Assembly (NCBI GenBank): GCA_015233495.1 | Contig: JADFXQ010000006.1 | Coordinates: 1-59,858 of the forward strand | DNA from: Candidatus Omnitrophota bacterium | GTDB lineage: Bacteria > Omnitrophota > Gorgyraeia > Zapsychrales > Zapsychraceae | DNA length: 59,858 bases | Reading direction: 5' to 3' | Shown here: positions 1-59,858 of the stretch, piece by piece | Numbering within the stretch: position 1 is the stretch's first letter | How the letters are laid out: every line of letters begins with the position of its first letter | Program-made: the position numbers and the translations under genes | Notes under the pieces: generated by a model | What the model saw: the letters and a program-made list of their open reading frames with translations, nothing else | Told to the model about the DNA's origin: nothing | Databases searched by the model: none

Positions 1-283
1 CGATAGTCACACTCGTTGGTCACTATGGCATTGCTTGGCTTGTAGGGCAAAAAGTGCTCGCGTCGGGATAGCGACGGATTTTTTTGAAAAAAAGGCCGCT
101 TCTTTGGCCCTACATTGAGCGATCTCGGAGCTGGTCGACCTATATGACCCCGGCAAAATGCTTCATATCGAGCCCGGAGCTCCTCAAAGATATCGGCTTT
201 GATGATTAAAATTTTTTTCGCCCCCCCAGGGAATAGGGGGTAAGGATCTATGGTATCATTCCCACTTCTAAAATCAAATTCTA

Positions 284-312
284 TAGACATCCCGAATCAG
301 AAGTGGTAGACT
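284..312 (+). promoter_or_regulatory. sigma70-type promoter, probably driving a leaderless transcript
   Basis: TAGACA (284-289), 17-nt spacer, TG at 304-305, TAGACT (307-312); ATG at 319 only 6 nt later with no Shine-Dalgarno. Confidence 0.55.
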
Positions 313-318
313 TGCCGC

Positions 319-642
319 ATGACTTTTGACGATTTATTTCAGAAAATTCAGGCGATTCCGTCTGTGGAAAAGCGCGCTTGCCAGGAAAATTACGTTGAGA
401 TCGTTTTAACGCGGGCGGGAGTTGACACGTTGACTCCCAGTCTGCTGGCCTATTTTGGCTTGCCGCTTAAACCACCGGGACAGCCGCCTTGTCACGAGTC
501 TTTAAATTATTCCACTCCTTACGGCGGGATCCAGTCCAACCAAACCATGTTCGCGCGGAAAAATGAAACCGGCGCGGAATTAGTTTTGCTCTGGCCGTGG
601 GGGAATGGTGAAAATATTACCGTCAAGATTATTCGGCAGTAG
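319..642 (+). CDS. hypothetical protein (107 aa)
   Basis: Clean ORF behind a promoter-like motif; C-terminal LWPW motif; no family recognised. Confidence 0.7.
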   Translation: MTFDDLFQKIQAIPSVEKRACQENYVEIVLTRAGVDTLTPSLLAYFGLPLKPPGQPPCHESLNYSTPYGGIQSNQTMFARKNETGAELVLLWPWGNGENITVKIIRQ

Positions 643-680
643 AAAATGTTTTTACTGCGAATCGCAGAGAGGGGAAAGAC

Positions 681-1214
681 ATGAACAAGGCATTATTCAG
701 TATGGTGATGGGCGCGCTGTTCTTATTATCCGCGGTAACGGTTAAAGCGGAAAATAAGGTTATCGCCGCGGGCAAGTTGGTTAAAATGGATTACACCTTG
801 ACGGTGGATGGAAAAGTAGTGGACACGTCTGCGGGCAAACAACCCCTGCAATATATTCAGGGTCAGCATCAAATTATTCCGGGTTTGGAACGGCAGTTAG
901 AAGGGATGAAAGTCGGCGATCAGAAGAAGATTATTGTTTTGGCCGTGGAAGGTTACGGGATGCCGAATAAGAATTTTATCGTCGAAGCGCCGAAGACTAA
1001 TTTGGCAAAAGGCATTGTGCTGGAAAAAGGCATAGTCTTGCAGACGCAGACCCAAGACGGACAAGTTCATGCCGGTAAAGTGGTGGAAATTAAAGATAAG
1101 ACCATGATGATTGATTTTAATCATCCGTTGGCGGGAAAAGATTTGGTTTTCGACGTGAAAATCGTTGATGTCGGCAACGCGCCAACCGCAGCTGCGGAAA
1201 TGCCGAAAAAGTAA
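681..1214 (+). CDS. slyD: SlyD/SlpA-type FKBP peptidyl-prolyl isomerase with N-terminal signal peptide
   Basis: DYTLTVDG, GQHQIIPGLE, DFNHPLAGKDLVFDV motifs; hydrophobic leader ending VKA; GAGG RBS. Confidence 0.85.
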   Translation: MNKALFSMVMGALFLLSAVTVKAENKVIAAGKLVKMDYTLTVDGKVVDTSAGKQPLQYIQGQHQIIPGLERQLEGMKVGDQKKIIVLAVEGYGMPNKNFIVEAPKTNLAKGIVLEKGIVLQTQTQDGQVHAGKVVEIKDKTMMIDFNHPLAGKDLVFDVKIVDVGNAPTAAAEMPKK

Positions 1215-1217
1215 CAT

Positions 1218-2360
1218 ATGGCTTCTTTAAACGCTCTTTGGACATTTCCAGCTATTGTCGCGGCGGCCATGCTTATTGCTTGGGCCGCGGAATGCGGCCA
1301 ATTTTTTATTTCGCAGGGTTTGGCCTTAGCGGTTTTGGCGTGGGTTCAGACTTTGCCGGAATTCGCGGTGGAAGCAGTGATTGCTTTGGACGCTGCCCAA
1401 GATCCGGCGAAAACGCATTTGATTACCGCGAATTACACCGGTTCATTGCGGCTCTTTGTTGGTTTAGGCTGGCCAATGGTGTATTTTGTTTCCTGGTTTT
1501 TTGGCAGAAAAAAGCGGGAGCGGGAAAAGCGCTGGGCGATTCATCTGGAAGATGAACATGCCATCGCGGTGTTAGCGCTTTTGCCGGCGCTGTCCTATTT
1601 TTTGTTGATCTATTTTAAGGGCACGTTAAACATTATTGACGGGCTGGTTTTAACCGCGATTTATTTTGGGTATCTTTTTCTTTTATCCAAAATGCCGCCC
1701 CACGATCATGAAGAAATCGCGGATTTGGGCCGGATTCCCCGATATATCATGGGCCGGCCGTCGGCAAGTCGGGCGGCATGGATAATCGGATTTTTTATCG
1801 CGGGCGCGGGGATCCTTTATTTTGCCGCGCATCCGTTTTTAAATTCCATGCTGGCGATTGCCGTATCCGTGGGAATTTCGCAATTCGTGTTTGTGCAGTG
1901 GGTAGCGCCGTTTTTAAGCGAGTTTCCGGAGAAGCTTTCGGCTTTCCATTGGGCGAGAAAAGTGAGCAAGGCGCCCATGGCTTTGATCAATTTTGTGTCT
2001 TCGTCGATCAATCAATGGACGATCTTGGTGGCCATTGTCCCCTTCCTTTATTCGTTTGGCCGGGGGCACATTTCGCCGATAGTCTTTGACGCACATCAGA
2101 GAGCGGAAATTTTATTAACTATCGTGCAGTCGTATTTGGGATTTTTGTTTTTAGCCAGTATGGATTTTGGTCTGGTGGAGGCCTGCGGGTTATTCGGGTT
2201 GTGGCTGGCGCAGTTTGTTATGCCGCAAACGCGGCTAGGGATAACTGGGGTTTACGGCGGGTGGGCTTTGGTGGAAACGATACGCTTGGCGAGGAATTTT
2301 CAGCAACGCAACGCGTTTGCGGTTTTCGCAAGACTTTGGAGAGGGAGCGCGAATGAATAA
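1218..2360 (+). CDS. CaCA-family (Na+/Ca2+ exchanger-like) cation antiporter
   Basis: About 10 TM helices; two alpha-repeat-like segments QTLPEFAVE and LSEFPEKLSA. Confidence 0.75.
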   Translation: MASLNALWTFPAIVAAAMLIAWAAECGQFFISQGLALAVLAWVQTLPEFAVEAVIALDAAQDPAKTHLITANYTGSLRLFVGLGWPMVYFVSWFFGRKKREREKRWAIHLEDEHAIAVLALLPALSYFLLIYFKGTLNIIDGLVLTAIYFGYLFLLSKMPPHDHEEIADLGRIPRYIMGRPSASRAAWIIGFFIAGAGILYFAAHPFLNSMLAIAVSVGISQFVFVQWVAPFLSEFPEKLSAFHWARKVSKAPMALINFVSSSINQWTILVAIVPFLYSFGRGHISPIVFDAHQRAEILLTIVQSYLGFLFLASMDFGLVEACGLFGLWLAQFVMPQTRLGITGVYGGWALVETIRLARNFQQRNAFAVFARLWRGSANE

Positions 2361-2955
2361 TTTCTGGGCACACACTAAAAAATACATTTACCGGGGCGTT
2401 TTAGCGGTGATCCCGCTTTACTTGTCGTATGTTGTTTTAAAGCTAATTTTTGTATTGATCGATAAAAAAATCGTTACCTTGGTTAATCATTACATCGGAT
2501 ACAGCATCCCGGGTTTGGGACTCTTGATCGTTTTGGTTTTGCTTTATTTCCTCGGTTTGCTGGTGAGTAACGTGGTTGGCAAAACATTTTTTAGTTTGAT
2601 TGAACGGGTTTTGAATAAAATCCCGATCATTAACACGACCTATGAAGTGGGCAAGCAGGTTTCGTCGACTTTATCCTTATCGGAAAAACAGGTTTTTCAT
2701 AAGGCGGGTTTGCTTAAAGTCCGTGATGGGGTATGGGCGGTAGGGTTTGTGACCGGCACGCTGAGAGATCAGAACACGGGAGAAATTTATTTAAAGACGT
2801 TTGTGCCCCATGTTCCGAACCCGACATCCGGGTTCATTTTAGTGACGCAGGAAATGGATTTGATCGATGTAGGATGGACAGTTGAGGACGCGATTAAAAT
2901 CGTGATTTCCGGAGGCATTATTGGCCCGGCCACGATCAACACTATGGTGTTATAA
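2353..2955 (+). CDS. DUF502 membrane protein
   Basis: GVLAVIPL, IPIINTTY, FVPHVPNPTSGF motifs; start moved to ATG 2353, overlapping the previous stop. Confidence 0.85.
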   Translation: MNNFWAHTKKYIYRGVLAVIPLYLSYVVLKLIFVLIDKKIVTLVNHYIGYSIPGLGLLIVLVLLYFLGLLVSNVVGKTFFSLIERVLNKIPIINTTYEVGKQVSSTLSLSEKQVFHKAGLLKVRDGVWAVGFVTGTLRDQNTGEIYLKTFVPHVPNPTSGFILVTQEMDLIDVGWTVEDAIKIVISGGIIGPATINTMVL

Positions 2956-3203
2956 TGTCCGGTATGGCGGATAAGAAGCCGATATATCAAAATATAAAAA
3001 TCGCTGGCATTGTCTGCTGGATTCCCTTTATACTGATTTCCGGTCCGGTGGCGGGTTTTTTTGCCGGGGAATTTTTAAAAGAGCGGTTTGGCTTGAGTTC
3101 CGGTTGGAGCACGGCTTTGATATGTTTGGGTGCTTTGTCCGGTTTTATGGAAACCGCCCGCATGATCCGTTGGTTGATAAAGTTGGAAAGTAAAAAGCAA
3201 TGA
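2955..3203 (+). CDS. AtpZ/AtpI-family small membrane protein
   Basis: 82 aa, two TM helices, immediately upstream of atpB (ATGA overlap). Confidence 0.75.
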   Translation: MSGMADKKPIYQNIKIAGIVCWIPFILISGPVAGFFAGEFLKERFGLSSGWSTALICLGALSGFMETARMIRWLIKLESKKQ

Positions 3204-3946
3204 CTGCCGCTAAATCCGAATATCCGGAATTCCCTAATATTATATCCATCCTGGGCGAGCATTTTCACGCCGCGCCGTTCGGCAGGTTTCTTTTGCAGTG
3301 GGAAAATTTGATTTACGCGTTTTTGGTGATGGGGATAATCACGCTGTTCGCTTTTTTGGCGACGCGCAAAATGAAACCGGTGCCGGGACGGCTGCAAGCG
3401 GCCGCGGAATTATTAGTCGGGTTTATTGATGATTTTGTCTGCATGGTGATCGGCCCCAGCGGCAGAAAATACACGCCGTTTATCGGCACTTTGTTCCTTT
3501 ATATTATCACCATGAATCTGATCGGTTATATCCCGTTTTTGAAATCCCCGAGCGCGGATTGGTCGATTACTCTGGCTTTGGCTTTATGTGTTTTTGTGTA
3601 TGTGGAATTCGACTCTTTGCGCGAGTTGGGATTTGTCGGATATGTCGATCATATGATGGGCAGGCCGCGCGGGGTTCTGGCGTTCACGGTAATTTTGCCG
3701 GCGGCGATTTTCGCGCTGCATATGATGGCGGAAGTCTTACGGCCGTTGACGTTGTCTTTGCGTCTTCGCAGCAATATCTGGGGCGACGATATGCTCTTGG
3801 CGTTGTTGGCGGGATTTGGATTTCAAGGGTTGCCGCTGATGTTGTTTAGCATGTTTTTGACCTTGGTTGGGGCGGTGGTGCAAGCGATAGTGTTTTGTTT
3901 ATTGACGACCGTGTATTTCGCTTTAATTTTTAATCACGAGGAATAA
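3200..3946 (+). CDS. atpB: F0 ATP synthase subunit a
   Basis: RPLTLSLRLRSNI, QAIVFCLLTTVY motifs; operon position. Confidence 0.97.
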   Translation: MTAAKSEYPEFPNIISILGEHFHAAPFGRFLLQWENLIYAFLVMGIITLFAFLATRKMKPVPGRLQAAAELLVGFIDDFVCMVIGPSGRKYTPFIGTLFLYIITMNLIGYIPFLKSPSADWSITLALALCVFVYVEFDSLRELGFVGYVDHMMGRPRGVLAFTVILPAAIFALHMMAEVLRPLTLSLRLRSNIWGDDMLLALLAGFGFQGLPLMLFSMFLTLVGAVVQAIVFCLLTTVYFALIFNHEE

Positions 3947-3968
3947 TCTTTTAAAGGAGGAAAAGGAA

Positions 3969-4193
3969 ATGGATATCAAAACAGCATTTGCGTTGTCTTT
4001 ACCGTTTGCCGTAGGGTTGGCCTGTATGGGCGCGGGTTTAGGGTTGGGCCGGGCGGTGGCGTCGGCTTTGGACGCGTTGGGCCGCCAGCCGGAAGCGATG
4101 GGCAAAATTTTCGCGGTGATGGCCGTGGGTTGCGCGTTCATTGAAGCCTGCGCCATTTACGCGTTGGTTTACAGTTTCGCGATGAAGCCATAG
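3969..4193 (+). CDS. atpE: F0 ATP synthase subunit c, H+-type
   Basis: GxGxGxG, RQPE loop, essential Glu in FIEAC; lacks the Gln and Ser/Thr ligands of Na+-type c rings. Confidence 0.97.
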   Translation: MDIKTAFALSLPFAVGLACMGAGLGLGRAVASALDALGRQPEAMGKIFAVMAVGCAFIEACAIYALVYSFAMKP

Positions 4194-4207
4194 TCAAGGG
4201 AGCCAAC

Positions 4208-4705
4208 ATGGAACTTCTCAAGCTATTGAATAGCAATGAAGTCATTATCCAGATCATTAGTTTTCTCGTTATGCTGACGGTCTTGCGTTTTTTGCTCTGG
4301 GGCCGGGTCTTAAAGGCCTTAGACGCCCGGAAAGAAAAAATCGCCAAAGATTTGAGCGATATCGAAGCCGGCAAGGCCTCGGTCGAAGAATTTAAACGCC
4401 TTTACGCGGACAAGCTGGGCGCGATTGAAGAAACCGCGCGCGGCCGGATCCAAGAAGCGGTTGTCGAGGGGCAGAGGGTTGTTGAACAAATGAAACGCGA
4501 CGGGCAAAATGAGACTAAACAGATGGTGGAACGGGCTAAAGAAGAAATTCAGTATGAAGTCCGCAAAGCCCAAACCGAGTTCCGCGACCAAGTGGCGGAT
4601 TTGGTGGTCACTACGATGGAGCGGGTGATCCCCGAGCGGTTGACCGCGGCGGATGACCGCAAAATCGTAGAAGAACTGATCAAGAAAGTCGATGCTACGT
4701 CATGA
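4208..4705 (+). CDS. atpF: F0 ATP synthase subunit b
   Basis: N-terminal TM helix followed by long coiled coil; operon position. Confidence 0.95.
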   Translation: MELLKLLNSNEVIIQIISFLVMLTVLRFLLWGRVLKALDARKEKIAKDLSDIEAGKASVEEFKRLYADKLGAIEETARGRIQEAVVEGQRVVEQMKRDGQNETKQMVERAKEEIQYEVRKAQTEFRDQVADLVVTTMERVIPERLTAADDRKIVEELIKKVDATS

Positions 4706-5352
4706 ACCAAGAAATTTTGATCCGGCGCTATTCCGAGGCTTTTGTCGGGCATGTTCAAAAAACAATCCAGTCAGATCGACCGGAGTGCAGAATCCAGTCA
4801 GTTCTGCCGGAGCCGTCACGCACTGAGCGGAGCGAAGTGACGGCGGAGTGCAGAATCCAGTCAGTTCTGCCTGAGGCGATCGGCGAATTGTTGGCCATTA
4901 AAAAAATTATGGAGATGTGTCCGGATTTTGGGCTGTTGCTGAAAAACCCGGAGATCCCTTCCGCGGAAAAGTGCGCCTTGGTAGACGCAGCGTTTCAAAC
5001 TTCGGTTTCCGAGGATGTCCGAAATTTTTTAAAACTGCTCATCGAGCATAAACGCGCCTTGTTTCTCGTAGCTATCATCGATTATATCCGGGAACATTAT
5101 TTACGCGCCGCGTATATGAATGTGCTGGTGAAAACCGCGTCCATGCTGGATGATGATCTGCTGGCCGGTCTGACAAAACAATTGGAGCGAAAATTGCAAA
5201 GAAGCGTGCGGTTGTTCATTGAGCTCGACGGCAATCTTTTGGGCGGACTGCAAATTTTCGCCGGGAATAAAATCATCGACGCTTCGGTCCGCAAGCGTCT
5301 TTCGCAAGTCAAAGATATATTAAAAACAGCGGAGTTGATCCCATGGAAATAA
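4702..5352 (+). CDS. atpH: F1 ATP synthase subunit delta with an in-frame repeat insertion
   Basis: [28 protein letters not shown] motifs; extra ~30 aa near the N-terminus. Confidence 0.93.
4764..4871. repeat. in-frame duplication plus palindromic element inside atpH
   Basis: 28-bp exact direct repeat cggagtgcagaatccagtcagttctgcc at 4781-4808 and 4844-4871 flanking hairpin ccgtcac..gtgacgg; third partial copy aatccagtcag at 4764-4774. Confidence 0.9.
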
Positions 5353-6890
5353 GACCGGAAGAAATCACGTCCATCCTGAAAAAAGAGCTGGAAAAATACC
5401 AGACCCGTTTAGAAACCGAATCGATCGGCCGGGTCATCCAAGTCGGCGACACGATCGCCCGGATTTATGGTTTGGATGACGTGATGATGGGCGAGTTGAT
5501 CGATTTTGGCAACAATGTTATGGGGATGGTCTTGAACTTGGAAGAAGACAGCGTCGGCGCGGTAATTTTTGGTTCGGACAATCCGGACCGCGAAATCCGC
5601 GAGGGGGACATTGTGCGCCGCACGGGAAAAATCATCCAGGTGCCGGTGGGCGAGGCCTTGGTGGGCCGGGTGGTGAACGCTTTGGGAAAACCCGTAGACG
5701 GCAAAGGGCCGATTCATACGGATAAATTCCGTCCGCTTTTGACCGGGGCGCCGGGTGTAGTCGAACGGCAGCCGGTGGACCAGAGTTTGGAAACCGGGAT
5801 CAAGGCGATTGATTCGATGATCCCGATCGGCCGAGGACAGCGGGAACTGATCATCGGCGACCGGCAGACCGGCAAGACCGCGATCGCGATTGACATGATC
5901 ATCAACCAAAAAGGCAAAGGCGTGCATTGCGTTTACGTCGGGGTCGGCCAGAAAATATCGAGCATTGTCGGAGTATCGCAGACTCTGGAAAAATACGGAG
6001 CCATGGAATACACCACAATTGTCACCGCTTCCGCCCGGGCTTCGGCTTCGCTGCAATATTTGGCGCCGTACACCGGCTGCGCGATCGGCGAGGAATTTAT
6101 GGTTTCCGGGAAAAACGCCTTGGCGATTTATGACGATTTATCGAAACACGCCCAGGCCTACCGGCAATTGTCTTTGTTGTTGCGCCGTCCGCCTGGACGC
6201 GAGGCGTATCCGGGAGACGTTTTTTATCTGCATTCACGCTTGTTGGAACGCTCCGCGCGGCTCAACAATGATTTGGGCGGCGGTTCCTTGACCGCGATTC
6301 CGATCATTGAGACGCAGGCCGGAGATATTACGAGTTATATCCCGACGAACGTCATCTCTATCACCGACGGGCAAATTTATTTGGAAAGCGATCTTTTTTA
6401 CGCGGGTAACCGTCCGGCGGTCAACGTCGGCCTGTCGGTGTCGCGCGTCGGCGGTAAGGCGCAAACCAAAGCCATGCGTCAGGTTGCGGCTCAATTGCGT
6501 TTGGATTTAGCCCAGTATCGCGAATTATTGACCTTTTCGCAATTCGGTTCGGAAATCGACAAGTCGGTGCAAGATCAATTGACCCGGGGTTTGCGGATGA
6601 CGGAAATATTAAAACAAGGGCAATACGAACCCTTGCCGCTCGCCAAACAGGTCATGATCATTTACGCGGGAACGAAGGGTTTTCTGGATGACATTGAAGC
6701 GTCAAAAATCGGCGCGTTTGAAAAGAAATTTTATGAATTTTTAGCGGCAAAATACGCGGACGTGGAAGCGGACATCCAGTCTAAAAAAGCCCTGGATGAC
6801 AGCATCACTATCCGGCTGGAAAAAGCGATCAAAGAATTTAAAGAAATTTTTAAGACCGCGGCAGAGCCGGTCTCTGCTGCGCAGAAATAG
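5343..6890 (+). CDS. atpA: F1 ATP synthase subunit alpha
   Basis: GDRQTGKT Walker [14 protein letters not shown]. Confidence 0.99.
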
Positions 6891-6918
6891 CGCGCCTTGC
6901 AGACTCTATGATCTGTTC

Positions 6919-6938
6919 ATTCCACGAACAGCGGGAAT
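6919..6938. repeat. REP-like ATTCCC-N8-GGGAAT element, one mismatch
   Basis: attccacgaacagcgggaat in the atpA-atpG spacer; related to the copy at 9463-9486. Confidence 0.6.
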
Positions 6939-7031
6939 CCACTGGCGAAAATACTTTGCCTGTGTGGTTCAGCCTGCTCGTGGTTGCCGGTTACGGATAT
7001 CGCGGCATATTTAATAGGGGACAACGCCTTT

Positions 7032-7988
7032 ATGGCACAATCGCTTCGGCACATCAAATCGCGCATTAAAAGCGTTGAGAATGTTAAAAAAATCACCCGG
7101 GCCATGGAAATGGTTTCCGTGGCTAAGTTGAAGTCTTTGCAAAACAAATGCTTGAACGGGCAGCTGCAGTTTAAGGCCGTGGAAGCTATGCTTTTGAACG
7201 CTTTGGCTGGTAACAAAGATTGGACGCATCCTTTACTGACTGTCCGTCCAACGGTCAAGAAAATCGCTTTGTGTTTGATGACTTCGTCTTCCGGGTTGTG
7301 CGGAAATTATAATCAAGCGTTGTTGAAAACCGCGGAAAACTTTATCGCCCAGTATGCGGGGCAGTCGATTCAGACGATTGTCATCGGCCGCAAAGGCGCG
7401 AGTTTTTGCCGGAGGAAAAATATTCCCGTTCTCAGCGCGTACACGGAAATGCGCACCGCGGAAGTAACGTCCACAGCGGCGAAAATCGCTGAAGAATTGC
7501 GCCGTTTGTATTTGTCCCAGGAGGCCGATGAGGTTTACGCGGTTTATACGTATTTCGAATCCGCCTCCCGCTGCCGTCCCGTGGTGGAAAAGCTTTTCGC
7601 GATCACCCCGCCGGAGCGGTTGGGAACTCCGGCCGAATCGCCGGGGGTCGGCGCGAGGTCTGGGGATATTTTCGCTGGGGCAAGAGGCGCCGCGGCTGTT
7701 TCCGGACTGAAGTATCCCGGTCCCGCGACGGTTTACGGTTTTGAACCGGCGGGACAGGCGTTTTTAGAACAGTTGATTCCGTATTATGTGGCGGTAAAAC
7801 TGCGGATGATATTTTTAAACGCGACCGCAGCCGAACACGCCGCCCGGGTTATCGCGATGGGCGAGGCGAATCATAACGCCAAAGATATGCTTGAGCATTT
7901 GATTCTAACGCGCAACAAAATTCGTCAGGCCAGCATTACCAGTGAGATCATCGAGATCATCTCGTCGGCGGACGCGCTGAGAGAATAA
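7032..7988 (+). CDS. atpG: F1 ATP synthase subunit gamma
   Basis: IKSVENVKKITRAMEMVS, GLCGNYN, RQASITSEIIEI; start moved to ATG 7032. Confidence 0.97.
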   Translation: MAQSLRHIKSRIKSVENVKKITRAMEMVSVAKLKSLQNKCLNGQLQFKAVEAMLLNALAGNKDWTHPLLTVRPTVKKIALCLMTSSSGLCGNYNQALLKTAENFIAQYAGQSIQTIVIGRKGASFCRRKNIPVLSAYTEMRTAEVTSTAAKIAEELRRLYLSQEADEVYAVYTYFESASRCRPVVEKLFAITPPERLGTPAESPGVGARSGDIFAGARGAAAVSGLKYPGPATVYGFEPAGQAFLEQLIPYYVAVKLRMIFLNATAAEHAARVIAMGEANHNAKDMLEHLILTRNKIRQASITSEIIEIISSADALRE

Positions 7989-7995
7989 GATTATT

Positions 7996-9437
<1,442 letters not shown>

Positions 9438-9462
9438 GCAACAAATCCTGTTGTTATACCGC

Positions 9463-9486
9463 AGATTCCCGCTTTCGCGGGAATCT
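9463..9486. repeat. perfect REP-like palindrome
   Basis: agattcccgc-tttc-gcgggaatct, 10-bp perfect stem; right arm gcgggaatct repeated at 9553-9562. Confidence 0.8.
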
Positions 9487-9592
9487 CAGAAGAAAAGTGG
9501 AATAATAATTTTGCAAGATTTCAAAAATCGGCCTGGTTACCCAGTCTGGAAGGCGGGAATCTGTGGCGCAGGGCAGGGAAAGGGATTTAATT

Positions 9593-9883
9593 ATGGCCAA
9601 AATTTTCGCATTGAAAATCCTATCCACCGCCGGCGCAATTTATTCCTCCGACATCGCTTCGCTGATCGTCCCGGCCGCGGATGGTTATATGGGCGTTTTG
9701 GCCGAGCACGCTCCTTTTCTGGCCCATTTGAAAACCGGCCGTTTCACCTTGCGCCATTCCGACGGGAAAAACACGGTATGGGACAGCCCGGTCAGCGGTT
9801 TCATGGAAGTCCTCAAAACCCGCGTCACTATCGTTCTGGACGGCGATGTCACCGCTCAAGATCTGCGCTGGCAAACTTTATAG
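9593..9883 (+). CDS. atpC: F1 ATP synthase subunit epsilon, short form (96 aa)
   Basis: ADGYMGVLAEHAPFLAHLKTG beta-sandwich motif; no C-terminal helical domain; start moved to ATG 9593. Confidence 0.9.
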   Translation: MAKIFALKILSTAGAIYSSDIASLIVPAADGYMGVLAEHAPFLAHLKTGRFTLRHSDGKNTVWDSPVSGFMEVLKTRVTIVLDGDVTAQDLRWQTL

Positions 9884-9954
9884 CATAAATTAAGTATATA
9901 GCCATAGCGATAAGCACAGCATAAAGTCAGGACCCCATCCTCGGACCCCCGCAA

Positions 9955-10173
9955 TTGGCAAAACAGGTCGCGGATCAATTGATGGGTCACGATGCCTTAT
10001 CGGCATATACCCGTGACGAGCTTGGAATATCTGTGAACGCCAGTCCACACCCCGTGCAGGCGGCATTGGCGTCAGCCGTAATGTTCGCTGTCGGGGCGGC
10101 GATGCCGCTTATTGTTGTGGTTGCGGCGCCGGCAAAATGGTTAGTTCCTGTTGTTTTTGGAACAATTGGATAA
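9955..10173 (+). pseudogene. internal fragment of a VIT1/CCC1-family Fe/Mn exporter
   Basis: AKQVADQLM..DAL..RDELGIS..PVQAALASAVMFAVGAAMPL matches the VIT middle region; in-frame stop upstream at 9922 and early stop at 10171-10173; no RBS. Confidence 0.75.
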
Positions 10174-10182
10174 GGTGTCTAA

Positions 10183-12717
10183 ATGAGAGCGCGGGAAGAA
10201 AATCATACGGAGTCCGACTTTTGGAGTATTCCTGCTCCGGAACTTCTGATTCGGCTGCAAGCAAATATTGAAGGACTGACCAGCAGTGAAGCTGATCAAC
10301 GGCTTTTGCGTTACGGGGATAATCTTCTCAAACCCCAGAAAAAAAATGACGTCTTTACTCTGCTGGTCGCTCAGTTTAAAACCCCTATTACTCTTATTCT
10401 TTTTTTCGCGATCGGGTTGTCGTTTTTTGTGCACGACACGACGAATGCCTTGATTATCCTGGCGATTGTTCTGGTCAGCGGATTGCTGGGTTTCTTTCAG
10501 GAGGTCAGCGCGGAAGGCGCGGTGGAAAAGCTGCTTTTGATCATTAAGATCAAGACTGAGGTTCTGCGGGATGGTAAACCCGGAGAAATCTTGATTGAGA
10601 AGGTAGTTCCCGGAGACATTGTGATAGTCAATGCCGGGGATGTCATACCCGCGGACTGTCGGATTTTGGAATCCCGGGACCTCTTTGTCGATGAAGCAAC
10701 CCTGACCGGAGAAACCTATCCGGCTGAGAAATCGGCCGCGGTAGCGCCGTTAGACGCTATTTTGTCGGCCAGAACCAATGTCTTGTGGATGGGAACTCAT
10801 GTGGTCAGCGGCAGCGGCAAGGCGCTCGTTGTGGCTACCGGAAAGCAAACCAAGTTCGGAGAAGTTTCACAACGATTGCGGTTGCGGCCGCCGGAAACCG
10901 AATTTGAAAACGGCATCAGGCAGTTTGGATATTTTTTGATGGAAGTCACCTTGGGGTTGGTTATCGTGATCTTTGCGATCAATGTTTATCTGCAGCGGCC
11001 AATTCTGGAAGCGTTCCTTTTTTCTTTAGCCCTCGCTGTTGGATTGACCCCGCAATTGTTGCCCGCGATCATCAGCATCAACCTTGCCCATGGGGCAAAG
11101 CGTATGGCTGAGCATAAAGTCATTGTCAAACGGCTGGCCTCAATCGAAAACTTTGGCAGTATGAATGTTTTGTGTTCCGATAAAACCGGGACCTTGACGC
11201 GAGGTGCTGTCATTTTGCAATCCGCCCAGGATATCGCGGGACAGCCAAACGATAATGCCTTCCTTTACGCGTATTTGAATGCCTATTACGAGACTGGGTT
11301 TACTAATCCGATTGATGACGCGATTAAAGCATACCGTTTACGTGATTTGGCCGGTTATCAAAAATTAGATGAAATTCCTTATGATTTTACGCGGAAAAGG
11401 CTAAGTATACTGGTGTCCCAGGGCGGCCGTCATTTAATGACCACCAAAGGCGCATTGGCCAATATCCTGGATACTTGTTCGTTGGTTGATAAGGGCGACG
11501 GAAAAACAACGGATATCGCTGGAGTCAGGGAACAAATCCATCAGCGGATGGATAATTTAAGTAAGGAAGGTTTGCGTGTTTTAGGTGTATCTTATAAGGA
11601 AATAAAGTCTGACCGGATAAGCAAAGCCGATGAAGCGGGAATGATCTTTGCCGGATTGTTGGTATTCGCTGATCCCTTAAAATCTGATATCGGAGAAACA
11701 ATCAAATCCCTACGGCAGTTGGGCGTTGCTTTGAAAATAATTACCGGGGATAACAATGCTGTTGCGGTCACGATCGGCCGGCAAGTGGGATTGTCCAATC
11801 CGGTTGTGCTGAGCGGCGTGGCTATTCGTCAAATGAGCGATGCGGCATTGATCGAGAGAGTGTCTGCCGTGAATATTTTTGCCGAGGTCGAACCCAATCA
11901 AAAAGAACGTATAATCCTGGCGCTTAAGAAAGCTGGACACGTGGTCGGATATATGGGGGATGGCATTAATGATGCTTCGGCTCTGCATGCGGCTGATGTG
12001 GGGATATCGGTGGAGAGCGCGGTGGATGTGGCTAAAGAGGCGGCGGACATTGTGCTGCTCGAGAAGGATCTCGGTGTTTTGGTGCATGGCGTCAGAGAAG
12101 GCCGGGTGACATTTACCAATACGCTCAAGTATGTTTTTATGGCAACGAGCGCCAATTTCGGAAATATGTTCAGCATGGCCGGAGCGTCGTTATTTCTGTC
12201 TTTTTTACCGCTGTTGCCGAAACAGGTGTTAATGACTAATTTAATGACTGATTTTCCGGAAATGGCGATTGCCACGGACAGCGTGGATGAAGAAAGTATT
12301 GCTTTGCCCCGCCGCTGGAACATTCAGTTCATCCGAAAATATATGATCGTATTCGGCTTCATCAGCTCGGTCTTTGATTTTCTGACATTCGGGGTTCTCA
12401 TTTTATTTTTACATGCGACACAGGATCAATTCAGAACCGGATGGTTTTTAGAATCGGTTATTTCGGCGGCATTGATCGTGCTGGTCATCCGCACGCGCCG
12501 GCCATTCTTTAAAAGCCCGCCTGGAAAGTGTTTATTGATGGCCACTTTGGGCATTGTGGGTATCACGTTGATCTTGCCTTTTACGCCTTTGGCGGGAGTG
12601 TTGGGTTTTTGCCGGATGCCGGGGAGGTATTTTATGATTTTAGGACTGATTGTTGCTTCGTATATGGCAGTGGCGGAGGTTGCAAAAGGCATTTTCTATA
12701 AGGTTGTTAAATTTTAA
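10183..12717 (+). CDS. mgtA: Mg2+-translocating P-type ATPase (P3B)
   Basis: LTGET, GLTPQLLP, DKTGTLT, GDGINDASAL motifs. Confidence 0.9.
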   Translation: MRAREENHTESDFWSIPAPELLIRLQANIEGLTSSEADQRLLRYGDNLLKPQKKNDVFTLLVAQFKTPITLILFFAIGLSFFVHDTTNALIILAIVLVSGLLGFFQEVSAEGAVEKLLLIIKIKTEVLRDGKPGEILIEKVVPGDIVIVNAGDVIPADCRILESRDLFVDEATLTGETYPAEKSAAVAPLDAILSARTNVLWMGTHVVSGSGKALVVATGKQTKFGEVSQRLRLRPPETEFENGIRQFGYFLMEVTLGLVIVIFAINVYLQRPILEAFLFSLALAVGLTPQLLPAIISINLAHGAKRMAEHKVIVKRLASIENFGSMNVLCSDKTGTLTRGAVILQSAQDIAGQPNDNAFLYAYLNAYYETGFTNPIDDAIKAYRLRDLAGYQKLDEIPYDFTRKRLSILVSQGGRHLMTTKGALANILDTCSLVDKGDGKTTDIAGVREQIHQRMDNLSKEGLRVLGVSYKEIKSDRISKADEAGMIFAGLLVFADPLKSDIGETIKSLRQLGVALKIITGDNNAVAVTIGRQVGLSNPVVLSGVAIRQMSDAALIERVSAVNIFAEVEPNQKERIILALKKAGHVVGYMGDGINDASALHAADVGISVESAVDVAKEAADIVLLEKDLGVLVHGVREGRVTFTNTLKYVFMATSANFGNMFSMAGASLFLSFLPLLPKQVLMTNLMTDFPEMAIATDSVDEESIALPRRWNIQFIRKYMIVFGFISSVFDFLTFGVLILFLHATQDQFRTGWFLESVISAALIVLVIRTRRPFFKSPPGKCLLMATLGIVGITLILPFTPLAGVLGFCRMPGRYFMILGLIVASYMAVAEVAKGIFYKVVKF

Positions 12718-12760
12718 TTAATCAAACCGCCAAAAGACGGGCATTGGAGGAGGGACGGAT

Positions 12761-13183
12761 ATGACAAAGCAGAAGGTTCTTTTCGTTTGTATACATAATT
12801 CAGCCAGAAGCCAGATGGCAGAAGAGTTGCTGCGCAAGTTGGCGGGCGATAGGTTCGAGGTTGAGAGCGCGGGGATCGAGCCCGGAAAACTGAATCCGGC
12901 TGTAGTTGAGGTTTTGAAGGAAGAGGGGATCGACATTTCCGGCAAGAAGACCCAAGCTGTCATGGATCTTTTGAAGCAGAGCAAGCTCTATAGCTGTGTG
13001 ATAACGGTTTGCGATGAGACCAGTGCGGAGAGTTGTCCGGTGTTCCCGGGGGTAACGAAGAGGCTGCATTGGGATTTTACGGATCCGTCAAAGTTCGAGG
13101 GTTCTTGGGAGGATAAGCTGGCTAAGACCCGGGCGGTACGCGAACAGATCCGTCAGAAGATCGAGGATTGGCTTAATAATTAA
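12761..13183 (+). CDS. arsC: thioredoxin-coupled arsenate reductase (LMW-PTP fold)
   Basis: [13 protein letters not shown]-loop, TVCD..CPVFPG, HWDFTDP. Confidence 0.88.
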
Positions 13184-13202
13184 GTGTGTGTCACTTAATT
13201 AT
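13176..13202. repeat. perfect AT-rich inverted repeat at the right edge of the inserted block
   Basis: ataattaagtg-tgtgt-cacttaattat, 11-bp arms; related gcataaattaagt at 9883-9895. Confidence 0.75.
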
Positions 13203-13238
13203 GCATGAAATATATTTTTTGTTATTTCGCGCCAGAGG

Positions 13239-13247
13239 TGGTACACT
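13239..13247 (+). promoter_or_regulatory. extended -10 promoter for the DEAD-box helicase
   Basis: TG-G-TACACT. Confidence 0.45.
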
Positions 13248-13270
13248 AATAGCCATAGGAAACCGCGATT

Positions 13271-13310
13271 AAGCCCTTTTGGCCTTTTGTGGTCAGGAGG
13301 GTTTTTTTAT
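13271..13310 (+). terminator. intrinsic terminator/attenuator in the helicase leader
   Basis: 11-bp stem cccttttggcc/ggtcaggaggg with G-U pairs, 6-nt loop, then T7 tract at 13302-13308. Confidence 0.65.
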
Positions 13311-13343
13311 TGCTCTAGGAAAAAGAAAGGACATAAAGAAATT

Positions 13344-14579
13344 ATGAATAAACTCAATCCGGTCAATACCGCCGTGATCGCGCCGTCAGCGGGCGAGTCG
13401 GCGGATAGTTTTTTCAAGTTGGGAATTGCGCCGGGGATTTTGGAAATTTTGATGAAAATCAAATTCAGTGTCCCGACCTCAATTCAGAAAAAAGCCATCC
13501 CTTTGGCTTTGCAGGGGCTGGATATTATCGGCATAGCCCAAACCGGCACCGGCAAGACCCACGCTTTTGCCATTCCCATGGTCCAGCGTCTGGCGCAAGA
13601 CGCTGGAATCGGTTTAGTATTAGCGCCGACCCGGGAATTGGCTTTACAGATCGACGAGGCGTTTCACGGGATCGCGCGTTCTTTTAAAATGCGCACCGCG
13701 TGTTTGATCGGCGGCGCGCCGATGCGAGAGCAGATCCGGGCGCTGCAGGCCAAGCCGCGGGTGATCATTGCCACACCCGGCCGGTTCATTGACCTCATGG
13801 AGCAGAAATATATTCCCGCGAAAGAGGTCCGCATTCTCGTTTTGGATGAGGCGGACCGGATGTTGGATATGGGTTTTTGGCCGCAAATTCAGCAGATTCT
13901 CAAGGTGATTCCCCGCGAACGCCAGACCATGCTTTTTTCCGCGACGATCGTCCCGGAAGTCATGACTTTGGCTTCAACGCACATGAAACTCCCGGTATCG
14001 GTAGAGATTGCCCGTCCGGGGACCACTGCGGAAAAAGTAACGCAGGAATTGTTTATTGTTAAAAAAGAAGAGAAGCTCAAATTGTTGGAAAAAGTTTTAG
14101 CCCAATATAAGGGTTCGGTTCTGATGTTTTGCCGGACCAAACATCATGTCCGCAATATGACCAACGCGGTGCGGAAAATGAACCACCGCGCCGCGGAAAT
14201 CCATTCGGACCGGTCTTTATCGCAGCGGCGGGAAGCTTTGGATGGATTTAAGTCCGGCAAATACCGCGTCTTGGTCGCCACCGACATCGCGGCCCGCGGG
14301 ATTGATGTCACCGGCATTGAATTGGTTTTGAATTATGACATTCCCGACGACGCGGAAAATTACGTGCACCGCATTGGCCGCACGGCCCGCGCCGGCCATC
14401 AAGGACATGCCATTTCGTTTGCTTTACCCGACCAACGCAGCGCGGTCCGGGAAATCGAAAAACTGATCCGCGCGCCCTTGCCCGTGGTGAAACACCCCGA
14501 ATTCTCCTCGGAACAGTTCGAAAAGCCGGTGACCCGGTCGTTTTACAGCGGCCGCCGGAATTTCGGCAGACGGCGTTGA
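13344..14579 (+). CDS. DEAD-box RNA helicase (RhlE-like)
   Basis: AQTGTGKT, PTRELA, DEAD, SAT, HRIGRTARAG; basic C-tail; start moved to ATG 13344. Confidence 0.95.
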   Translation: MNKLNPVNTAVIAPSAGESADSFFKLGIAPGILEILMKIKFSVPTSIQKKAIPLALQGLDIIGIAQTGTGKTHAFAIPMVQRLAQDAGIGLVLAPTRELALQIDEAFHGIARSFKMRTACLIGGAPMREQIRALQAKPRVIIATPGRFIDLMEQKYIPAKEVRILVLDEADRMLDMGFWPQIQQILKVIPRERQTMLFSATIVPEVMTLASTHMKLPVSVEIARPGTTAEKVTQELFIVKKEEKLKLLEKVLAQYKGSVLMFCRTKHHVRNMTNAVRKMNHRAAEIHSDRSLSQRREALDGFKSGKYRVLVATDIAARGIDVTGIELVLNYDIPDDAENYVHRIGRTARAGHQGHAISFALPDQRSAVREIEKLIRAPLPVVKHPEFSSEQFEKPVTRSFYSGRRNFGRRR

Positions 14580-14615
14580 GATTTCCCTCAAAGATGAAAA
14601 CGCGTTAAATAAACA

Positions 14616-14644
14616 TTGACACTCCGCAGGCAACGCGGTAAATT
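14616..14644 (+). promoter_or_regulatory. sigma70 promoter
   Basis: TTGACA (14616-14621), 17 nt, TAAATT (14639-14644). Confidence 0.7.
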
Positions 14645-14650
14645 ATCACA

Positions 14651-14675
14651 ATTCTCTACTAAATTGGTAGAGTAT
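14651..14675. promoter_or_regulatory. palindromic operator, likely for Rrf2 autoregulation
   Basis: ATtCTCTACtaaattgGTAGAGtAT just downstream of the -10 element. Confidence 0.6.
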
Positions 14676-14704
14676 AAAATGTTGAATACGCAGTATCGTC
14701 GGTT

Positions 14705-15139
14705 ATGAAACTTTCCAAAAAAGCTGAATATGCTTTACGGGCGATGATTCTTTTGGCGGGCAGTTATCGAACTGGTCTTTTACGGATCCAGGATATTGCC
14801 AAGCGGGAAAAGATCCCGCAAAAATTTTTAGAAAATATTCTCGTGGAGATCAAAACCGCGGGGTTGATCCGCAGTAAACGCGGGGCTGCCGGCGGTTATG
14901 AATTTTGTATGCCGCCGCAGAAGGTCACTTTGGCGCAAGTCGTCCGGGTGATCGACGGACCGCTGGCGCCTTTAAGCTGTGTAAGCCGCTACGCGCATAT
15001 TTCTTGTCCGGATGAAAAGAAGTGCAAACTAAAACGCGTGATGCTGGAAGTCCGCAACGCGGTGGCGCGCGTTTTAGAGCAGGTTACATTCGCGGATATT
15101 TGTTCTGAAAACGTCCAACCAATGAGAGGAGAAACATGA
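14705..15139 (+). CDS. Rrf2-family transcriptional regulator with three Cys
   Basis: KKAEYALRAM, RSKRGAAGGY wHTH; C-x8-C-x5-C (CVSRYAHISCPDEKKC). Confidence 0.9.
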   Translation: MKLSKKAEYALRAMILLAGSYRTGLLRIQDIAKREKIPQKFLENILVEIKTAGLIRSKRGAAGGYEFCMPPQKVTLAQVVRVIDGPLAPLSCVSRYAHISCPDEKKCKLKRVMLEVRNAVARVLEQVTFADICSENVQPMRGET

Positions 15140-16098
15140 AACTGCAAGATCTGTTGCTGCGCGGGGCCCTGATGAGTTTTATTGTCTTTGGGCAAACTAT
15201 TTCCAGCCAAGCTCAAGAGCAAGCGGCAGGCGGCCGGATCACGATTTCCGGAGCTTGGGCCCTGTATCCGATGGCAGTCAAATGGGCGGAGGAATTTCAG
15301 AAGGCGCATCCGGAGATAAAAATCGATATTTCGGCGGGCGGCGCGGGCAAGGGAATGGCGGATTGTTTGTCAAAGGTTGTTGATTTGGGAATGGTGTCGC
15401 GGGATATTAACGCGGAAGAAGTGCGCAAAGGCGCCTGGTCGGTAGCGGTGACAAAAGACGCGGTTGTGGCTACGATCAATCAAGACAACCCGGTGTTAAA
15501 AGAGCTTTTGGCGCAGGGTTTGACAAAAGAAATGTTCACGGATATTTTTATCACCGGGAAGATTAAAAAATGGGGCGAAGCGGTCAAAACCGGCGCCGGA
15601 GATTCTGTGGCGGTTTATACCCGGTCGGATGCTTGCGGCGCGGCGGAGACTTGGGCGAAATATTTAGGAAAGAAGCAGGAAGACATTATGGGGATCGGCG
15701 TTTACGGCGATCCGGGCGTCGCGGAAGCGGTGAAAAAAGATAAATCCGGAATCGGGTATAATAATATCAATTTCGCTTATGACGCGAAGACGAAAAAGAT
15801 GGTGGATGGGATCCGGGTGGTGCCGATTGATCTTAACGGCAACGGGAAAATTGATTCGTGGGAAGATGTTTATAAAGACCTCAATACGATCAACGCCGCG
15901 ATTGCCGACGGACGTTATCCTTCGCCGCCCGCGCGCGAGCTGTTTTTTGTTGCCAAGGGATGCCCGGAGAGTCGCGCGGTTCGCGTTTTTTTGCGCTGGG
16001 TGTTGACGGATGGGCAAGCTTTTGTCCCGGAGGCCGGGTTTATCAATGTTAGCAAGGAAAGAATAGACGAGGATTTACAAAAATTAGGGAAAGATTAA
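15136..16098 (+). CDS. pstS: phosphate ABC transporter substrate-binding protein
   Basis: ISGAWALYP, SAGGAGKG, RSDACGAAETW; signal peptide; followed by pstCAB. Confidence 0.88.
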   Translation: MKLQDLLLRGALMSFIVFGQTISSQAQEQAAGGRITISGAWALYPMAVKWAEEFQKAHPEIKIDISAGGAGKGMADCLSKVVDLGMVSRDINAEEVRKGAWSVAVTKDAVVATINQDNPVLKELLAQGLTKEMFTDIFITGKIKKWGEAVKTGAGDSVAVYTRSDACGAAETWAKYLGKKQEDIMGIGVYGDPGVAEAVKKDKSGIGYNNINFAYDAKTKKMVDGIRVVPIDLNGNGKIDSWEDVYKDLNTINAAIADGRYPSPPARELFFVAKGCPESRAVRVFLRWVLTDGQAFVPEAGFINVSKERIDEDLQKLGKD

Positions 16099-16144
16099 TT
16101 TTTAGAGGTTTTTTTGAATGGGATAGTTTGGAAACGGTATTTCC

Positions 16145-17068
16145 ATGTTAAGCAGTTTCGTGACAATTTACGCGCGGCGTTTATTTGTGGACCGGGCCGC
16201 AAAACGGGTTTTGGAGCTGGTGGTGGTTTGCTCCGGGTTGATTTTATTGATCATCGCGGGAACGCTGTATTTCCGTTCGCTGCCCGTGCACGGACAAGCG
16301 CATTGGGGGAGTTTGCTGATGTCGCGGGAATGGCATCCGTCCCGAGGGCAATTCGGTTTTCTGCCGTTTATCGCCGGGACTTTGTGGGTTACCGGAGTGG
16401 CCATGGTTTTGGCTGTCCCGGTTTGTCTGCTCATGGCGATTTATTTGGTGGAATACGCGCCGAGGTTTTTGCGGGAAGGGATCAATCCGCTTATCGATAT
16501 TTTGGCGGGTATCCCTTCGGTGGTTTACGGGATGTGGGGAGTATTGGTCATTGTGCCATTTGTCAAAAATTATTTGGCGCCTTGGTTTGGGGTTTCGTCG
16601 AGCGGTTATAGCATTATTGCCGGCGGGATGGTGCTGGCGGTGATGGTGGTCCCAGGCATCATTCACATAACCATGGAAGTTTTGAAATCCGTGCCGCAAG
16701 AGTTGCGCGACGCTTCTTTGGCTTTGGGCGCGACCAAATGGCAGACGATTAAAAATGTGGTGACGCGTCGCGCCATGCCGGGCATGGTGGCCGCGATTGT
16801 GCTGGGTTTGTCGCGCGCTTTTGGCGAAACCATCGCGGTCTTGATGGTCGTCGGGAATGTGGCCCGGGTGCCGGGTTCGATTTTTGATCCGGCATATCCT
16901 TTGCCGGCTTTGATCGCCAATAATTACGGCGAGATGCTTTCGATTCCGATGTATGACGCCGCTTTGCTTTTTGCCGCCTTGATCCTGCTGTTGGTCGTTC
17001 TGTATTTTAATGTGGTTTCACGTTTGATCTTAAGCGGCACGAAGTGGAGCTCCTATTATTATGGATAA
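16145..17068 (+). CDS. pstC: phosphate ABC permease
   Basis: LAGIPSVVYG, LALGATKW, LSRAFGETIAV. Confidence 0.93.
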   Translation: MLSSFVTIYARRLFVDRAAKRVLELVVVCSGLILLIIAGTLYFRSLPVHGQAHWGSLLMSREWHPSRGQFGFLPFIAGTLWVTGVAMVLAVPVCLLMAIYLVEYAPRFLREGINPLIDILAGIPSVVYGMWGVLVIVPFVKNYLAPWFGVSSSGYSIIAGGMVLAVMVVPGIIHITMEVLKSVPQELRDASLALGATKWQTIKNVVTRRAMPGMVAAIVLGLSRAFGETIAVLMVVGNVARVPGSIFDPAYPLPALIANNYGEMLSIPMYDAALLFAALILLLVVLYFNVVSRLILSGTKWSSYYYG

Positions 17069-17912
17069 GCGGTACATCGAAGAAAATATTTTTAAATTCT
17101 TGATGGCAGTTTCGGGGCTGTTGATCATCTCGGTTCTGCTGTTGATTCTGGGGACGATCGCGTATAAAGGGCTTCCCTATTTGAGCTGGGAAATGGTTAC
17201 CCAGCCCCCCCAGAATGGGTATTATCTCGGTAAAGGAGGAGGAATTTTAAACGCGATTCTCGGTTCGCTGTATCTTACTGGCGGGGCTACGGTTTTGGCG
17301 CTGTTGATCAGTTTGCCGGTTACGTTGTATCTTAATGTTTACGCGAAAAAAGATTCCGTTTCGGTTTATGTCACCCGTTTTGTATTTGATGTCTTGTGGG
17401 GAATTCCGTCGATTGTATATGGCGCGTTCGGTTTTACGCTTATGCTTTTTTGGGGAATGCAGGCGTCCTTGTTCGCTGGGATCATTACGGTTACGTTTTT
17501 GATTTTGCCGATCATGACCCGTTCCATGGATGAAATCATCCGGATGGTGCCGGGGCCGCTTTTGGACGCGTCCTATGGTTTGGGCGCTACCCGCTGGGAA
17601 ACAGCCTGGAAAGTGGTTGTCCGGCAGGCCCTGCCGGGAATTTCCACCGCGGTTTTAATGGCCTTTGGCCGCGGGATCGGCGACGCGGCATCGTTGATTT
17701 TTACGGCAGGATTCACGGACGCTTTGCCATCGTCTCTCGGGCGTCCGGCCGCGACATTGCCCTTAGCCATTTTTTTTCAATTCAGTTCGCCCGTCCCCCA
17801 AGTGCAAGGCCGGGCTTACGCGGCGGCGCTCATTTTAACCCTGATCATTTTAGGGGTAAGTTTTGCGTCCCGTTTTTTAACTAAGCGTTTTACGCGCCAT
17901 ATTGTGAGGTAG
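17061..17912 (+). CDS. pstA: phosphate ABC permease
   Basis: LWGIPSIVYG, YGLGATRWE, GRGIGDAA. Confidence 0.93.
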   Translation: MDKRYIEENIFKFLMAVSGLLIISVLLLILGTIAYKGLPYLSWEMVTQPPQNGYYLGKGGGILNAILGSLYLTGGATVLALLISLPVTLYLNVYAKKDSVSVYVTRFVFDVLWGIPSIVYGAFGFTLMLFWGMQASLFAGIITVTFLILPIMTRSMDEIIRMVPGPLLDASYGLGATRWETAWKVVVRQALPGISTAVLMAFGRGIGDAASLIFTAGFTDALPSSLGRPAATLPLAIFFQFSSPVPQVQGRAYAAALILTLIILGVSFASRFLTKRFTRHIVR

Positions 17913-17916
17913 ATCA

Positions 17917-18681
17917 ATGACGGGAATTCCGCCCCATATCAGCGTCCGGGATTTGAATGTTTTTTATGGCAAAGACCATGCCTTGAAAGATATCAGCGTG
18001 GATATCCCGAATAAAAAAATCACGGCGATCATCGGACCTTCCGGATGCGGCAAAACGACTTTGCTCAAATCGTTCAATCGTTTGTTAGAGCGTGCCGACA
18101 ATGTGAAGGTGACCGGCCAGGTTTTGGTGGATGGGGAAGATATTTACGATCCGAAGATGGAGATCACCCATATCCGCAAAAAAATGGGACTGCTGTCGCA
18201 AAAACCCTATCCGTTGCCGATGTCAATTTATGATAATATCGCTTATGGCCCCCGGATTCACGGTGAGCAAAATAAAAAGAAATTAGACAAAATTGTCGAG
18301 CATTTTTTGAAAACCGCCAGCCTCTGGGAGGAAGTGAAAGATAAATTGCACGGCCCGGCAGCGCGGTTGTCCGTCGGCCAGCAGCAGCGTTTGTGTCTGG
18401 CCCGCGGTCTGGCGGTCGGACCGGAAATCATCCTCGGCGATGAGCCGACTTCCGCCTTGGACCCCAAATCCAGCCAGCACATTGAAAAACGGTTCATCGA
18501 GTTGAAAGAACGTTATACCATCATTGTTGTCACCCATATCCTGCGTCAGGCGAAACGCTTGGCGGATTATGTCCTGTTTCTCTACATGGGACGCTTAATC
18601 GAGCACGGTCCGGCCCAAGCCATCTTCGAAAATCCCCAACAAGAAATGACCAAAGAATATATCTTCGGCGTGATTTCGTAG
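17917..18681 (+). CDS. pstB: phosphate ABC ATPase
   Basis: GPSGCGKT, LSVGQQQRLC, DEPTSALDP, SIYDNIAYGPRIHG. Confidence 0.95.
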   Translation: MTGIPPHISVRDLNVFYGKDHALKDISVDIPNKKITAIIGPSGCGKTTLLKSFNRLLERADNVKVTGQVLVDGEDIYDPKMEITHIRKKMGLLSQKPYPLPMSIYDNIAYGPRIHGEQNKKKLDKIVEHFLKTASLWEEVKDKLHGPAARLSVGQQQRLCLARGLAVGPEIILGDEPTSALDPKSSQHIEKRFIELKERYTIIVVTHILRQAKRLADYVLFLYMGRLIEHGPAQAIFENPQQEMTKEYIFGVIS

Positions 18682-18822
18682 GGCGCCCCGACAACGATGA
18701 AGAATATTCTTTTATTTTTTTCTGTTTCCCTCAAAGTTGCATTACAATAACCGCGCCGACCACAAATCGGCTATAGTCAGAATTTAAGTATTTTACTCTG
18801 GATGTCTCATGAACGGAGAACA

Positions 18823-19803
18823 ATGAAATCTTCTTTGATCATTTTTTTATGGATTGCCCTGATGACTGTTGGGTGCGGGTCTAAGCCGCCGGAGAAAAAA
18901 CCGGACGCGATCAACATCGCTTTTCAGGGTTGGATCGGATATTCGCCTTTTTATTTGGGACGGGACCTGGGATTTTTTAAGGACGAAGGGATTGAGTTAA
19001 ATATTGTGAACGAGCAGTTGGACTCGGCCCGGCGGGACGCGTTCATCGCCGGGATGCTCGATGCGGAAGCCGGCACCTTGGATCTGCTGGTTTCCAAACG
19101 CGGGCAGGGGGCTTTAATCGTATCCGTGATGGAGATAGACTATTCTTTTGGCGCGGACGGAATCGTGGCGATGGACAACATCCAAACCCTAGCGGATCTG
19201 AAAGGCAAAAAAGTTGTGTTATCGAAAAATGACGTCAGCGATATGTTTCTGTCCTATCTTTTTCATGAACAAGGCTTGTCGCGGGATGATGTCGCCGTGA
19301 TCGCGAAACGGCCGGATGAAGTGGCGGCGGCGTTTGTTAACGGCGAAGGCGATGCGGCCGTGACCTGGGAGCCGGAATTATCCGCCGCTGCCAAACGCCC
19401 CGGGAGCCGGGTTTTTCTGACATCCAAAGATCAACCCGGATTCATTGTGGATACGCTTAACGTCCGTCAGGATTTGGCGGTTCGCAATCCGGATCTGGTC
19501 CGGCGGTTAATGCGGGGCTGGTTCCGTTCGATGCGGTACGCCAAAGAACATCCGGTTGAGGCGGCCCGGCTCACCGCCAAGTATTATGGAATCACGCAGG
19601 CGGAATATCAAAATCAGATCGCCGGGCTCAAATGGGTAGATTATAAGGAACAAAACACGCCGGCAAATTTCGCGAAATGGCGGGACGTGTTAAATTTGAT
19701 TGTCTCGATTAAATCCGGCCAAGCCGGATCGTCTTCGCAAATCAACGCGGTTGAAGTGATCAACCCAACTTTATTGCAAAAACTCTATGAAAATATCCGC
19801 TAA
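18823..19803 (+). CDS. orphan NMT1/SsuA-like lipoprotein substrate-binding protein
   Basis: Lipobox-like TVGC; WIGYSPFY, SFGADGIV, AAVTWEP; start moved to ATG 18823. Confidence 0.8.
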   Translation: MKSSLIIFLWIALMTVGCGSKPPEKKPDAINIAFQGWIGYSPFYLGRDLGFFKDEGIELNIVNEQLDSARRDAFIAGMLDAEAGTLDLLVSKRGQGALIVSVMEIDYSFGADGIVAMDNIQTLADLKGKKVVLSKNDVSDMFLSYLFHEQGLSRDDVAVIAKRPDEVAAAFVNGEGDAAVTWEPELSAAAKRPGSRVFLTSKDQPGFIVDTLNVRQDLAVRNPDLVRRLMRGWFRSMRYAKEHPVEAARLTAKYYGITQAEYQNQIAGLKWVDYKEQNTPANFAKWRDVLNLIVSIKSGQAGSSSQINAVEVINPTLLQKLYENIR

Positions 19804-22800
19804 ACTCAGTTTGTTTTTTTTGTTCATATTGACTTTGTTTTTAAGCGCCGCGCTGACGTTTTTCTATATCCAAACCCGGGGTCATTTGCTGGACATCATA
19901 TTTTCCAATCTCAATGGCTTGGCGTCCTTAAAAGCGCAGCGGTTGAACGTTTTATTACAACAATATCAACAGGAAAGTTCGGCTCTGGCGCGGTCACCCT
20001 GGATTGTTCAACCGCTGAAAAATATGCAAGGCGCCGCGGCCGGTGACGAGGTTTTGAACGCCTTAAACGCTTCGTTGAGTCAAATTCAGCGATTGGATAA
20101 TGCCGCTTATGAAATTTTTATCTTGGACCCCCGGGGCAAGGTTATCGCTTCTTCTGATCTGACTCGCTTGGGCGCGGATAAATCGGACGACGCCTATTTT
20201 CTCGGCGCGCAAAACGGCCCTTATGTTAAGGATGTTTATCTTTCGCCCACCACCCGTAAATTCGGATTCGCGGTGTCATCGCCCATCCATGACCCGCAAA
20301 CCGGATCATGGCTGGGCGTGGTCGTGACCCGCTATACCCTGGAAGATATCAACATGATCCTGACGGAACACAGCGGTTTGGGCAGCACCGGAGAAACGTA
20401 TTTAGTGAACAAATACGGACGGATGATCACGGCCAGCCGGTTTTTAGACAATGCCTCATTGGAATTAAAAGTCGATACGGACAATTTGAAAAAAGCTTTT
20501 AGGGAGCATCGGGACCAACGGCTGGCTCCGGGGCAGGAAAAGACGCCGTTGATTTACGATGATTATCGCGGCCAACGGGTGATCGGAACGCATTATTATA
20601 TTCCGTCCATGGATTGGGTAGTGGTCGCGGAAATGGACACGGCGGAAGCGTTTTTGCCGTTGAAAAAAATCCAGATGGAATTTTGGTTTTTTCTCGGCCT
20701 GGTGCCGATCATCTCTTTATTGGTTGCCATGTATTTGGCGCGGCATATCAGCCGTCCGCTCAACCGTTTGCGGGAAGGCATTGTTGTCATTGCCGCCGGA
20801 GGCAGCAATCGGAAAGTTGCGGTCACGTCCCATGACGAACTTGGCGAAGTCGCGGTTGCTTTTAACCGCATGGCCGATGATTTGCAAACCTCAACGACCT
20901 CCATTGAGCGGCTCAACCAGGAAATCGCCGAACGGCAAAAAATTGAAGCGGGATTGAAAGACAGCGACGAGAAAATCCGGGTGCTCGCCTCAGCCGCGCA
21001 GGATGCGATGATCATGATGGACAACCGCGGCACGGTGATTTTTTGGAATCCGGCGGCGGAGAAAATCTTCGGGTACAGCGCCGCGGAAATTATCGGGCAA
21101 GCATTGCATAGTATTTTAGCGCCGCCGCGGTTTCAACCAGCTTCGCAAGCGGCCATGCCGGATTGGCAAAATACCGGGAAAGGCAATGCCGTTGGCAAGA
21201 CGCTGGAATTGGCGGCTATACGCAAAGACGGAGTTGAGATCCCGGTGGAGCTTTCGTTGTCTTCCGCGTTGTTAAATGGCGAGTGGCAGGCGGTCGGAGT
21301 CATGCGCGATATCACAAAACGGAAGAAAATTGAAGCGCAGATCAAAGCGCAAGGTGAGTTTTTGAATATGGCGATCAATTCGCTCACCCATCCGTTTTAT
21401 ATTATTGACGCGAACAATTATCATATTGTTTTGGCGAATGACGCGGCCGCGCGGGGCCAGCCGCTGGGGAATATGACGTGTCACAAACTTACGCATCACA
21501 GCGATCAGCCTTGCGGCGATGCGCATAGGTGTCCCTTGCGGGAAGTCAAGGAAAAGAAACGGTATGTCATTTGTGAGCATCAGCATTTTGACCCTGACGG
21601 AAATAAAAAATTTTATGAAGTGCACGGCTATCCCATTTTTGACCAAGACGGTAATGTCGCGCAGATGATCGAATATTCCCTCAATATAGATGACCGAAAG
21701 CAGGCTGAGGAAAAGATCCGTGCCGCCAATGAAGAGCTTCAGGCAGCTCTCAAAACTTCCGAATCTCTGCGCGAAGATTTGGAACAGGCGCGGAATAAAG
21801 CGGAAGCGGCTTCTAAGGCGAAGAGCGAGTTTTTGGCAAATATGAGCCATGAGATCCGGACTCCCATGAACGCGATTTTGGGGTTTGGCCAATTGCTGCA
21901 GCGCACCCCATTAGACGAACAACAAAAGAAATATATGTCATCGGTGCAGTCGAGCGGCGAGCTGTTGCTGCGGGTCATCGACGACATTTTGAACTTTTCC
22001 AAATATGAATCCGGGACAGTGACCTTAGAGAATATCGATTTTGACATCCGTTATTTGATCAATGATGTCTTTAAAATGATTTTGCCCAAATTGTCCGGGA
22101 AAAATATCGATACCTATATTGATATTCCGAAGGACTTTCCGCAATATCTTAAAGGCGACCCGACGCGGATTCGGCAGATATTCGTTAATTTATTGAACAA
22201 TGCGGTTAAGTTTACAGCAACAGGAAGTATCGGCATTATCGCCCAGGTTGAACAGCCGGCGGACTTAAGCGGGAAAGTGACTCTGCGTTTCCGCGTGAAA
22301 GACACGGGCATCGGGATCCCGGAAGATAAAATGGGAAATATTTTCAACGCCTTCGAACAAGCAGACACGTCGACAACCCGCAAATACGGGGGCACGGGTC
22401 TGGGCCTGGCGATTTGCGCTTCCCTGGTCAAATTGATGGGCGGCAAAGTCTGGGTAGAATCTCAGCAGGGCCAAGGGAGTGATTTTATTATTGTGGCGCC
22501 GTTCGCCTTGGCAGACCCTGCGTTTCAGGCGGACATTGTGCCCATTGCCACGGAAAAATTACGCGGGAAAAAGACCATGATCGTAGATGATAATGATCTG
22601 GCCCGGCAAATTACGGAGCGCTATTGTTTAGACGCGGGGATCGAAGTATTAGCCATCGCCAATGGATCGTCGACCGCGTTAGATCAAGTCCGGAGTTTAA
22701 TGGTCGCAGGCAACAAACCCGATTTGATTCTTATGGATATTATGATGCCGCAGATGGACGGTTATCACCTGGCCCGGGAAATCAAAGCCCTGGAGGGGGG

Positions 22801-23359
22801 CGGGGACATCAAACTGATCGCGTTAACTTCGGACGTGATGTCCGGGACCGCGGAAAAATCCCAGGAATACGGTTTTGACGGGTATTTGCCCAAGCCAATT
22901 TTGGAGCCGGAACTGTTGCAAGTAATTGCCGCAGTGCTCGGCGATAAACGGGCCGCCGGCCCGATCGTGACGCGTCATACGGCCGCGGAATTAACATTCC
23001 TACGGAAAAAAATTTTGGCCGCGGAAGACAATCCCGCCAACCAGTTTTTGCTCGAGAATTATTTTGAGATTTTACAATGCGACTGCGATTTCGCCTCTAC
23101 GGGCCGCGCCGCGATCGAAAAGCTCAAACACAATCGGTATGACCTGTGTTTGATGGACGTGCATATGCCGGACATCGACGGCCTGGAGGCGGCGCGGATC
23201 ATCCGCCAGGAATTAAAAAATAAAATTCCGATCATCGCGGTCACCGCGGACGTGTTCAAAAACAGCATTGACCAATGCCTCGAGGCAGGAATGGACGATT
23301 TTGTGGGCAAGCCGATCATTCTTGACCAACTGCGGGAAAAGATTCTGAAATACGCGTAA
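19787..23359 (+). CDS. hybrid sensor histidine kinase (Cache-HAMP-PAS-PAS-HisKA-HATPase-REC-REC)
   Basis: FLANMSHEIRTPMN H-box, NAVKFT, DTGIGI, GGTGLGL, two receivers (DIMMP, DVHMP). Confidence 0.93.
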   Translation: MKISAKLSLFFLFILTLFLSAALTFFYIQTRGHLLDIIFSNLNGLASLKAQRLNVLLQQYQQESSALARSPWIVQPLKNMQGAAAGDEVLNALNASLSQIQRLDNAAYEIFILDPRGKVIASSDLTRLGADKSDDAYFLGAQNGPYVKDVYLSPTTRKFGFAVSSPIHDPQTGSWLGVVVTRYTLEDINMILTEHSGLGSTGETYLVNKYGRMITASRFLDNASLELKVDTDNLKKAFREHRDQRLAPGQEKTPLIYDDYRGQRVIGTHYYIPSMDWVVVAEMDTAEAFLPLKKIQMEFWFFLGLVPIISLLVAMYLARHISRPLNRLREGIVVIAAGGSNRKVAVTSHDELGEVAVAFNRMADDLQTSTTSIERLNQEIAERQKIEAGLKDSDEKIRVLASAAQDAMIMMDNRGTVIFWNPAAEKIFGYSAAEIIGQALHSILAPPRFQPASQAAMPDWQNTGKGNAVGKTLELAAIRKDGVEIPVELSLSSALLNGEWQAVGVMRDITKRKKIEAQIKAQGEFLNMAINSLTHPFYIIDANNYHIVLANDAAARGQPLGNMTCHKLTHHSDQPCGDAHRCPLREVKEKKRYVICEHQHFDPDGNKKFYEVHGYPIFDQDGNVAQMIEYSLNIDDRKQAEEKIRAANEELQAALKTSESLREDLEQARNKAEAASKAKSEFLANMSHEIRTPMNAILGFGQLLQRTPLDEQQKKYMSSVQSSGELLLRVIDDILNFSKYESGTVTLENIDFDIRYLINDVFKMILPKLSGKNIDTYIDIPKDFPQYLKGDPTRIRQIFVNLLNNAVKFTATGSIGIIAQVEQPADLSGKVTLRFRVKDTGIGIPEDKMGNIFNAFEQADTSTTRKYGGTGLGLAICASLVKLMGGKVWVESQQGQGSDFIIVAPFALADPAFQADIVPIATEKLRGKKTMIVDDNDLARQITERYCLDAGIEVLAIANGSSTALDQVRSLMVAGNKPDLILMDIMMPQMDGYHLAREIKALEGGGDIKLIALTSDVMSGTAEKSQEYGFDGYLPKPILEPELLQVIAAVLGDKRAAGPIVTRHTAAELTFLRKKILAAEDNPANQFLLENYFEILQCDCDFASTGRAAIEKLKHNRYDLCLMDVHMPDIDGLEAARIIRQELKNKIPIIAVTADVFKNSIDQCLEAGMDDFVGKPIILDQLREKILKYA

Positions 23360-23416
23360 ATTAGTTAACGCAGTGGATTATCATTTTGGCGTTACACTTG
23401 GTTTCCGTAGGGATTG

Positions 23417-23425
23417 TGCTATAAT
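23417..23425 (+). promoter_or_regulatory. extended -10 promoter
   Basis: TG-C-TATAAT. Confidence 0.55.
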
Positions 23426-23438
23426 AAACAACAAATAA

Positions 23439-23548
23439 CTCCTCTTTGGAGTTTTGAATGGGCTAGAAAGGGCCAAAGAAAATTTTTTTTGCCACGCCTG
23501 CCGGCAGGTTTACGGCGAGCTTTCTTACCCATTCAAAACTAGAAGGAG
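23439..23548. repeat. MITE-like long inverted repeat in the permease leader
   Basis: agttttgaatggg (23450-23462) / cccattcaaaact (23528-23540) perfect; agaaag/ctttct inner pair; ctcct/aggag outer pair; central palindrome cctgccggcagg (23497-23508). Confidence 0.7.
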
Positions 23549-23572
23549 CATTTGAAACCGATATGAAAAAGA

Positions 23573-24529
23573 ATGGATATGCTGAAGCCGGTGATCGATG
23601 CTTTGGTTTACAACGGAATGGGAATGTCCCGCGGGGACATTTTGTTTGAAGCCGTTGATTTTTTTATTTATGATACGGTCAAGATTTTTTTGCTTCTGAC
23701 CGTGATCATTTTCGTGATTTCGCTGATCCGGTCATTTTTCCCGCCGGAAAAAATCCGGGACATCCTGGGGAGAAAACAGACTTATATCGGGAATATTCTT
23801 GCCGCGCTGTTGGGGATCGTGACGCCGTTTTGTTCGTGCAGTGCGGTGCCGCTGTTTTTGGGATTTATTGAGGCGGGCGTGCCGCTGGGCGTGACGTTTT
23901 CCTTTCTCGTGGCTTCGCCGATGATCAATGAGGTGGCCTTGGTCATGTTGTGGGGCCTGTTTGGCTGGAAGGTGGCGTTGATTTATATTGCCAGCGGGCT
24001 GATGATCGCGGTTTTGTCCGGCCTCGTGATCGGAAAGTTAAAGGTCGAAGATTTGGTGGAGCGGCTGGAATTGAAGCAGGCGTGCGGGTGCGGAGGGCAG
24101 TCCAATCCGGATTGGCGGCAAAGGTTTTCTTACGCCCGAGATTATACGGCGGAGATTTTGAAAAAAATTTGGATTTATGTGGTGATCGGCATCGGCGTCG
24201 GCGCGTGGATCCACGGATATGTCCCGGCAGATCTGTTGGCAAAATACGCCGGAAAAGACAATTGGCTGGCTGTGCCGTTTGCCGTTCTGGTCGGTATTCC
24301 GCTCTATTCCAACGCGGCCGGCGTGATTCCCTTGGTCAGCGCGCTCACCGAAAAAGGCGTAGCCATGGGAACGGCGCTGGCGTTCATGATGGCCGTGACC
24401 GGATTGTCCCTGCCGGAATTTATTATTCTGCGGCGGGTCATGAAGTTAAAACTCCTGTTGATTTTCGCGTCCGTCGTCGGTATCGGGATTGTTTTGACCG
24501 GTTATTTGTTCAATTGCATTTTACGTTAA
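23573..24529 (+). CDS. ArsP/UPF0718-family permease
   Basis: TPFCSCSAVP, ASPMINE, GLSLPE motifs. Confidence 0.88.
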   Translation: MDMLKPVIDALVYNGMGMSRGDILFEAVDFFIYDTVKIFLLLTVIIFVISLIRSFFPPEKIRDILGRKQTYIGNILAALLGIVTPFCSCSAVPLFLGFIEAGVPLGVTFSFLVASPMINEVALVMLWGLFGWKVALIYIASGLMIAVLSGLVIGKLKVEDLVERLELKQACGCGGQSNPDWRQRFSYARDYTAEILKKIWIYVVIGIGVGAWIHGYVPADLLAKYAGKDNWLAVPFAVLVGIPLYSNAAGVIPLVSALTEKGVAMGTALAFMMAVTGLSLPEFIILRRVMKLKLLLIFASVVGIGIVLTGYLFNCILR

Positions 24530-24539
24530 GGAGAACCAT

Positions 24540-25052
24540 ATGAAAGGCAAGCTTTCGCAATGGATTATGGTTTGGCTGCTCCCTTTGATCGTTATCGGCG
24601 GGTTGTTTGTGCCGCTGTTGGGTTATTTGGTCATCGGCATGATGCTTTTTTTGCTGGTACTTTCGTATTTTAAACCGCGGTATTGGTGCGGCAATTTTTG
24701 TCCGCGGGGCTCGTTTTTGGATTTGGGGCTTTCCCGGTTCAGCGCCAAGCGCCCGTATCCAAAAATTTTTTCGCGGCCGTGGTTCCGTTGGCTCGTGTTA
24801 ACGATTTTAATGTCTTTTCTATCCTGGCGTCTGTACCTCACCGGCGGATCACCGACCAAAATCGGCTTGGTATTTGTCATTATGTGCTTAATCACGACGA
24901 TCATCGCCATTGTATTGGGCATCTTCACCAAACACCGCGCCTGGTGCGTGATCTGCCCCATGGGCTTACTGCAGGAACAAATCGGCAAGTGCCGCCAAAC
25001 ATCCGCGCCGCTTGATATCGCGGCGGCGGACCGAAGTGCGGCGGTAAAATAA
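24540..25052 (+). CDS. membrane 4Fe-4S-binding protein (NapH/MauN-like)
   Basis: Four TM helices; WCGNFCPRG and WCVICPMG CxxxCP motifs. Confidence 0.8.
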   Translation: MKGKLSQWIMVWLLPLIVIGGLFVPLLGYLVIGMMLFLLVLSYFKPRYWCGNFCPRGSFLDLGLSRFSAKRPYPKIFSRPWFRWLVLTILMSFLSWRLYLTGGSPTKIGLVFVIMCLITTIIAIVLGIFTKHRAWCVICPMGLLQEQIGKCRQTSAPLDIAAADRSAAVK

Positions 25053-25244
25053 TTAATGGCGGTCGCGAATTGTCTACAGGGGAGGGTTGGGGATGAAATT
25101 ATTATTGGCTGTCGCTAATTTTTTTTTGCGGTCGTTATAGACGACGAACAAAAATATTCGCTTGCGTCTGACGCGGGTCGGGGTATAAACTACACTTCTA
25201 GGTGCTTAGTGAAAAAAACCTAAGAATTTTTCGGGAAAAAAACT

Positions 25245-25811
25245 ATGGCCGAGCAATTTGACCCGCAAATGATCGTGACTGCCCTGACCAACTGCGTCCA
25301 GGACGCTTTTGAAAAAAAGGGCAATGTCACTTTTTCCAAAGAAGCGGAGAACAAAGAACGAACCATTATTGAGTATAATAGCCGGATGCGGGTTTTTGGT
25401 TTGGAAAAATTCGGCGTGCCGTGTTATATCGCGGTTGTCAATTTTTATCTTAACCAGCAGGCCGCAGACGGGAAAGACACGTGCGGCACGCTGGTGCTTT
25501 ATTTAGAAGAAGAAATTGTCCCGAATCTCGCCCGCGCTTTCGGCCAGAAGGGGCCGGATTTGGAAGACCCGGAAATTTTGCTGGAGGCCTGCGGCGAAAT
25601 GGCCAAGGCGATTACCGGTCAGTTTAAAGAAGAGCTGCGCGCCTTTGGATACAAGGATTTAATCGCGTCCGCGCCGCAAAAATTTAAAACCGATATCGCG
25701 GACGGAGTAGAGTTTCCTTACAGCGAGCGGAAATATCACGAAATCAGTTTTTTTATCCAGAAAATGAAAAAAATTGTAGCGGTTATCTGCTTAGCCTCGC
25801 CGCGCGCTTAA
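25245..25811 (+). CDS. CheX-like hypothetical protein
   Basis: EACGEMAKAITGQFK resembles the CheX ExxN helix but with Asn replaced; promoter-like TTGCGT-N16-TATAAA at 25162-25189. Confidence 0.55.
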   Translation: MAEQFDPQMIVTALTNCVQDAFEKKGNVTFSKEAENKERTIIEYNSRMRVFGLEKFGVPCYIAVVNFYLNQQAADGKDTCGTLVLYLEEEIVPNLARAFGQKGPDLEDPEILLEACGEMAKAITGQFKEELRAFGYKDLIASAPQKFKTDIADGVEFPYSERKYHEISFFIQKMKKIVAVICLASPRA

Positions 25812-25934
25812 TCAGGCCTTTCATTACCGCAGTGTTTGCGCGAAAACGATCGATGCATCGGCCCTCTGTTTATCGGCTTAGTCATTAGTGCTGGTCATTA
25901 ATTATAATAATTACTATCGCCATGGGAGATAACT

Positions 25935-26528
25935 ATGCGCGTGCGCGAGAGCGGAATGATGGCCCCTGAGACATGGGAAAATTTATTCGATACGCAGAAA
26001 ATTTTTGCCACGCTTAAGCTCAATCACCGGGTGGAGAATGTCGTCGAGCTCGGTTGCGGGTACGGGACGTTTACCATTCCGGCGGCCCAGATCATCAGCG
26101 GGAAAATCACGGCCTTGGACAGCAACCCGCAAATGATCCAGTTGACTGCCAAACGGGCCAAACTGCAAAAATGCGATAATGTGACAACCATTCAAAAAGA
26201 TTTTATCACAACCGGGTCGGGCGAGAAAAATCGCAGTATGGATTATGTAATGATTTTTAATGTCTTGGATTCGGTCAACCAAAACAATTTGCTGATTGAG
26301 GCGAAGCGGGTCTTGAAAAAATGGGGAAGGGTCGCTTTGCTCCAATGGCAATGCGATCCGGATACGCCCGGAGGACCTGACCTGACCATTCGCCCGGCCC
26401 CGGAGCAATGCATTGAATGGGCGCGGCAGGTTGGATTAAAGTTGTTGGAACGGCAGGATTTCCAACCCTATCATTACGGCCTGTTGTTTGAAAAAGGCGA
26501 CACGTTCGACAAAGGCGTCACGCATTGA
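25935..26528 (+). CDS. class I SAM-dependent methyltransferase
   Basis: VVELGCGYG motif I; RVLKKWG. Confidence 0.85.
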   Translation: MRVRESGMMAPETWENLFDTQKIFATLKLNHRVENVVELGCGYGTFTIPAAQIISGKITALDSNPQMIQLTAKRAKLQKCDNVTTIQKDFITTGSGEKNRSMDYVMIFNVLDSVNQNNLLIEAKRVLKKWGRVALLQWQCDPDTPGGPDLTIRPAPEQCIEWARQVGLKLLERQDFQPYHYGLLFEKGDTFDKGVTH

Positions 26529-26550
26529 GGCTTCCTTTTTATGGCGGAAA

Positions 26551-26559
26551 TGCTATAAT
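26551..26559 (+). promoter_or_regulatory. extended -10 promoter, leaderless arrangement
   Basis: TG-C-TATAAT followed 7 nt later by ATG 26567 with no SD. Confidence 0.5.
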
Positions 26560-26566
26560 TGCGACA

Positions 26567-28567
26567 ATGCCTGAAAACAAACCATCCCTTCAGCGGCAAT
26601 TGCTTGGATTTTTTTTCCGGGTACTCACGCCTTTTAAAAAATGGTTAGATGTTCCGGCTTTCACGCGGCCGAATATTTTTCTTGCGGTTAATTTTCTCGG
26701 TATCATTCTTCTGTTCGCCTACGCTGCTGCCTTCCGGGTGTTTGAAAATAATGAGCTGGATACCTTGGACTGGCGGTTTCGCTTGCGGCCTTTGATTTCC
26801 ACGACGGATAAAATCGTCATTATTGAAATCGCGGACGATACTATCGCGAAACTGGGCCGGTTTCCGTTTGACCGCAAATATCATGCTTTGCTGATCAACG
26901 TGTTGTCGCAATCCGGGGCCAAGGCGGTTCTGTTCGATATTTTTTTCTCCGAGCCGAGTCCCAGCGACGGTGATTTGGCAGAGGCGATTAAAAATGCCGG
27001 CAATGTGTATTTGCCGTATGTTTTTGATTTGGAAACGGCGGCTAAACAAAAAATACCCTTGGCCCGCGGTTATGTGGCGCGGAGTGTGGACGCCCTCACT
27101 CAAAACGCGAAAGGCGTTGGGCATATCAACATTATCCCGGATACCGACGGTAAATACCGGCGTGTGCCGTTGTTGGTTTCCTATAACGGGCAATCGCATC
27201 CATATCTTTCCCTGCGCTTGGCCGCGGATTTTTTGGGCGTTTCCCCGGCCGATATAAAAATCGAACCGGGCCGTTATGTCCAAGTCGGAAACCAGACCCG
27301 CGTTCCCTTGGACGCGAATTCCAACGCGATCATCAATTACGCCGGGCCGTGGGGGAAATATTACCGGCATTATTCGTTTGTGGATGTCCTGCGGTCTTAT
27401 GTTTCGGTGAAGGCAGGAGAGAAGCCGTTTTTGGATCTGAAAATATTCAAAGATAAAATTTGTTTAGTCGGATTGACCGCGACCGGCACGGCTGACCTGC
27501 ACCCCAACGCGTTTGCTTCCTTATATCCGGCGCTGGGAACGCACGCGGACCTCGTCAATTCCATTCTGAAACAACACTATATTGTCCGGGCAACGTCCAA
27601 GTTCAACGCAGTCTTAGTATTCATTCTCGGTCTTTTGATCGCCTGGGGCGCTTTATTAGGGAAGCCGCTCAAGGGATTTATTTTTTTCGCGGCCGCGGCG
27701 GCCGCCTATATTGTGTTAGCTATCCTGTTATTCATCATGTTTGGATTGTGGGTTGATCTGTTTGTCCCGCTCTATGCCTTACTGGCCATTTATTTTATCA
27801 GCACTCTCATAGTCTCGATCAGCGCTTGGAAAAAAAGCCTGATCATTGACAATGAACTGAAGATCGCGAAAAATATTCAGGAAAGTTTTTTGCCAAAATC
27901 CATACCCGCGGCCGCCGGCCTCGACGTAGCCGCAGTCATGCATACAGCTCGGCAGGTGGGCGGCGACCTGTATGATTTTTACGAATTCACGCCCGGCTTG
28001 ACAGGTATCATGATCGGCGACGTGTCCGGCAAAGGTATGCCGGCGAGTTTGTTCATGACCACGGTTTCCGGTTCGTTCAAATTTTTCGCCAAGCCTGATG
28101 CCAAGCCGGAAGAGACCCTGCACAATTTGAATGTGAAATTGCAAAAGGAAAGCGCGACCAAGTTGTTTGTGACCATTTTTTATGCCATATTCGATATGGA
28201 CCAACAAGTGATGGCCTATTCCAACGGCGGACATTTGCCGGTATTATATTTAGCGAAAAACACTGTGGTGAATTTTTTAGATGTGGAGGAGGGTTTTCCC
28301 TTAGGCGTGGTCGAAGGGTCGTACGGCAGTGGTCAGACCACTTTCGTGTTCGGGGATATTTTTGTTTTTTATACGGACGGGATTACGGAAGCCAAACACC
28401 CAAGGTTAGGCATGTACGGCAAAGAGCGGTTAGTTGCGGTGGTGAAGAAAAACCGCAGTGCCTCAGCGCAGGTCATTTTGTCCGCCATTGAAAAAGACGT
28501 GCGGCAATTCGAGCCAAAGCATAAACAATCCGACGACATTACGTTGATTGTGGTGAAAATCAAATAA
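26567..28567 (+). CDS. CHASE2 sensor fused to PP2C/SpoIIE phosphatase (RsbU-like)
   Basis: GRFPFDR, DIFFSEP CHASE2 motifs; 3 TM; VGGDLYD, GDVSGKG, YTDGITE, DDIT. Confidence 0.9.
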   Translation: MPENKPSLQRQLLGFFFRVLTPFKKWLDVPAFTRPNIFLAVNFLGIILLFAYAAAFRVFENNELDTLDWRFRLRPLISTTDKIVIIEIADDTIAKLGRFPFDRKYHALLINVLSQSGAKAVLFDIFFSEPSPSDGDLAEAIKNAGNVYLPYVFDLETAAKQKIPLARGYVARSVDALTQNAKGVGHINIIPDTDGKYRRVPLLVSYNGQSHPYLSLRLAADFLGVSPADIKIEPGRYVQVGNQTRVPLDANSNAIINYAGPWGKYYRHYSFVDVLRSYVSVKAGEKPFLDLKIFKDKICLVGLTATGTADLHPNAFASLYPALGTHADLVNSILKQHYIVRATSKFNAVLVFILGLLIAWGALLGKPLKGFIFFAAAAAAYIVLAILLFIMFGLWVDLFVPLYALLAIYFISTLIVSISAWKKSLIIDNELKIAKNIQESFLPKSIPAAAGLDVAAVMHTARQVGGDLYDFYEFTPGLTGIMIGDVSGKGMPASLFMTTVSGSFKFFAKPDAKPEETLHNLNVKLQKESATKLFVTIFYAIFDMDQQVMAYSNGGHLPVLYLAKNTVVNFLDVEEGFPLGVVEGSYGSGQTTFVFGDIFVFYTDGITEAKHPRLGMYGKERLVAVVKKNRSASAQVILSAIEKDVRQFEPKHKQSDDITLIVVKIK

Positions 28568-28698
28568 ACGATATTTCGCCGCGTGATTCCCAGAATAGGC
28601 TTGCGCTTCGCTCTTACCGCGGCAACGATTTTGTTTTACCGTTCTGGTTATTTTTGGTAGGATGAAATAAAATTTTTCGAACCAGCGCATTGATTTTT

Positions 28699-29106
28699 AT
28701 GCTAATATCCGAAAGTCTTCCTTCTGACTTAGGGCGCGTTGAAGCTTTTATCTCCGCGGCCATGGCAAAACTCAGCCCGGAGCTGCCAGATCCCAGCTTC
28801 GGGTTTCAGATCAAATTGGCTTTGCATGAGGCGTTAGTCAACGCAGTAAGGCATGGCAATCAGATGAACCCGCAATTGGCTGTTCGGGTGGATATTGCGT
28901 TGGAACCGGGGAAATTAGCCATAACAGTCACAGACCAGGGCCGGGGATTTGACGCGCGTCAGGTGCCGGTTCCGACTTGCGTTGAGCATTTGGAAAAATT
29001 AAGCGGCCGGGGAATATTTCTGATCCGAAAAATCATGGATCAAGCGGAATTTTTGGACCAAGGCCGGACTATAAAAATGGTGAAATATTTTCGGGGTCAG
29101 TCGTAG
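28699..29106 (+). CDS. RsbW-like anti-sigma factor kinase
   Basis: LALHEALVNAVRHG, DQGRGF, SGRGIFL. Confidence 0.88.
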   Translation: MLISESLPSDLGRVEAFISAAMAKLSPELPDPSFGFQIKLALHEALVNAVRHGNQMNPQLAVRVDIALEPGKLAITVTDQGRGFDARQVPVPTCVEHLEKLSGRGIFLIRKIMDQAEFLDQGRTIKMVKYFRGQS

Positions 29107-29139
29107 TTCCCCGGGTCAGTTTTATTAAAGGAGGGGGAA

Positions 29140-29472
29140 GTGAAAATTCAGGCGGAAACTCAAGGCGCGGTCAAAATCGTCAATTTAGCAGGCGAGCTGA
29201 ATGTCGATGATTCGATTCAGCTGCGCGAGGCTTTTTTAAAACTGCTGAAAGAAGGGGCGACCAAAGTCATGGTTGATTTTGAAAAGGTCAGTTTTGTCGG
29301 CAGTGCCGGGTTGGCGACTTTGATTGAAATGATGCAATTGCTCAAAAAAGCGGGCGGTAAACTTGTCTGCTGCCAGATCAATAATGATATCCGGGGGTTG
29401 TTTGAAATAACCAAGATTCATAAATTGATTCCGATTTATGAAAACCGCGCTATGGCTTTGCGGGAGTTTTAA
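29140..29472 (+). CDS. RsbV-like STAS anti-anti-sigma factor
   Basis: VSFVGSAGL with phospho-acceptor Ser; GGAG RBS with GTG start. Confidence 0.88.
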   Translation: MKIQAETQGAVKIVNLAGELNVDDSIQLREAFLKLLKEGATKVMVDFEKVSFVGSAGLATLIEMMQLLKKAGGKLVCCQINNDIRGLFEITKIHKLIPIYENRAMALREF

Positions 29473-29505
29473 ATTATAAAAAGAGAACGGAAGCGGAGGC
29501 GGATC

Positions 29506-30378
29506 ATGAAAAAAATCTTTAGTTTGATATTACTCGGGGCAATGATCTTTTTTTTCAGCGTTGAACGCGCCATTGCGGGGGAGGTGTTGAAATTTGTGAT
29601 TATGGTTTCGGACAAGCCTGCGGAAGAGGCGCCGAAATACGCCGCTCTAGCCAAGTATATTAAAACTAGCGTCCTGGGGATTGGCGAGATTAAGCTGGAA
29701 ACCGCACAGGATTATGCCGCGGCAGCCGCGATGTTCAAATCCGGCTCTGTGGACGGGATGTTCGCCGGTTCATTTGTCGCGGCGGTGTTTATCAAGCAAG
29801 GCGCGGCGGTTCCGGTTGTCCGCCCTGTTTTAGAGAACGATGTCTCTACGTATAAAGCAATTATTGTCGCGCTTAACGGCACGCCGGCATTCACCGGGCC
29901 GGCGGATCTGAAGGGAAAAAAAGTCGCCTATTGCGCCTATGCTTCTTCCGGCGAAGTTTTCGCGCGGAGTCTCATTGAAGGCGCTGACCCAAAAACATTT
30001 TTTACGCCGTTGATTAAAGCCAGCCACAGTTCCGCTTTACAGGATGTGATATTAAAACGCGCCGATTACGCGATTGTGAAAAATTTGACTTATAAAGACG
30101 GCGCGGCATATCCCGGAACCATTGTGGCGGGCGGCGACACGGCCGAAAATCCCAATAACACCTTGATTCTCGCTAAGAAAACTTATGACAAATACGGGGC
30201 GCAGATTGAAACAGCCTTGGTTCAAGTGGCAATCAGCGCTGATCCAGCCGCGCAGGAGCTAAAAAAGCTTTTTAAGGCAAAGGGTTTTGTGAAGACCACG
30301 GCAGGGGATTTTGAACACACCTACTCGATTATGGCGAATGCAAAAATAGACCCGGCCACTTTTAATTTCAACTGGTAA
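29506..30378 (+). CDS. PhnD-like phosphate/phosphonate-binding protein (orphan)
   Basis: Signal peptide; YKAIIV, LKGKKVAY, SSGEVF, SHSSAL. Confidence 0.75.
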   Translation: MKKIFSLILLGAMIFFFSVERAIAGEVLKFVIMVSDKPAEEAPKYAALAKYIKTSVLGIGEIKLETAQDYAAAAAMFKSGSVDGMFAGSFVAAVFIKQGAAVPVVRPVLENDVSTYKAIIVALNGTPAFTGPADLKGKKVAYCAYASSGEVFARSLIEGADPKTFFTPLIKASHSSALQDVILKRADYAIVKNLTYKDGAAYPGTIVAGGDTAENPNNTLILAKKTYDKYGAQIETALVQVAISADPAAQELKKLFKAKGFVKTTAGDFEHTYSIMANAKIDPATFNFNW

Positions 30379-30384
30379 ACGTCT

Positions 30385-31170
30385 ATGCTCTCTGAGCAGA
30401 TTAAATCTTTAGAAAAAGAAGCGCAAAAAGTGCTCGAAGCGCAAAAATATGAGGACGCGTCCAAGTTGTTTTTACGGGCAGCGCAGGCATATCAGGAATT
30501 GGGACAGCATCAGGAGGCGGCTCTGAGTTTTAGCTCCGCGGCCGGGTGTTCAGAGTTTCAGGCAGGTAAGCAGTCTTTATTTTATTACGCGGCGGATTAT
30601 TATGAAAAAGCGGCGAAAGAAGCGGAATTAGCCGCGGATTTTGAATATGCCAGTATGCTTTATAAACACGCGGGAATCTGTTATGAACGAGATCTGGAAT
30701 ATGTGGGATTTTCCGAATGTTTTTATTTATCCAAGGAATGTTACCGGCGGTCTCTTTTGCCCAGGTTCTGGCTTTGGCAGCGGCCGCCGGGTTTGGTAAA
30801 AACGCCGACCAAATTCGATTTGTTCAGCCAGATCAAGCGGATATTCGCCTGGTTTTCGCTGACTGTTTCCGCTATGGTATGGGGTCATGGCGAACGGCCG
30901 CACCGCACATTCATTTTTGGTTTTTGTTTGATGTTTTGCGCCGCCTTGGTGTACACCCAGGGCCAATTGATGATGGACTCCGTGATCACGAAACCGAGTT
31001 TTTTGGAATCAATTTATTTCAGTTATATTACGGTGACGCGCATTGGTTATGGCGATATTGTGCCCATCGGTTTTAATAAAGTGGTCGCGCTTTGTGAGGA
31101 ATTTATCGGCATTTTTCTGATTCCGATTTTTATAACCGGCTTATGCCGCAAATATTTACGTTTTTGGTAA
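30385..31170 (+). CDS. SNAP/TPR-like helical domain fused to a two-TM K+-channel-like pore
   Basis: Helical repeats, WGHGERP, pore segment IYFSYITVTRIGYGD. Confidence 0.75.
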   Translation: MLSEQIKSLEKEAQKVLEAQKYEDASKLFLRAAQAYQELGQHQEAALSFSSAAGCSEFQAGKQSLFYYAADYYEKAAKEAELAADFEYASMLYKHAGICYERDLEYVGFSECFYLSKECYRRSLLPRFWLWQRPPGLVKTPTKFDLFSQIKRIFAWFSLTVSAMVWGHGERPHRTFIFGFCLMFCAALVYTQGQLMMDSVITKPSFLESIYFSYITVTRIGYGDIVPIGFNKVVALCEEFIGIFLIPIFITGLCRKYLRFW

Positions 31171-31257
31171 ACAGCGAATAGAAATCGCTTTTCAGCAGCC
31201 GATTTTCCAGTTTACGATTTCAACATTTTCAACAGTTTTATCCACAGGTTAGCCGCA

Positions 31258-32214
31258 GTGTTAATGCCTTTTTCCGGAAAAAAATCTCCGCTCGTATCCT
31301 ATGACGAAACGCGTCCTTATTTGGGCGCGTATGTGCGGATTCATTTTTATTATGAATCAAAACGGGATATTGAGGCAGTATTGCGGCGATGTTGGGACAA
31401 AGTGGAAGCTGTCCACCGGCACATGAATGTTCATGCGACAACCCTGGAAGGGGATTTGAGCCGTTTGAACGCGGGCGGATTAAGCGGTGTACGCGTTAAT
31501 CCGGATGTTTATCAAATAATTAAAAACTCCCTCGCATATTCCCGTAAAACGCAAGGGGCTTATGATATTACGGTTTTTCCTTTGATTGAACAATGGAAAA
31601 AAGCAGCGGCAAAGGGCAGAATGCCGGATAAAAACGATTTGGAAGCGGCCAAGGAAAAAGTCGGATATCAAAATCTGCGGCTGGAAGCGCCGGACAGGGT
31701 GTTTTTTCAAAAACCCGGGATGAAAATCGATTTAGGATCGCCGGCTTCGGGATTTGTCTGTGATGAGATAGCTAAAATATTAAGCAGTAATAAGATACAA
31801 CATTTTTTGCTTGATGGCGGTGGCGAGATTTTTTGCCGGGGGAAGGATCAGGGAATCAAACCCTGGGTGATCGGGATTCAGGATCCCTTTAATAAAGACA
31901 AATTGCACAGTATTGTTCACTTGCAAGACAAAGGCATTTCTACTTCCGGCAGTTATGAGAAATTTTACCGGATCGGGACAGAGACTTTTTCCCATATTAT
32001 TGATCCGGTCAGCGGATATCCGCAAAAATTTGTGGTGAGCGCGAGTGCGATGGCTCCAACTACAGAAGCTGCGAATCAATTGTCAACTGCGTTTTCTGTA
32101 TTAGGCGCAAGGCAAGCCATGCGGCTGGCTAGCGTTTTAAATGACGTGGAAGCGTTGGTTATCGAAAACCATGAAGGGATCATTACCCAATATCAAACCG
32201 CGGGTTTTCGTTGA
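31258..32214 (+). CDS. apbE: FAD:protein FMN transferase, no clear signal peptide
   Basis: YDITVFPL, DLGS, GGEI, STSGSYE, HIIDP; true start uncertain. Confidence 0.85.
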   Translation: MLMPFSGKKSPLVSYDETRPYLGAYVRIHFYYESKRDIEAVLRRCWDKVEAVHRHMNVHATTLEGDLSRLNAGGLSGVRVNPDVYQIIKNSLAYSRKTQGAYDITVFPLIEQWKKAAAKGRMPDKNDLEAAKEKVGYQNLRLEAPDRVFFQKPGMKIDLGSPASGFVCDEIAKILSSNKIQHFLLDGGGEIFCRGKDQGIKPWVIGIQDPFNKDKLHSIVHLQDKGISTSGSYEKFYRIGTETFSHIIDPVSGYPQKFVVSASAMAPTTEAANQLSTAFSVLGARQAMRLASVLNDVEALVIENHEGIITQYQTAGFR

Positions 32215-32332
32215 TTTTGCGCTATCCGCTTGATTGGCAAGGCGTTTTATGCCTGGCCCAACCAGGATCTCGACGCGTATTGCCTCAACGTTTTCAACAT
32301 TTTTCCTTCGGACATCCTGGGCAAAAAACTTC

Positions 32333-32362
32333 TTGACCTTCTCCTAAACTGTTTGTTACAAT
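32333..32362 (+). promoter_or_regulatory. sigma70 promoter upstream of the magnetosome superoperon
   Basis: TTGACC (32333-32338), 18 nt, extended TG, TACAAT (32357-32362); AT-rich leader follows. Confidence 0.6.
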
Positions 32363-32533
32363 GCGACACTATTTATCATTTATTTATTATCGTATATGTC
32401 CATTTTGTACTGTATATGCCGTCGGTTAAGAGCATTGGAGACATGATTTATTAGTAAGGGGCGGACCTTGCCTGCCTGCCGGCAGCCCCTACACATAATT
32501 TGGATAGCAATAATTTATTATATTCTTTTATTT

Positions 32534-32902
32534 ATGCAAGCTGATTTTTTTACTACATCCCAAGCTGCCAAGTATTTGCATGTGACGCGTTTCACAGTGC
32601 TGAATTGGATCAAGCAAGGAAAATTGCCGGCCGTTTCCACGCTCGGCGGTCACCAGCGGATAGCAAAAGCGTTGGTACTTTCTGCCGCGAAATTCAAACG
32701 GAGCAACGGGTTGAAACTGCCTCCGGCAACGCGGCAGGTTTCGGCAAATCTTTTGGCGCCTGTTCCGGTCAAAAGATCAGCGCCGGTTAGGTCGAAAAAT
32801 AATCCGAATATAGTTGAAGTTTTAAAAAAAGGCGCGTTTTCTTCCGGCAAATATATAGCGGCGATAACGCACAAATTTAATCACAATAATAAAGAAAATT
32901 GA
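32534..32902 (+). CDS. excisionase-like HTH (HTH_17) DNA-binding protein
   Basis: FTTSQAAKYLHVTRFTVLNWIKQGKL..TLGGHQRI; start moved to ATG 32534. Confidence 0.8.
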   Translation: MQADFFTTSQAAKYLHVTRFTVLNWIKQGKLPAVSTLGGHQRIAKALVLSAAKFKRSNGLKLPPATRQVSANLLAPVPVKRSAPVRSKNNPNIVEVLKKGAFSSGKYIAAITHKFNHNNKEN

Positions 32903-32909
32903 ACGCCTA

Positions 32910-34214
32910 ATGGATAAAGTTGAAGTCATTATTGTGGGCGCCGGGCCATCCGGTTTGACTTGCGCTTACACGCTTGCCAAAGCGGGCGTGGAAGTTGTGG
33001 TCATTGAGCGCGGGGAATATCCCGGCGCGAAAAATATGTTTGGCGGGATATTTTTTTCCAGCATCATGTCGAAAATATTCCCGGATTTTTTTGCAGACGC
33101 GCCTTGGGAAAGGTTTGTCGGAAAAAGAAAATTTTCACTGTTGGCCGGCAACAGCGAGATGGCTTTTGACTTTACTCCCAGCGCGTTTAATGAGCCGCCG
33201 TATAATCATTCGTTTATGGCGCGGCGCGGCAGCATGGACCAGTGGCTGGCGAAAAAAGCGGAAGCCGCGGGCGCGAGCATTATCAACAATTATTGCGTGA
33301 GCGATTTTTTGTATGAACACGACAAAGTGGTCGGGATCACCAGCGGCGGCGACCATGATACCTTGCTGGCGGACGTGATTGTCTGCGCGGAAGGCGCGAA
33401 TTCCCTGCTTTCCGAAAAGGCGCGGCTGCGCAAAAAAATCATGGCGGGCCGGCGGTCAATCGCGGTGAAGGAAAATATCCGTTTGCCGCGCGCCGTGATT
33501 GAAGACCGGTTTGGTTTGACCGGACGGCAAGGCGCGGCGTATGAATATTTCGGCGCTTCGGTGCAAGGCCTGTTGGGCAACGGATTTATTTACACGAATC
33601 AGGACAGTTTGTCGGTCGGTGTGGGATTTTCGTTGAGCGATTTCACCAAAACTCAGACAGATAAGAATCCCAACGATATCCTCGATGAATTTAAAAGTCA
33701 TCCGGTGATTGCGCCGTTGTTGCGCGGCGGGGAAACCATGGAATACATGGCGCACATGATCCCGTCGGACGGGTATGATTATCTGCCGAAACTTTATCGG
33801 GACGGGCTGTTGGTTGTCGGAGACGCGGCCGGGCTGTTGAACACGTCATTTTTTCATGAAGGCGTCAATCTGGCCATGGCCTCGGGCATTTTCGCAGCGG
33901 AAACGGTCATCGCGGCGCGGGAGCAAAAGGATTTCAGCGCGGACACCCTGGAGTTTTATGAAGAAAAACTCAAAAAAAGTTTTGTGCTCCAGGACTTGAA
34001 AAATTGCAAAAATTTTCTGTCATTTTTGCACAAACACAAATCGCTCATCAATGATTATCCGGTGTTGTTGAATAATGTTTTGGTCGATTATTTTCAGGTT
34101 TGCGAGAAGCCGAAAATCCAAATCAAAAAAGAAATTTTTCAGCGGGTCAAGAAAAACGTGAAATTCACCCGCGTGGCCTGGGATATGTGGGGAGCGTGGA
34201 GCAATTTGATATGA
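32910..34214 (+). CDS. fixC: FixC-like FAD oxidoreductase
   Basis: GAGPSG, ERGEYPGAKNMFGG, VVGDAAG, EGVNLAMASG. Confidence 0.88.
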   Translation: MDKVEVIIVGAGPSGLTCAYTLAKAGVEVVVIERGEYPGAKNMFGGIFFSSIMSKIFPDFFADAPWERFVGKRKFSLLAGNSEMAFDFTPSAFNEPPYNHSFMARRGSMDQWLAKKAEAAGASIINNYCVSDFLYEHDKVVGITSGGDHDTLLADVIVCAEGANSLLSEKARLRKKIMAGRRSIAVKENIRLPRAVIEDRFGLTGRQGAAYEYFGASVQGLLGNGFIYTNQDSLSVGVGFSLSDFTKTQTDKNPNDILDEFKSHPVIAPLLRGGETMEYMAHMIPSDGYDYLPKLYRDGLLVVGDAAGLLNTSFFHEGVNLAMASGIFAAETVIAAREQKDFSADTLEFYEEKLKKSFVLQDLKNCKNFLSFLHKHKSLINDYPVLLNNVLVDYFQVCEKPKIQIKKEIFQRVKKNVKFTRVAWDMWGAWSNLI

Positions 34215-34525
34215 CAAACAATAAAAAAACAGCGCTGCATTCGCCTGAAAAACAGTTGACGCTGGAAGACAAGCTTTTTTTGGTTAAGACGAAAAAGGAC
34301 ACGGTCAGTCATATCAAAGTTAATTCCAAAATGTGCAAACATTGCGCGTCTAAAATGTGTCTGATTGTGTGTCCGGCCAAAACTTATGAAGAGCGCAAAG
34401 GGGTGATTGAAGCCAATTATGAAAATTGTTTGGAGTGCGGCAGCTGCCGCGTCATTTGCACTGACGGGGCGATTGAATGGGAAAATCCCCGGGGGGGATT
34501 TGGAGTCACGTTTATCAATGGGTAA
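34211..34525 (+). CDS. fixX: FixX-like ferredoxin
   Basis: CKHC..MCLIVCPA and NCLECGSCRVIC, WENPRGGFGV; ATGA overlap with fixC. Confidence 0.88.
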   Translation: MTNNKKTALHSPEKQLTLEDKLFLVKTKKDTVSHIKVNSKMCKHCASKMCLIVCPAKTYEERKGVIEANYENCLECGSCRVICTDGAIEWENPRGGFGVTFING

Positions 34526-34570
34526 AGAAATTAAATATTCCAAAAAGGAAGTCTACGAAAGGAGTTATCA

Positions 34571-34741
34571 ATGGCGCATATTATCGGGGGAGCAATCGCT
34601 GCGGTACTGGGAATCTGCGGGATTATCGGCTGGTGGGATAATTTCGGCGATTTTTTAAGAGGCGGCGTGCCGTTGTTTTTGCTTATCGGCGGATTGATCG
34701 CTTTGAATACCGGACTCAAATTGACCCGGGGCAAACAATAA
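34571..34741 (+). CDS. mamI: magnetosome membrane protein MamI (56 aa, absent from the ORF track)
   Basis: Translated by hand: MAHIIGGAIAAVLGICGIIGWWDNFGDFLRGGVPLFLLIGGLIALNTGLKLTRGKQ; two TM helices with WW..F..G.P; AAGGAG RBS. Confidence 0.75.
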   Translation: MAHIIGGAIAAVLGICGIIGWWDNFGDFLRGGVPLFLLIGGLIALNTGLKLTRGKQ

Positions 34742-34756
34742 AGCGCGGGATGTTTT

Positions 34757-34978
34757 ATGATCGGTAAAACAGACAAATGCCTTAATCCTTGGTTTGGTTT
34801 TCTCATCATTTTATCGGTTTGCGTGGTGATTTCGGCAGCTATTTTCTACGAGTTCCGGGGGAACCCCGGGCATCGGCGGCCGCATCGGAAGACCGCGCCG
34901 CGTCAAACCGTGACGCCGGCGGCAGCGCCGAGTGCGGGGGGCGGTGTGGCGCCCGCCGCGGATAAATTGACGTTTTAA
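34757..34978 (+). CDS. small single-TM protein with His/Arg-rich tail
   Basis: 73 aa filling the mamI-mamE gap exactly; GHRRPHRK segment. Confidence 0.65.
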   Translation: MIGKTDKCLNPWFGFLIILSVCVVISAAIFYEFRGNPGHRRPHRKTAPRQTVTPAAAPSAGGGVAPAADKLTF

Positions 34979-34994
34979 ACGGAGTTTAAAAAGC

Positions 34995-36419
34995 ATGTCT
35001 GACCAAGACGATTCATTTTGCAGTAAACCGCTGGGCCCCTGGATCGCCGGTTTGGTAGTGACGGCAGTGATGTTGGTTTTCTGGGTGGTAATGCGGCGGG
35101 AAGATATTAAGAACGTAATGGACGCGGAAAACGGCACGCCCAACACGGTGAAACCGCCGAATCCGGGCGACCCGAAATTTCCCGGACCGGTTCAGCAGGC
35201 GGCTTTTCCTCAGCCGGCCGCGGTTTCGCGCGTCACATCCAATGGCGGCCCGCAGGCCTACGCGCAAAATAATCGTAATAACGCCAATTACGCGCCGGCG
35301 GCGATAACCAAAGCCACGCCCAACGGAGGTATGCAATTGGTTGCCGGCACGGACAGCAAATTTCAAAACTCTTTAAAAGACGCAGTCAACGCAATCATCC
35401 CGTCGGTGTGCGATATTCATGCCCGCCGGGTGGTAAGTGTGCCGGCGCCGGTCAATACGAATAATCAAGACCCGCGTTTCGCGCCGAATTTTGACGGGAC
35501 GATTGATAAATTCATTGAAAACAAAGGGTATGAAAATATCGGCGCCGGGATCTTTGTCGACGAGCGCGGTTATATATTGACCAATTATCATGTGACCAAA
35601 GACGCGACTGACATTTTCGTGACGATCACGGGAAATCCGACCCGCGACGTGCGCGCTGACATTGTCGCGCAGGAACCGACATTGGATTTGGCGGTGATCA
35701 AGGTGCGCGCGGACGGCCCGTTTCCGGAAGTCAAACTCGGGGATTCGAGTTTTTGCCAGATTGGCGATTATGTCGTAGCGGTGGGCAGTCCGTTCGGCAT
35801 GGAACAGACAGTGACGAGCGGCATTATCAGCGGCATCCGTAAATCCGTCGCGATTCAAGGAGTGCGATACGAAAATTTGTTTCAAACCGACGCGCCGATC
35901 AACCATGGTTCTTCCGGCGGACCGCTGGTGGATTTAAACGGCGATGTCATCGGACTCAATACCGCGATCTACGCGCCGACCGGTGTTTTTAACGGCACCG
36001 GATTCGCCATTCCCATCAATGATTGCAAAGATTTTTTGACGCAGGCGTTGCAGCGTAATTTTCCCGTGCCGGTTAATCGTAAAGGCATGGTCGCGGCAGC
36101 GCTGCCCAAAGTGACGGCCATGGACGCGTCGATTCCGGTGCGGTTCGGCTTGGAAGTCATGCCGGTCAACAGCGTGATTGCCAAGCAGTTTGGCATAACT
36201 CCTGGCCAAGGCGTTTTGGTTAACCGGGTGATGGATGAAAGCGCCGCCAGTTTCGCGGGTATCCAACGCGGCGATGTGGTGACGGCGATTGCCGGCGTGC
36301 CGGTCGCTTCCGGAGAGGATATTAAAAAAATCGTGGCGCATTTTCGAACCGGGGACAGCGTAAATGTCCGTATTTTAAGAAACGGAAAAACTGACGAGAT
36401 TTTAGTGAAACTTCAGTAG
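34995..36419 (+). CDS. mamE: magnetosome HtrA-type serine protease MamE (TM-protease-PDZ)
   Basis: Triad TNYHV, DLAVI, GSSGG; C-terminal PDZ; no CxxCH; mam context. Confidence 0.8.
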   Translation: MSDQDDSFCSKPLGPWIAGLVVTAVMLVFWVVMRREDIKNVMDAENGTPNTVKPPNPGDPKFPGPVQQAAFPQPAAVSRVTSNGGPQAYAQNNRNNANYAPAAITKATPNGGMQLVAGTDSKFQNSLKDAVNAIIPSVCDIHARRVVSVPAPVNTNNQDPRFAPNFDGTIDKFIENKGYENIGAGIFVDERGYILTNYHVTKDATDIFVTITGNPTRDVRADIVAQEPTLDLAVIKVRADGPFPEVKLGDSSFCQIGDYVVAVGSPFGMEQTVTSGIISGIRKSVAIQGVRYENLFQTDAPINHGSSGGPLVDLNGDVIGLNTAIYAPTGVFNGTGFAIPINDCKDFLTQALQRNFPVPVNRKGMVAAALPKVTAMDASIPVRFGLEVMPVNSVIAKQFGITPGQGVLVNRVMDESAASFAGIQRGDVVTAIAGVPVASGEDIKKIVAHFRTGDSVNVRILRNGKTDEILVKLQ

Positions 36420-36438
36420 CAGGAATTGGGTGACACAT

Positions 36439-37053
36439 ATGAAAACAAAAAAAACAACGAACGCCTGGAAAGTGCGGATTCAAAATTTTGTCGGTCGCGA
36501 GCCGGTTTTAGCCGCGGGGATTGTCATTTTCGCGCTGATTACCTTTTTTTGGGTATTGTCTTCCTTGGAATTGATTCCGGAACGGGCACAGCGCGTTACT
36601 GCGCCCAACGGAACGGTCTTTGAACCCGGCGACAGTGTGCAATGGATCGGGATGGATGTGATTCCTCTTACCCGGACAATCCGCAAGGAATTTAAAATTC
36701 CCGGCAAGATCAAAGGGATGTTTGTCCAAAACGAAGGCAAAGATTTGGCGCAAAGGTACGGGGTGAAGACCGGCGATATTTTAGTTTCGATCGGGCGCAA
36801 ATCAGTCGCTACTCAGAAAACTTTTGTTAATGTCGCCAACAATGTGAAATATTCGGACGGGATTTTGCTGGAGATCTTCCGCGACGGAAAAATATTTTAT
36901 TTGACGATTCCTTTTGAATATCAGTACGGGCCGCTTTTGGGCCCGAATAAAGGCAGCTGGCAGTTGGGATCGCCGGTTTTTGGACAGGCGTTTCCTTATG
37001 GGCCGGTGTTCCCGGGAAATAATCCGGGTAATAATCAGCAAAATAGACGATAG
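36439..37053 (+). CDS. TM-PDZ protein resembling MamE C-terminal part (mamE-Cter-like)
   Basis: QWIGMDVIPLT PDZ start, GVKTGDIL, GPNKGSWQL tail. Confidence 0.6.
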   Translation: MKTKKTTNAWKVRIQNFVGREPVLAAGIVIFALITFFWVLSSLELIPERAQRVTAPNGTVFEPGDSVQWIGMDVIPLTRTIRKEFKIPGKIKGMFVQNEGKDLAQRYGVKTGDILVSIGRKSVATQKTFVNVANNVKYSDGILLEIFRDGKIFYLTIPFEYQYGPLLGPNKGSWQLGSPVFGQAFPYGPVFPGNNPGNNQQNRR

Positions 37054-37072
37054 CAATCTTAAAGGGGTTTCT

Positions 37073-38623
37073 ATGATTAAAAAACCGAGTCCTAAGGGCG
37101 CGCTAATCCCGAAGTTGAATTTAAACGAATTTATGTCCCGCGCCAAAGACGCGGACTTGAATTCGTATTTTATTTTCGGCGCGATTATTCTGGTTTTGCT
37201 GGTCGGGATTTACGCGTTATTCGCTCCGGGTGTTGAAAGCCAGAAGGCGGGCAATCCGGCCTGCGGCAAGATCGTTATCGCGGCGGACGGGCCGTCATTA
37301 CGGAATAATGTGGCTCCGACATTGGAAAGCGCGAAATATTTTTTGGTAGTGGACCCGTTATCCGCGAAATTGGATGAGGCAATTCAAAATCCTTACCGTT
37401 CGACGCAGCCGGATTTACAAATTGTTTATCTCATCGCGGGTAAAGGCGAGGAAGCAGTGGTTGTTGGCAATATTGACTCGCAAAGTTATAAAATTTTAAT
37501 GCAATTCGGTATCCGGGTTTTTGGCGGCTATACCGGTCAGGCGAAAAAAGTTATCCGGTTATATAAACAGGCTCGGATCACGCCGACCCCTTTGCAGAAC
37601 GCAACTCCGCCGGCAATGACCGCCCCCGCGGCGATCGGCAGTGTCCCCAACGCGCCAGTCGCGTTTTTTCCGCAAGGTCAGCCGGCTCAGTCGGTGGGAA
37701 GACCCTGTCAGTTTGTTTGCCCGAATTGCCGATATAGCGCCGCTGGCCAGGATTTTGGCGGACCCTGTCCGCTTTGCCCGAATTGCCGGGGACAGATGAC
37801 GCGGCAAAACGCGGGGCAAGGCGCGGGCTGGGGTGTTCCGGATGTGAATGGAATGGGACAAATTTATCCGAATGGCAACCCTATGCTGCCGGGCGGCATG
37901 AACGCGGGATGGGGCGCAATGAATATGATGAACGGCCCGTGTCCTTTACCGGGACGCGGCGGATGGATGCAAGGCGCGATGATCCAGAACTTGCCGGACG
38001 CGGATACAATGCGCAAATCCAATCCCGGGACTCAAGTCGGATTTTTTGGCTGGGGACAGCAAGCGTTTGTCTGCCCCAATTGCAATTGGCGGATGAAAGC
38101 TTCCCGGCAGGGAAACAGTTTTCCGGATTGTCCGAATTGCGGCGCGCCGATGGCTTTGGATATGGCGGATAAGAATAAAGCCGGGGCGCCATGGGGAGGG
38201 GAACAGGCGGCGAATTTGAATCAAATGCCGCCGCAATATAATTCGGCGATGAACTCGTCGAATTATGCCGCGGCTCAGAACGGAGCAGGGATTTTCCAAT
38301 GCCCGAATTGCAATTGGCGGATGTACGGCCAATCCGGTCAAGGCGCATATCCGCGCTGCCCTAATTGCGGACAAATCATGGCGCAAGGCGGGGGCAACAA
38401 CCAGCCGAATTATTATAATCAAGGGAATGTTGCGATGGCGCCGGCAGCGGCCCAAATGCCGATCGCGGCGCCGGCTATAGCCAGCAACGCGGTGATGACG
38501 CATGAATACCGCGGCGTGTGTTCCAATTGTCATCAGATCATCGGGCCGACAGCCAACAGTCAAAATATGCAGCCGCCAGCAGGGAATTCCCTGCGCGTGG
38601 GAATTGGACGGCGAGCCAGATAA
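37073..38623 (+). CDS. TM + NifB/NifX-like domain + three CxxC..CxxC ribbons + magnetochrome heme domain (516 aa)
   Basis: IVIAADG..AKYFLVVD..VVVGNI..GIRVF NifX-like; six CPNC motifs; HEYRGVCSNCH at 38519-38533; start moved to ATG 37073. Confidence 0.8.
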   Translation: MIKKPSPKGALIPKLNLNEFMSRAKDADLNSYFIFGAIILVLLVGIYALFAPGVESQKAGNPACGKIVIAADGPSLRNNVAPTLESAKYFLVVDPLSAKLDEAIQNPYRSTQPDLQIVYLIAGKGEEAVVVGNIDSQSYKILMQFGIRVFGGYTGQAKKVIRLYKQARITPTPLQNATPPAMTAPAAIGSVPNAPVAFFPQGQPAQSVGRPCQFVCPNCRYSAAGQDFGGPCPLCPNCRGQMTRQNAGQGAGWGVPDVNGMGQIYPNGNPMLPGGMNAGWGAMNMMNGPCPLPGRGGWMQGAMIQNLPDADTMRKSNPGTQVGFFGWGQQAFVCPNCNWRMKASRQGNSFPDCPNCGAPMALDMADKNKAGAPWGGEQAANLNQMPPQYNSAMNSSNYAAAQNGAGIFQCPNCNWRMYGQSGQGAYPRCPNCGQIMAQGGGNNQPNYYNQGNVAMAPAAAQMPIAAPAIASNAVMTHEYRGVCSNCHQIIGPTANSQNMQPPAGNSLRVGIGRRAR

Positions 38624-38644
38624 AACATTATACGAGGAGATTAT

Positions 38645-38926
38645 ATGGCCAATAAATTATTAGTGTGCAATTTATGTAATGGTGAAATGCAGTTGTATAC
38701 CGGCCCGCGTTACAGCCGGAAACTCGGGGTGTTTTTAGTTGGGGTTGGTATTTTTCTTACTTTATTTTGGATGGGGCCGGTTTTGGGCGTGCCGCTTTTT
38801 TTCATCGGGCTCTATATGGTGGGCGCGAAACGCCAGCTCTGGGTATGCAAGGAATGTAATACCGGGATCGAACGGATTGAACTGAAACCGGAACAAACCG
38901 AAACCGTTAAAAAAACAAAAGAGTAA
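38645..38926 (+). CDS. CxxC-hydrophobic hairpin-CxxC membrane protein (LITAF-like topology)
   Basis: CNLC, two short hydrophobic helices, WVCKEC. Confidence 0.7.
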   Translation: MANKLLVCNLCNGEMQLYTGPRYSRKLGVFLVGVGIFLTLFWMGPVLGVPLFFIGLYMVGAKRQLWVCKECNTGIERIELKPEQTETVKKTKE

Positions 38927-38932
38927 AACATC

Positions 38933-40105
38933 GTGGCTGACAAACTTATCAAATATCGCAAACAAAGCCGGCAGAAATTTTTTCTGGTTTTGGCAGTGTT
39001 TTTTCTCGGGCTGCTTTTTGTGGCGGCCTTGATGCACATCGGGGCGGGAGACGCGGAATGGGGCGGGATGTCGGTGAGCAATGTTTCTGCGGCCAACGCG
39101 ATGGAATTCAATATTCCGAAAGACGAAAAAGGCGTAGTGGTCAACTGGTGCGAGGACCCTGCTTATTCTTCGGGTGTGCGCAGCGGCGATCTTTTGAAAG
39201 CCGTCAACAATCAGAAGATTAAAAATTTAGCGGACTTTTTAAAAGTGACCAAGCAAACCGAGTTAAGTCAAGGCGCGTTGTTGGACGTTTTGCGCAATGG
39301 CCAGCCGATTTACATCACCATGGAAAATAAATTGGGTCTGCATGACAGTATCAAGAAGAGTTTGAACATGGATATGGGCGTGACAGGAAAAAACCCGGCT
39401 GCCGCTCCACCGGCTGCAGCCAAAAGCGGCTCCACCGCGGGCGGACCGGGACAGTTAGCCGCGTTCGCTAACCGATCGCCGGCGGAAACCGCGGAAGCCG
39501 GAGTGGGACAGCCGGCGCCAGCGCCGTTGAATACGCAATTGCCAACCCCAAAACAACAGGGAGCGGCGAAAAAAGATTTGATTGAAGGTCATTGGTTGGG
39601 CATGGAGTTGATCCCGCTCACTCCGGAATTAGCGACTGAATATAAAGTCCCGCCGGATACAAAAGGTTTGTTGGTTGATGAGATTTGTTTGGAATCCGCG
39701 GAATCGGGTATTTTGGCGGGTGACATGGTAGTGGGCGTGGATGGGGTGGCGACTCCGGATTTGGTCGCTTTTACGGAAGCGACGCGCCGGGTCAAAAACC
39801 GCGACAGCGCTAAGATCACGGTTTCCCGGCGGGGGCGTATTCTGGATTTTAAGATTTCTTCTGAACGCACTTTGGGGTTTTCGCAGAATGAAGCGGCTCA
39901 GCCGATCGCGCCGGGCGCGATCAGCCCGCATCGCAGCCGCAATAAACCGTGCACCTCTTGTCATATAATTATGGTGACGGGCGGACAACTGCCGACGGAC
40001 GCGGGAGATATTTTACCGAACCCGCCTCCGATCACCAAGGGCGCGGTGGCGCCGCACGAATATCGCGGCAAATGCAAGAACTGTCACGTGATATTAAAAA
40101 AATGA
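38933..40105 (+). CDS. mamP: magnetosome protein MamP (TM, two PDZ, two magnetochromes)
   Basis: EGHWLGMELIP; PH..KPCTSCH and PHEYRGKCKNCH. Confidence 0.88.
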   Translation: MADKLIKYRKQSRQKFFLVLAVFFLGLLFVAALMHIGAGDAEWGGMSVSNVSAANAMEFNIPKDEKGVVVNWCEDPAYSSGVRSGDLLKAVNNQKIKNLADFLKVTKQTELSQGALLDVLRNGQPIYITMENKLGLHDSIKKSLNMDMGVTGKNPAAAPPAAAKSGSTAGGPGQLAAFANRSPAETAEAGVGQPAPAPLNTQLPTPKQQGAAKKDLIEGHWLGMELIPLTPELATEYKVPPDTKGLLVDEICLESAESGILAGDMVVGVDGVATPDLVAFTEATRRVKNRDSAKITVSRRGRILDFKISSERTLGFSQNEAAQPIAPGAISPHRSRNKPCTSCHIIMVTGGQLPTDAGDILPNPPPITKGAVAPHEYRGKCKNCHVILKK

Positions 40106-40117
40106 CAAATGACAAAT
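40100..40117. repeat. 7-bp-period repeat arm (aaatgac)2 aaat
   Basis: Between mamP and the first heme-cassette gene. Confidence 0.55.
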
Positions 40118-40126
40118 TAAAGCAAT

Positions 40127-40582
40127 ATGAGTCTATTAGATTATATGCCGGTTTGTCTCAGGCTTAAAGGCGCGGAATGTTTGATTGTGGGCGGCGGCAA
40201 TGTGGCTTGGAGGAAGATTAAGGTATTAAAAAAATTCGGCGCGGCTTTGACCTGTATCAGTCCGGAATTTGTGGCCCCGCTCGAAAAATGGGGCAGAGAG
40301 GGCAAAGTCTGTTGTCAGTATAGGCGGTATCCCCAAAATTTGTCTTTGAAAAAGTATCAGCTGGTCTTCGCGGCTACGGATGACCCAGCTGTGAACCGGC
40401 GGGTCGCGGCAGACGCGGCCCGGGCTAAGATCTTAGTAAATGTGGCAGACCAAAGCGCGCCGGGAACGATGATTATGCCGGCGATTTTAAAACGAAAATA
40501 TTTCCTGATCAGCGTATCCACCGGCGGCCGCAGTCCGGCGTTGGCCAAGCAATTAAGGGACAAGTTGGATGCCGTCTTATAA
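40127..40582 (+). CDS. precorrin-2 dehydrogenase/sirohydrochlorin ferrochelatase (SirC/CysG-N-like), short
   Basis: VGGGNVAWRK, AATDD, NVAD, STGGRSPALA; 151 aa. Confidence 0.85.
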   Translation: MSLLDYMPVCLRLKGAECLIVGGGNVAWRKIKVLKKFGAALTCISPEFVAPLEKWGREGKVCCQYRRYPQNLSLKKYQLVFAATDDPAVNRRVAADAARAKILVNVADQSAPGTMIMPAILKRKYFLISVSTGGRSPALAKQLRDKLDAVL

Positions 40583-41366
40583 CATTATTTTTTTTTACGC
40601 GGGCTGTATTTTTTACGCGATCGGCACGGCGTTGGGAATCGCTTATTTTTCGCGTTCGCAGCCGCGGTTCTTTGATTATGCCAGACAGTGGATCGCGGTC
40701 GGCGCGGTCGCAGGGTTGTTTTTTCTGATTACGCGGTATCGAGATCAAGGGTATTTGCCATTGGTTTCGCTGTTTGAAATTACTTTTTTCTGGGCGTGGT
40801 TGTTGAGCATTGTCGTTTGTCTTTTGCTTAAGGCGGCAATGGCCAAGCCTATCCAGGCAGTCGCTTTGCTGATTTTTGACAGCGTGTTTATCTGGGATTT
40901 GTTTTTAGATAAGCAAAGCCATCTTTTGAATCCTTTATTGAACAGCCCGTGGCTCGGCATTCATGTTCCGGCGGTTATTTTAAGTTATAGCGCTTTTGCT
41001 TTGTCGTTCGCGATCAGCGTTTATCTGGTGATCGGGAAAAAATTCGGCCGGGCCAACGGCGGGTTAGACGCGTTGAACGCGGGATTGATTTTATTCGGCG
41101 TCGTGTTTTTGGGATTTGGGATTGTGACCGGGTCGATCTGGGCGCATACCGCGTGGGGAACTTATTGGAGCTGGGACCCGAAAGAAACTTGGGCGTTGAT
41201 TACGTTTTTGATTTATGGGACAGCAGTGGTGGCGCGCCGGGTATTCCGGATGGAACCGTTTTGGCAGGCGATGACTTCCATCGCGGGTTTTTTGTCAATG
41301 CTGATTACGTTTTTTGGCGTGAGTCTTTTCATGGTCAGTCATCATGCGTATAATGTTGTTAAATAA
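40569..41366 (+). CDS. ccsA: cytochrome c assembly protein, CcsA/HemX-like
   Basis: WWD motif WGTYWSWDPKE; His in WLGIHVP and the C-terminal SHHAY. Confidence 0.8.
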   Translation: MPSYNIIFFYAGCIFYAIGTALGIAYFSRSQPRFFDYARQWIAVGAVAGLFFLITRYRDQGYLPLVSLFEITFFWAWLLSIVVCLLLKAAMAKPIQAVALLIFDSVFIWDLFLDKQSHLLNPLLNSPWLGIHVPAVILSYSAFALSFAISVYLVIGKKFGRANGGLDALNAGLILFGVVFLGFGIVTGSIWAHTAWGTYWSWDPKETWALITFLIYGTAVVARRVFRMEPFWQAMTSIAGFLSMLITFFGVSLFMVSHHAYNVVK

Positions 41367-41417
41367 TGGGTTCTTTCACATTTTACACGTTTAAAATATT
41401 GTTTAAGAGGAATAGAA

Positions 41418-42500
41418 ATGACTTTAGTCGTCCTAGGGATAAATCATAAGACAGCGCCGCTGGATATTCGGGAGCGGTACAGTTTTCCGGACAACGCCTT
41501 GGAGGGGTATTATCGCGGGTTATTAGCGGGCGGCCCAATCCGTGAAGCTATGATTTTGTCAACCTGCAACCGGGTGGAAATTTACGGCGTGGGAGAGGAC
41601 GCGGTTCAAGTCGTTGACCGGTTGGTAGAATTTTTAAATGATATTCAATTAATCGCCCCGGAATTTTTGCGGCAATATTTTTATCGGAAAACCGGAGAAG
41701 CGGCGCTAGGTCATTTTTTCCGCGTGGCCAGCGGGTTGGATTCGATGTTAATCGGCGAGCCGCAGATTCTGGGCCAGATTAAACGGGCGTATGAAAAGGC
41801 TTTGGCTGCGGGCGCGGTTGGTTCGGGGTTGCACGCGGTGATTCAGGATGGCCTGCGGATCGGCAAGAAAGTCCGAAATCATACCGGCATTACCCGCGGG
41901 GTAACTTCCTTATCCGGGGTGGTAATCGATTTGATCAAGCGCGAACCCGGGCTGAATCAGAAAAAGATTTTGGTCATCGGCGCGGGAAAGATCGGCGCCA
42001 CTACCGTCGGGAAATTAGCGGAAATGGCGGTTCAAGAAATAGTTTTGACAAACCGGGATATTGCCCGGGCGGCGCAATTGGCGCGTCAACCCAATTGGCG
42101 GGTGGCGGAATTTGTTGATCTGCCGCGGGAAGTCGCGGCCGCGGATATAGTGGTTGCGGCCACCACTGCGCCGCATTTGATCAACCGCTCGATGCTGGAA
42201 TACATTTGTCAAGGTCGGCAAAAGGAACTGCTGCTGATCGATTTGGGCGTGCCGCGCAACATTGACGCCGCCGCGCGGGCCATGTCGGGTGTGCGGCTTT
42301 ATAACATTGACGATTTGGCTCCGGTGATTGAACAAACTATCCGCGACCGGGCGGTGGAAGCGCGTAAAGCACAAGCGATTGTCAGCCGGGAGATCTTGGC
42401 CGCTCGACGGCAAACAAGCAACCCGGCGCGAGGCGCGGCCGGTATTGCCGCGGCGCCAGCAGGGGAAAAATTTTTATGCGAACTCTCGTTTTCGGGATAA
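41418..42500 (+). CDS. hemA: glutamyl-tRNA reductase, C-terminally short
   Basis: STCNRVEIY, GEPQILGQ, GAGKIG, DLGVPRNID. Confidence 0.93.
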   Translation: MTLVVLGINHKTAPLDIRERYSFPDNALEGYYRGLLAGGPIREAMILSTCNRVEIYGVGEDAVQVVDRLVEFLNDIQLIAPEFLRQYFYRKTGEAALGHFFRVASGLDSMLIGEPQILGQIKRAYEKALAAGAVGSGLHAVIQDGLRIGKKVRNHTGITRGVTSLSGVVIDLIKREPGLNQKKILVIGAGKIGATTVGKLAEMAVQEIVLTNRDIARAAQLARQPNWRVAEFVDLPREVAAADIVVAATTAPHLINRSMLEYICQGRQKELLLIDLGVPRNIDAAARAMSGVRLYNIDDLAPVIEQTIRDRAVEARKAQAIVSREILAARRQTSNPARGAAGIAAAPAGEKFLCELSFSG

Positions 42501-43351
42501 GAAAAAGCGCTTTGGCGCGGGTACAGCTCGAAGAGTTCATCGCTTTTTTGGCGCAGCAAAATTTTATTTTTGACTACTGCGTGAAAACGATTGCCACCGC
42601 CGGGGACCAGGACAAAAAGACTCCGCTGGATAAAATGGGCCGGGGGATTTTTACGAAGACGATCGAAGCCGCGCTTTTGCGCGGAGAAATCGATTGCGCG
42701 GTCCACAGTTTGAAAGATATGCCGGCGGAACTTGAACCCGGAACGGCTTTGTCTTGTTTCCCGCCGCGGCAAGACAGCCGCGATTGTTTGGTTGTCCGGC
42801 CGGGAGTGGCGCCGGAGCATTTGGCGGGATTACGGATCGGCACAGGCAGTCCGCGGCGCGCCGCTTTTTTAAAAGAGCTGGAAAGTACCGCGCAAGCTTT
42901 GCCAGTCCGCGGAAACGTTGAAACGCGGCTGCGCAAGTTGGACAAAGGCGATTATGATGGTTTGATTTTGGCGGCTGCCGGGTTAAAACGTCTCGGTTAC
43001 GCGGGACGCGTTGCTCGGTATTTTGATCCGGAAATTTTTGTTCCACCGGCCGGGCAAGGGATTATTTGCGGCCAAACCCGCGGCAGGGACATTGAATTGA
43101 ACCAAGCGTTACGCGCGTGTTCTTGCGCCGCGACCGGAAAAGCGGCCCAGGCGGAACGGAAAATTTTAACGGTTTTAAACATCGGCTGCCAAGTGCCTTT
43201 TGGGGTGTATGCCCGGTTTGACGCAGAACAATTTTGCATAACCGCCCGGGGATTTACGGCGGCAAAACAGGCCTTGGTGAGCAAAAAGCAAGTTGTCCCG
43301 GCGGCGCAGTGGGAAGCGGCGGTAGATAAATTGATAAACGCTTTAAAGTGA
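42476..43351 (+). CDS. hemC: hydroxymethylbilane synthase
   Basis: RKSALA, AVHSLKDMP, GTGSPRR, RGNVETRL. Confidence 0.95.
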   Translation: MRTLVFGIRKSALARVQLEEFIAFLAQQNFIFDYCVKTIATAGDQDKKTPLDKMGRGIFTKTIEAALLRGEIDCAVHSLKDMPAELEPGTALSCFPPRQDSRDCLVVRPGVAPEHLAGLRIGTGSPRRAAFLKELESTAQALPVRGNVETRLRKLDKGDYDGLILAAAGLKRLGYAGRVARYFDPEIFVPPAGQGIICGQTRGRDIELNQALRACSCAATGKAAQAERKILTVLNIGCQVPFGVYARFDAEQFCITARGFTAAKQALVSKKQVVPAAQWEAAVDKLINALK

Positions 43352-43473
43352 ATGACCAATGACAAAATTCAAAATTCAAAAATCCAAACATACAGCTTGG
43401 AATTTTTTGTTTTACGCCAGGGATTTTAAAATTTGAATTTATTTTGAATTTGGCGATTTATCATTCGAATTTT
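43351..43473. repeat. 7-bp-period AT-rich hairpin element
   Basis: aatgacc aatgaca aaattca aaattca aaaatcc arm and complementary tttgaattt..ttttgaattt arm at 43432-43451. Confidence 0.65.
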
Positions 43474-43479
43474 ATAAAA

Positions 43480-44988
43480 ATGTTAAAGGCGCAGAAACCA
43501 GCGAAAGTGTATTTGGTCGGCGCGGGTCCGGGGGATCCGGGCCTGATGACAGTTAAGGCTTTGGAATGCGTTAAGCAAGCGGACGTGATTCTTTATGACC
43601 GGCTGATCAGTCCGGAGATTTTAAAGCAGGGCAAAGCCGGCGCGGTTTTAAAATATGTAGGCAAAGCCAAGGGCGAATCGGTTGATCAGGCAAAGATCAA
43701 CCAAACAATTTTATCCTATGCCCGCGCCGGAAAAACCGTTGTCCGATTAAAAGGCGGCGATCCGTTTATTTTTGGCCGGGGACAGGAAGAGGCGTTCTTT
43801 CTCAATAATCAGGGTATTGCCTGCGCCGTGATTCCGGGCGTGAGTTCTTTTTACGCCGTGCCGGAGGTTTGCGGGATTCCGCTTACCTATCGGGGCATCG
43901 CGAGTCAATTTATGGTGTTGACCGGGCATGAAGACCCGGCAAAGCAAACCCCAGGCATTGACTGGCGGCACGCCGGACGGTTTCAGGGGACGATTGTTGT
44001 AATGATGGGGTTGTCGAATCTCGGTAAAATTACCAGCCGGCTGATGGCGGCCGGCAAAAGCGGCGATACCCCGGCTGCGGTAATCGCCAGCGGCACCACG
44101 CGCCGGGAAAAAATCGTGATATCCCGACTATCGGATATCGCGGCCAAGACTAAAAATTTTACCGCGCCGGCGATTTGCGTGATCGGCGGGGTTGTAAAAA
44201 TGGCTTATGGGATCAATGACCGGCTCAGGCCTTTGGCCGGCAAACGGTATTTGTCGACAGCGAGCGAAGCGTTGGGCGCGGATATTGTGCGCCAATTAAA
44301 ACGGTTGGGCGCGGCCGTGAGTTTACTGCCGATGATTCATATCGTCGCGAATCCGGATACTGCGGTCTTGGACCGGATCATCACGCAGGTAAAAACTTTT
44401 GATTGGCTGGTGTTTACGTCGCGGCACGGGGTGGATTATTTTCTAAAGCGTTATTTTGAGTTGGGCGCGAATCCGGCGCATTTAGCCGGACGCATTGCCT
44501 GTGTGGGTTGCGGCACTGCCGCGGAATTCGCGAAACACGGGATGGCCGCGGATCTGATGCCCGAAGAATTTACGACGCGAAATCTGGGTTTGGCGCTCGC
44601 AGCTCAAGGGATAGCCGGCAAACGGGTGGCTTTGTTACGCACGCCTTTAGCGCAGGATGTTTTAAAGAAAATTTTGCTTAAAGCCGGAGCGGTTATAACG
44701 GATTGCGCGGTTTATCACGTGGAAAATGTCGGGTATTCCGGGCCGCGGTTGGCCCCAGCTGTAAAAAAACTCGACGGAATATTTTTCTTGAGTCCGCAAG
44801 CTGTGCGGGTGTTTTTTGCGACGGTTCCGCCCGAGAGCCAAGCAGCGCTGAAACAAAAAGCGGCGTTTTATTCTATTGGCCCGGTGACTACCCGGATGTT
44901 GAAAAAAATAGGGGCCCGCGATATTCGTGCCGCGGCAGAGCACACGGTAAACGGCATGGTTGATCGGTGTTTAAAGGACATTGTCTGA
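43480..44988 (+). CDS. cobA-hemD: uroporphyrinogen-III C-methyltransferase / synthase fusion (CobA-HemD)
   Basis: GAGPGDP, RLKGGDPFIFGRG; HemD half DWLVFTSRHGV, SIGPVT. Confidence 0.93.
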   Translation: MLKAQKPAKVYLVGAGPGDPGLMTVKALECVKQADVILYDRLISPEILKQGKAGAVLKYVGKAKGESVDQAKINQTILSYARAGKTVVRLKGGDPFIFGRGQEEAFFLNNQGIACAVIPGVSSFYAVPEVCGIPLTYRGIASQFMVLTGHEDPAKQTPGIDWRHAGRFQGTIVVMMGLSNLGKITSRLMAAGKSGDTPAAVIASGTTRREKIVISRLSDIAAKTKNFTAPAICVIGGVVKMAYGINDRLRPLAGKRYLSTASEALGADIVRQLKRLGAAVSLLPMIHIVANPDTAVLDRIITQVKTFDWLVFTSRHGVDYFLKRYFELGANPAHLAGRIACVGCGTAAEFAKHGMAADLMPEEFTTRNLGLALAAQGIAGKRVALLRTPLAQDVLKKILLKAGAVITDCAVYHVENVGYSGPRLAPAVKKLDGIFFLSPQAVRVFFATVPPESQAALKQKAAFYSIGPVTTRMLKKIGARDIRAAAEHTVNGMVDRCLKDIV

Positions 44989-46139
44989 TGATTTCTTGCT
45001 CGAAAATATTCAAAGGCGAACGCACGGAACACACTCAGCGTAAAAAGGGACCGCTGTTCGTCTGGAATGTCACCAGTCGCTGCAATTTGCAGTGCGGTCA
45101 TTGTTATCGGGATGCTTCTTCGGGAAACGGCGCCGATGATTTGACCGACCAAAATTGCCTGAATTTTATCCGCGAGATTAAGGAGCTCAACCCGCCGATC
45201 GTGCTGTTGACCGGCGGCGAGCCGCTGTTGCGCGGAAATATTTTTGACATTATCCGGGTTTGCCGGGATGAAGGTTTATCCGTAGGATTGTCCACCAACG
45301 GCACGCTGATCAATCCGGACATGGCGAAAAAAATTCAGGACGCGGGAGTGAGTTATGTCGGGATCAGCATTGACGGGAATAAGGAAGCGCATGACCGGTT
45401 CCGCCGCGCCGACGGGTCATGGGAAGCCAGTTGGCAAGGGATTGAATCTTTAAACAAGCACGGCGTGAAAACCGGAGTGCGGTTTACCTTGACTGCGGCT
45501 AACCGTCACGATCTTAATGCGGTTTTAGCCAAGACCGTGATCAGCGGCACGAAACGATTCTGCTTGTATCATTTGGTTTACGCCGGCCGCGCCGCGGCTG
45601 AACAGGACATGACGGTGGAAGAAAAACGGCTGTGCATGGAAGGGTTTTTTAAAAAAATCCGGGAAATTTTAGCGGTCGATCCGGAGTTTGATGTTTTGAC
45701 CACAGACAGTCCGGCGGACGGCGTGTTTATGCTCGGCATGGTCAACAATAAAAAAGACGCTTTGGCGTGTATTACCTCGCATAAGGGATGTTCAGCGGGC
45801 GACCGGGTCGTTTATATCGATTCCAACGGCGATGTTTTTCCCTGCCAGTTTTTACGGGAATATCCGCTGGGGAATATTTTAGAAGAACCGCTCATTGAAA
45901 TTTGGCAAAATACGCGCAACGATTTATTGTTGCAGTTGCGCGATAAACAAAGTTACGTCGAAGGCAAATGCGGGATTTGCCGGCATAAACATATTTGCGG
46001 CGGATGCCGGGCTAGGGCCCAAGCGTATCATGGTTCTTTATGGGCGGAAGACCCGGGATGCTATTTGACCGAAGGGGAAGTGACTCCGCAATTTTTGCGT
46101 CGGCCCAGGAAAACTGAGAAGCAGGTTGTCGGAGTATAG
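44988..46139 (+). CDS. ahbC: radical SAM/SPASM Fe-coproporphyrin synthase
   Basis: WNVTSRCNLQCGHC, SPASM Cys, CGGCRARA; TGATG overlap. Confidence 0.8.
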   Translation: MISCSKIFKGERTEHTQRKKGPLFVWNVTSRCNLQCGHCYRDASSGNGADDLTDQNCLNFIREIKELNPPIVLLTGGEPLLRGNIFDIIRVCRDEGLSVGLSTNGTLINPDMAKKIQDAGVSYVGISIDGNKEAHDRFRRADGSWEASWQGIESLNKHGVKTGVRFTLTAANRHDLNAVLAKTVISGTKRFCLYHLVYAGRAAAEQDMTVEEKRLCMEGFFKKIREILAVDPEFDVLTTDSPADGVFMLGMVNNKKDALACITSHKGCSAGDRVVYIDSNGDVFPCQFLREYPLGNILEEPLIEIWQNTRNDLLLQLRDKQSYVEGKCGICRHKHICGGCRARAQAYHGSLWAEDPGCYLTEGEVTPQFLRRPRKTEKQVVGV

Positions 46140-46155
46140 AATTAAGGTGATGGAT

Positions 46156-47142
46156 ATGATTTTTGAAAATTCGCGACTCGCCAGATTAAGACAAAGCTCG
46201 AATATAAGGGATTTGGTTCGCGAAACCCGGCTGCATAAAAGCGATTTGATCATGCCTCTGTTTTTTAAAGAGGGGAAAGGGACACAATCGGTCCCTGCTT
46301 TGCCTGGCGTAGCCAAAATGTCCCGGGAGGTTTTATTAAGGGAAGCGGAGGCCTTGCAAAAGTTGGGGATCAAGGCGGTGTTGTTGTTTGGCTCGGCTTC
46401 GGCCAAAGACGCGGTTGGCTCATCCAGCTATGCCGCAGACGGCCCGTTTCAACAAACGATCCGGGCGATTAAAAAAGCGAGCGATATTGTTCTGATCACG
46501 GATGTGTGTTTGTGCGCGTATACCACGCATGGTCATTGCGGAATTGTCGCTCACTCTGGGGCAAAAAATAGGACGCCGTTTAGGTTGGATTCCGGCCGGA
46601 CCTTGGCGGCCTTAGCGAAGATCGCGGTTTCTCACGCTCAGGCTGGCGCGGATATTGTGGCGCCTTCCGCTATGGCGGACGGTCAGGTCGCGGCCATCCG
46701 TCAGGCATTGGACAAGGCGGGTTTGGACACGACCGCGATTTTGAGTTACGCGGTAAAATATGCTTCGAGTTTTTATGGGCCGTTTCGGGATATCTACGAT
46801 TCGTCTCCGGCCCAAGGCGATCGGCGTGGTTATCAAATGGATCCGGCCAATGGACGGGAAGCATTAGCGGAAGCGGCTTTGGATGTGGCCCAAGGCGCGG
46901 ATATGGTCATGGTCAAACCCGCTTTGGCGTATTTGGATATAATTCAAGCTGTTCGGGCAGCTGTCTATGTTCCGGTTGCGGCTTATAATGTGAGCGGCGA
47001 ATACGCAATGGTCAAGGCGGCGCATGCTCAAGGTTGGCTGGATGAAAAGTCCGCGGCCTGGGAGATTTTGAATTCCATCAAACGGGCTGGCGCGGATTTG
47101 ATCATAACGTATTGGGCGAAAGAGGCGGCGCAATGGATTTGA
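46156..47142 (+). CDS. hemB: porphobilinogen synthase, Zn-type
   Basis: DVCLCAYTTHGHC, SAMADG, MVMVKPA; start uncertain (46150 or 46156). Confidence 0.95.
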   Translation: MIFENSRLARLRQSSNIRDLVRETRLHKSDLIMPLFFKEGKGTQSVPALPGVAKMSREVLLREAEALQKLGIKAVLLFGSASAKDAVGSSSYAADGPFQQTIRAIKKASDIVLITDVCLCAYTTHGHCGIVAHSGAKNRTPFRLDSGRTLAALAKIAVSHAQAGADIVAPSAMADGQVAAIRQALDKAGLDTTAILSYAVKYASSFYGPFRDIYDSSPAQGDRRGYQMDPANGREALAEAALDVAQGADMVMVKPALAYLDIIQAVRAAVYVPVAAYNVSGEYAMVKAAHAQGWLDEKSAAWEILNSIKRAGADLIITYWAKEAAQWI

Positions 47143-48131
47143 CGCCGCGGATGATTTTTTGGGAAACGACAAAACGTTGTAATTTGCATTGTGGTTATTG
47201 CCGTCGGTTGACGGCGCCAGCGGACCAGGAATTGACTACTCCCGAAGCGTTGCGGCTGATCGAGGTGATCCGCGCCAATTTTGGCAAACCGGTTTTGGTG
47301 TTAAGCGGCGGCGAGCCTTTATTGCGGGAAGATATTTTTGACATCATGGCCCACGCGGCCCGGATGGGTTTGCCTTTGGCTTTAGCGACGAACGGTTTGC
47401 GGCTGGAAGAAAAAGAAGCGGTATGGTTGCGGCAATCTGGGGTCAAGCGGGTGAGCTTGAGTTTTGATTCGGTGGACAGCGGCACGCATGACCGGTCGCG
47501 CGGTTTGCCCGGCGCTTTTGAGAAAACCAAAGCTGCCGCAGCTTTTTTGCAAGCACACGCGGTTCCGTTTCAGATAAACTTCACCCTTACGAAAAAGAAT
47601 CGGGGGGAAGTTCGGGCGGTCGCGGATTTTGGCCAAACGCTCGGCGCGGTGGGGGTGCATTATTTTGTGCTCGTGCCCGTGGGCTGCGGCAAAACCGTTC
47701 GGCCGGCCGATATGCTCGACGGTGAGGAAGCGGAAGATGTTTTGACGCGGATTCGGGCTTTGGCGGCGGAGTATGCGCTGGACATCCGGCCGACCTGCAG
47801 TCCGCAATATGTTCGGTTAGGCGATCCGCATTTTGCGAAGGGTTGTTTGGCAGGCACGGGAGTGGTTTTTATATCGTCGGAGGGAAAGGTTTATCCTTGC
47901 GGATATTTACCGGTTTCGGCCGGGTCGATCCGTGAAAACTCGCTCCTTGACATTTGGAAGAACGCGGCGGTTTTTCAGACCTTGCGCCAGAACGACCTAA
48001 AAGGCGGATGCGGAGTTTGCGCTTGGAAAAACCAATGCCGCGGCTGCCGCGCCCGGGCCTATGGCGTGACTGGCGATTATATGGCCAGCGACGTGACGTG
48101 TTGTTTGGCCCCGGGGGTTGCGGTTTCATGA
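47133..48131 (+). CDS. ahbD: radical SAM/SPASM heme b synthase
   Basis: IFWETTKRCNLHCGYC, GCLAGTG, CRGCRARAY. Confidence 0.78.
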   Translation: MDLTPRMIFWETTKRCNLHCGYCRRLTAPADQELTTPEALRLIEVIRANFGKPVLVLSGGEPLLREDIFDIMAHAARMGLPLALATNGLRLEEKEAVWLRQSGVKRVSLSFDSVDSGTHDRSRGLPGAFEKTKAAAAFLQAHAVPFQINFTLTKKNRGEVRAVADFGQTLGAVGVHYFVLVPVGCGKTVRPADMLDGEEAEDVLTRIRALAAEYALDIRPTCSPQYVRLGDPHFAKGCLAGTGVVFISSEGKVYPCGYLPVSAGSIRENSLLDIWKNAAVFQTLRQNDLKGGCGVCAWKNQCRGCRARAYGVTGDYMASDVTCCLAPGVAVS

Positions 48132-48595
48132 AAACACGCTATTGTCTGGACGAAAATATGAACCGTCTGATGCTTGCGCTGCAGGCAGGCTTGCCGATCG
48201 CGGCGCGGCCTTACCAGGATTTGGCCGCCGATTTCGGGGTCAGCGAAACGGAGATTCTCCGCCGGCTCGTCTGGTTAAAAAAACAAGGCCTGCTCAAACG
48301 GATCAATTTCAGTTTTGATTTGAGCAAGCTGGGTGTGGTCAGCGCCTTGGTCGGCTGCCGGATTGCCGGCCCGGATATGGGCCGCGCGGCCAAAATCATC
48401 GCGGCTTGCGGCCAGGTTACCCACAATTACGCGCGGCGGCATCGGCTCAATATGTGGTTTACAATCAGCGCGGCATCGCCGCGGCGGCTTAAGGAAATTT
48501 TAACCCGGCTCAACAGCGCTTTGCCTGCTGAGGAAACCGTTGTGTTGTCTACGGAAAAAATTTATAAGTTGAGGTTTCGCTTCCATGCTGGGTAA
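48128..48595 (+). CDS. ahbA: siroheme decarboxylase alpha subunit
   Basis: LQAGLPIAARPY, VTHNYARR..NMWFT (Lrp/AsnC-like fold). Confidence 0.82.
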   Translation: MKTRYCLDENMNRLMLALQAGLPIAARPYQDLAADFGVSETEILRRLVWLKKQGLLKRINFSFDLSKLGVVSALVGCRIAGPDMGRAAKIIAACGQVTHNYARRHRLNMWFTISAASPRRLKEILTRLNSALPAEETVVLSTEKIYKLRFRFHAG

Positions 48596-49073
48596 ACGCG
48601 AGAAAGATGTGTTGATTTATTTTTCCCGGCAAGACGCGGCTTTGTGCTCCCGGCCGTTTAAAAAAGCCGCGGTAAAATTGGGCTTGACGGAAAACCGTTT
48701 ATTAGCGGTACTGCGGGATTTACAAGCAAAAGGCGTGATTAAAAATTTGCGCGGAGTCATTGATCACCGCCAAGCGGGATACCGGACCAATGCCTTGATT
48801 GCTTGGAATACGCGGGGACTGCGGCCCGCGGAAAAGGACGATTTCATTCAGGCGCGGTTGGTGAGCGACGAGCGGATATCGCATTGTTATCAACGCCAAT
48901 CGCAGCCGGGGTTTGATTACGATGTTTTTGCCATGCTGCACGCGAAATCCGCGGCGGAAGTCAAGCGGTTTGTCCGGGAAACCACCCGGCAAAAAAAGAT
49001 AGCGCATGAAATTTTATTCACGGAACAAGAATTGAAAAAAGAAAAAATGTCATTTAAGGATTTGCTGGAATGA
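48585..49073 (+). CDS. ahbB: siroheme decarboxylase beta subunit
   Basis: HRQAGYRTNALIAW, ISHCYQR, FAMLHA, ELKK. Confidence 0.85.
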   Translation: MLGKREKDVLIYFSRQDAALCSRPFKKAAVKLGLTENRLLAVLRDLQAKGVIKNLRGVIDHRQAGYRTNALIAWNTRGLRPAEKDDFIQARLVSDERISHCYQRQSQPGFDYDVFAMLHAKSAAEVKRFVRETTRQKKIAHEILFTEQELKKEKMSFKDLLE

Positions 49074-50359
49074 TTTTTAAACAGTCGGCGCGTTGGCGCG
49101 GCCGCGGCGTTCGCTCGCTCGTCGGAGCGGTTAATTCGCCGGTTCGCAGTTTTGCGGCGGTGGAATCGCCGATGCTCTTCGCGGCCAAAGCCGGCGGTCC
49201 GTATTTATGGGACGCGGACGGCAATAAATATATCGATTACATCATGAGCTGGGGCGTGGGCATCTTGGGCCACGCTTATCCGCCGGTTGTCGCGGCAGCG
49301 GTCCGGGCCATGAAACACGGCGCGAGTTTTGGCTTGGCCACGGCAGGAGAAATCCGCTTAGCCGAAAAGCTCAAACGGCATATAAAGAGCCTGGACAAAG
49401 TGCGGTTTGTCACGTCGGGCACTGAGGCGTGCATGACCGCGGTCCGGCTCAGCCGGGCCTTTACGGGCAAGACCAAAATTCTTAAGTTCGACGGAGCGTA
49501 CCACGGGCACTTTGACAGTTTGTTGGTGAAAAGCGGGTCCGGCAATTTGACGTTAGGTCTTCCGTCGGGCAAAGGGATCTTGCCCGCGTATACCCGGGAC
49601 ACGTTGTCCTTGCCGTTTAATGATATCGGGATGTTGAAAGCGGCCATCGCCCGCAACCGCGGTGAAATCGCCGCGGTGATTGTCGAACCCGTGGCGTGCA
49701 ACGCCGGCGTGATTTTACCGCAAGGTGATTTTTTAAAATACCTGCGCCGGATGACTAAGGAAGCCGGGATGGTTTTGATCTTTGACGAGGTGATCACCGG
49801 TTTCCGTTTAGGGTTAGGCGGAGCGCAAAAAGTTTTTGGCGCGGAGCCCGATTTAACGTGTCTGGGCAAAATTATCGGCGGCGGGTTTCCGGTTGGCGCG
49901 GTTGGCGGCCGGCGGGAAATTATGGATTTATTGGCCCCGGTTGGCCCGGTTTATCAAGCCGGCACGCTCGCCGGCAATCCGGTAGCGATAGCCGCCGGTT
50001 TGCAGACTTTAGAATGTTTGGAAGCGTCCGCTTCCTTATATAAGGATTTGGAGACCAAAACCTTCCGGCTGGCGGCCGGAATACGGCAAGCGGCGGCGGC
50101 CGCGGGTGTCGCGTTGAAGGTGAATACGATCGGCTCTTTGTTTTCATTATTTTTTACGGACCAACCCGTCACGTCTTACGCGGCGGCATTGACTACGGAT
50201 AAAGCCCGTTATGCCCGTTGGTTTTCCGGTCTTTGCCGGGCAGGGATTCTTTTTCCGCCTTCGGCGTTTGAGGCGTGTTTTGTTTCAGCCGGTCACACGG
50301 ATGCGGTGATAGAAAAAACCGTAAAGGGCTTAACAAGAGTTTTGGAGTCCGGCATTTGA
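49070..50359 (+). CDS. hemL: glutamate-1-semialdehyde 2,1-aminomutase
   Basis: GAVNSPVR, SGTEACM, FDEVITGFR, GKIIGGG, YQAGTLAGNP. Confidence 0.96.
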   Translation: MIFKQSARWRGRGVRSLVGAVNSPVRSFAAVESPMLFAAKAGGPYLWDADGNKYIDYIMSWGVGILGHAYPPVVAAAVRAMKHGASFGLATAGEIRLAEKLKRHIKSLDKVRFVTSGTEACMTAVRLSRAFTGKTKILKFDGAYHGHFDSLLVKSGSGNLTLGLPSGKGILPAYTRDTLSLPFNDIGMLKAAIARNRGEIAAVIVEPVACNAGVILPQGDFLKYLRRMTKEAGMVLIFDEVITGFRLGLGGAQKVFGAEPDLTCLGKIIGGGFPVGAVGGRREIMDLLAPVGPVYQAGTLAGNPVAIAAGLQTLECLEASASLYKDLETKTFRLAAGIRQAAAAAGVALKVNTIGSLFSLFFTDQPVTSYAAALTTDKARYARWFSGLCRAGILFPPSAFEACFVSAGHTDAVIEKTVKGLTRVLESGI

Positions 50360-50421
50360 TCTTCGTCACAGTTTTTGTTATTCGAATTTTGGCATTTGTT
50401 ATTTAATCAGAGGGGTATCGC

Positions 50422-50697
50422 ATGAGAACAGCGACGGTAATTAAGATCATTTTTGGCGTGTTGTTTTTATTATTGATGGTATTTTTTATTTTTGAAAATT
50501 TGGACCCGGTGCCGATTTGGATCCCGATGTTTAAAGGCCGGCGGATCGGCATGATTTACATTATTTTGGCTTCCTACGTTTTTGGGTTTGCCACGGCCAT
50601 GTGGGGGATGACGGTGATTGGCCGGGAAATCAAACGTCAGCAAAAAGCGGCGGAAGTCCCGGAAAGTGAACAGGCTTTGTTTGAGGATGAAGAATGA
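50422..50697 (+). CDS. mamL: magnetosome membrane protein MamL-like (LapA-type two-TM)
   Basis: FIFENLDPVPIW then second TM and basic REIKRQQK; ATGA overlap with mamM. Confidence 0.65.
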   Translation: MRTATVIKIIFGVLFLLLMVFFIFENLDPVPIWIPMFKGRRIGMIYIILASYVFGFATAMWGMTVIGREIKRQQKAAEVPESEQALFEDEE

Positions 50698-51590
50698 GCG
50701 TTGGACCGGGAAAAGTCAAAGATTTGGCCAAATGCGAGGCCTGCACCACTAAGACCATTGCCTGGGGTTTGGTCGCGAATTTTTTGCTGGCGATTTTTAA
50801 GCTCTTTGTCGGGTTTTTAGGCCGCAGCCGCGCTTTGGTCGGCAGCGGTTTGTGTAATTTGAGCGATATCACCTCGTCGATCGCCGTGATCATCGGGGTG
50901 CGTTACGCGAAGCGGCCGCCGAACGTCCGGTATCCGTACGGTTACGGAAAAGTGGAGTTTATCACCCAGGTCATTATGAGCTGTTTCATGATTATGGGCA
51001 CGGTCGCGTTGATTTTCAGTTCGTTCATCGTGATCGCCAAGCGGATCATTGTAATTCAGCACATGGTTGTGTTTTTCGTCGCGATTTTAAGCGCGATCAT
51101 CAACGCTTTGTTATACAAATTTTCGCACTGCGGCGGCAAGGAGCTGAACAGCCCAGTCTTGAAAGCGCATGCCGAGCACAATAAAATTGACGTTATCTCG
51201 TCATTGCTCGTCGGGGTGGGTGTTTTGTTGACCCGCAAAGGCCTGCACTGGATTGACCCGGCCATCGCGATTTTTGAGTGTCTGCATGTTATTCACGGCA
51301 GTTGGATGATTTTGCAAGAAGGGTTAAAAGGCGTGATGGACACCAATTTGCCGGACAAGTACACGGAAGACATTAAAAAATTCATCCGGCAAGTCAATGG
51401 TGTGCGCAAGGTAAATGACGTCCGGGCCAGGCAAACCGGACGGCACATTGTTCTCGACGTGATTTTACAAATTGATCCGGACATCAGCGTGCTGGAAGCG
51501 AAGAATATTATTCAAAAGATCAAGTCTTTGCTGCGGGAGGAGAACAAGTACATCGGGCATATCGCGATTCAGGTCGTGCCGGTGGAGTAA
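50694..51590 (+). CDS. mamM: magnetosome CDF transporter MamM
   Basis: N-terminal CxxC, PYGYGKVEF, TM5 HNKID (HxxxD as in MamM); TM2 site reads CNLSD. Confidence 0.75.
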   Translation: MSVGPGKVKDLAKCEACTTKTIAWGLVANFLLAIFKLFVGFLGRSRALVGSGLCNLSDITSSIAVIIGVRYAKRPPNVRYPYGYGKVEFITQVIMSCFMIMGTVALIFSSFIVIAKRIIVIQHMVVFFVAILSAIINALLYKFSHCGGKELNSPVLKAHAEHNKIDVISSLLVGVGVLLTRKGLHWIDPAIAIFECLHVIHGSWMILQEGLKGVMDTNLPDKYTEDIKKFIRQVNGVRKVNDVRARQTGRHIVLDVILQIDPDISVLEAKNIIQKIKSLLREENKYIGHIAIQVVPVE

Positions 51591-51594
51591 AGAG

Positions 51595-51749
51595 CGGTAT
51601 ACGGTATAAGGGAACACTGTTTATGTCTGGCAAATTTGATGTGGTGTATGCCTGATTTCGTCTTTTTTTCAAATCAGGAATTTTGACACACAGCATATCC
51701 TAATTGACTGACATAAACAGTTTTACCGTATCCTGTATACCGTATACCG
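51595..51749. repeat. 155-bp nested inverted repeat between mamM and mamB
   Basis: Perfect arms: cggtatacggtata 51595-51608 / 51736-51749; actgtttatgtc 51616-51627 / 51710-51721; cctgattt 51651-51658 / 51671-51678. Confidence 0.85.
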
Positions 51750-51764
51750 TTAAAGGATGAACAA

Positions 51765-52715
51765 ATGGCAGTTCCGGAAAAATGCGTGAAATGCGGCAAA
51801 GTTGTTCCCTGGATGGTTTTGGTGGGAAACACTACCTTGTCGGTATTTCAGATATTCGTCGGCACGATGGCCGGGTCAAAGGGCTTGATCGCGGACGGAA
51901 TCCATTCGGGCACGGACGTTTTGACTACTCTGATGGTGATTATCACCGTCAGTTTGTCGGAACGCAAAAGCGACAAGCAGCATCCGTGGGGCCGGGGCAA
52001 AGCGGAATTTTTAGGCGCGGTGTTCGCTTACGCGTTGTTGTTATATATCGCGATCATGATTTTATTTGACGCCGGGAAAGTTTTGATCAGCGGGAACATT
52101 CATCCGCCGCACGCGGCCGCGTTTTTCTGCGCGGTGGTGGCGATTTTGGCGAATTATATTTTATCGGCTTATGGATTATGCGCCGGAAAAAAACTGAACT
52201 CGCCGGCCATGATCGCCAATGCCAATGAAAACCGTTCTGACATGGTCGCGAGCGTGGCAGTGGCCGCGGGGATTTTGTTGGCCAATATCGGATTCGTGAT
52301 CCTCGACGCGGTAGCCGCGTTTTTGGTCGGCTTGATGATCGGCCGGATGGCGCTCAAATTGGGGATCAGCGCTTTGCGCAATTTGATCGATGAATCACTG
52401 CCGGCGGAGAAAAAAGCGCTGATTGAAAAAGTGGCGTTGCAATATCAGGAAGTCAAAGGGATCAATTATTTGCATACCCGCCGGGTCGGGCAGCAGGCTT
52501 GGGTGGATATGGAAATCATCATTGATTCCAAACATACGGTGAAAGAAGGGCACGTGATTACCCGCGAAGTGCGGGCGGCTTTGATGCGGCGTTTCAGCCA
52601 GATCAAAGACATCACGATCACTTTTACCTGCCGGGAAAATCCGGCGGCAGCCGGCGTCGGGATTAAACCTCGCGCGGCCATGACCTTGAATAAACAATTA
52701 AGACCAGCTGCATAA
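51765..52715 (+). CDS. mamB: magnetosome CDF transporter MamB
   Basis: N-terminal CxxC, ADGIHSGTD TM2, NANENRSD TM5 (MamB-type). Confidence 0.8.
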   Translation: MAVPEKCVKCGKVVPWMVLVGNTTLSVFQIFVGTMAGSKGLIADGIHSGTDVLTTLMVIITVSLSERKSDKQHPWGRGKAEFLGAVFAYALLLYIAIMILFDAGKVLISGNIHPPHAAAFFCAVVAILANYILSAYGLCAGKKLNSPAMIANANENRSDMVASVAVAAGILLANIGFVILDAVAAFLVGLMIGRMALKLGISALRNLIDESLPAEKKALIEKVALQYQEVKGINYLHTRRVGQQAWVDMEIIIDSKHTVKEGHVITREVRAALMRRFSQIKDITITFTCRENPAAAGVGIKPRAAMTLNKQLRPAA

Positions 52716-52732
52716 ACAACCAGGGGGAACGA

Positions 52733-53542
52733 ATGGAAGAACGAAAAAAGAATAAGATCACTGATGATAAAGTCGCCGGGGAATTAGAAACGGATACCGC
52801 CGAAGACCGCGAAACAGCGGAATCCGCCGGGAACGGCGCGCCAGAAACCAAAGTCAAACGGACGCGCAAGCCCAAGAAGAGCAAAGAGGAAAATTTGAAA
52901 GACAATATCACTCAAAAAATCCAGCTCGGCACGCACCGGATGTTGTCGACAACCGAGCGGATCATTCAGGGATTGTCGAATGCTTATGAGAACATTTTCA
53001 TCGGCAAGGAAGACGTGAAAAAGGATTTTGAAAAAGAGCAGGGGATCAAATTTTACAATAAAGGCAATTATGAACGCGCCTTGGAGCATTTTGACGCGTA
53101 TCTGCAAGACGTGGATGGCCAGGACGCGGATGTTTTGTATCTGATGGCCATGTGTCAGGTCCACCAGGGCGATCACAAAGCTGCGGCGGTTGATTTGAAA
53201 AAAGCGGAAAAATTGAGTCCCGAGGATGAGGACATCATCATGGAATCCGCCAAATGCCTTTTCGCGCTGGAAAATTACAGCGAGGCGTTGGCGTATTTGA
53301 AAAAAGCGACCGCGATTATTCCCGACGACGCGGATGTCTATTATCATCTCGGCACCTGTTACGAAAAGCTCGACCAGATCGAAGACGCGAAAAAGAATTA
53401 TAAAAAGGCGATTGATTTGAGTCCGCGGGAAGCGGTTTATTATCACGCTTTGGGTTTTGTCTACGAAAATTCCGGCAATCATAAAGACGCCATTGTCTGT
53501 TTTAAAAAAGCGATGGATTTGGAACGCGAAAAAAAGACGTAA
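52733..53542 (+). CDS. mamA: magnetosome TPR protein MamA
   Basis: Tandem TPRs (GIKFYNKGNYERAL, YYHLGTCY, YHALGFVY); low-complexity N-terminus; mam context. Confidence 0.75.
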   Translation: MEERKKNKITDDKVAGELETDTAEDRETAESAGNGAPETKVKRTRKPKKSKEENLKDNITQKIQLGTHRMLSTTERIIQGLSNAYENIFIGKEDVKKDFEKEQGIKFYNKGNYERALEHFDAYLQDVDGQDADVLYLMAMCQVHQGDHKAAAVDLKKAEKLSPEDEDIIMESAKCLFALENYSEALAYLKKATAIIPDDADVYYHLGTCYEKLDQIEDAKKNYKKAIDLSPREAVYYHALGFVYENSGNHKDAIVCFKKAMDLEREKKT

Positions 53543-53591
53543 CCCCGGCAGATTCCGGATCTGCCGCGGTCGTTGCGGGAGGGAGCGCCAC

Positions 53592-54308
53592 ATGAGCCGT
53601 ATCACTGAAACTATTAAGAAAATGTTTCCTAAGGAATTTGAAGAATTGATCCCGATCAGGAAACCTTGGTGGGAAAAAATTGATTTCGCCCAATTACAGA
53701 GCAAAGAAGGTCTCTGGGTTTCTTTAGCGATCGGCGTGGTAATTCTCGGCGGGATTTATTATTACAATAAGCTCATCGCGATTTACCGTTTCACGGAAAT
53801 GGAAAGCCATCAGATCGAAGTGCAGTTGCAGCGGCGCAAAGATTTGTCCGCAAATTTGGTGAAAACGGTTATGGATTATGCCGAGCATGAACGGCAGATG
53901 TTCCAATATATGGCCGACAAACGGGCGGAAGCTTTGAAGACTAATGATCTGACAAAAACCCCGCTGGATGCGAAAGGCTTGATTGACCCCAAAGCTCTGG
54001 CGGAGATAAAAAATTTAAAGGGAGTGAATTTGGATAAAGCCCTGGCGAAAATCATGGCTTTGGCGGAAGCATATCCGCAGTTGAAGTTGAGCGAAAACTT
54101 CCAGATTTTGATGCAGGGATTGATCAAGACGGAAGACAACATCGCGGACCGCCGCATGGCTTACAATGAAGCGGCGAGCAATTATCACGCTTATGTGAAG
54201 CAGATCCCGGCGTGTTTTTACGCTTATATTTTTGGCTACCGGGAAAAAATGTTCCATTACGCGGAAGTGGACCCGGATATTAAGAAATTCAATCCGATTG
54301 CTTATTAA
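53592..54308 (+). CDS. mamQ: magnetosome LemA-family protein MamQ
   Basis: YYNKL, LQRRKDL, AEAYPQLK.SENF, RMAYN; start moved to ATG 53592. Confidence 0.82.
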   Translation: MSRITETIKKMFPKEFEELIPIRKPWWEKIDFAQLQSKEGLWVSLAIGVVILGGIYYYNKLIAIYRFTEMESHQIEVQLQRRKDLSANLVKTVMDYAEHERQMFQYMADKRAEALKTNDLTKTPLDAKGLIDPKALAEIKNLKGVNLDKALAKIMALAEAYPQLKLSENFQILMQGLIKTEDNIADRRMAYNEAASNYHAYVKQIPACFYAYIFGYREKMFHYAEVDPDIKKFNPIAY

Positions 54309-54318
54309 GGGGAGAACT

Positions 54319-56130
54319 ATGGCGCTGACCAAACAAAAAATGGCGCGGTTGCAACCGACAAAACGCTGGGCATCGTTTCCGTTGGTGGAATCGGCGATCG
54401 CTCTGATCGTGATCATCATGCTCGCGGCCTTATTTTTCGACAGCCGCAATATGCCCCCCCAGGGAGCGTCGCGCGTGGCCCAATCCAGCGGCGGCAGCGC
54501 ATTGGAATTTGATGTCATCACGGTCAATCCGATCATCGCGAAGGATTTCAGTTTGCCGTACGCTTCCGGCGTTTTGGTCAACAGCGCTCCCACCGGCGCG
54601 GCCCGCAAGTTGATTGATATCCGGCGCGGCGACGTGATTTTGCAATACAATCAGGTCAATGTCGAGTCAGCCAACCATTTCGCCTATTTGATGTCGCAGA
54701 GCAAGCCCGGAGACAACATCAGTTTTGTCATCTCGCGCAACGGCAAATCCCTGACAGTCAGCGGCAAAATTCCCGTCGAGACCGGGCTGGATATATTTGG
54801 CGCCAACGGCATGGCGGTCTTTGTGACCTTGGTCATTATTCTTATTACATTCACGGCCCTGTTCCTGAATTTGTTTGACCGCACCATCTGCGTGACCTTA
54901 GGCGCGGTGCTGATGTTGGTCGCGGGTTCGATGCTGGGATTTTACCGGCAAAGCGAGGCCTTTGATTCGATCCGGATGAGCCCGATTTTCGTGTTGATCG
55001 GCATGAGTATTTTTGCCCTATTTTTGGAAAACTTGCGCTATTTTGATTATGTGGCCAAACGCTTGGTCCTTGCCATGCAGGGGGATAAGATCAAGATCAT
55101 TTTCGCTTTGTGCATATTGACCGCGGTCGCCTCGGCGTTTATGAATAATATTTCGATCATTTTGATCATTGTCCCGATCACGATTTACGTAGCCAAGGGG
55201 TTGAATTTTGACCCGATTCCGGTGGTGATTGCCGAAGTCATTTCTTCGGCGGTCGGCGGCAATATGACGCCGATCGGCGATTTTTCCAATATGCTGATCG
55301 CGACCAGCGCCGGTCTAACTTTTATCGATTTCCTCTTATTCATGGGGCCGATTTGCGCGATTTGTCTGGCCGCGTTTCTGGGTTATATGTGGTATTTTGA
55401 ATTTCGCCATATTAAACAGCCCCGGTCGCAGAGCATTGAGAAGGCTTTTTTGAAGAAACTCGAAACTGAAATCGAAGCGATGCGTTTGGATTGGCCGGCG
55501 ATTAAACGGGTTTTGTATGTTTTAGGATCCGTAATCGCGGCGTTTATCATTTTGCCGTTTTTTAAAATTCATCTCGCGCCGATCGCCTTAGGCGGCGGGT
55601 TTATCCTGCTGGCGCTCGAGAATCAAAAAGCGAAAGAGATCATCAAAAAAATCAGCCTCACGGATATTTTGTTTTTTATTTCTTTGTTTTTAATCGTCGG
55701 CGGCGCGCTTTATTCCGGGTTGTTAAAAATTCTTTCCGATATCCTCATCGCTTTATCCATGGGCAATCAAGTCGCGTATCTGATTTTAATGATGTGGACG
55801 ATGGCCTTGTTCACCGCGTTTATGAACGCCGGGCCGGCCACGGCGTTTTTCATCCCGATTATCATAAGCTCGGGTTATGCGGATTTTACCGACGTGATCT
55901 GGTGGGCGTTGAACCTCGGATCGATCGCCGGTTCCTGCGCGTGTATTACGGGCGCCAGCGCCGGGATCATATCCCAAACGCTCGTCGAGGAACATTATCC
56001 GATCCGGGCGGGCGATAAGGATAAGGAAGGCTTGACTTTCGCGAGTTACAGCCGCCGGGGAATTCCGACGGCGATCGGATTTTTGATTTTGTCTTCTATT
56101 TATATTGTCATATTAAGTATGATTCCTTAA
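54319..56130 (+). CDS. mamN: PDZ domain fused to MamN-like ArsB/NhaD-superfamily transporter (603 aa)
   Basis: TM, PDZ (GVLVNS, IRRGDVIL), then SAFMNN, GGNMTPIGDFSN, GSCACITGASAG. Confidence 0.65.
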   Translation: MALTKQKMARLQPTKRWASFPLVESAIALIVIIMLAALFFDSRNMPPQGASRVAQSSGGSALEFDVITVNPIIAKDFSLPYASGVLVNSAPTGAARKLIDIRRGDVILQYNQVNVESANHFAYLMSQSKPGDNISFVISRNGKSLTVSGKIPVETGLDIFGANGMAVFVTLVIILITFTALFLNLFDRTICVTLGAVLMLVAGSMLGFYRQSEAFDSIRMSPIFVLIGMSIFALFLENLRYFDYVAKRLVLAMQGDKIKIIFALCILTAVASAFMNNISIILIIVPITIYVAKGLNFDPIPVVIAEVISSAVGGNMTPIGDFSNMLIATSAGLTFIDFLLFMGPICAICLAAFLGYMWYFEFRHIKQPRSQSIEKAFLKKLETEIEAMRLDWPAIKRVLYVLGSVIAAFIILPFFKIHLAPIALGGGFILLALENQKAKEIIKKISLTDILFFISLFLIVGGALYSGLLKILSDILIALSMGNQVAYLILMMWTMALFTAFMNAGPATAFFIPIIISSGYADFTDVIWWALNLGSIAGSCACITGASAGIISQTLVEEHYPIRAGDKDKEGLTFASYSRRGIPTAIGFLILSSIYIVILSMIP

Positions 56131-56136
56131 AGAAAG

Positions 56137-57120
56137 ATGACTATGAAAAATAATAATCTGAAGACGCATGATTGGATCGGTTATGCCAATATCGCGTTGG
56201 GTTTGATCGTGGCGATTTTTGCTCTGATCGCGATGTTTAGTTCTCCTACGGCGAAACTGCAGCTGCCAGTCCCGATTCCCCCCAGCGTGGCGGTGGATCA
56301 GCCGATCTGGCTTTTGGCCTTGATCGGATTCGCGATCGGTTGTTATGGCACGATCGTCGGCATCGGCGGCGGTCCGTTGATTCTGCCGATTTTGGTTTTT
56401 TTCTATGGGTGGGAAAATGAATTTCTGGTTGCCACATCGTTGTTCATTGTGCTTTTGAATGCCGGCTCTGGCTGTCTGGGTTATGCCATGCAAAAACGCA
56501 TCGATTACAAAGGCGGCATCAAGTTTACGCTCGCCGCGATGCCCGGCGCTTTCATCTCCAGCTATATTCATCACTTAGTCAATCTGACGTTTTTTAATCT
56601 GATTTTCGGCGTATTTTTGATTTTTCTCGCCGGGTATACTTTGGTCAGCATGGGGAGGATCGACAAAACCACGGAAGAAAAACAGAAAAATCTCAAAGAA
56701 GCGAAAGCCCAAGGATTCCGCCGCGTCCGGTTTATTGATAATTTCAAAATCTCCTATGATTTTTACGCCAATGATAAAATGGGCATTTCTATGAATTTGA
56801 TGCTGGGATTTTTTTGCGGATTTTTGGGCATTGGCGGCGGGGTTTTTCAAGTCCCGATTTTGCTTTTTCTTCTGAATTATCCGACGCATATCGCGACCGC
56901 GACGAGCCATTTTGTCACCCTGATGACCTGCGCGATCGCCATTTTGCCGCATGTGTTTCTCGGCAATTTCATGTATGGGGAAGCGATGTGGATGGGGTTT
57001 GGCGTGATCGTCGGCGCGCAAGTCGGCGCGCGGCTTGCCGCGAAACTGAACACCAAAGTCACGCTGTATTTATTCATTATTATTTTGATCGTGTTTGCGG
57101 TCAAATTGTTTTTTGTTTAA
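56137..57120 (+). CDS. mamO: TauE/SafE-family membrane protein, MamO C-terminal type
   Basis: GIGGGPLILP and GIGGGVFQVP repeats, GAQVGARL; no protease domain. Confidence 0.7.
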   Translation: MTMKNNNLKTHDWIGYANIALGLIVAIFALIAMFSSPTAKLQLPVPIPPSVAVDQPIWLLALIGFAIGCYGTIVGIGGGPLILPILVFFYGWENEFLVATSLFIVLLNAGSGCLGYAMQKRIDYKGGIKFTLAAMPGAFISSYIHHLVNLTFFNLIFGVFLIFLAGYTLVSMGRIDKTTEEKQKNLKEAKAQGFRRVRFIDNFKISYDFYANDKMGISMNLMLGFFCGFLGIGGGVFQVPILLFLLNYPTHIATATSHFVTLMTCAIAILPHVFLGNFMYGEAMWMGFGVIVGAQVGARLAAKLNTKVTLYLFIIILIVFAVKLFFV

Positions 57121-57127
57121 AGAAACG

Positions 57128-57154
57128 CCGCCGAGGAAAGCTTTCGCTCGGCGG
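57128..57154. terminator. GC-rich hairpin after mamO (terminator-like)
   Basis: ccgccgag/ctcggcgg stem around palindrome gaaagctttc; T-rich tail only on the minus strand. Confidence 0.45.
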
Positions 57155-57315
57155 TGAGGAGAGAAAATTTTTGTGGCCCTGAACCCGGCGGTGATTTGCC
57201 CGGGCGATGGAAAGTAGAGAGGAGAGAGGCGGCCGCAATGGTTGGATTGGCCGCTGATTTCTCGGGTCTCGGATTTCCATTGCTTTGGCCTTTTTTGTCG
57301 TCGACGAAAAAGGCC

Positions 57316-57326
57316 GGGGGGGGGGG
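57316..57326 (+). repeat. G11 homopolymer tract next to a ggccttttt/aaaaaggcc hairpin
   Basis: Direct reading. Confidence 0.8.
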
Positions 57327-57373
57327 TAGAAACCCTGTCCGCACAAACACGGACTCATGAAAAGGAGAAGGGC

Positions 57374-57553
57374 ATGGAATTTTTATTCACCGCTTTCGTC
57401 GCTATTTTTGACATTGTCGCCATTGTTGACATTCTCCGGGGCGGGTTGCCCGTCGAGAAAAAATTTCTCTGGATAGCCTTGGTGTTTATTGTTCCGGTTG
57501 TCGGGTTCATGCTTTATTTTTTGTTAGGCAAGACGGAACAGCCGGCCGCGTAA
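57374..57553 (+). CDS. PLDc_N-like small two-TM protein (59 aa)
   Basis: AIVDIL..KFLWIALVFIVPVVGFMLYFLLG; AAGGAG RBS; start moved to ATG 57374. Confidence 0.7.
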   Translation: MEFLFTAFVAIFDIVAIVDILRGGLPVEKKFLWIALVFIVPVVGFMLYFLLGKTEQPAA

Positions 57554-57681
57554 AACAACCCGGTAGGTCGAGAATTTGATGAAAGCGCGAGGCGCTCGAT
57601 GATGCTTTATCGCGTTTCGGAAAGGCGCGCGGTTTTGATTTCGGTGAATTTGGTCGACCTGTATTTTGACATGGAGAAGCT

Positions 57682-58239
57682 ATGAAAAAAGAAACTATGA
57701 TCGCGTTGTGCGGCTTGGTGTTTATCGCCTTGCTGGTAGTCGCTCTGTTCAACCACAAAGATGCGCAGGTCGCGGTTGATGAAACTTTGCATGAGATCAA
57801 GACCGCGGATGCCTGGCAGCAGTCCGCGCACGCTCCGTGTCCGGTGGGAGGACCAGGTTCCGCTTCGCCTTATTCGGGCCCGAATCAGCCGGTCGCGCTC
57901 AACGGCGCGCCGCCGATTCTGGCGGGGCAAGAAAAACCGGCGCTGATCAAACAAATGGGCGCGGAAGTGCTGCAAGTCGGCGGCGGCAAAGTCAAGATCA
58001 CCGGCGTAATGGGCAGTTCCTGGGCGGACAAAGCGGGATTAAAGGCGAATGATATTTTGCTTTCGTTTAATGGAAAAAAAATAACCAGTTTGCAGCAGTT
58101 TCAAGATTTGACTCTGAGCGCTCCGCCGGAAAAAGAATATAAGGTGACTTATTTGCGCGGCGGCCGGCTAAAGAAAGCTCTGCTGATGATCGGGGAAGGG
58201 GAAATGGAAGGATTTACGCCCATTCCGCAACCGAAGTAA
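57682..58239 (+). CDS. TM-PDZ protein, MamP-like but heme-less
   Basis: TM, APPILAG segment, GVMGSSWADKAGLKANDIL PDZ; no CxxCH. Confidence 0.7.
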   Translation: MKKETMIALCGLVFIALLVVALFNHKDAQVAVDETLHEIKTADAWQQSAHAPCPVGGPGSASPYSGPNQPVALNGAPPILAGQEKPALIKQMGAEVLQVGGGKVKITGVMGSSWADKAGLKANDILLSFNGKKITSLQQFQDLTLSAPPEKEYKVTYLRGGRLKKALLMIGEGEMEGFTPIPQPK

Positions 58240-58251
58240 AGCAATGACAAA

Positions 58252-58593
58252 ATGAATCCATTGCGCGGTAAATTAGCGGTGTTTCTGACGGGGGCGGCTT
58301 ATAAAGGGATCGGCCAGCTCGATCAAAAGTCGCCATTGGCGAAAGAATTAAAAAAATTTGATTTCGATGCGGTTCTCAAAGACGACATCGCAAAAATTTG
58401 CGATAAAATTTCTTTTTTTGAGATGACGAAAGTCATGGCTCTGGCGGCGCAGGTAGATTTGCGTCTGGCTGATCAGGAGAAACAAAAGTCCGAAATTAAA
58501 AAAATCGCTCACGACGTGATTGAGCGTATCGAACGGGAATCCGGCAAATTACGCGTGCCGCAGGCGTGTTTAGAAATGTTGTTTAATTTGTAG
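58252..58593 (+). CDS. hypothetical helical protein (113 aa)
   Basis: Tightly packed ORF in the mam cluster; no family recognised. Confidence 0.7.
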   Translation: MNPLRGKLAVFLTGAAYKGIGQLDQKSPLAKELKKFDFDAVLKDDIAKICDKISFFEMTKVMALAAQVDLRLADQEKQKSEIKKIAHDVIERIERESGKLRVPQACLEMLFNL

Positions 58594-58636
58594 GTGCGGC
58601 ATAAAAAAGAACCAATATTATCAAGGAGATAGTCAG

Positions 58637-59500
58637 TTGAAAACGTTTTTCATGAAGATTTTTTTGGTGATCGCCGCCGGCCTTTGTATGTTCGAGGGAT
58701 TGGTTTTGCTCGCGGTTGGATTGGGACGTTTATCGCCGGACCGGTTGGTGACTTTTTATAATCAGCTTTTACAGCAGGCCGCGGCGCTCAAAACTATTCA
58801 GGGAGTTGGGTCTTTTTTTGTTGCTTTGGGTTTTTTACTGTTATTATTAGCTGCCCGAGCCAAACCCGCGGCAAAAACGATCGCGGTGGAACAGGATGGG
58901 AAAATCCTGACGATCCCCCAGAAAACCGTGATGGATTTTATCCAGCAGATCGGCGAGCAAAATCCTTTTGTGACTTATTTCCGCACAACTTTTGAGCAAA
59001 AGCCGAAACAGCCGGTAACCATCGCGATTATTGTTGAGCTGAGCGGGGTGCCTTCCGTGCACCAAGTGCTGCAGCAAATTGAAAACACTTTAATCGCCGA
59101 ACTCGATAATGTCTTTGCCTGGCATAATTTTAAGTTTGATTTTCGTCTGCAGGGATTGGTCGTGAATCCTAAGAAAAAATATTTTCCCGAAGAGGAATCT
59201 CAGCCGGCTGCGCCTTTGGCCGGGGCAATGCCGCCGGCCGCCGCAGCGGAAAAAGCCGCGGTTGTGGAACCCGCGCCGGAAACCTCCGGGATCGAAATTT
59301 TAGCCAAAGAAAAAGCCCAGATGAACAAATCCGTTGTTCTCCCTCTAAAAAAAACCGCGGCGTCAGCGCTCGCGGCGCAACCGGCCGCGGAAGAAATTGA
59401 ACCGTCCGTCAGGGATACGGAAGAAGAACAATTGTTTGATTCCACCGGGGAAAAAGCGGCGAAGCCGTCTTTTTTGTCTAAGGTGTTGTGGGGGAAATAA
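58637..59500 (+). CDS. AmaP/Asp23-like membrane anchor protein with Ala/Pro/Glu-rich tail
   Basis: Two TM helices, then an alpha/beta segment (LTIPQKTVMDFI); start uncertain (TTG 58637 or ATG 58652). Confidence 0.55.
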   Translation: MKTFFMKIFLVIAAGLCMFEGLVLLAVGLGRLSPDRLVTFYNQLLQQAAALKTIQGVGSFFVALGFLLLLLAARAKPAAKTIAVEQDGKILTIPQKTVMDFIQQIGEQNPFVTYFRTTFEQKPKQPVTIAIIVELSGVPSVHQVLQQIENTLIAELDNVFAWHNFKFDFRLQGLVVNPKKKYFPEEESQPAAPLAGAMPPAAAAEKAAVVEPAPETSGIEILAKEKAQMNKSVVLPLKKTAASALAAQPAAEEIEPSVRDTEEEQLFDSTGEKAAKPSFLSKVLWGK

Positions 59501-59522
59501 TCCGGAAAAGTTATTTAAAAAA

Positions 59523-59858
59523 ATGTCTGATCAATTGACCAAGATTCCGAAATCTTCACGAACCGCGTCGTCCTTACCGCCGGAAGTTAAAAGCGGCGGG
59601 GAAAAATCATCGCTAGCCCCGCTGCGGTTTGGGGGAGCGGCGCCGGATTCGTTTACCTCCGAGAAACGTATTGTCCGGAAAGTCGCGATTGTCGGACTGC
59701 CCAACACCGGCAAAAGCCAAATCTTTAATAATCTCACCGGCGAATATAACATTGTCGCTAATTACGAGCGAACCACCATTGAGATCAAGCGGGCCTTGGC
59801 GAAGATCAGCAACCGGTTTTTTGAAATCATCGACACCCCCAGTTTGCACTGTCTTTAT
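59523..59858 (+). CDS. feoB: FeoB-like GTPase (Mad17/Mad30 type), truncated by the window edge
   Basis: Translated by hand: ..KVAIVGLPNTGKSQIFNNLTGEYNIVANYERTTIE..EIIDTPSLHCLY; G1, G2 and G3 motifs. Confidence 0.75.
   Translation, partial: MSDQLTKIPKSSRTASSLPPEVKSGGEKSSLAPLRFGGAAPDSFTSEKRIVRKVAIVGLPNTGKSQIFNNLTGEYNIVANYERTTIEIKRALAKISNRFFEIIDTPSLHCLY

Follow-up and report, generated by a model that had tools for sequence, protein, structure and literature searches.

A predicted oxygen-independent heme biosynthesis cassette nested within magnetosome gene clusters of Omnitrophota

Why would the genes for an entire heme pathway lie in the middle of a magnetosome gene cluster? The question is raised by a MAG of an uncultured Candidatus Omnitrophota bacterium (111 contigs, 91% complete), in which the window, that is the whole stretch of 59,858 nucleotides analysed here, carries an 11-gene heme cassette between mamP and a mamL-like gene. 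We have examined the gene content of this locus, its conservation and history among related clusters, and the possible users of the heme.

Gene content of the locus

Gene identities were assigned with Pfam and NCBIfam profiles (Table 1). On the + strand, the left magnetosome arm with mamE, a PDZ gene, a NifX-magnetochrome gene, a CxxC gene and mamP is followed after 21 bp (mamP end 40105, sirC start 40127) by the cassette, in the order sirC-ccsA-hemA-hemC-cobA/hemD-ahbC-hemB-ahbD-ahbA-ahbB-hemL, and this, after 62 bp (hemL end 50359, mamL-like start 50422), by the right arm with mamL-like, mamM, mamB, mamA, mamQ, mamN-like, TauE and FeoB genes. The heme gene insert measures 10.2 kb. Coordinates and profiles confirm the gene order, single strand and spacers given in a preliminary description of this DNA. 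Position 32534, where it starts, is however the start codon (ATG) of an HTH gene, with fixC and fixX next and the mam genes beginning at 34757; its 'mamI' and 'mamL' agree with those names in size, position and conservation but have no profile match, and its 'mamO' is the TauE part only. The conserved cluster extends from 26525 or earlier to the contig end at 64720, beyond the window end, with FecR-like and DtxR/FeoA genes downstream of FeoB. Homologues of the upstream block precede the HTH gene in the same order in most related clusters, with or without a nested cassette, while fixCX occurs among them solely in six of the seven genomes with an embedded cassette.

Table 1. Features of the locus, all on the + strand (positions in the window)
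Feature	Position	Basis or remark
CHASE2-SpoIIE phosphatase	26525-28567	Pfam; conserved upstream block (26525-32214)
RsbW-like kinase	28690-29106	Pfam; conserved upstream block
STAS protein	29140-29472	Pfam; conserved upstream block
Phosphonate-binding-like gene	29506-30378	not conserved
Ion channel	30385-31170	Pfam; conserved upstream block
ApbE	31258-32214	Pfam; conserved upstream block
HTH_17/MerR-type DNA-binding protein	32534-32902	nearly all related clusters have it upstream of mamI
FixC-like FAD oxidoreductase	32910-34214	profile
FixX-like ferredoxin	34211 (probable start)-34525	profile
'MamI-like' 73-aa single-TM protein	34757-34978	no profile match; position conserved
MamE-type HtrA protease (trypsin + PDZ), without magnetochrome	34995-36419	NF040960, 247 bits
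Membrane-anchored single-PDZ protein	36430-37053	profile
NifX-like domain, six CxxC pairs, one magnetochrome	37073-38623	heme motif CSNCH at residue 536 of the long ORF
93-aa membrane protein, two CxxC pairs	38645-38926	
MamP, two PDZ and two magnetochrome CxxCH domains	38933-40105	NF040965, 219 bits
SirC/CysG N-terminal type precorrin-2 dehydrogenase	40127-40582	TIGR01470, 118 bits (cut-off 62)
CcsA-like PF01578 membrane protein	40569-41366	WWD motif WGTYWSWD
HemA, glutamyl-tRNA reductase	41418-42500	TIGR01035, 316 bits (cut-off 209)
HemC, hydroxymethylbilane synthase	42476-43351	Pfam/NCBIfam
CobA/HemD fusion, uroporphyrinogen-III methyltransferase + synthase	43444-44988	Pfam/NCBIfam
AhbC-like radical SAM/SPASM enzyme	44967-46139	NirJ and AhbC models about equal, both below cut-off
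HemB, porphobilinogen synthase	46126-47142	445 bits
AhbD-like heme synthase, radical SAM/SPASM	47112-48131	top match TIGR04545, below cut-off
AhbA siroheme decarboxylase subunit	48128-48595	NCBIfam; start trimmed
AhbB siroheme decarboxylase subunit	48585-49073	NCBIfam
HemL, glutamate-1-semialdehyde aminomutase	49070-50359	Pfam/NCBIfam
'MamL-like' 91-aa two-TM protein	50422-50697	orthologues: weak LapA_dom match
MamM, CDF transporter	50694-51590	profile
MamB, CDF transporter	51765-52715	profile
MamA, TPR	52733-53542	profile
MamQ, LemA	53592 (probable start)-54308	profile
MamN-like PDZ-CitMHS transporter	54319-56130	profile
TauE-type protein	56137-57120	profile
PDZ protein	57682-58239	profile
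Two conserved unknowns	58252-58593, 58637-59500	
FeoB	about 59349-61622	N-terminus in window (59397-59858); continues on contig

The cassette encodes HemA, HemL, HemB, HemC, CobA/HemD, SirC, AhbA/B, AhbC and AhbD, all the enzymes from Glu-tRNA to heme b, and is thus predicted to be self-contained for the oxygen-independent siroheme (Ahb) route, in line with the module proposed earlier. AhbA, AhbB, AhbC and AhbD are the top matches of their genes, yet score under the NCBIfam equivalog cut-offs. As a separate sirohydrochlorin ferrochelatase gene is absent, we assume that the CysG-N/SirC-type protein performs that step. The Ahb pathway of Desulfovibrio and Methanosarcina (PMC3942049, PMC7242693) likewise employs AhbA/AhbB, AhbC, AhbD, CobA and SirC, fed by HemA, HemL, HemB, HemC and HemD, but differs in these scores and in the chelatase gene, and in that a single operon here covers all steps and is itself part of an organelle gene cluster. 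The cassette genes mostly overlap, by 4-31 bp. A consensus scan found no promoter-like or terminator-like sites at either junction, site counts being at the level of shuffled sequence, and of all promoter-like sites in the region the best is at 32333-32362, upstream of the HTH gene. From these scans, the short spacers and the overlaps, the cassette may be transcribed together with the mam genes.

Conservation and history of the nesting

Apart from the cassette, the gene set and order (mamI-like, mamE, PDZ, NifX-magnetochrome, CxxC, mamP, mamL-like, mamM, mamB, mamA, mamQ, mamN-like, TauE, PDZ, FeoB) are those of known Omnitrophota magnetosome clusters (Ca. Omnitrophus magneticus SKK-01, Kolinko et al. 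2016; Lin et al. 2018, 2020, PMC7602337), studies from which several of the related contigs stem. Heme is unmentioned in Lin et al. 2020 (PMC7602337), and our search of the literature other than Kolinko et al. 2016 retrieved no report linking magnetosome clusters to siroheme or ahb genes. The nesting that the preliminary description noticed is conserved and old. It is found in seven species-level genomes (six besides the source) and in six further metagenome contigs from other samples, about 13 independent clusters in all, with both junctions present in G001, G003, G004, G006 (on a single 269-kb contig) and G008, and the left one in G002. Presence in six other genomes and six contigs implies that the arrangement is genuine rather than misassembled, and not confined to a single genome. 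Fragmentation of the source MAG might have suggested that assembly or binning had fused a heme operon to mam genes, but identical junctions recur in independent assemblies from at least nine samples, in contigs as long as 269 kb, and the chance of such an artefact is negligible. A one-off rearrangement of the sole heme operon had also been envisaged earlier; the operon is indeed the only one, but the arrangement is not a one-off.

In 14 of the 21 related clusters mamP is instead joined directly to the mamL-like gene, without the 10.2 kb of heme genes and the fixCX pair upstream, and 11 of these 14 'direct' genomes encode HemB at another place, as part of a different operon. The stand-alone operons of related Omnitrophota are ordered hemA-ccsB-ccsA-sirC-hemC-cobA/hemD-ahbC-hemB-ahbD-ahbA-ahbB-hemL. 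Those combining heme and System II genes in G012, G005 and G016 share with the cassette the block from hemC to hemL, sirC, hemA and a PF01578 gene, but they lie outside the magnetosome cluster, have a ResB/CcsB gene beside CcsA that the cassette lacks, and are only 35-52% identical to it, the embedded HemB forming a clade of its own. Two relatives of the cassette also lie outside mam genes, one with a full Ahb set behind FeoB-Fur-DtxR/FeoA (L126/L128) and one with hem but no ahb genes behind FeoAB-Fur-ApbE (L129), so this type of cassette is not strictly tied to magnetosome clusters.

The embedded cassette is of single origin, and its history is congruent with that of the mam genes wherever the branching is resolved. 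Embedded HemB is monophyletic (support 100/99), as is the embedded cassette in a tree of 10 heme proteins (100/100), and the latter recovers G008+(G006, G002), the same grouping as the Mam tree; the comparison of Hem/Ahb and Mam phylogenies suggested earlier shows agreement to that extent. Embedded clusters are, however, scattered over all three Mam clades, their monophyly on the Mam tree being rejected (AU test, dlnL 1033, p 1.4e-8), and nesting requires a minimum of five state changes in either direction. A monophyletic HemB in clusters so scattered makes the nesting look ancestral, and it could date to the ancestor of crown Omnitrophota clusters. It might also be derived, if one insertion between mamP and mamL had spread by homologous recombination among co-resident Omnitrophota or had struck a hot spot. 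The scatter and the five or more changes would suit that scenario, as would the origin of four embedded lineages from one site (nDJH6 bins 5, 13, 14 and 28) and the absence of a cassette from G019 and G020, the two clusters that branch deepest, and from clusters of other phyla. We nevertheless regard it as improbable, given the match of heme and Mam trees in their resolved parts, the agreement between trees of genes to the left and right of the cassette, and the position of the direct clusters G021 and G015, which share one fully supported clade with embedded G000, G001 and G003, as expected from deletion. The horizontal transfer that the preliminary description envisaged is consistent with the disagreement between the Mam tree and species families, which fits movement of the cluster.

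Heme users and the CcsA-like protein

No tetrapyrrole pathway other than the cassette is encoded in the genome. The search proposed earlier for a second set, by tblastn, found no further hemA, hemB, hemC, hemD, hemL, ahbA, ahbB, sirC or TP_methylase gene in the genome, which has no UroD or B12 methylases either, and each embedded genome has HemB of the embedded type only. The genome's three credible CxxCH domains reside in MamP (two) and the NifX-magnetochrome protein (one), the two genes just upstream of the cassette to which all magnetochrome motifs had been assigned, and no other encoded protein would be a plausible candidate for binding heme c. Other CxxCH ORFs were read as DnaJ, UvrA, ADH, radical SAM, L31 and spurious frames. 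CydA (cytochrome bd), NIR_SIR (siroheme reductase) and ResB are absent from the genome; the hemoprotein search comprised CxxCH motifs and these three, and heme b proteins (cytochrome b, catalase, sensor domains) may be encoded in addition.

The preliminary description had coupled heme attachment to the cassette, for which ccsA would be the candidate. The single PF01578 gene of the genome, cassette ccsA, encodes the canonical WWD motif together with the two periplasmic histidines on either side of it, as in the CcsA-type WWD protein of the System II synthase CcsBA/ResBC (PMC13645880), but all embedded copies have lost the transmembrane histidine of related CcsA proteins, and no CcsB/ResB partner is found anywhere in the six genomes carrying cassette ccsA. 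The protein could rather be a HemX-type regulator of glutamyl-tRNA reductase without any part in heme attachment. HemX of the Bacillus/Staphylococcus hemAXCDBL operon is likewise a PF01578 protein next to glutamyl-tRNA reductase without CcsB, and HemX homologues adjoin gtrR in 94% of the genomes having one, are also found together with cysG and exist in organisms that lack c-type cytochromes (PMC5801465), a context resembling that of cassette ccsA directly beside hemA and sirC; the missing histidine points the same way. Unlike for HemX, though, the WWD motif and periplasmic histidines are retained in a genome whose CxxCH proteins need maturation, and related stand-alone operons have a true CcsB-CcsA pair at the equivalent place. 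Such a pair is also found elsewhere in G006, whose cassette alone among the embedded genomes lacks ccsA; the six genomes with cassette ccsA have no ResB. A purely regulatory role would also leave the conserved CxxCH sites of MamP without an attachment system, and we hold it to be a tentative option only.

Meaning of the nesting

We lean towards the view, based on gene content and context, that the cassette is a dedicated supply of heme, perhaps with heme hand-over, for magnetochromes. An alternative is that rearrangement trapped a housekeeping Ahb operon between mam genes, or that mam genes assembled around an iron/heme locus whose heme is kept for other, unrecognised functions, its position being functionally meaningless. 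This would agree with the cassette being the sole heme operon, with its having the gene order of stand-alone operons, and with FeoB, Fur, DtxR/FeoA and ApbE adjoining its relatives, the same genes flanking the magnetosome cluster here. Redundancy alone, moreover, predicts loss wherever a second pathway exists, and the pattern 'lost where redundant' is thus expected under neutrality as well. However, both junctions have stayed tight across about 35-45% protein divergence in the roughly 13 clusters, the CxxCH, CydA and NIR_SIR searches brought up no further user of heme or siroheme, and HemB is missing in 12 of 45 family members, closest non-magnetotactic congeners included, which indicates that heme is dispensable in the family. 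Meaningless capture therefore appears unlikely to us. The non-magnetotactic congeners G158 and G162 lack MamP, HemB, PF01578, AhbC and UroD, although binning could have failed for one island holding both mam and heme genes. AhbC in the order is found in 11 of 20 genomes with MamP and 9 of 148 without (Fisher p 3e-7, uncorrected for phylogeny). On the other hand, neither AhbC nor UroD was found in G185, which has a magnetosome cluster (93% completeness), so such clusters do not always go together with a recognisable heme pathway of the host's own.

If the cassette is indeed a dedicated supply, its main purpose would be to provide the heme that MamP and the NifX-magnetochrome protein would bear as c-type heme in their magnetochromes, with the CcsA-like protein either handing heme over to the magnetochromes or tuning HemA as HemX does, and the cassette would have been deleted where the host owns a heme operon and a CcsB-CcsA pair. 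The layout common to about 13 clusters suggests that these Omnitrophota may have a built-in heme supply for crystal formation.

Gene order of the cluster and enzymes of the cassette

From about 26.5 kb to the end of the window all sizeable ORFs lie on the + strand, and their naming by Pfam and NCBIfam profile searches, together with the spacers, bears out the gene order of the preliminary description apart from small corrections. Genes whose best Pfam/NCBIfam matches are MamE, MamP, MamM, MamB, MamA and MamQ are clustered here, as in a magnetosome gene cluster; the Mam NCBIfam scores lie under equivalog cut-offs that were trained on Alphaproteobacteria. Three PF18509 magnetochrome matches exceed the cut-off and represent all magnetochrome domains of the genome (G000). 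The small mamI-like and mamL-like ORFs gave no profile match and keep their position across related clusters. Most cassette genes overlap by 4-31 bp. No riboswitch lies before the cassette, as an Rfam scan of the whole window gave no match, and a promoter/terminator scan returned site counts at shuffle level, making it weakly informative.

Features of the magnetosome region and of compared loci (positions refer to the window unless a contig or locus is named)
Feature	Position	Remarks
F-type ATP synthase genes	4208-9888	alpha 5343-6890, beta 8034-9437; 5′ of cluster; look ordinary
P-type cation ATPase	10183-12717	5′ of cluster; looks ordinary
Upstream block	26525-32214	In order: CHASE2-SpoIIE phosphatase, RsbW-like kinase, STAS protein, ion channel, ApbE
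HTH_17 protein	32534 (ATG)	Start as in the preliminary description
FixC-like flavoprotein, FixX-like ferredoxin	32910-34525	Between HTH gene and mamI-like gene
mamI-like gene	34757-34978	73-aa membrane protein; then MamE (trypsin + PDZ) and a PDZ protein
NifX-like protein		Six CxxC pairs, one magnetochrome
CxxC protein (93 aa), then MamP		MamP: two PDZ and two magnetochrome domains
Heme cassette	40127-50359	sirC, PF01578 'ccsA', hemA, hemC, cobA/hemD, ahbC, hemB, ahbD, ahbA, ahbB, hemL; begins 21 bases 3′ of mamP
mamL-like gene	50422-50697	91-aa two-TM protein; begins 62 bases 3′ of hemL
MamM, MamB, MamA, MamQ, PDZ-CitMHS transporter, TauE protein		In this order after the mamL-like gene
PDZ protein, two unknowns, FeoB		3′ of TauE protein
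Rest of FeoB, FecR-like gene, DtxR/FeoA gene		On the 4.9 kb by which the contig extends beyond the window
CDF transporter and TPR protein	1091-1822, 4587-5294	G000 contig C86 (L065), 6 kb
AhbD-AhbA fusion (480 aa)	8081-9523	Locus L127
AhbB-HemL fusion (592 aa)	10001-11779	Locus L132
AhbC/NirJ-like radical-SAM gene	3786-4901	G188:C40

The partner-switching set (CHASE2-SpoIIE/RsbW-like/STAS), ion channel and ApbE are kept 5′ of most Omnitrophota magnetosome clusters examined, and this block probably belongs to the magnetosome cluster in a regulatory or accessory capacity. The fixC-fixX pair (ETF-QO-like flavoprotein and ferredoxin) has no fixAB nearby; among related clusters it occurs in six of the seven embedded genomes (window; L004-L007, L009), those with the cassette between mamP and the mamL-like gene, and in no direct cluster, where mamP is joined straight to the mamL-like gene. 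It could be a redox partner of the radical-SAM Ahb enzymes or of the magnetochromes. Elsewhere in the genome, contig C86 carries another CDF transporter (26% identity to MamB) together with a TPR protein (30% identity to MamA); the two are probably ordinary paralogues and not a second cluster.

Within the cassette, CobA and the CysG-N/SirC domain score above NCBIfam cut-offs, and SirC (151 aa) aligns to 144 of 205 model positions. For the putative AhbA and AhbB the best NCBIfam matches are NF040708, at 115 bits against a cut-off of 140, and NF040707, at 112 bits against 125; Pfam NirdL-like_HTH and AsnC_trans_reg2 matches are above threshold. Two radical-SAM/SPASM proteins score below equivalog cut-offs: one of 339 aa with AhbD as top match (310 bits), and the AhbC-like one of 390 aa, matching NirJ (313 bits), NirJ1 (304) and AhbC (300). 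The slight advantage of NirJ over AhbC raised a heme d1 reading, which we reject because the genome encodes no NirS, NirF or NirN-like CxxCH protein, a second, AhbD-type enzyme is present, and the gene order is that of Ahb operons. A cobalamin reading was likewise rejected: tblastn against the MAG found no other tetrapyrrole methylase (TP_methylase) paralogue, and therefore no cobalamin pathway. No separate sirohydrochlorin ferrochelatase gene lies within the cassette. UroD (PF01208), the marker of the classical heme route, is absent from G000 and present in 98 of the 168 genomes of the order. Cassettes of other members contain AhbD-AhbA and AhbB-HemL fusions. Beyond the embedded group, the nearest match to the AhbC/NirJ-like enzyme (49% identical) is a radical-SAM gene of G188, a non-magnetotactic family member without HemB.

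Conservation and history of the nesting

The preliminary description had raised the possibility that the junctions were misassembled or that relatives would show the arrangement as a one-off rearrangement; a cluster comparison disposed of both. MamP relatives among GTDB species genomes identify the organism as Candidatus Omnitrophota, and most of them are MAGs from the magnetotactic surveys of Lin et al. Window proteins were mapped onto 21 Omnitrophota clusters. Six further species-level genomes (G001, G002, G003, G004, G006 and G008) have identical nesting, with both junctions present in five of the six and, in G006, on one 269-kb contig, while mamP leads directly to the mamL-like gene in 14 clusters. 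A HemL search over 5.8 billion proteins retrieved 23 embedded-type clusters (58-69% identity, at least 554 bits), beyond which scores drop sharply to at most 489 bits. Eight new HemL contexts were inspected: six have the order MamP-cassette-MamL/M/B (two from JGI 3300041085, and one each from GCA_024449895.1, SRR22387926, JGI 3300037264 and SRR16235686), and two lie outside mam genes. With the same nesting in six other genomes and six new contigs, misassembly and a one-off event are ruled out, and it is close to inconceivable that assembly or binning produced the arrangement. In MAG nDJH6bin5 (G006) the segment hemB-...-hemL-mamL-mamM-mamB-... is present twice, on separate contigs (L054, contig C11; L055, contig C16), the copies lying about 0.11 substitutions per site apart in the Mam-protein tree, which could reflect a strain mixture or a true cluster duplication.

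The embedded HemB proteins form one clade (100/99 support), apart from two other operon kinds of related genomes. The first, hemC-cobA/hemD-hemB-hemL, occurs in most of the window's family (f1) and part of another family, f7, in genomes with UroD and without Ahb genes. The second, hemA-ccsB-ccsA-sirC-hemC-cobA/hemD-ahbC-hemB-ahbD-ahbA-ahbB-hemL, stands alone in some f7 genera; it matches the cassette in order, but identity is only 35-52%. In a ten-protein heme tree the embedded clade has 100/100 support and contains G008+(G006b, (G002, G006)) at 99/99. Mam-protein trees from the genes left of the cassette, from those right of it and from all nine agree with one another, and embedded clusters fall in all three major Mam clades. 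One clade of five (100/100) joins direct clusters of f7 (G021 and G015) with embedded ones of f1 (G000, G001 and G003), its inner order unresolved, and G008 (f7) groups with other f7 clusters. Embedded monophyly is rejected by an AU test (dlnL 1033, p 1.4e-8) on a group defined once the tree had been seen, and at least five changes between the embedded and direct states are needed on the Mam tree. The cassette has a single origin, and the comparison of Hem/Ahb and Mam phylogenies proposed earlier finds the two trees congruent wherever both are resolved. From single origin and congruence together we read the nesting as ancestral to crown Omnitrophota clusters and repeatedly deleted. The alternative, a derived state spread among clusters by recombination, would also accommodate embedded clusters in all three Mam clades; we consider it improbable.

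The two contexts outside mam genes bear on the same history. A 190-kb Logan contig (SRR31876453, L126/L128) carries an embedded-type Ahb cassette without ccsA, 3′ of histidine kinases, FeoB, Fur and DtxR/FeoA, with a 23S_rRNA_IVP gene between hemB and ahbD; the flanks, 12 kb upstream and 10 kb downstream, contain no mam genes. A JGI contig has hemA-hemC-cobA/hemD-hemB-hemL-sirC 3′ of FeoAB, Fur and ApbE, and ahb genes are absent. In both, HemL falls within the basal part of the embedded-type clade, in one case as sister of an embedded HemL, and FeoB, DtxR/FeoA and ApbE also flank the window's magnetosome cluster. These contigs may be remnants after mam gene loss; alternatively, they may represent an older iron/heme locus around which mam genes gathered. 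Whichever their origin, these two relatives show that cassettes of this type also occur away from magnetosome clusters.

Heme synthesis, heme clients and the CcsA-like protein

The G000 MAG comprises 2.1 Mb in 111 contigs and is 91% complete. A tblastn search of this MAG with all cassette proteins, following up the earlier suggestion to look for another hem/ahb set, found no second hemA, hemB, hemC, hemD, hemL, ahbA/B, sirC or PF01578 gene. The pattern is complementary among relatives: all seven embedded genomes lack any other heme operon, their HemB being solely of the embedded type, and direct genomes have HemB elsewhere in 11 of 14 cases, the other three being 65-74% complete. HemB is absent from 12 of 45 genomes of the window's family, and from 6 of the 25 whose completeness is 90% or more; heme synthesis is therefore dispensable in the family; it is non-universal in the phylum (Seymour et al., PMC10066038). 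In the RpoB tree, where the sub-clade holding embedded genomes is weakly supported (SH-aLRT 84-93) and RpoB is missing in G093/G008 and G160, the embedded genomes G157 and G161 pair with their congeners G158 and G162, respectively. The latter two, each 92% complete, have no MamP, HemB, PF01578, AhbC or UroD; either island and heme genes were lost or gained as a unit, or the contigs failed to bin. Across the order, 11 of the 20 genomes with MamP have AhbC, as against 9 of the 148 without it (Fisher p 3e-7, with no correction for phylogeny). A counter-example is G185, the genome of locus L017, which has a direct-type magnetosome cluster, is 93% complete and has neither AhbC/D nor UroD. It carries hemC-cobA/hemD-hemB-hemL.

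CxxCH motifs were found in 18 stop-to-stop ORFs of 100 aa or more in G000; besides MamP and the NifX protein these read as DnaJ, UvrA, a permease, radical-SAM enzymes, a zinc alcohol dehydrogenase, a flavodoxin-like protein, a secreted protein rich in Cys, or spurious frames. Among ORFs of 50-99 aa the sole real gene is that of ribosomal protein L31. The genome has no cytochrome bd, siroheme sulfite/nitrite reductase or ResB. This census of hemoproteins covered CxxCH ORFs, cytochrome bd, siroheme reductases and ResB. From these genomic data we lean towards a heme supply dedicated to the magnetochromes and probably co-transcribed with the mam genes. Neutral capture of a housekeeping heme operon would likewise leave a sole heme pathway inside the cluster, and heme b proteins beyond the census might be its clients; as the census turned up no heme client other than MamP and the NifX protein, we hold it to be rather unlikely.

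The cassette 'ccsA' is the sole PF01578 gene in the genome. Its product scores 153 bits against the CcsA model (cut-off 188) and has a canonical WWD motif (WGTYWSWD, residues 196-203), and the flanking periplasmic histidines (IHVP, SHHAY) are kept in all embedded copies of the alignment. The naming of the histidines follows the CcsBA literature. The transmembrane histidine after the WWD domain is missing from the embedded copies, which have VARR, VLRK, LLRK or ILEK where the CcsA proteins of G016, G006 and G012 have LH(L/Q)R. CcsB/ResB (PF05140) is absent from all six genomes keeping the cassette ccsA (G000, G001, G002, G003, G004 and G008) and lies beside CcsA in nine direct-type genomes and in G006. 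Alone among the embedded genomes, G006 has no ccsA in its cassette, and its ResB-CcsA pair is encoded at another site. In related Omnitrophota, stand-alone heme operons hold a true ResB/CcsB-CcsA pair where the cassette has its lone PF01578 gene. Since relatives' operons hold ResB-CcsA there, the six keepers lack ResB and G006 is reciprocal, the cassette ccsA behaves as a System II substitute. Without CcsB and without the relatives' transmembrane histidine, it falls outside canonical System II. In three related Omnitrophota loci (L121, L122 and L124) a CcsA of about 520 aa has a signal peptide and an N-terminal periplasmic domain of about 230 aa matching no Pfam family, its gene adjoining ResB inside or near the heme operon.

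The gene adjoins hemA and sirC, and a PF01578 membrane protein encoded beside hemA is what defines HemX (PMC5801465). HemX regulates glutamyl-tRNA reductase, lowering its abundance, and is encoded even where a bacterium has no c-type cytochromes (PMC5801465). Against a HemX role stand the ResB/CcsB-CcsA pair in relatives' operons and the lack of ResB in the six keepers, with G006 the reverse. The CcsA-like protein may either hand heme to MamP or only regulate HemA.

A cofactor pathway in an organelle cluster

In magnetite growth the balance between Fe(II) and Fe(III) is set by magnetochromes, which are redox proteins. To our knowledge the source of their heme has so far been taken for granted, because the model magnetotactic bacteria are respiring, heme-rich Proteobacteria. 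In a further-reaching and rather doubtful reading, the cassette would make the cluster autonomous from glutamate to magnetochrome. The cluster would bring its own heme b synthesis into an otherwise heme-free fermentative lineage, and a pared-down CcsA-type WWD protein, acting without CcsB as exporter or lyase, would supply the magnetochromes of MamP and of the NifX protein with heme. The whole argument is one of comparative genomics of uncultured bacteria, the present organism being an uncultured MAG predicted to make magnetosomes.

Omnitrophota magnetosome clusters, the Ahb pathway and HemX/CcsA proteins are known parts; their combination appears to be new. It joins an apparently complete pathway for a cofactor, set within the core operon of a prokaryotic organelle cluster as the sole copy in the genome, to a nesting that is conserved, co-diverges with the cluster and is absent from clusters of genomes with their own heme operon. 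A full-text literature search, its coverage not including Kolinko et al. 2016, found no report of the nesting or of magnetosomes paired with siroheme or ahb genes, and Lin et al. 2020 (PMC7602337) make no mention of heme.

If true, the autonomous-cluster reading would describe a rare prokaryotic organelle gene cluster encoding the synthesis of its own cofactor, and a minimal, client-specific form of System II. The CcsA-like protein is a candidate for heme handling independent of CcsB. A pathway carried within the cluster, in a lineage with close relatives making no heme, would mean that heme supply can limit magnetosome formation, and therefore that cluster transplants into heme-poor or Ccm-less hosts may need such a module. 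The Omnitrophota clusters would also offer a natural experiment on the traffic of accessory modules into and out of organelle gene clusters, the cassette being kept where the host has no heme synthesis and absent where the host has its own.

Follow-up and report, generated by a model that had tools for sequence, protein, structure and literature searches.

A membrane-anchored protein combining a NifX-like domain, Cys4 ribbons and a magnetochrome, encoded in an Omnitrophota magnetosome gene cluster

What does a protein do in magnetosome formation if, by prediction, it carries three different types of metal site in a single polypeptide? The gene that raises this question lies in a 59,858-nt window (the whole stretch analyzed, positions 1 to 59,858 of contig JADFXQ010000006.1) of the genome of an uncultured Candidatus Omnitrophota bacterium, and its position is the same in every Omnitrophota-type cluster that we examined. 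Magnetosome formation has reportedly been dissected almost only in the Alphaproteobacteria and, lately, in Desulfovibrio magneticus RS-1; the answer bears on how deep-branching phyla oxidize iron, hold it and pass it to the growing crystal. We consider it most likely that the protein faces the lumen and assists the MamE/MamP module as an iron or redox accessory.

The gene and its magnetosome gene cluster

The genes and sites that define the locus are the following.

34571..34741, + strand: MamI, 56 aa
34995..36419, + strand: MamE-like HtrA protease with PDZ
36430..37053, + strand: membrane-anchored PDZ protein, 207 aa
37061..37067, + strand: putative ribosome-binding site, purine-rich AAAGGGG
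37073..38623, + strand: whole gene of the membrane-anchored NifX-like / 3x Cys4 ribbon / magnetochrome protein, 516 aa plus stop
38645..38926, + strand: 93-aa protein (CxxC / two-helix hairpin / CxxC), conserved in synteny
38933..40105, + strand: MamP-like protein with two PDZ and two magnetochromes
40569..41366, + strand: Cytochrom_C_asm (CcsA-type heme-handling) gene inside a heme-synthesis cassette, the sole one in the genome

The 516-aa ORF starts at ATG 37073, and homolog alignments likewise begin at M1; the putative ribosome-binding site, read from the sequence, lies 5 nt before this ATG, and the preceding PDZ gene ends at 37053. A longer alternative from TTG 36914 was rejected, as it overlaps the PDZ gene and has no homolog support. 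The cluster order, MamI-x-MamE-PDZ-[NifX/ribbon/heme gene]-small-MamP, is the same in three other contigs (L001, L002 and L003), and downstream of the MamP-like gene are the heme cassette and then MamM, MamB, MamA, MamQ, MamN and a MamO-like protein. ORF 37073-38623 is a genuine gene, conserved in the Omnitrophota magnetosome gene cluster as a fixed member between the MamE/PDZ genes and mamP; its Mam-gene neighbors and the synteny uphold the cluster membership proposed when the DNA was first read from sequence alone. All of the modules listed in that sequence-only reading (transmembrane segment, NifX-like domain, three ribbons, compositionally rich linkers and magnetochrome) are present in the ORF.

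We found about 60 sequence clusters of the family. Among 401 Omnitrophota genomes sampled, 5 have it, and in each of these the gene shares a contig with tandem MamM/MamB, at a distance of 5-15 kb. A MamB model was unsuitable as a marker across the 401 genomes (ordinary CDF transporters reach nearly the same scores, and no hit attains the cut-off), and the MamB evidence is limited to this co-location with family matches. Orthologs with 0 ribbons hold the same cluster position and still carry a magnetochrome next to MamP, and some orthologs have 0 magnetochromes; neither module is thus essential to the core role of the family. In another lineage the parts are split: at locus L004, a single magnetosome cluster has one gene for a NifX protein of 175 aa and another for a ribbon-plus-MCR protein of 290 aa. 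The former protein groups with the family NifX domain in a maximum-likelihood tree.

Topology, modules and predicted metal sites

The protein divides into these parts.

37073..37162, + strand: N-terminal tail, residues 1-30, net charge +3, predicted cytoplasmic
37163..37228, + strand: single transmembrane helix, residues 31-52
37244..37588, + strand: NifX/NafY/MTH1175-like (Nitro_FeMo-Co) domain, residues 58-172, from Pfam, phmmer and an AlphaFold model
37250..37267, + strand: GNPACG motif, residues 60-65, with Cys64 just ahead of strand 1 of the NifX-like domain
37706..37786, + strand: ribbon 1, residues 212-238, six cysteines, C-x3-CPNC-x12-C-x2-CPNC
37931..37954, + strand: lone-cysteine motif NGPCPLPG (Cys290) in linker 2
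38072..38140, + strand: ribbon 2, residues 334-356, CPNCNWRMK-type, CPNC-x15-CPNC
38300..38368, + strand: ribbon 3, residues 410-432, CPNCNWRMY-type, CPNC-x15-CPNC
38471..38545, + strand: magnetochrome (c-type heme site), residues 467-491, H477-EYRGV-C483-SN-C486-H487
38585..38620, + strand: conserved extreme C-terminal tail, NSLRVGIGRRAR-COOH

Residues 31-52 are the sole strongly hydrophobic stretch (Kyte-Doolittle 19-residue maximum of 2.8, and ≤1.3 anywhere else in the 516-aa protein), as expected of the transmembrane segment seen earlier, and this profile rules out a second membrane helix that would put the ribbons in the cytoplasm. The helix region is strongly conserved in the family, with F33, I34 and A48 invariant and D28 and N30 just ahead of it. 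With a single helix and a cytoplasmic N-terminus, all domains would face the magnetosome lumen or periplasm: residues beyond 52 are predicted to lie on the side where heme c is attached, which supports the lumenal placement first suggested. Lipoprotein processing at Cys64 was also considered and rejected, since N-P-A-C is not a lipobox (a motif taken from general knowledge).

The NifX-like domain is borne out by its fold and by its relatives. The score of the Pfam model PF02579 (Nitro_FeMo-Co), 24.7 bits, is just below the gathering cut-off of 26.3; the model matches 37 of 40 family members (E ≤ 0.001), some homologs carry a precomputed Pfam annotation for the domain, and phmmer matches MTH1175 at 3e-6. 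The AlphaFold model (pLDDT 75-96 across the domain) matches TM1816, ORP, NafY and NifX (9ian_F) in the PDB, all at probability 1.00, with target TM-scores of 0.82, 0.78, 0.68 and 0.61, respectively. This domain is the constant module of the family, within which ribbon and magnetochrome numbers vary. In the family alignment K124-G-E-E-A128 is invariant, as is N61-G65 of the GNPACG motif, with G60 nearly so.

Members of the NifX/NafY/MTH1175/ORP family (PF02579) carry FeMo-co precursors or a Mo-Cu-S cluster. They have the same alpha/beta fold as the domain described here (target TM-scores 0.6-0.8) and are cytoplasmic and soluble, often in nif or Mo contexts. Unlike them, the domain here is membrane-tethered and extracytoplasmic by prediction, is encoded in a cluster without nif genes, and has its own family-specific invariant residues (C64, K124, E126 and E127). 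Its extracytoplasmic location would argue against a nitrogenase cofactor as ligand. Because the 516-aa protein also lacks a twin-arginine motif, its export would be in the unfolded state, which would preclude bringing along a cluster assembled in the cytoplasm.

All three ribbons read CPNC-x15-CPNC-xxxM (residues 216-238, 334-356 and 410-432), and ribbon 1 has two extra cysteines (212 and 232). The initial reading had placed three modules at 37718-38368; their number and coordinates are right, while the spacing of 13-16 residues given for them is in fact 15 in each. It had also proposed that modules 2 and 3 are duplicates. The 18-mer common to both has exactly two copies, starting at 38078 and at 38306 (0 expected), and, judged from the sequences, reflects the conserved peptide CPNCNWRM. 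The two modules are only 50% identical to each other, compared with 82-88% and 68-76% identity to their positional orthologs, so the duplication is old, and a recent one is rejected.

Across the family there are 0 to 6 ribbons per protein, with the consensus F-x-CPxC-x-W ... P-x-CPNC-G-x-x-M (119 modules); C-P-x-C ... C-P-x-C is invariant, and few parts of the protein are as well conserved as the ribbons. They are modeled confidently as two-knuckle beta-hairpins, with strands flanking the knuckles both in the full-length model and in that of an isolated module (pLDDT 85.5). Two CxxC knuckles on beta-hairpins, as predicted here, are common to zinc ribbons and to the Cys4 iron centers of rubredoxin, desulforedoxin and the rubrerythrin C-terminal domain; the CPxCG knuckle is also that of rubredoxin, and the x12 spacing of the rubrerythrin Cys4 site is close to the x15 found here. 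The ribbons differ from these centers in being extracytoplasmic and arranged in tandem on disordered linkers, with no significant sequence or fold match. A fold search with the isolated ribbon gave weak matches to Zn sites (Sir2, MCM, HypA, Shiftless) and equally weak ones to Fe(Cys)4 sites (desulforedoxin, rubrerythrin, rubredoxin), none to either kind at E ≤ 0.001, and the modeled fold does not discriminate Fe from Zn. Pfam matches of the ribbons in family members are exclusively to zinc-ribbon families; Rubredoxin (PF00301) has no match in the 516-aa protein at E ≤ 1, nor in 40 members at E ≤ 0.001. The genome has two DSBA-family genes, so that disulfides might conceivably form in the ribbons; no DsbB was found in it.

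The terminal HEYRGVCSNCH was correctly read as a magnetochrome. The Pfam MCR model (PF18509) gives 33.4 bits, above its cut-off of 30.4 (38.9 bits in a genome scan), the motif PHxxRGxCxxCH is complete except for Thr in place of Pro before H477, and the two expected axial ligands, H477 and H487, are the only histidines of the protein. MCR is matched by 37 of 40 family members (E ≤ 0.001), and magnetochrome number ranges from 0 to 2. The genome has three MCR sites, two in MamP and one in this protein, and no other ORF in it has at least two CxxCH motifs. Its sole Cytochrom_C_asm gene (the genome is 91% complete) sits in the magnetosome cluster; hemA, hemB, hemC, cobA/hemD and sirC have no second copy in the genome, and no ResB partner for the CcsA-type gene was found there. 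The sole heme pathway, located in the cluster, appears to serve three heme-c sites, and the protein is one of just two for which the organism appears to keep it. Topology, the CcsA-type gene and the heme pathway are consistent with a covalent heme on the extracytoplasmic side.

The linkers joining the modules have pLDDT < 50 in the AlphaFold model. In linker 2, Gly, Asn, Pro, Met and Gln are commonest (9 Met in 86 residues), which bears out the Gly/Asn/Gln/Met-rich, predicted disordered character noted earlier; Ala and Asn lead the composition of linkers 3 and 4. The C-terminal tail is retained in members without a magnetochrome. Its variants in the family end ...C[VI][IL][RK]-COOH, and R or K is the last residue, after hydrophobic residues, in 67 of 80 proteins.

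Relationship to described magnetosome proteins

The closest described proteins are FmpA and FmpB of D. magneticus RS-1. FmpB (DMR_41100, earlier called MamT or MamP-like) combines magnetochrome, PDZ and NifX domains, and FmpA combines PDZ and NifX (PMC4287615, PMC12748827). Both are enriched on early magnetosomes; mutations in fmpA and fmpB predicted to remove the NifX domains lead to fewer, smaller or misshapen crystals, and those of fmpB mutants are fewer and smaller (PMC4287615, PMC12748827). A signal peptide has been reported for FmpB.

FmpB and the protein described here are both extracytoplasmic, by prediction in our case, and both are encoded in magnetosome clusters and combine magnetochrome and NifX-like domains. 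FmpB-like proteins have 2-5 N-terminal magnetochromes, PDZ and one or two C-terminal NifX domains, whereas the Omnitrophota protein has an N-terminal anchor, NifX, three Cys4 ribbons, a single C-terminal magnetochrome and no PDZ (no Pfam match to PDZ in its 516 residues). A maximum-likelihood tree of 123 NifX domains places the family in its own clade (support 100/99), which lies with other N-terminal membrane-anchored NifX forms and apart from FmpB-type and giant-type domains; deep nodes of this tree are weak. Given this separation from the FmpB type, function can be transferred from FmpB by analogy only. Judged by its sequence, the protein is a rearranged relative in kind of FmpA/FmpB that differs in order, content and tree position. 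The novelty first claimed for it is therefore narrower: proteins combining magnetochrome and NifX domains are already characterized, and what is new is the absence of PDZ, the reversed order, the ribbons and the separate NifX clade.

Other relatives share subsets of these features. The family profile recovered FmpB-like 'MamP' proteins of magnetotactic Desulfobacterota, e.g., VEN74104.1 of Ca. Desulfarcum epimagneticum. The giant PDZ proteins of magnetotactic Desulfamplus (FmpA/MamE-Cter; e.g., MBF0240870.1, 1262 aa) are also membrane-anchored and magnetosome-cluster-encoded, with NifX-like domains, CPxCG-type Cys-rich ribbons and Met-rich low-complexity linkers, and hhalign relates their NifX-adjacent ribbons to those here at 96% probability. 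They differ in having PDZ domains, three NifX domains and no magnetochrome, and their ribbons contain an invariant His and extra cysteines. Magnetospirillum MamP, MamT and MamX share the magnetochrome motif PHxxRGxCxxCH and have an iron redox role in the magnetosome; MamP is reported to oxidize Fe(II) (PMC11648623). The protein here has one heme site rather than a pair, and no PDZ; it scores 22.6 bits against the NCBIfam model MamT (NF040992, cut-off 200) and 20.9 against MamP (NF040965, cut-off 300), in the magnetochrome region only.

A profile search from wider-clade members (P0067, P0187 and P0207), with a narrower alignment, returned a single true relative. We found no description of the Omnitrophota protein in the literature, in which labels in figure cluster diagrams could be missed; the supplements of Lin et al. 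2020 contain no gene tables.

Candidate functions

The best overall explanation, to which we give an even chance of being right, is an anchored lumenal protein that handles iron or its redox state together with MamE, the PDZ protein and MamP in crystal formation. A role in biomineralization is suggested by analogy with the fmpA and fmpB mutants, and from the modules we infer heme occupancy, a ribbon metal and a ligand of the NifX-like domain. One N-terminal helix would insert the protein in the magnetosome membrane with its N-terminus in the cytoplasm, and one heme c would be attached to the C-terminal magnetochrome in the lumen or periplasm. The membrane-proximal NifX-like domain could hold an inorganic iron species formable outside the cytoplasm, e.g., a polynuclear Fe-O or Fe-S unit, and the bis-His heme could swap electrons with the two hemes of MamP. 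The Cys4 ribbons would act as metal beads that assemble by themselves on disordered tethers, in numbers that differ by lineage; they may switch between Fe(II) and Fe(III), as the Cys4 site of rubrerythrin does, or be merely Zn-stabilized binding modules. Of the "iron chaperone or electron wire" envisaged at the outset, the lumenal side is kept; chaperone and wire would both go beyond the data, and predicted disorder of the linkers makes a rigid or fixed wire unlikely.

Much of the same evidence can be read structurally. A lumenal scaffold or adaptor, rather than a redox protein, would have Zn-stabilized protein-binding ribbons, a flexible linker matrix or tether and an accessory heme, and its C-terminal tail would dock on a neighboring PDZ (of MamE, the PDZ protein or MamP), organizing or regulating the protease/MamP module. 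The low-complexity, low-pLDDT linkers, the 0 to 6 ribbons like beads on a string, the Zn modules among the best ribbon fold matches together with the uniformly zinc-ribbon Pfam matches, the unusually well-conserved membrane helix and the three PDZ proteins encoded next door all fit such a scaffold, as does a tail conserved even where the magnetochrome is lost. That tail ends in a basic residue, however, which to our knowledge is not a classical PDZ ligand; the heme site and its ligands are retained in 37 of 40 members, the whole cluster heme pathway serves this protein and MamP alone, and the invariant NifX-like domain is left unexplained, so that we regard a scaffold as rather unlikely.

Somewhat unlikely, yet credible, is that the protein is the Omnitrophota counterpart of FmpB/MamE-C-terminal proteins, with the domain set split otherwise among genes, PDZ supplied by the adjacent 207-aa gene and the ribbons a lineage-specific decoration. 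The domain content of FmpA and FmpB, the FmpB-like proteins recovered by the family profile, the fission or fusion of parts at L004 and the ribbon-free orthologs point this way. Against it, the family NifX domains group with N-terminal anchored forms (given weak deep branches), the cluster has, besides this gene, a MamP-like one whose product carries two PDZ domains and two magnetochromes, and the conservation of the ribbons is unexpected for neutral decoration. A lumenal thiol-disulfide relay is very improbable. In its favor, CPxC is similar to motifs found in the active sites of thiol-disulfide oxidoreductases, and redox-active dithiols might, e.g., keep the magnetochrome CxxCH reduced for heme attachment without ResB in a genome where neither ResB nor DsbB was found, from a gene located between protease and MamP and near the CcsA-type gene. 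In the models, however, the four cysteines of each module lie in two beta-hairpin knuckles of the kind usual for metal sites and not in a thioredoxin fold, Pfam gives no thioredoxin-family matches in the protein or in 40 members, and ribbon-free orthologs keep a magnetochrome beside a MamP.

Within the preferred iron/redox explanation, an extracytoplasmic iron cluster on the NifX-like domain, or redox-active iron in the ribbons, would offer a new handle on mineral-precursor chemistry and would explain why fmpA/fmpB mutants without NifX domains have few crystals; with merely Zn-stabilized ribbons, the protein would be an ordinary lineage-specific accessory. A bolder version, which we think doubtful, is that exported, membrane-tethered NifX-like domains are an overlooked module of deep-branching clusters, its forms being the Omnitrophota family with the wider clade, the FmpB type and the Desulfamplus giants. 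The NifX fold, with its invariant Cys64, Lys124, Glu126 and Glu127, would have been re-tooled to keep a mineral precursor, a polynuclear iron-oxo or iron-sulfur species, outside the cytoplasm. Loaded with Fe in an Fe-rich lumen, the ribbons would act there as rubredoxin-type relays, the first of their kind, passing electrons to or from MamP via the single heme, with copy number tuning electron or iron capacity between lineages, and the assembly would attach to a neighboring PDZ domain through the conserved C-terminal tail.

Of 61 family members, 26 contain the lone-cysteine motif NGPCPLPG of linker 2, in one to three copies.

Gene, membrane anchor and neighborhood

The gene at 37073-38623 encodes a protein, here called the NRM protein, with an N-terminal anchor, a NifX-like domain, three Cys4 modules (‘ribbons’) and a magnetochrome (c-type haem site). 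Its ATG is preceded by the stop of a PDZ gene (37053) and, 5 nt upstream, by a purine-rich AAAGGGG, and it is the alignment start for all homologues. A TTG at 36914 would give a longer ORF, but was dismissed because every homologue aligns from the Met at 37073. Gene and neighbors share one strand, and the gaps near the gene measure 7-22 bp.

Features of the NRM gene and its surroundings, in gene order (positions in the window)
MamI, NRM strand: 56 aa, 73% identity to a Pfam-annotated MamI
After MamI, NRM strand: MamE-like HtrA protease with PDZ
Directly before the NRM gene, NRM strand: 207-aa PDZ protein
ATG 37073 to stop 38621-38623, + strand: NRM gene, 516 residues (ORF reading)
37931-37954, linker of the NRM protein: lone-Cys motif with Cys290, CPLP in this copy
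38585-38620, NRM protein: extreme C-terminal tail, conserved family-wide
38645-38926, after the NRM gene, NRM strand: CxxC-hairpin-CxxC protein, 93 aa
After the 93-aa gene, NRM strand: MamP-like protein, two PDZ domains and two magnetochromes
Downstream of the MamP-like gene: complete sirohaem-route haem cassette and CcsA-type gene
Downstream of the haem cassette: MamM, MamB, MamA, MamQ, PDZ-MamN fusion, MamO-like protein

The order MamI, small gene, MamE, PDZ, NRM gene, one or two small genes, MamP is conserved on three other contigs, on which the NRM counterpart carries four (L001), three (L003) or no (L002) ribbons. The NRM protein belongs to the core of the Omnitrophota magnetosome cluster and is inherited with it. 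The 93-aa protein (CxxC, two hydrophobic helices, CxxC) has counterparts at this position in further Omnitrophota clusters (68% identity to the L002 gene), and some clusters have two small genes of this kind. Upstream of mamI (31258-34525) are genes for ApbE (flavin transferase), an HTH_17 protein and FixC/FixX-like oxidoreductases; all of these recur in L001, HTH_17 and FixC/FixX in L003, and ApbE and HTH_17 in L002, which hints at an electron input encoded by the cluster.

The membrane segment noted in the sequence-only reading was recovered by a Kyte-Doolittle scan, with residues 31-52 as the sole membrane-grade stretch (≤1.3 beyond it) and a net charge of +3 in the N-terminal 30 residues. 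The anchor is Sec-type and N-in, with all modules on the haem-attachment side of the membrane.

Domains of the NRM protein

Of the domains named from sequence, the magnetochrome (PF18509, aa 467-491) scored above the Pfam cut-off (33.4 vs. 30.4 bits), and Nitro_FeMo-Co (PF02579, aa 78-165) slightly below it (24.7 vs. 26.3 bits). The only two histidines, His477 and His487, are both axial ligands expected of a magnetochrome, which is intact. A phmmer search of PDB sequences with the NifX-like domain returned MTH1175 (3e-6), TM1290 and Orange protein. An AlphaFold model built from an alignment of 40 sequences is confident across aa 62-170, and Foldseek matched it to TM1816 (TMt 0.82), ORP (0.78), PH0822, NifX in the NifEN complex and NafY (probability 1.00 each); the protein contains a NifX fold. 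Both Pfam domains were matched in 37 of 40 family members. The N-terminal helix and the NifX-like domain, the latter present in all full-length members, are the most conserved regions of the family; invariant positions include D28, N30, F33, I34, N61-P-A-C-G65 and K124-G-E-E-A128.

The three ribbons (CPNC-x15-CPNC-xxxM each) lie where they had been placed, at aa 216-238, 334-356 and 410-432, and are conserved Cys4 modules. Across the family, ribbon subtypes follow position, with a first module of six cysteines and two further types, CNWRxK and CNWRMY. Cysteines outside the Cys4 sets include 212 and 232 in ribbon 1, Cys290 alone in the CPLP motif, and Cys64 in GNPACG. The proposal that modules 2 and 3 arose by duplication stands, as does their shared 18-mer, AATTGCAATTGGCGGATG (38078 and 38306, no third copy, 0 expected), but the modules are just 50% identical in both protein and DNA. 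Modules 2 and 3 share 82-88% and 68-76% identity, respectively, with same-position modules in other genomes, and being closer to positional orthologues than to each other they indicate a duplication predating the spread of the family. The 18-mer is thus a by-product of the conserved CPNCNWRM peptide.

Several weak zinc-ribbon Pfam matches cover aa 330-362 and 405-436, and the full model shows the ribbons as paired beta-hairpins (pLDDT about 70-93). Modeled alone with 22 module sequences (pLDDT 85.5), ribbon 2 gave only weak fold matches, none with E ≤ 0.001, which included Zn proteins (Shiftless, Sir2, MCM, HypA, aIF2-gamma) as well as Fe(Cys)4 proteins (desulfoferrodoxin, desulforedoxin, rubrerythrin, rubredoxin B). 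This mixture suggests a generic Cys4 knuckle fold that does not reveal the metal. We tentatively favor ribbons that hold Zn or are structural, at slightly under even probability; redox-active, Fe-holding ribbons are possible, if somewhat less probable. It is unlikely that the cysteines form disulfides, and equally unlikely that the ribbons are something else again. DSBA-family genes number two in this genome (C36:12539-12970, C74:6818-7264); DsbB was not found there.

The linkers are rich in Gly, Asn, Gln, Met, Pro and Ala, almost uncharged and predicted from the AlphaFold model to be disordered, with nine Met among the 86 residues of linker 2. An Omnitrophota paralogue that lacks a magnetochrome (P0069, 590 aa) has extreme Met/Asn-rich linkers (MQNMAMQPMNM...), and long AGMPT repeat tracts occur in PDZ ‘giants’ of magnetotactic Desulfamplus (P0079); Met-rich tethers seem common to NifX-ribbon magnetosome proteins. 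Ribbon-free orthologues (P0037-P0039, P0050) carry N-P-L-W-E-R-A-A and G-N-I-T-W-E-L-A-A repeats in a Gln/Ala-rich region at the ribbon position. Of 61 family members, 26 (ribbon-free proteins among them) carry the lone-Cys motif, (M)N-x-P-x-C-P-[LIMV]-P, in one to three copies within their Met-rich linker; the motif, with its CP[LIMV]P core, resembles Cys-Pro haem-regulatory motifs.

Family distribution and relatives

The family was found in five of 401 evenly sampled Omnitrophota genomes, each time with tandem MamM/MamB on the contig concerned, at a distance of 5-15 kb; a further 123 genomes encode just small, presumably cytoplasmic NifX-like proteins (22-35% identity). A word-indexed search added 50 clusters; those with a name are nearly all from Omnitrophica/Omnitrophota assemblies, and the labels are ‘magnetochrome domain-containing protein’, ‘NifB/NifX family...’ or hypothetical. 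A profile search of 1.84 billion representatives yielded more. Family members carry up to six ribbons and up to two magnetochromes, and either kind can be absent. The NRM protein has no paralogue in its own genome. Two of the five family-bearing genomes encode a shorter anchored NifX paralogue of about 240 aa (G327:C16:12419-13024; G368:C21:6934-7560) with additional MamB-like genes close by. In G327 this locus is on a different contig from the main cluster; in G368 the two share a contig. These loci may represent a second magnetosome cluster.

The family forms one clade (support 100/99) in a maximum-likelihood tree, with deep nodes unresolved, of 123 NifX domains. It joins other anchored N-terminal forms and the split gene of the magnetosome cluster L004 (support between 80/82 and 93/86), and is separate from the FmpB-type clades, from the clades of the giants, and from the small generic proteins found in non-magnetotactic Omnitrophota. 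L004 encodes a 175-aa NifX protein between MamI and MamE (3793-4320); its PDZ and MamP genes flank a second gene (6473-7345), whose 290-aa product combines three ribbons with a magnetochrome. This pair is a fission or fusion of the NRM protein, and the occurrence of split and fused forms within one cluster type supports joint working of both halves. In a wider clade (P0067, P0187, P0207) the plan recurs with two ribbons, of other subtypes, and a single magnetochrome in addition to the anchor and NifX; the C-terminal tail is similar, and the P0187 gene is flanked by PDZ and MamP-like genes.

The family profile also recovered proteins of the type of FmpB, a magnetosome protein of Desulfovibrio magneticus RS-1, with two to five N-terminal magnetochromes, a middle region that is PDZ in FmpB (PMC4287615), and one NifX domain or two at the C-terminus. 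Among them are a protein annotated as MamP in Ca. Desulfarcum epimagneticum and another from a Desulfobulbaceae assembly. The Desulfamplus giants (900-1500 aa) combine PDZ domains with as many as three NifX domains, CPxCG ribbons and AGMPT repeats, and lack a magnetochrome. A profile-profile comparison gave a 35-column alignment between Omnitrophota ribbons and the ribbons of both the giants and the wider clade (probability 96%, E 1e-9, values that short Cys-rich profiles may inflate).

Haem supply and possible function

A total of three magnetochrome matches exist in the genome (2.1 Mb, 91% complete), two of them in MamP and the third in the NRM protein; in a six-frame ORF scan only MamP had at least two CxxCH motifs. 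The single-CxxCH ORFs inspected (≥130 aa), judged by eye from sequence, resemble UvrA, DnaJ, a radical-SAM enzyme, a permease, a flavodoxin-like protein or spurious frames. The only Cytochrom_C_asm gene lies inside the magnetosome cluster, and hemA, hemB, hemC, cobA/hemD, sirC and the CcsA-type gene occur once each in the genome. Given a single pathway and three magnetochromes, the haem cassette of the cluster apparently supplies three haem-c sites, that of the NRM protein among them. This is the strongest argument, albeit indirect, that the site is used, with the caveat that ResB was not found in the 91% complete genome. The organism’s only tetrapyrrole pathway genes (sirC, hemA, hemC, cobA/hemD, ahbC, hemB, ahbD, hemL) are likewise inside the magnetosome cluster, within 40127-50359.

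The NRM protein has no twin-arginine motif, so the chain should cross the membrane unfolded and acquire its cofactors outside the cytoplasm. Such a route would suit haem c and self-assembling mononuclear Cys4 sites; it speaks against an Fe-S or Mo cluster assembled in the cytoplasm as the ligand of the NifX-like domain, which would more plausibly bind an iron species formed in the lumen. Of the earlier proposal of an iron chaperone or electron wire, we retain a probable role in iron or redox handling beside MamE, the PDZ protein and MamP; a rigid wire is disfavored by the predicted disorder of the linkers. Ribbons on such tethers would better suit a flexible, bead-like relay or buffer, or mere Zn-stabilized binding modules.

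Among described proteins, FmpB and FmpA come closest, sharing the setting and two domain kinds. Both are enriched on early magnetosomes of RS-1, and fmpA/fmpB alleles predicted to remove the NifX domains yield fewer, smaller or misshapen crystals (PMC4287615, PMC12748827). The NRM protein falls outside the FmpB group in architecture and NifX tree position, and below the equivalog cut-offs of both MamP and MamT. In the text of the literature searched, no description of the Omnitrophota protein came up. The gene is real and conserved, and its product is a variant on a known kind of magnetosome protein whose own function is inferred; it is of moderate interest and open to clear bench tests.

The C-terminal tail ends in ...G-G-x-C-[VI]-[IL]-[RK]-COOH or ...R-V-G-I-G-x-x-x-[RK]-COOH, with R or K as the last residue in 67 of 80 proteins. 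It may be a docking peptide for adjacent PDZ domains, or a sorting signal, and is retained in the wider clade and in members lacking a magnetochrome.

Follow-up and report, generated by a model that had tools for sequence, protein, structure and literature searches.

The open reading frame at positions 54319 to 56130 of the window, i.e. of the whole stretch of 59,858 nucleotides analyzed here, encodes a protein (P0001) in which a transmembrane helix and an HtrA-type PDZ domain precede a permease core of the MamN type. This PDZ-MamN fusion is a conserved, little-discussed variant that is present across many phyla and not a one-off. Taking gene context, phylogeny and domain layout together, we consider it moderately probable that P0001 is the secondary transporter of MamN type in the magnetosome gene cluster of an uncultured Omnitrophota bacterium and that its PDZ domain, probably lumenal, serves as a docking module.

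The frame runs on the forward strand, as do all features given below, from the ATG at 54319 to the TAA at 56128-56130 with no internal stop (603 amino acids plus stop). By direct reading, a Shine-Dalgarno GGAG (54311..54314, part of GGGGAG at 54309-54314) lies 4 nt 5' of the ATG. The preceding mamQ-like gene ends with its stop at 54306-54308 and the next gene begins at 56137, indicating a tight operon. A longer version of P0001 starting at TTG 54232 is unlikely, the orthologues sharing the start at 'MAL...'. The protein begins with a probably cytoplasmic tail (residues 1-21, 54319..54381; 5 Lys/Arg by charge count), followed by the signal-anchor helix TM0 (residues 22-44, 54382..54450; hydropathy, with an AF2 helix at 22-40) and the PDZ domain (residues 60-152, 54496..54774; Pfam PDZ_2, degP_htrA_DO, family profile and alignment). 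A low-confidence linker (residues 153-163, 54775..54807; AF2 pLDDT <50 at residues 154-160) leads from the PDZ domain to the first helix of the core (residues 164-603, 54808..56127; NF040989, Foldseek and trees), whose two inverted repeats are joined by a central loop that is predicted to be cytoplasmic (residues 361-391, 55399..55491; 7 Lys/Arg). Pfam and NCBIfam profiles gave no match to a trypsin-like domain in P0001, and the protein contains neither a CXXCH motif nor a protease domain. Frame reading, Pfam, profiles and orthologues thus agree with the sequence-only reading, which had described a transmembrane helix, a PDZ domain and an ArsB/NhaD-superfamily permease in a single frame behind the ribosome binding site GGAG.

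P0001 sits inside a magnetosome gene cluster with the operon order MamM, MamB, MamA, MamQ, P0001, TauE (corresponding to the C-terminal part of MamO), PDZ protein and FeoB. Profile matches identify the gene directly upstream as a MamQ-like LemA protein (53457..54308), and profile matches together with synteny identify the one directly downstream as a stand-alone TauE permease equivalent to the C-terminal half of MamO (56137..57120). Profile matches further assign a small membrane-anchored PDZ protein (57682..58239) and a MamP-like protein with two PDZ domains and two magnetochrome motifs (38933..40105), and the window also encodes a MamE-like HtrA protease of the active type (34995..36419; TNYHV, DLAV, GSSGG). 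The proteins of the cluster further include a PDZ protein at 36430 and a NifX-magnetochrome protein. The order of MamN followed by MamO/TauE is kept in Omnitrophota, in other phyla and at the canonical loci.

Full-length fused homologues form about 50 Omnitrophota protein clusters at 90% identity, and because the architecture recurs in these clusters from independent assemblies, the fusion is neither a chance event nor an assembly artefact. The chance that two genes were merged in P0001 through an assembly or frame error is practically negligible: no support for such a merge was found, the frame is free of stops, the linker is conserved, and the architecture of 600-606 amino acids recurs in dozens of independent assemblies and one complete genome, so that the orthologues already refute it. 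Among 401 Omnitrophota species genomes the fusion is present in 5, and it occurs as well in the cultured Desulfamplus magnetovallimortis BW-1, in KSB1, in Planctomycetota and in other metagenome-assembled genomes. All fused loci with enough flanking sequence (the flanks on a few short contigs were insufficient to judge) lie beside CDF MamM/B-like genes, usually together with MamQ, MamA and TauE, and none of these neighbours was found at the generic permease loci examined. The PDZ fusion was thus seen only in magnetosome-type gene neighbourhoods, in line with the sequence-only reading. The rarity which that reading had implied was overstated, the fusion being widespread among magnetosome clusters outside the Proteobacteria, that of BW-1 included.

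The permease core has the two-hairpin 'elevator' fold of the ArsB/NhaD/DASS transporters. Residues 166-534 match the Pfam families CitMHS (172.5 bits, cut-off 31.9) and ArsB (42.9 bits, cut-off 22.2), the AF2 model of P0001 has a pLDDT of 77, and the best structural match in Foldseek was ArsB 10tp_A (E 9.5e-14, TMt 0.85), with SLC13/VcINDY next. The best NCBIfam family for the core is MamN (NF040989, an equivalog model of 437 positions with a curated cut-off of 500 bits), which aligns positions 1-436 of 437 to residues 165-600 with 269.9 bits, the next family being ArsB with 51.6 bits. A six-frame search of the genome with NF040989 (271.1 bits) returned P0001 as its single MamN-like gene. The score of P0001 lies below the equivalog cut-off (about 270 versus 500 bits); canonical MamN representatives score 453-571 on this model, and for generic ArsB/NhaD relatives the scores are about 205 with the MamN and about 123 with the ArsB model. 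In an IQ-TREE PMSF tree of 78 rows, the MamN-like proteins are split from the generic ArsB/NhaD permeases with 100/100 UFBoot/SH-aLRT support, and two further trees give the same split. The core of P0001 belongs to a clade that includes canonical MamN and is found only in magnetosome clusters, and is placed there as a sister lineage outside the canonical MamN sub-clade.

Four motifs are common to P0001 and canonical MamN (NN, GDF(P/S)NM, NAGP and GS(S/C)A), reading MNNIS, GDFSNM, MNAGP and GSCA in P0001, xNNLT, GDFPNM, LNAGP and GSSA in the clade consensus, and LDNVT, GDPPNI, VDNIP and GGNG at the same sites of the generic rows. The first motif forms the tip of hairpin 1 (N276-N277, 55144..55149), the second a broken helix (GDFSNM, residues 320-325, 55276..55293) and the third the tip of hairpin 2 (MNAGP, residues 502-506, 55822..55836). 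An Asp is present at each tip in 19/20 generic rows, whereas P0001 lacks the Asp-Asn pair of the hairpin tips (N276-N277, N503-A504); across the MamN clade both of these Asp residues are Asn, a concrete point against the textbook guess of MamN as an ordinary Na+/H+-type antiporter. The close relatives of P0001 additionally diverge from the rest at the putative substrate site (GGNMT/GDFSNM versus GGAST/GDFPNM).

Clade, motifs and synteny point to MamN, and a reading of the core as a generic permease was rejected; the sequence-only proposal of a MamN-like permease is upheld by the best NCBIfam match, the phylogeny, the motif signature and the synteny, and the transporter falls inside the magnetosome-cluster-associated MamN-like clade. 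A function identical to that of canonical MamN would not be assured from these sequence comparisons, because P0001 scores under the equivalog cut-off and is placed outside the canonical sub-clade. Both points, together with the altered putative binding site of the P0001 subgroup, are compatible with a permease whose MamN likeness is only at family level and which transports another substrate (an anion, metalloid or carboxylate). We regard this as very unlikely in view of the fully supported clade with canonical MamN, the common motif signature, the status of P0001 as the single MamN-like gene of the genome and its conserved position beside the MamO/TauE gene. Proton export by P0001 would be only a guess based on homology, and the pH-regulating role named in the sequence-only reading is likewise hypothetical.

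On the single P0001 sequence the PDZ domain is detected marginally by PDZ_2 (29.0 bits versus a cut-off of 27), and positions 243-325 of degP_htrA_DO match it. A family profile built from 21 members matches PDZ1 of DegP/DegQ with E values of about 1e-20 to 3e-23. The AF2 model shows, at moderate confidence only, a domain that is rich in beta strands and has a single long helix, and the alignment contains the invariant residues G104-D105, R140 and G142. Within the genome the closest paralogue is the PDZ domain of the MamE-like protease. In HtrA PDZ1 domains the carboxylate-binding loop is usually hydrophobic-Gly-hydrophobic, and P0001 reads A-L-E-F where DegP has E-L-G-I, the alignment of this short loop being uncertain. 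A-L-E-F appears to be the loop of the Omnitrophota group, whereas KSB1-type relatives keep W-(L/F)-G-A, suggesting that classical binding of C-terminal peptides may be altered in the Omnitrophota group. The C-terminus of P0001 was considered as a self-ligand of the PDZ domain and rejected, since the chain ends inside its final helix and leaves no free tail.

The PDZ domain most likely faces the magnetosome lumen, which derives from the periplasm, with the N-terminal tail in the cytoplasm, as the sequence-only reading had suspected. This orientation is suggested by the charge bias and by the exported haem modules that run into the first core helix in relatives. With the PDZ domain outside, 22 Lys and Arg residues of P0001 are inside versus 5 outside (family mean 19.7 versus 5.4), and relatives carry a signal peptide or a single transmembrane helix followed by CXXCH haem motifs and then the core, with no transmembrane helix in between. 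Such c-type haem motifs do not mature in the cytoplasm, only outside it. The classical ArsB model, with 12 transmembrane helices and a cytoplasmic N-terminus, would speak for the inverted topology, in which a cytoplasmic PDZ domain would find its partners, for example MamA or parts of the cytoskeleton, among the magnetosome proteins of the cytoplasm. We hold this to be highly improbable, since the charge bias favours the PDZ domain outside, the core of relatives is immediately preceded by signal peptides and c-type haem motifs, and the other known PDZ modules of magnetosomes all lie in the lumen.

In the docking reading, the PDZ domain would extend into the lumen of the magnetosome, held by a short and flexible linker ahead of the first core helix, and would keep the transporter beside the lumenal protease and redox machinery of the MamE/MamP type, or beside its substrates. 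Ion transport might thereby be coupled, spatially or through regulation, to the nucleation of crystals and the growth checkpoint that depends on MamE. A link to the MamE/MamP machinery, which the sequence-only reading had proposed as tethering or gating, is plausible on sequence grounds because of the gene-fusion patterns in relatives, in which the position of the PDZ domain is taken by MamP-like PDZ-magnetochrome modules or by trypsin-like pseudoprotease modules. Relatives in Elusimicrobiota and Fibrobacterota have the MamN core fused to a MamP-like module, which scores 175-183 bits against the MamP model, and a trypsin-like domain that has lost its catalytic triad is present in relatives P0087, P0091, L046, L063, L087 and L053. 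The first core helix is part of the static scaffold in folds of the DASS type. If P0001 resembles DASS transporters in this respect, its PDZ domain, attached via TM0 and the first core helix, would be anchored on the static scaffold side, which favours docking over direct gating.

MamN is defined genetically only from work in Magnetospirillum (PMC11332177, PMC8833152, PMC3905215). In M. magneticum AMB-1, magnetite formation requires MamN, which also holds back the growth of the magnetosome membrane and the entry of Mms6/MamD, and the authors suggested that this hold may be released by MamE (PMC11332177, PMC8833152); MamN is described as a brake in a checkpoint controlled by MamE/MamO, acting 'via an unknown mechanism' (PMC11332177). 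The gene clusters concerned are already published. We found no paper describing the PDZ-MamN fusion in the searchable literature, where it is essentially undiscussed, and MamN goes unmentioned in the main texts of Lin et al. 2018 and 2020. Conserved in-frame fusions that join HtrA-type PDZ domains, MamP-like modules or dead proteases to the MamN core, found across many phyla, provide independent genomic evidence that MamN acts jointly with the lumenal machinery.

A PDZ domain of the HtrA PDZ1 type could instead act as a sensor or gate that switches the transporter on or off upon binding of a lumenal ligand, as in DegS and MamE. HtrA PDZ domains act as allosteric switches, such behaviour has been reported for MamE (PMC8833152), and the activity of MamN in AMB-1 appears to be conditional on the state of biomineralization (PMC11332177). 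Candidate ligands would be a peptide end or the state of the growing crystal machinery. We nevertheless consider gating rather unlikely, the carboxylate-binding loop being apparently non-canonical and the PDZ domain being joined through a low-confidence linker to a helix that is static scaffold in DASS-type folds. Quite unlikely, too, is a PDZ domain that is a remnant, or a structural or oligomerization module, of a larger MamE/MamO/MamP-like fusion, aiding insertion or dimerization with no specific partner. The longer modules in relatives (MamP-like, or dead protease plus PDZ) and the apparently degenerate carboxylate-binding loop of the Omnitrophota group are in keeping with such a remnant, and the PDZ domains of MamP form a dimer; against it, the domain is well conserved among orthologues of 47-77% identity with invariant structural residues, and the PDZ-only form was found in several separate lineages of the core tree, which argues for selection on the PDZ domain itself.

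A further reading, possible though doubtful, is that in the early evolution of magnetosomes MamN-type transporters and a lumenal module derived from HtrA formed a single physical unit and that the free 437-residue MamN of proteobacteria is a secondary split. The module may have been a PDZ domain alone, a PDZ-magnetochrome of the MamP kind, or a dead protease of the MamO kind together with a PDZ. When the fused state is mapped on the core tree by parsimony, 4-5 changes result, some 'unfused' rows (L054, L033) probably being reading frames cut at contig ends. A PDZ-only tree (212 domains, 93 columns), built to decide between a single fusion event and several, was too poorly resolved for this; the MamN-adjacent PDZ domains need 6 changes in it, but only 1 is forced by the starred branches. 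If this ancestral unit did exist, the fusions would be a 'Rosetta stone' predicting direct contact of canonical MamN with MamE/MamO/MamP, and would offer a molecular entry point to the part that MamN plays in the MamE-dependent checkpoint on membrane growth and on the sorting of Mms6/MamD.

Compared with known systems, P0001 is closest to canonical MamN of Magnetospirillum, Magnetococcales and other Pseudomonadota (437 amino acids), with which it shares fold, clade, motifs and the place in magnetosome clusters beside MamO/TauE. The two differ in sequence (about 33% identity), in sub-clade and locally at the putative binding site, and P0001 carries 164 additional N-terminal residues with a transmembrane helix and the PDZ domain, which single-domain canonical MamN lacks; the sequence-only reading had stated the lack of a PDZ domain for Magnetospirillum. 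MamO, a degenerate trypsin-like domain joined to a TauE transporter, follows the same design of an HtrA-derived lumenal module on a magnetosome transporter, and the relatives of P0001 with a dead trypsin-like domain plus PDZ before the MamN core resemble it further; unlike MamO, P0001 has the PDZ domain only and a transporter of the MamN type, the TauE part being the separate gene just downstream. MamE (HtrA protease, PDZ and magnetochrome) and MamP (a PDZ-magnetochrome iron oxidase) contain the same HtrA-type PDZ domain, whereas P0001 is devoid of their protease domain and CXXCH motifs. Uzun et al. (bioRxiv 10.1101/2022.07.08.499144) remarked that magnetochrome domains are present in the 'MamN' of Elusimicrobia NORP122. 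This protein (P0229/L042) belongs to the same fused clade and is a non-proteobacterial MamN with extra lumenal domains, comprising 1011 amino acids with PDZ, two magnetochromes and PDZ where P0001 has a PDZ domain only. ArsB of Leptospirillum ferriphilum (PDB 10tp) and the DASS/SLC13 transporters (VcINDY, NaCT, NaS1) share the two inverted repeats and re-entrant hairpins with P0001, yet at no more than 19% identity and with neither a magnetosome link nor a PDZ domain.

The permease gene occupies a single open frame on the forward strand, from an ATG at 54319 to a TAA at 56128-56130, and encodes a 603-residue product (P0001); all the elements listed in the sequence-only reading are present: an N-terminal transmembrane helix, a PDZ domain, a multi-helix permease, a GGAG motif and an unbroken frame. 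The GGAG lies at 54311-54314, 4 nt 5' of the ATG, and the stop codon of the mamQ-like gene (54306-54308) and the start of the next gene (56137) are so close that the gene was assigned to a tight operon. A mechanical ORF list gave an earlier TTG start at 54232, but 54319 is the likely true start because the orthologues begin at the same 'MAL...' position. Hydropathy and an AF2 model (40 homologues; pLDDT 77, pTM 0.69; low confidence in the tail, the segment before the PDZ and the PDZ-core linker) place a single N-terminal helix at residues 22-44. Pfam matches were PDZ_2 (29.0 bits, cut-off 27), CitMHS (172.5 bits) and ArsB; the marginal PDZ score was firmed up by a 21-member family profile that matched DegP/DegQ PDZ1 at about E 1e-20. 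The best Foldseek match to the model was L. ferriphilum ArsB (E 9.5e-14, TMt 0.85, rmsd 3.3 A), followed by SLC13/DASS elevator transporters, and the PDZ matched a DegQ chain.

The NCBIfam MamN model was by far the best family for P0001 (positions 1-436 of 437), with a score of 269.9 bits that is under the 500-bit equivalog cut-off; MamN proteins of Magnetospirillum and other Pseudomonadota (canonical) scored 453-571 bits and ArsB/NhaD permeases outside the MamN-like clade (generic) about 205. On the ArsB model, generic relatives reached about 123 bits versus 51.6 for P0001. A HMMER search over 1.8 billion representatives returned 216 (E up to 1e-30). All core-domain trees separated the MamN-like group from generic permeases (FastTree 100, quick PMSF 100, careful IQ-TREE PMSF 100/100) and P0001 fell in its Omnitrophota lineage, outside the canonical Proteobacteria/Nitrospinota sub-clade. 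P0001 carries the MamN versions of the four motifs that distinguish the groups: MNNIS at the tip of hairpin 1 (MamN-like xNNL(T/S/A), generic LDNVT), GDFSNM in the broken helix TM5 (GDFPNM, GDPPNI), MNAGP at the tip of hairpin 2 ((L/M)NAGP, VDNIP) and GSCA in TM10 (GSSA, GGNG). The gene is the sole MamN-like gene of its genome, and the order MamN to MamO/TauE is common to loci from Omnitrophota through the canonical M-N-O-P-A-Q arrangement. Because of the family score, trees, motifs, single copy and N-O synteny, P0001 is likely an orthologue of MamN in the wide sense; with a score below 500 bits it falls outside the NCBI MamN equivalog family. The proposed placement of the transporter with MamN is thus borne out by the 100/100 split, yet P0001 is sister to the canonical sub-clade. 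Every MamN-like protein, canonical or not, has Asn in place of the two pseudo-symmetric Asp residues that the generic relatives have at the hairpin tips (55144-55149 and 55825-55827 in the window), a change that may bear on the transport substrate of MamN. Residues 313-325 (55255-55293) read GGNMTPIGDFSNM in P0001 and its closest relatives and GGASTMIGDFPNM in the remaining clade, a subclade-specific change at a putative substrate site.

The source genome (2.1 Mb, 91% complete) carries a magnetosome gene cluster that is split in two within the window. The first part comprises a MamE-like protease (34995-36419), PDZ proteins, a NifX-like/magnetochrome protein and a MamP-like protein (38933-40105); the second comprises MamM, MamB, MamA, MamQ, the PDZ-permease, a stand-alone TauE permease equivalent to the C-terminal half of MamO, a PLDc_N mini-protein and a PDZ protein. 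Between them, running from hemA to hemL, lies a complete-looking haem-biosynthesis operon (41418-50359: hemA, a cobA/hemD fusion, two radical-SAM/SPASM genes, hemB and hemL), with a matching layout in another relative's locus, L007. The NifX-like protein (36914-38623) combines a Nitro_FeMo-Co domain with a magnetochrome motif, and the small PLDc_N membrane protein (57242-57553) is kept between the TauE and PDZ genes in Omnitrophota clusters (L005, L007, L017, L022). Past the window end follow FeoB, a FecR-domain protein and a DtxR-type repressor-FeoA fusion (flank L003, 2398-6260; contig C78, 59397-63259, partly past the window); L007 likewise ends with FeoB and DtxR/FeoA.

The TM-PDZ-permease architecture recurs in about 50 clusters of full-length proteins (47-77% identity) recovered by a word-index search, almost all of them from Omnitrophota MAGs; the homologues carry the organism names Candidatus Omnitrophica/Omnitrophota. 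The fusion occurs in 5 of 401 sampled Omnitrophota species genomes, consistent with a patchy spread of magnetosome clusters. A named-genome scan, based on MamN-specific peptide patterns and blind to PDZ-generic permease fusions outside magnetosome clusters, found many carriers among the MAGs of magnetotactic bacteria from Lin et al. 2020 (e.g. nDJH, nHLH, nS315) and others in Desulfobacterales, KSB1, Planctomycetota and elsewhere. Cultured, magnetotactic Desulfamplus magnetovallimortis BW-1 carries the fusion (628 aa, PDZ 74-153, 332 bits on MamN) and could serve as an experimental system for it; the gene (NZ_LT828540.1; L039, 7782-9668) adjoins MamB- and MamE-like genes. By script, every fused gene with enough flank lay beside CDF MamM/B-like genes, a few on short contigs having too little flank to judge, and usually also near MamQ, MamA, TauE or MamE/MamP-like genes. 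None of these neighbours was present at the generic loci compared, and PDZ was absent from all 88 generic representatives among the best 150 of the HMMER search. Within these samples the fusion is not common in non-magnetotactic bacteria. One Omnitrophota MAG (nDJH6bin5) has two copies on two contigs, each in a magnetosome-type cluster (L028, L030). Such neighbourhoods were also binned to phyla without known magnetotaxis (Clostridia, L051 and L053; Terriglobia, L038; Bacteroidota, L058; Planctomycetales, L019, whose protein is 72% identical to P0001), which could reflect mis-binning, lateral transfer or new carriers. Omnitrophota magnetosome clusters are already published (Lin et al. 2018, PMC5955933; 2020, PMC7602337), and NCBI labels the fused proteins 'PDZ domain-containing protein' or 'SLC13 family permease'. 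No description of the fusion was found in the non-subscription literature searched; the only related remark is that the 'MamN' of the Elusimicrobia genome NORP122 has magnetochrome domains (bioRxiv 10.1101/2022.07.08.499144).

In the careful tree the MamN-like crown (96/90) is a polytomy of fused lineages (Omnitrophota, KSB1-like, Elusimicrobiota/Fibrobacterota/Planctomycetota, Desulfobacterota) and an unfused one (canonical plus Bdellovibrionota), with three long unfused rows branching below. The fused state requires 4-5 changes on the core tree, some owing to truncated ORFs, and the PDZ tree did not separate single from repeated fusion; an early fusion followed by loss in Proteobacteria, or repeated fusion, may account for the pattern. 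P0001, with PDZ only, is the minimal fused form. Elusimicrobiota (including NORP122) and one Fibrobacteria protein carry a MamP-like module before the core (PDZ, 2-3 CXXCH magnetochromes, PDZ, MamN core; 175-183 bits on the MamP model). Planctomycetota and 'Clostridia'-binned variants have a trypsin-like domain ahead of PDZ and core, and a Riflebacteria variant has a trypsin-like domain and MamN-like core in which PDZ was not detected.

The PDZ had been read as probably lumenal, and the topology data favour this. Excluding the PDZ, Lys/Arg residues assigned by the AF2 helices number 22 in cytoplasmic and 5 in outside loops (means over 21 diverse family members, 19.7 and 5.4), with 5 positive residues in the N-tail and 7 in the central inter-repeat loop. 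Independently of charge, in relatives a cleavable-looking signal peptide or single TM helix is followed by CXXCH haem motifs and PDZ and then the first core helix, and the haem-bearing ones showed no further hydrophobic segment between the N-terminal signal/TM and that helix. Attachment of c-type haem occurs only outside the cytoplasm. From this charge bias and these haem motifs we infer that the core begins on the side of the lumen, which derives from the periplasm, and that the PDZ preceding it lies there as well.

P0001 combines in one polypeptide a permease of the MamN clade and an HtrA-type PDZ, and its gene lies among magnetosome genes. The PDZ, predicted to be lumenal, would dock the transporter toward MamE/MamP-type machinery or its substrates, a reading supported by the MamP-like or MamO-like modules at the same site in relatives, by the fact that the MamE-like protease carries the closest paralogue of this PDZ in the genome (33% identity), and by AMB-1 genetics: magnetite requires MamN, empty membranes lacking it outgrow a checkpoint with Mms6/MamD entering too early, and MamE may, according to the authors, lift the inhibition exerted by MamN (PMC11332177; PMC8833152). 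By analogy with DASS transporters, docking seems somewhat likelier than direct gating, since the PDZ is anchored through TM0 and the first core helix. The idea that MamN controls pH comes solely from its homology with Na+/H+ antiporters (PMC3905215, PMC9840458), and the loss of both hairpin-tip Asp throughout the clade argues for caution.

Two known systems offer a comparison. The N-terminus of VcINDY is, in our reading of the DASS fold, inside through an extra first helix, and the predicted PDZ-out arrangement of P0001 would match this. The His-Asp-Ser triad of the trypsin-like variants is not intact: P0097 has kept Ser but neither His nor Asp, the others have lost both Asp and Ser, and His is missing from all except perhaps one. 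The cluster MamE-like proteases retain TNxHV and DxAV, that of the window also GSSGG. Judged by sequence, these variants are MamO-like pseudoproteases; whereas MamO joins its pseudoprotease to TauE, the relatives of P0001 join theirs to the MamN core instead.
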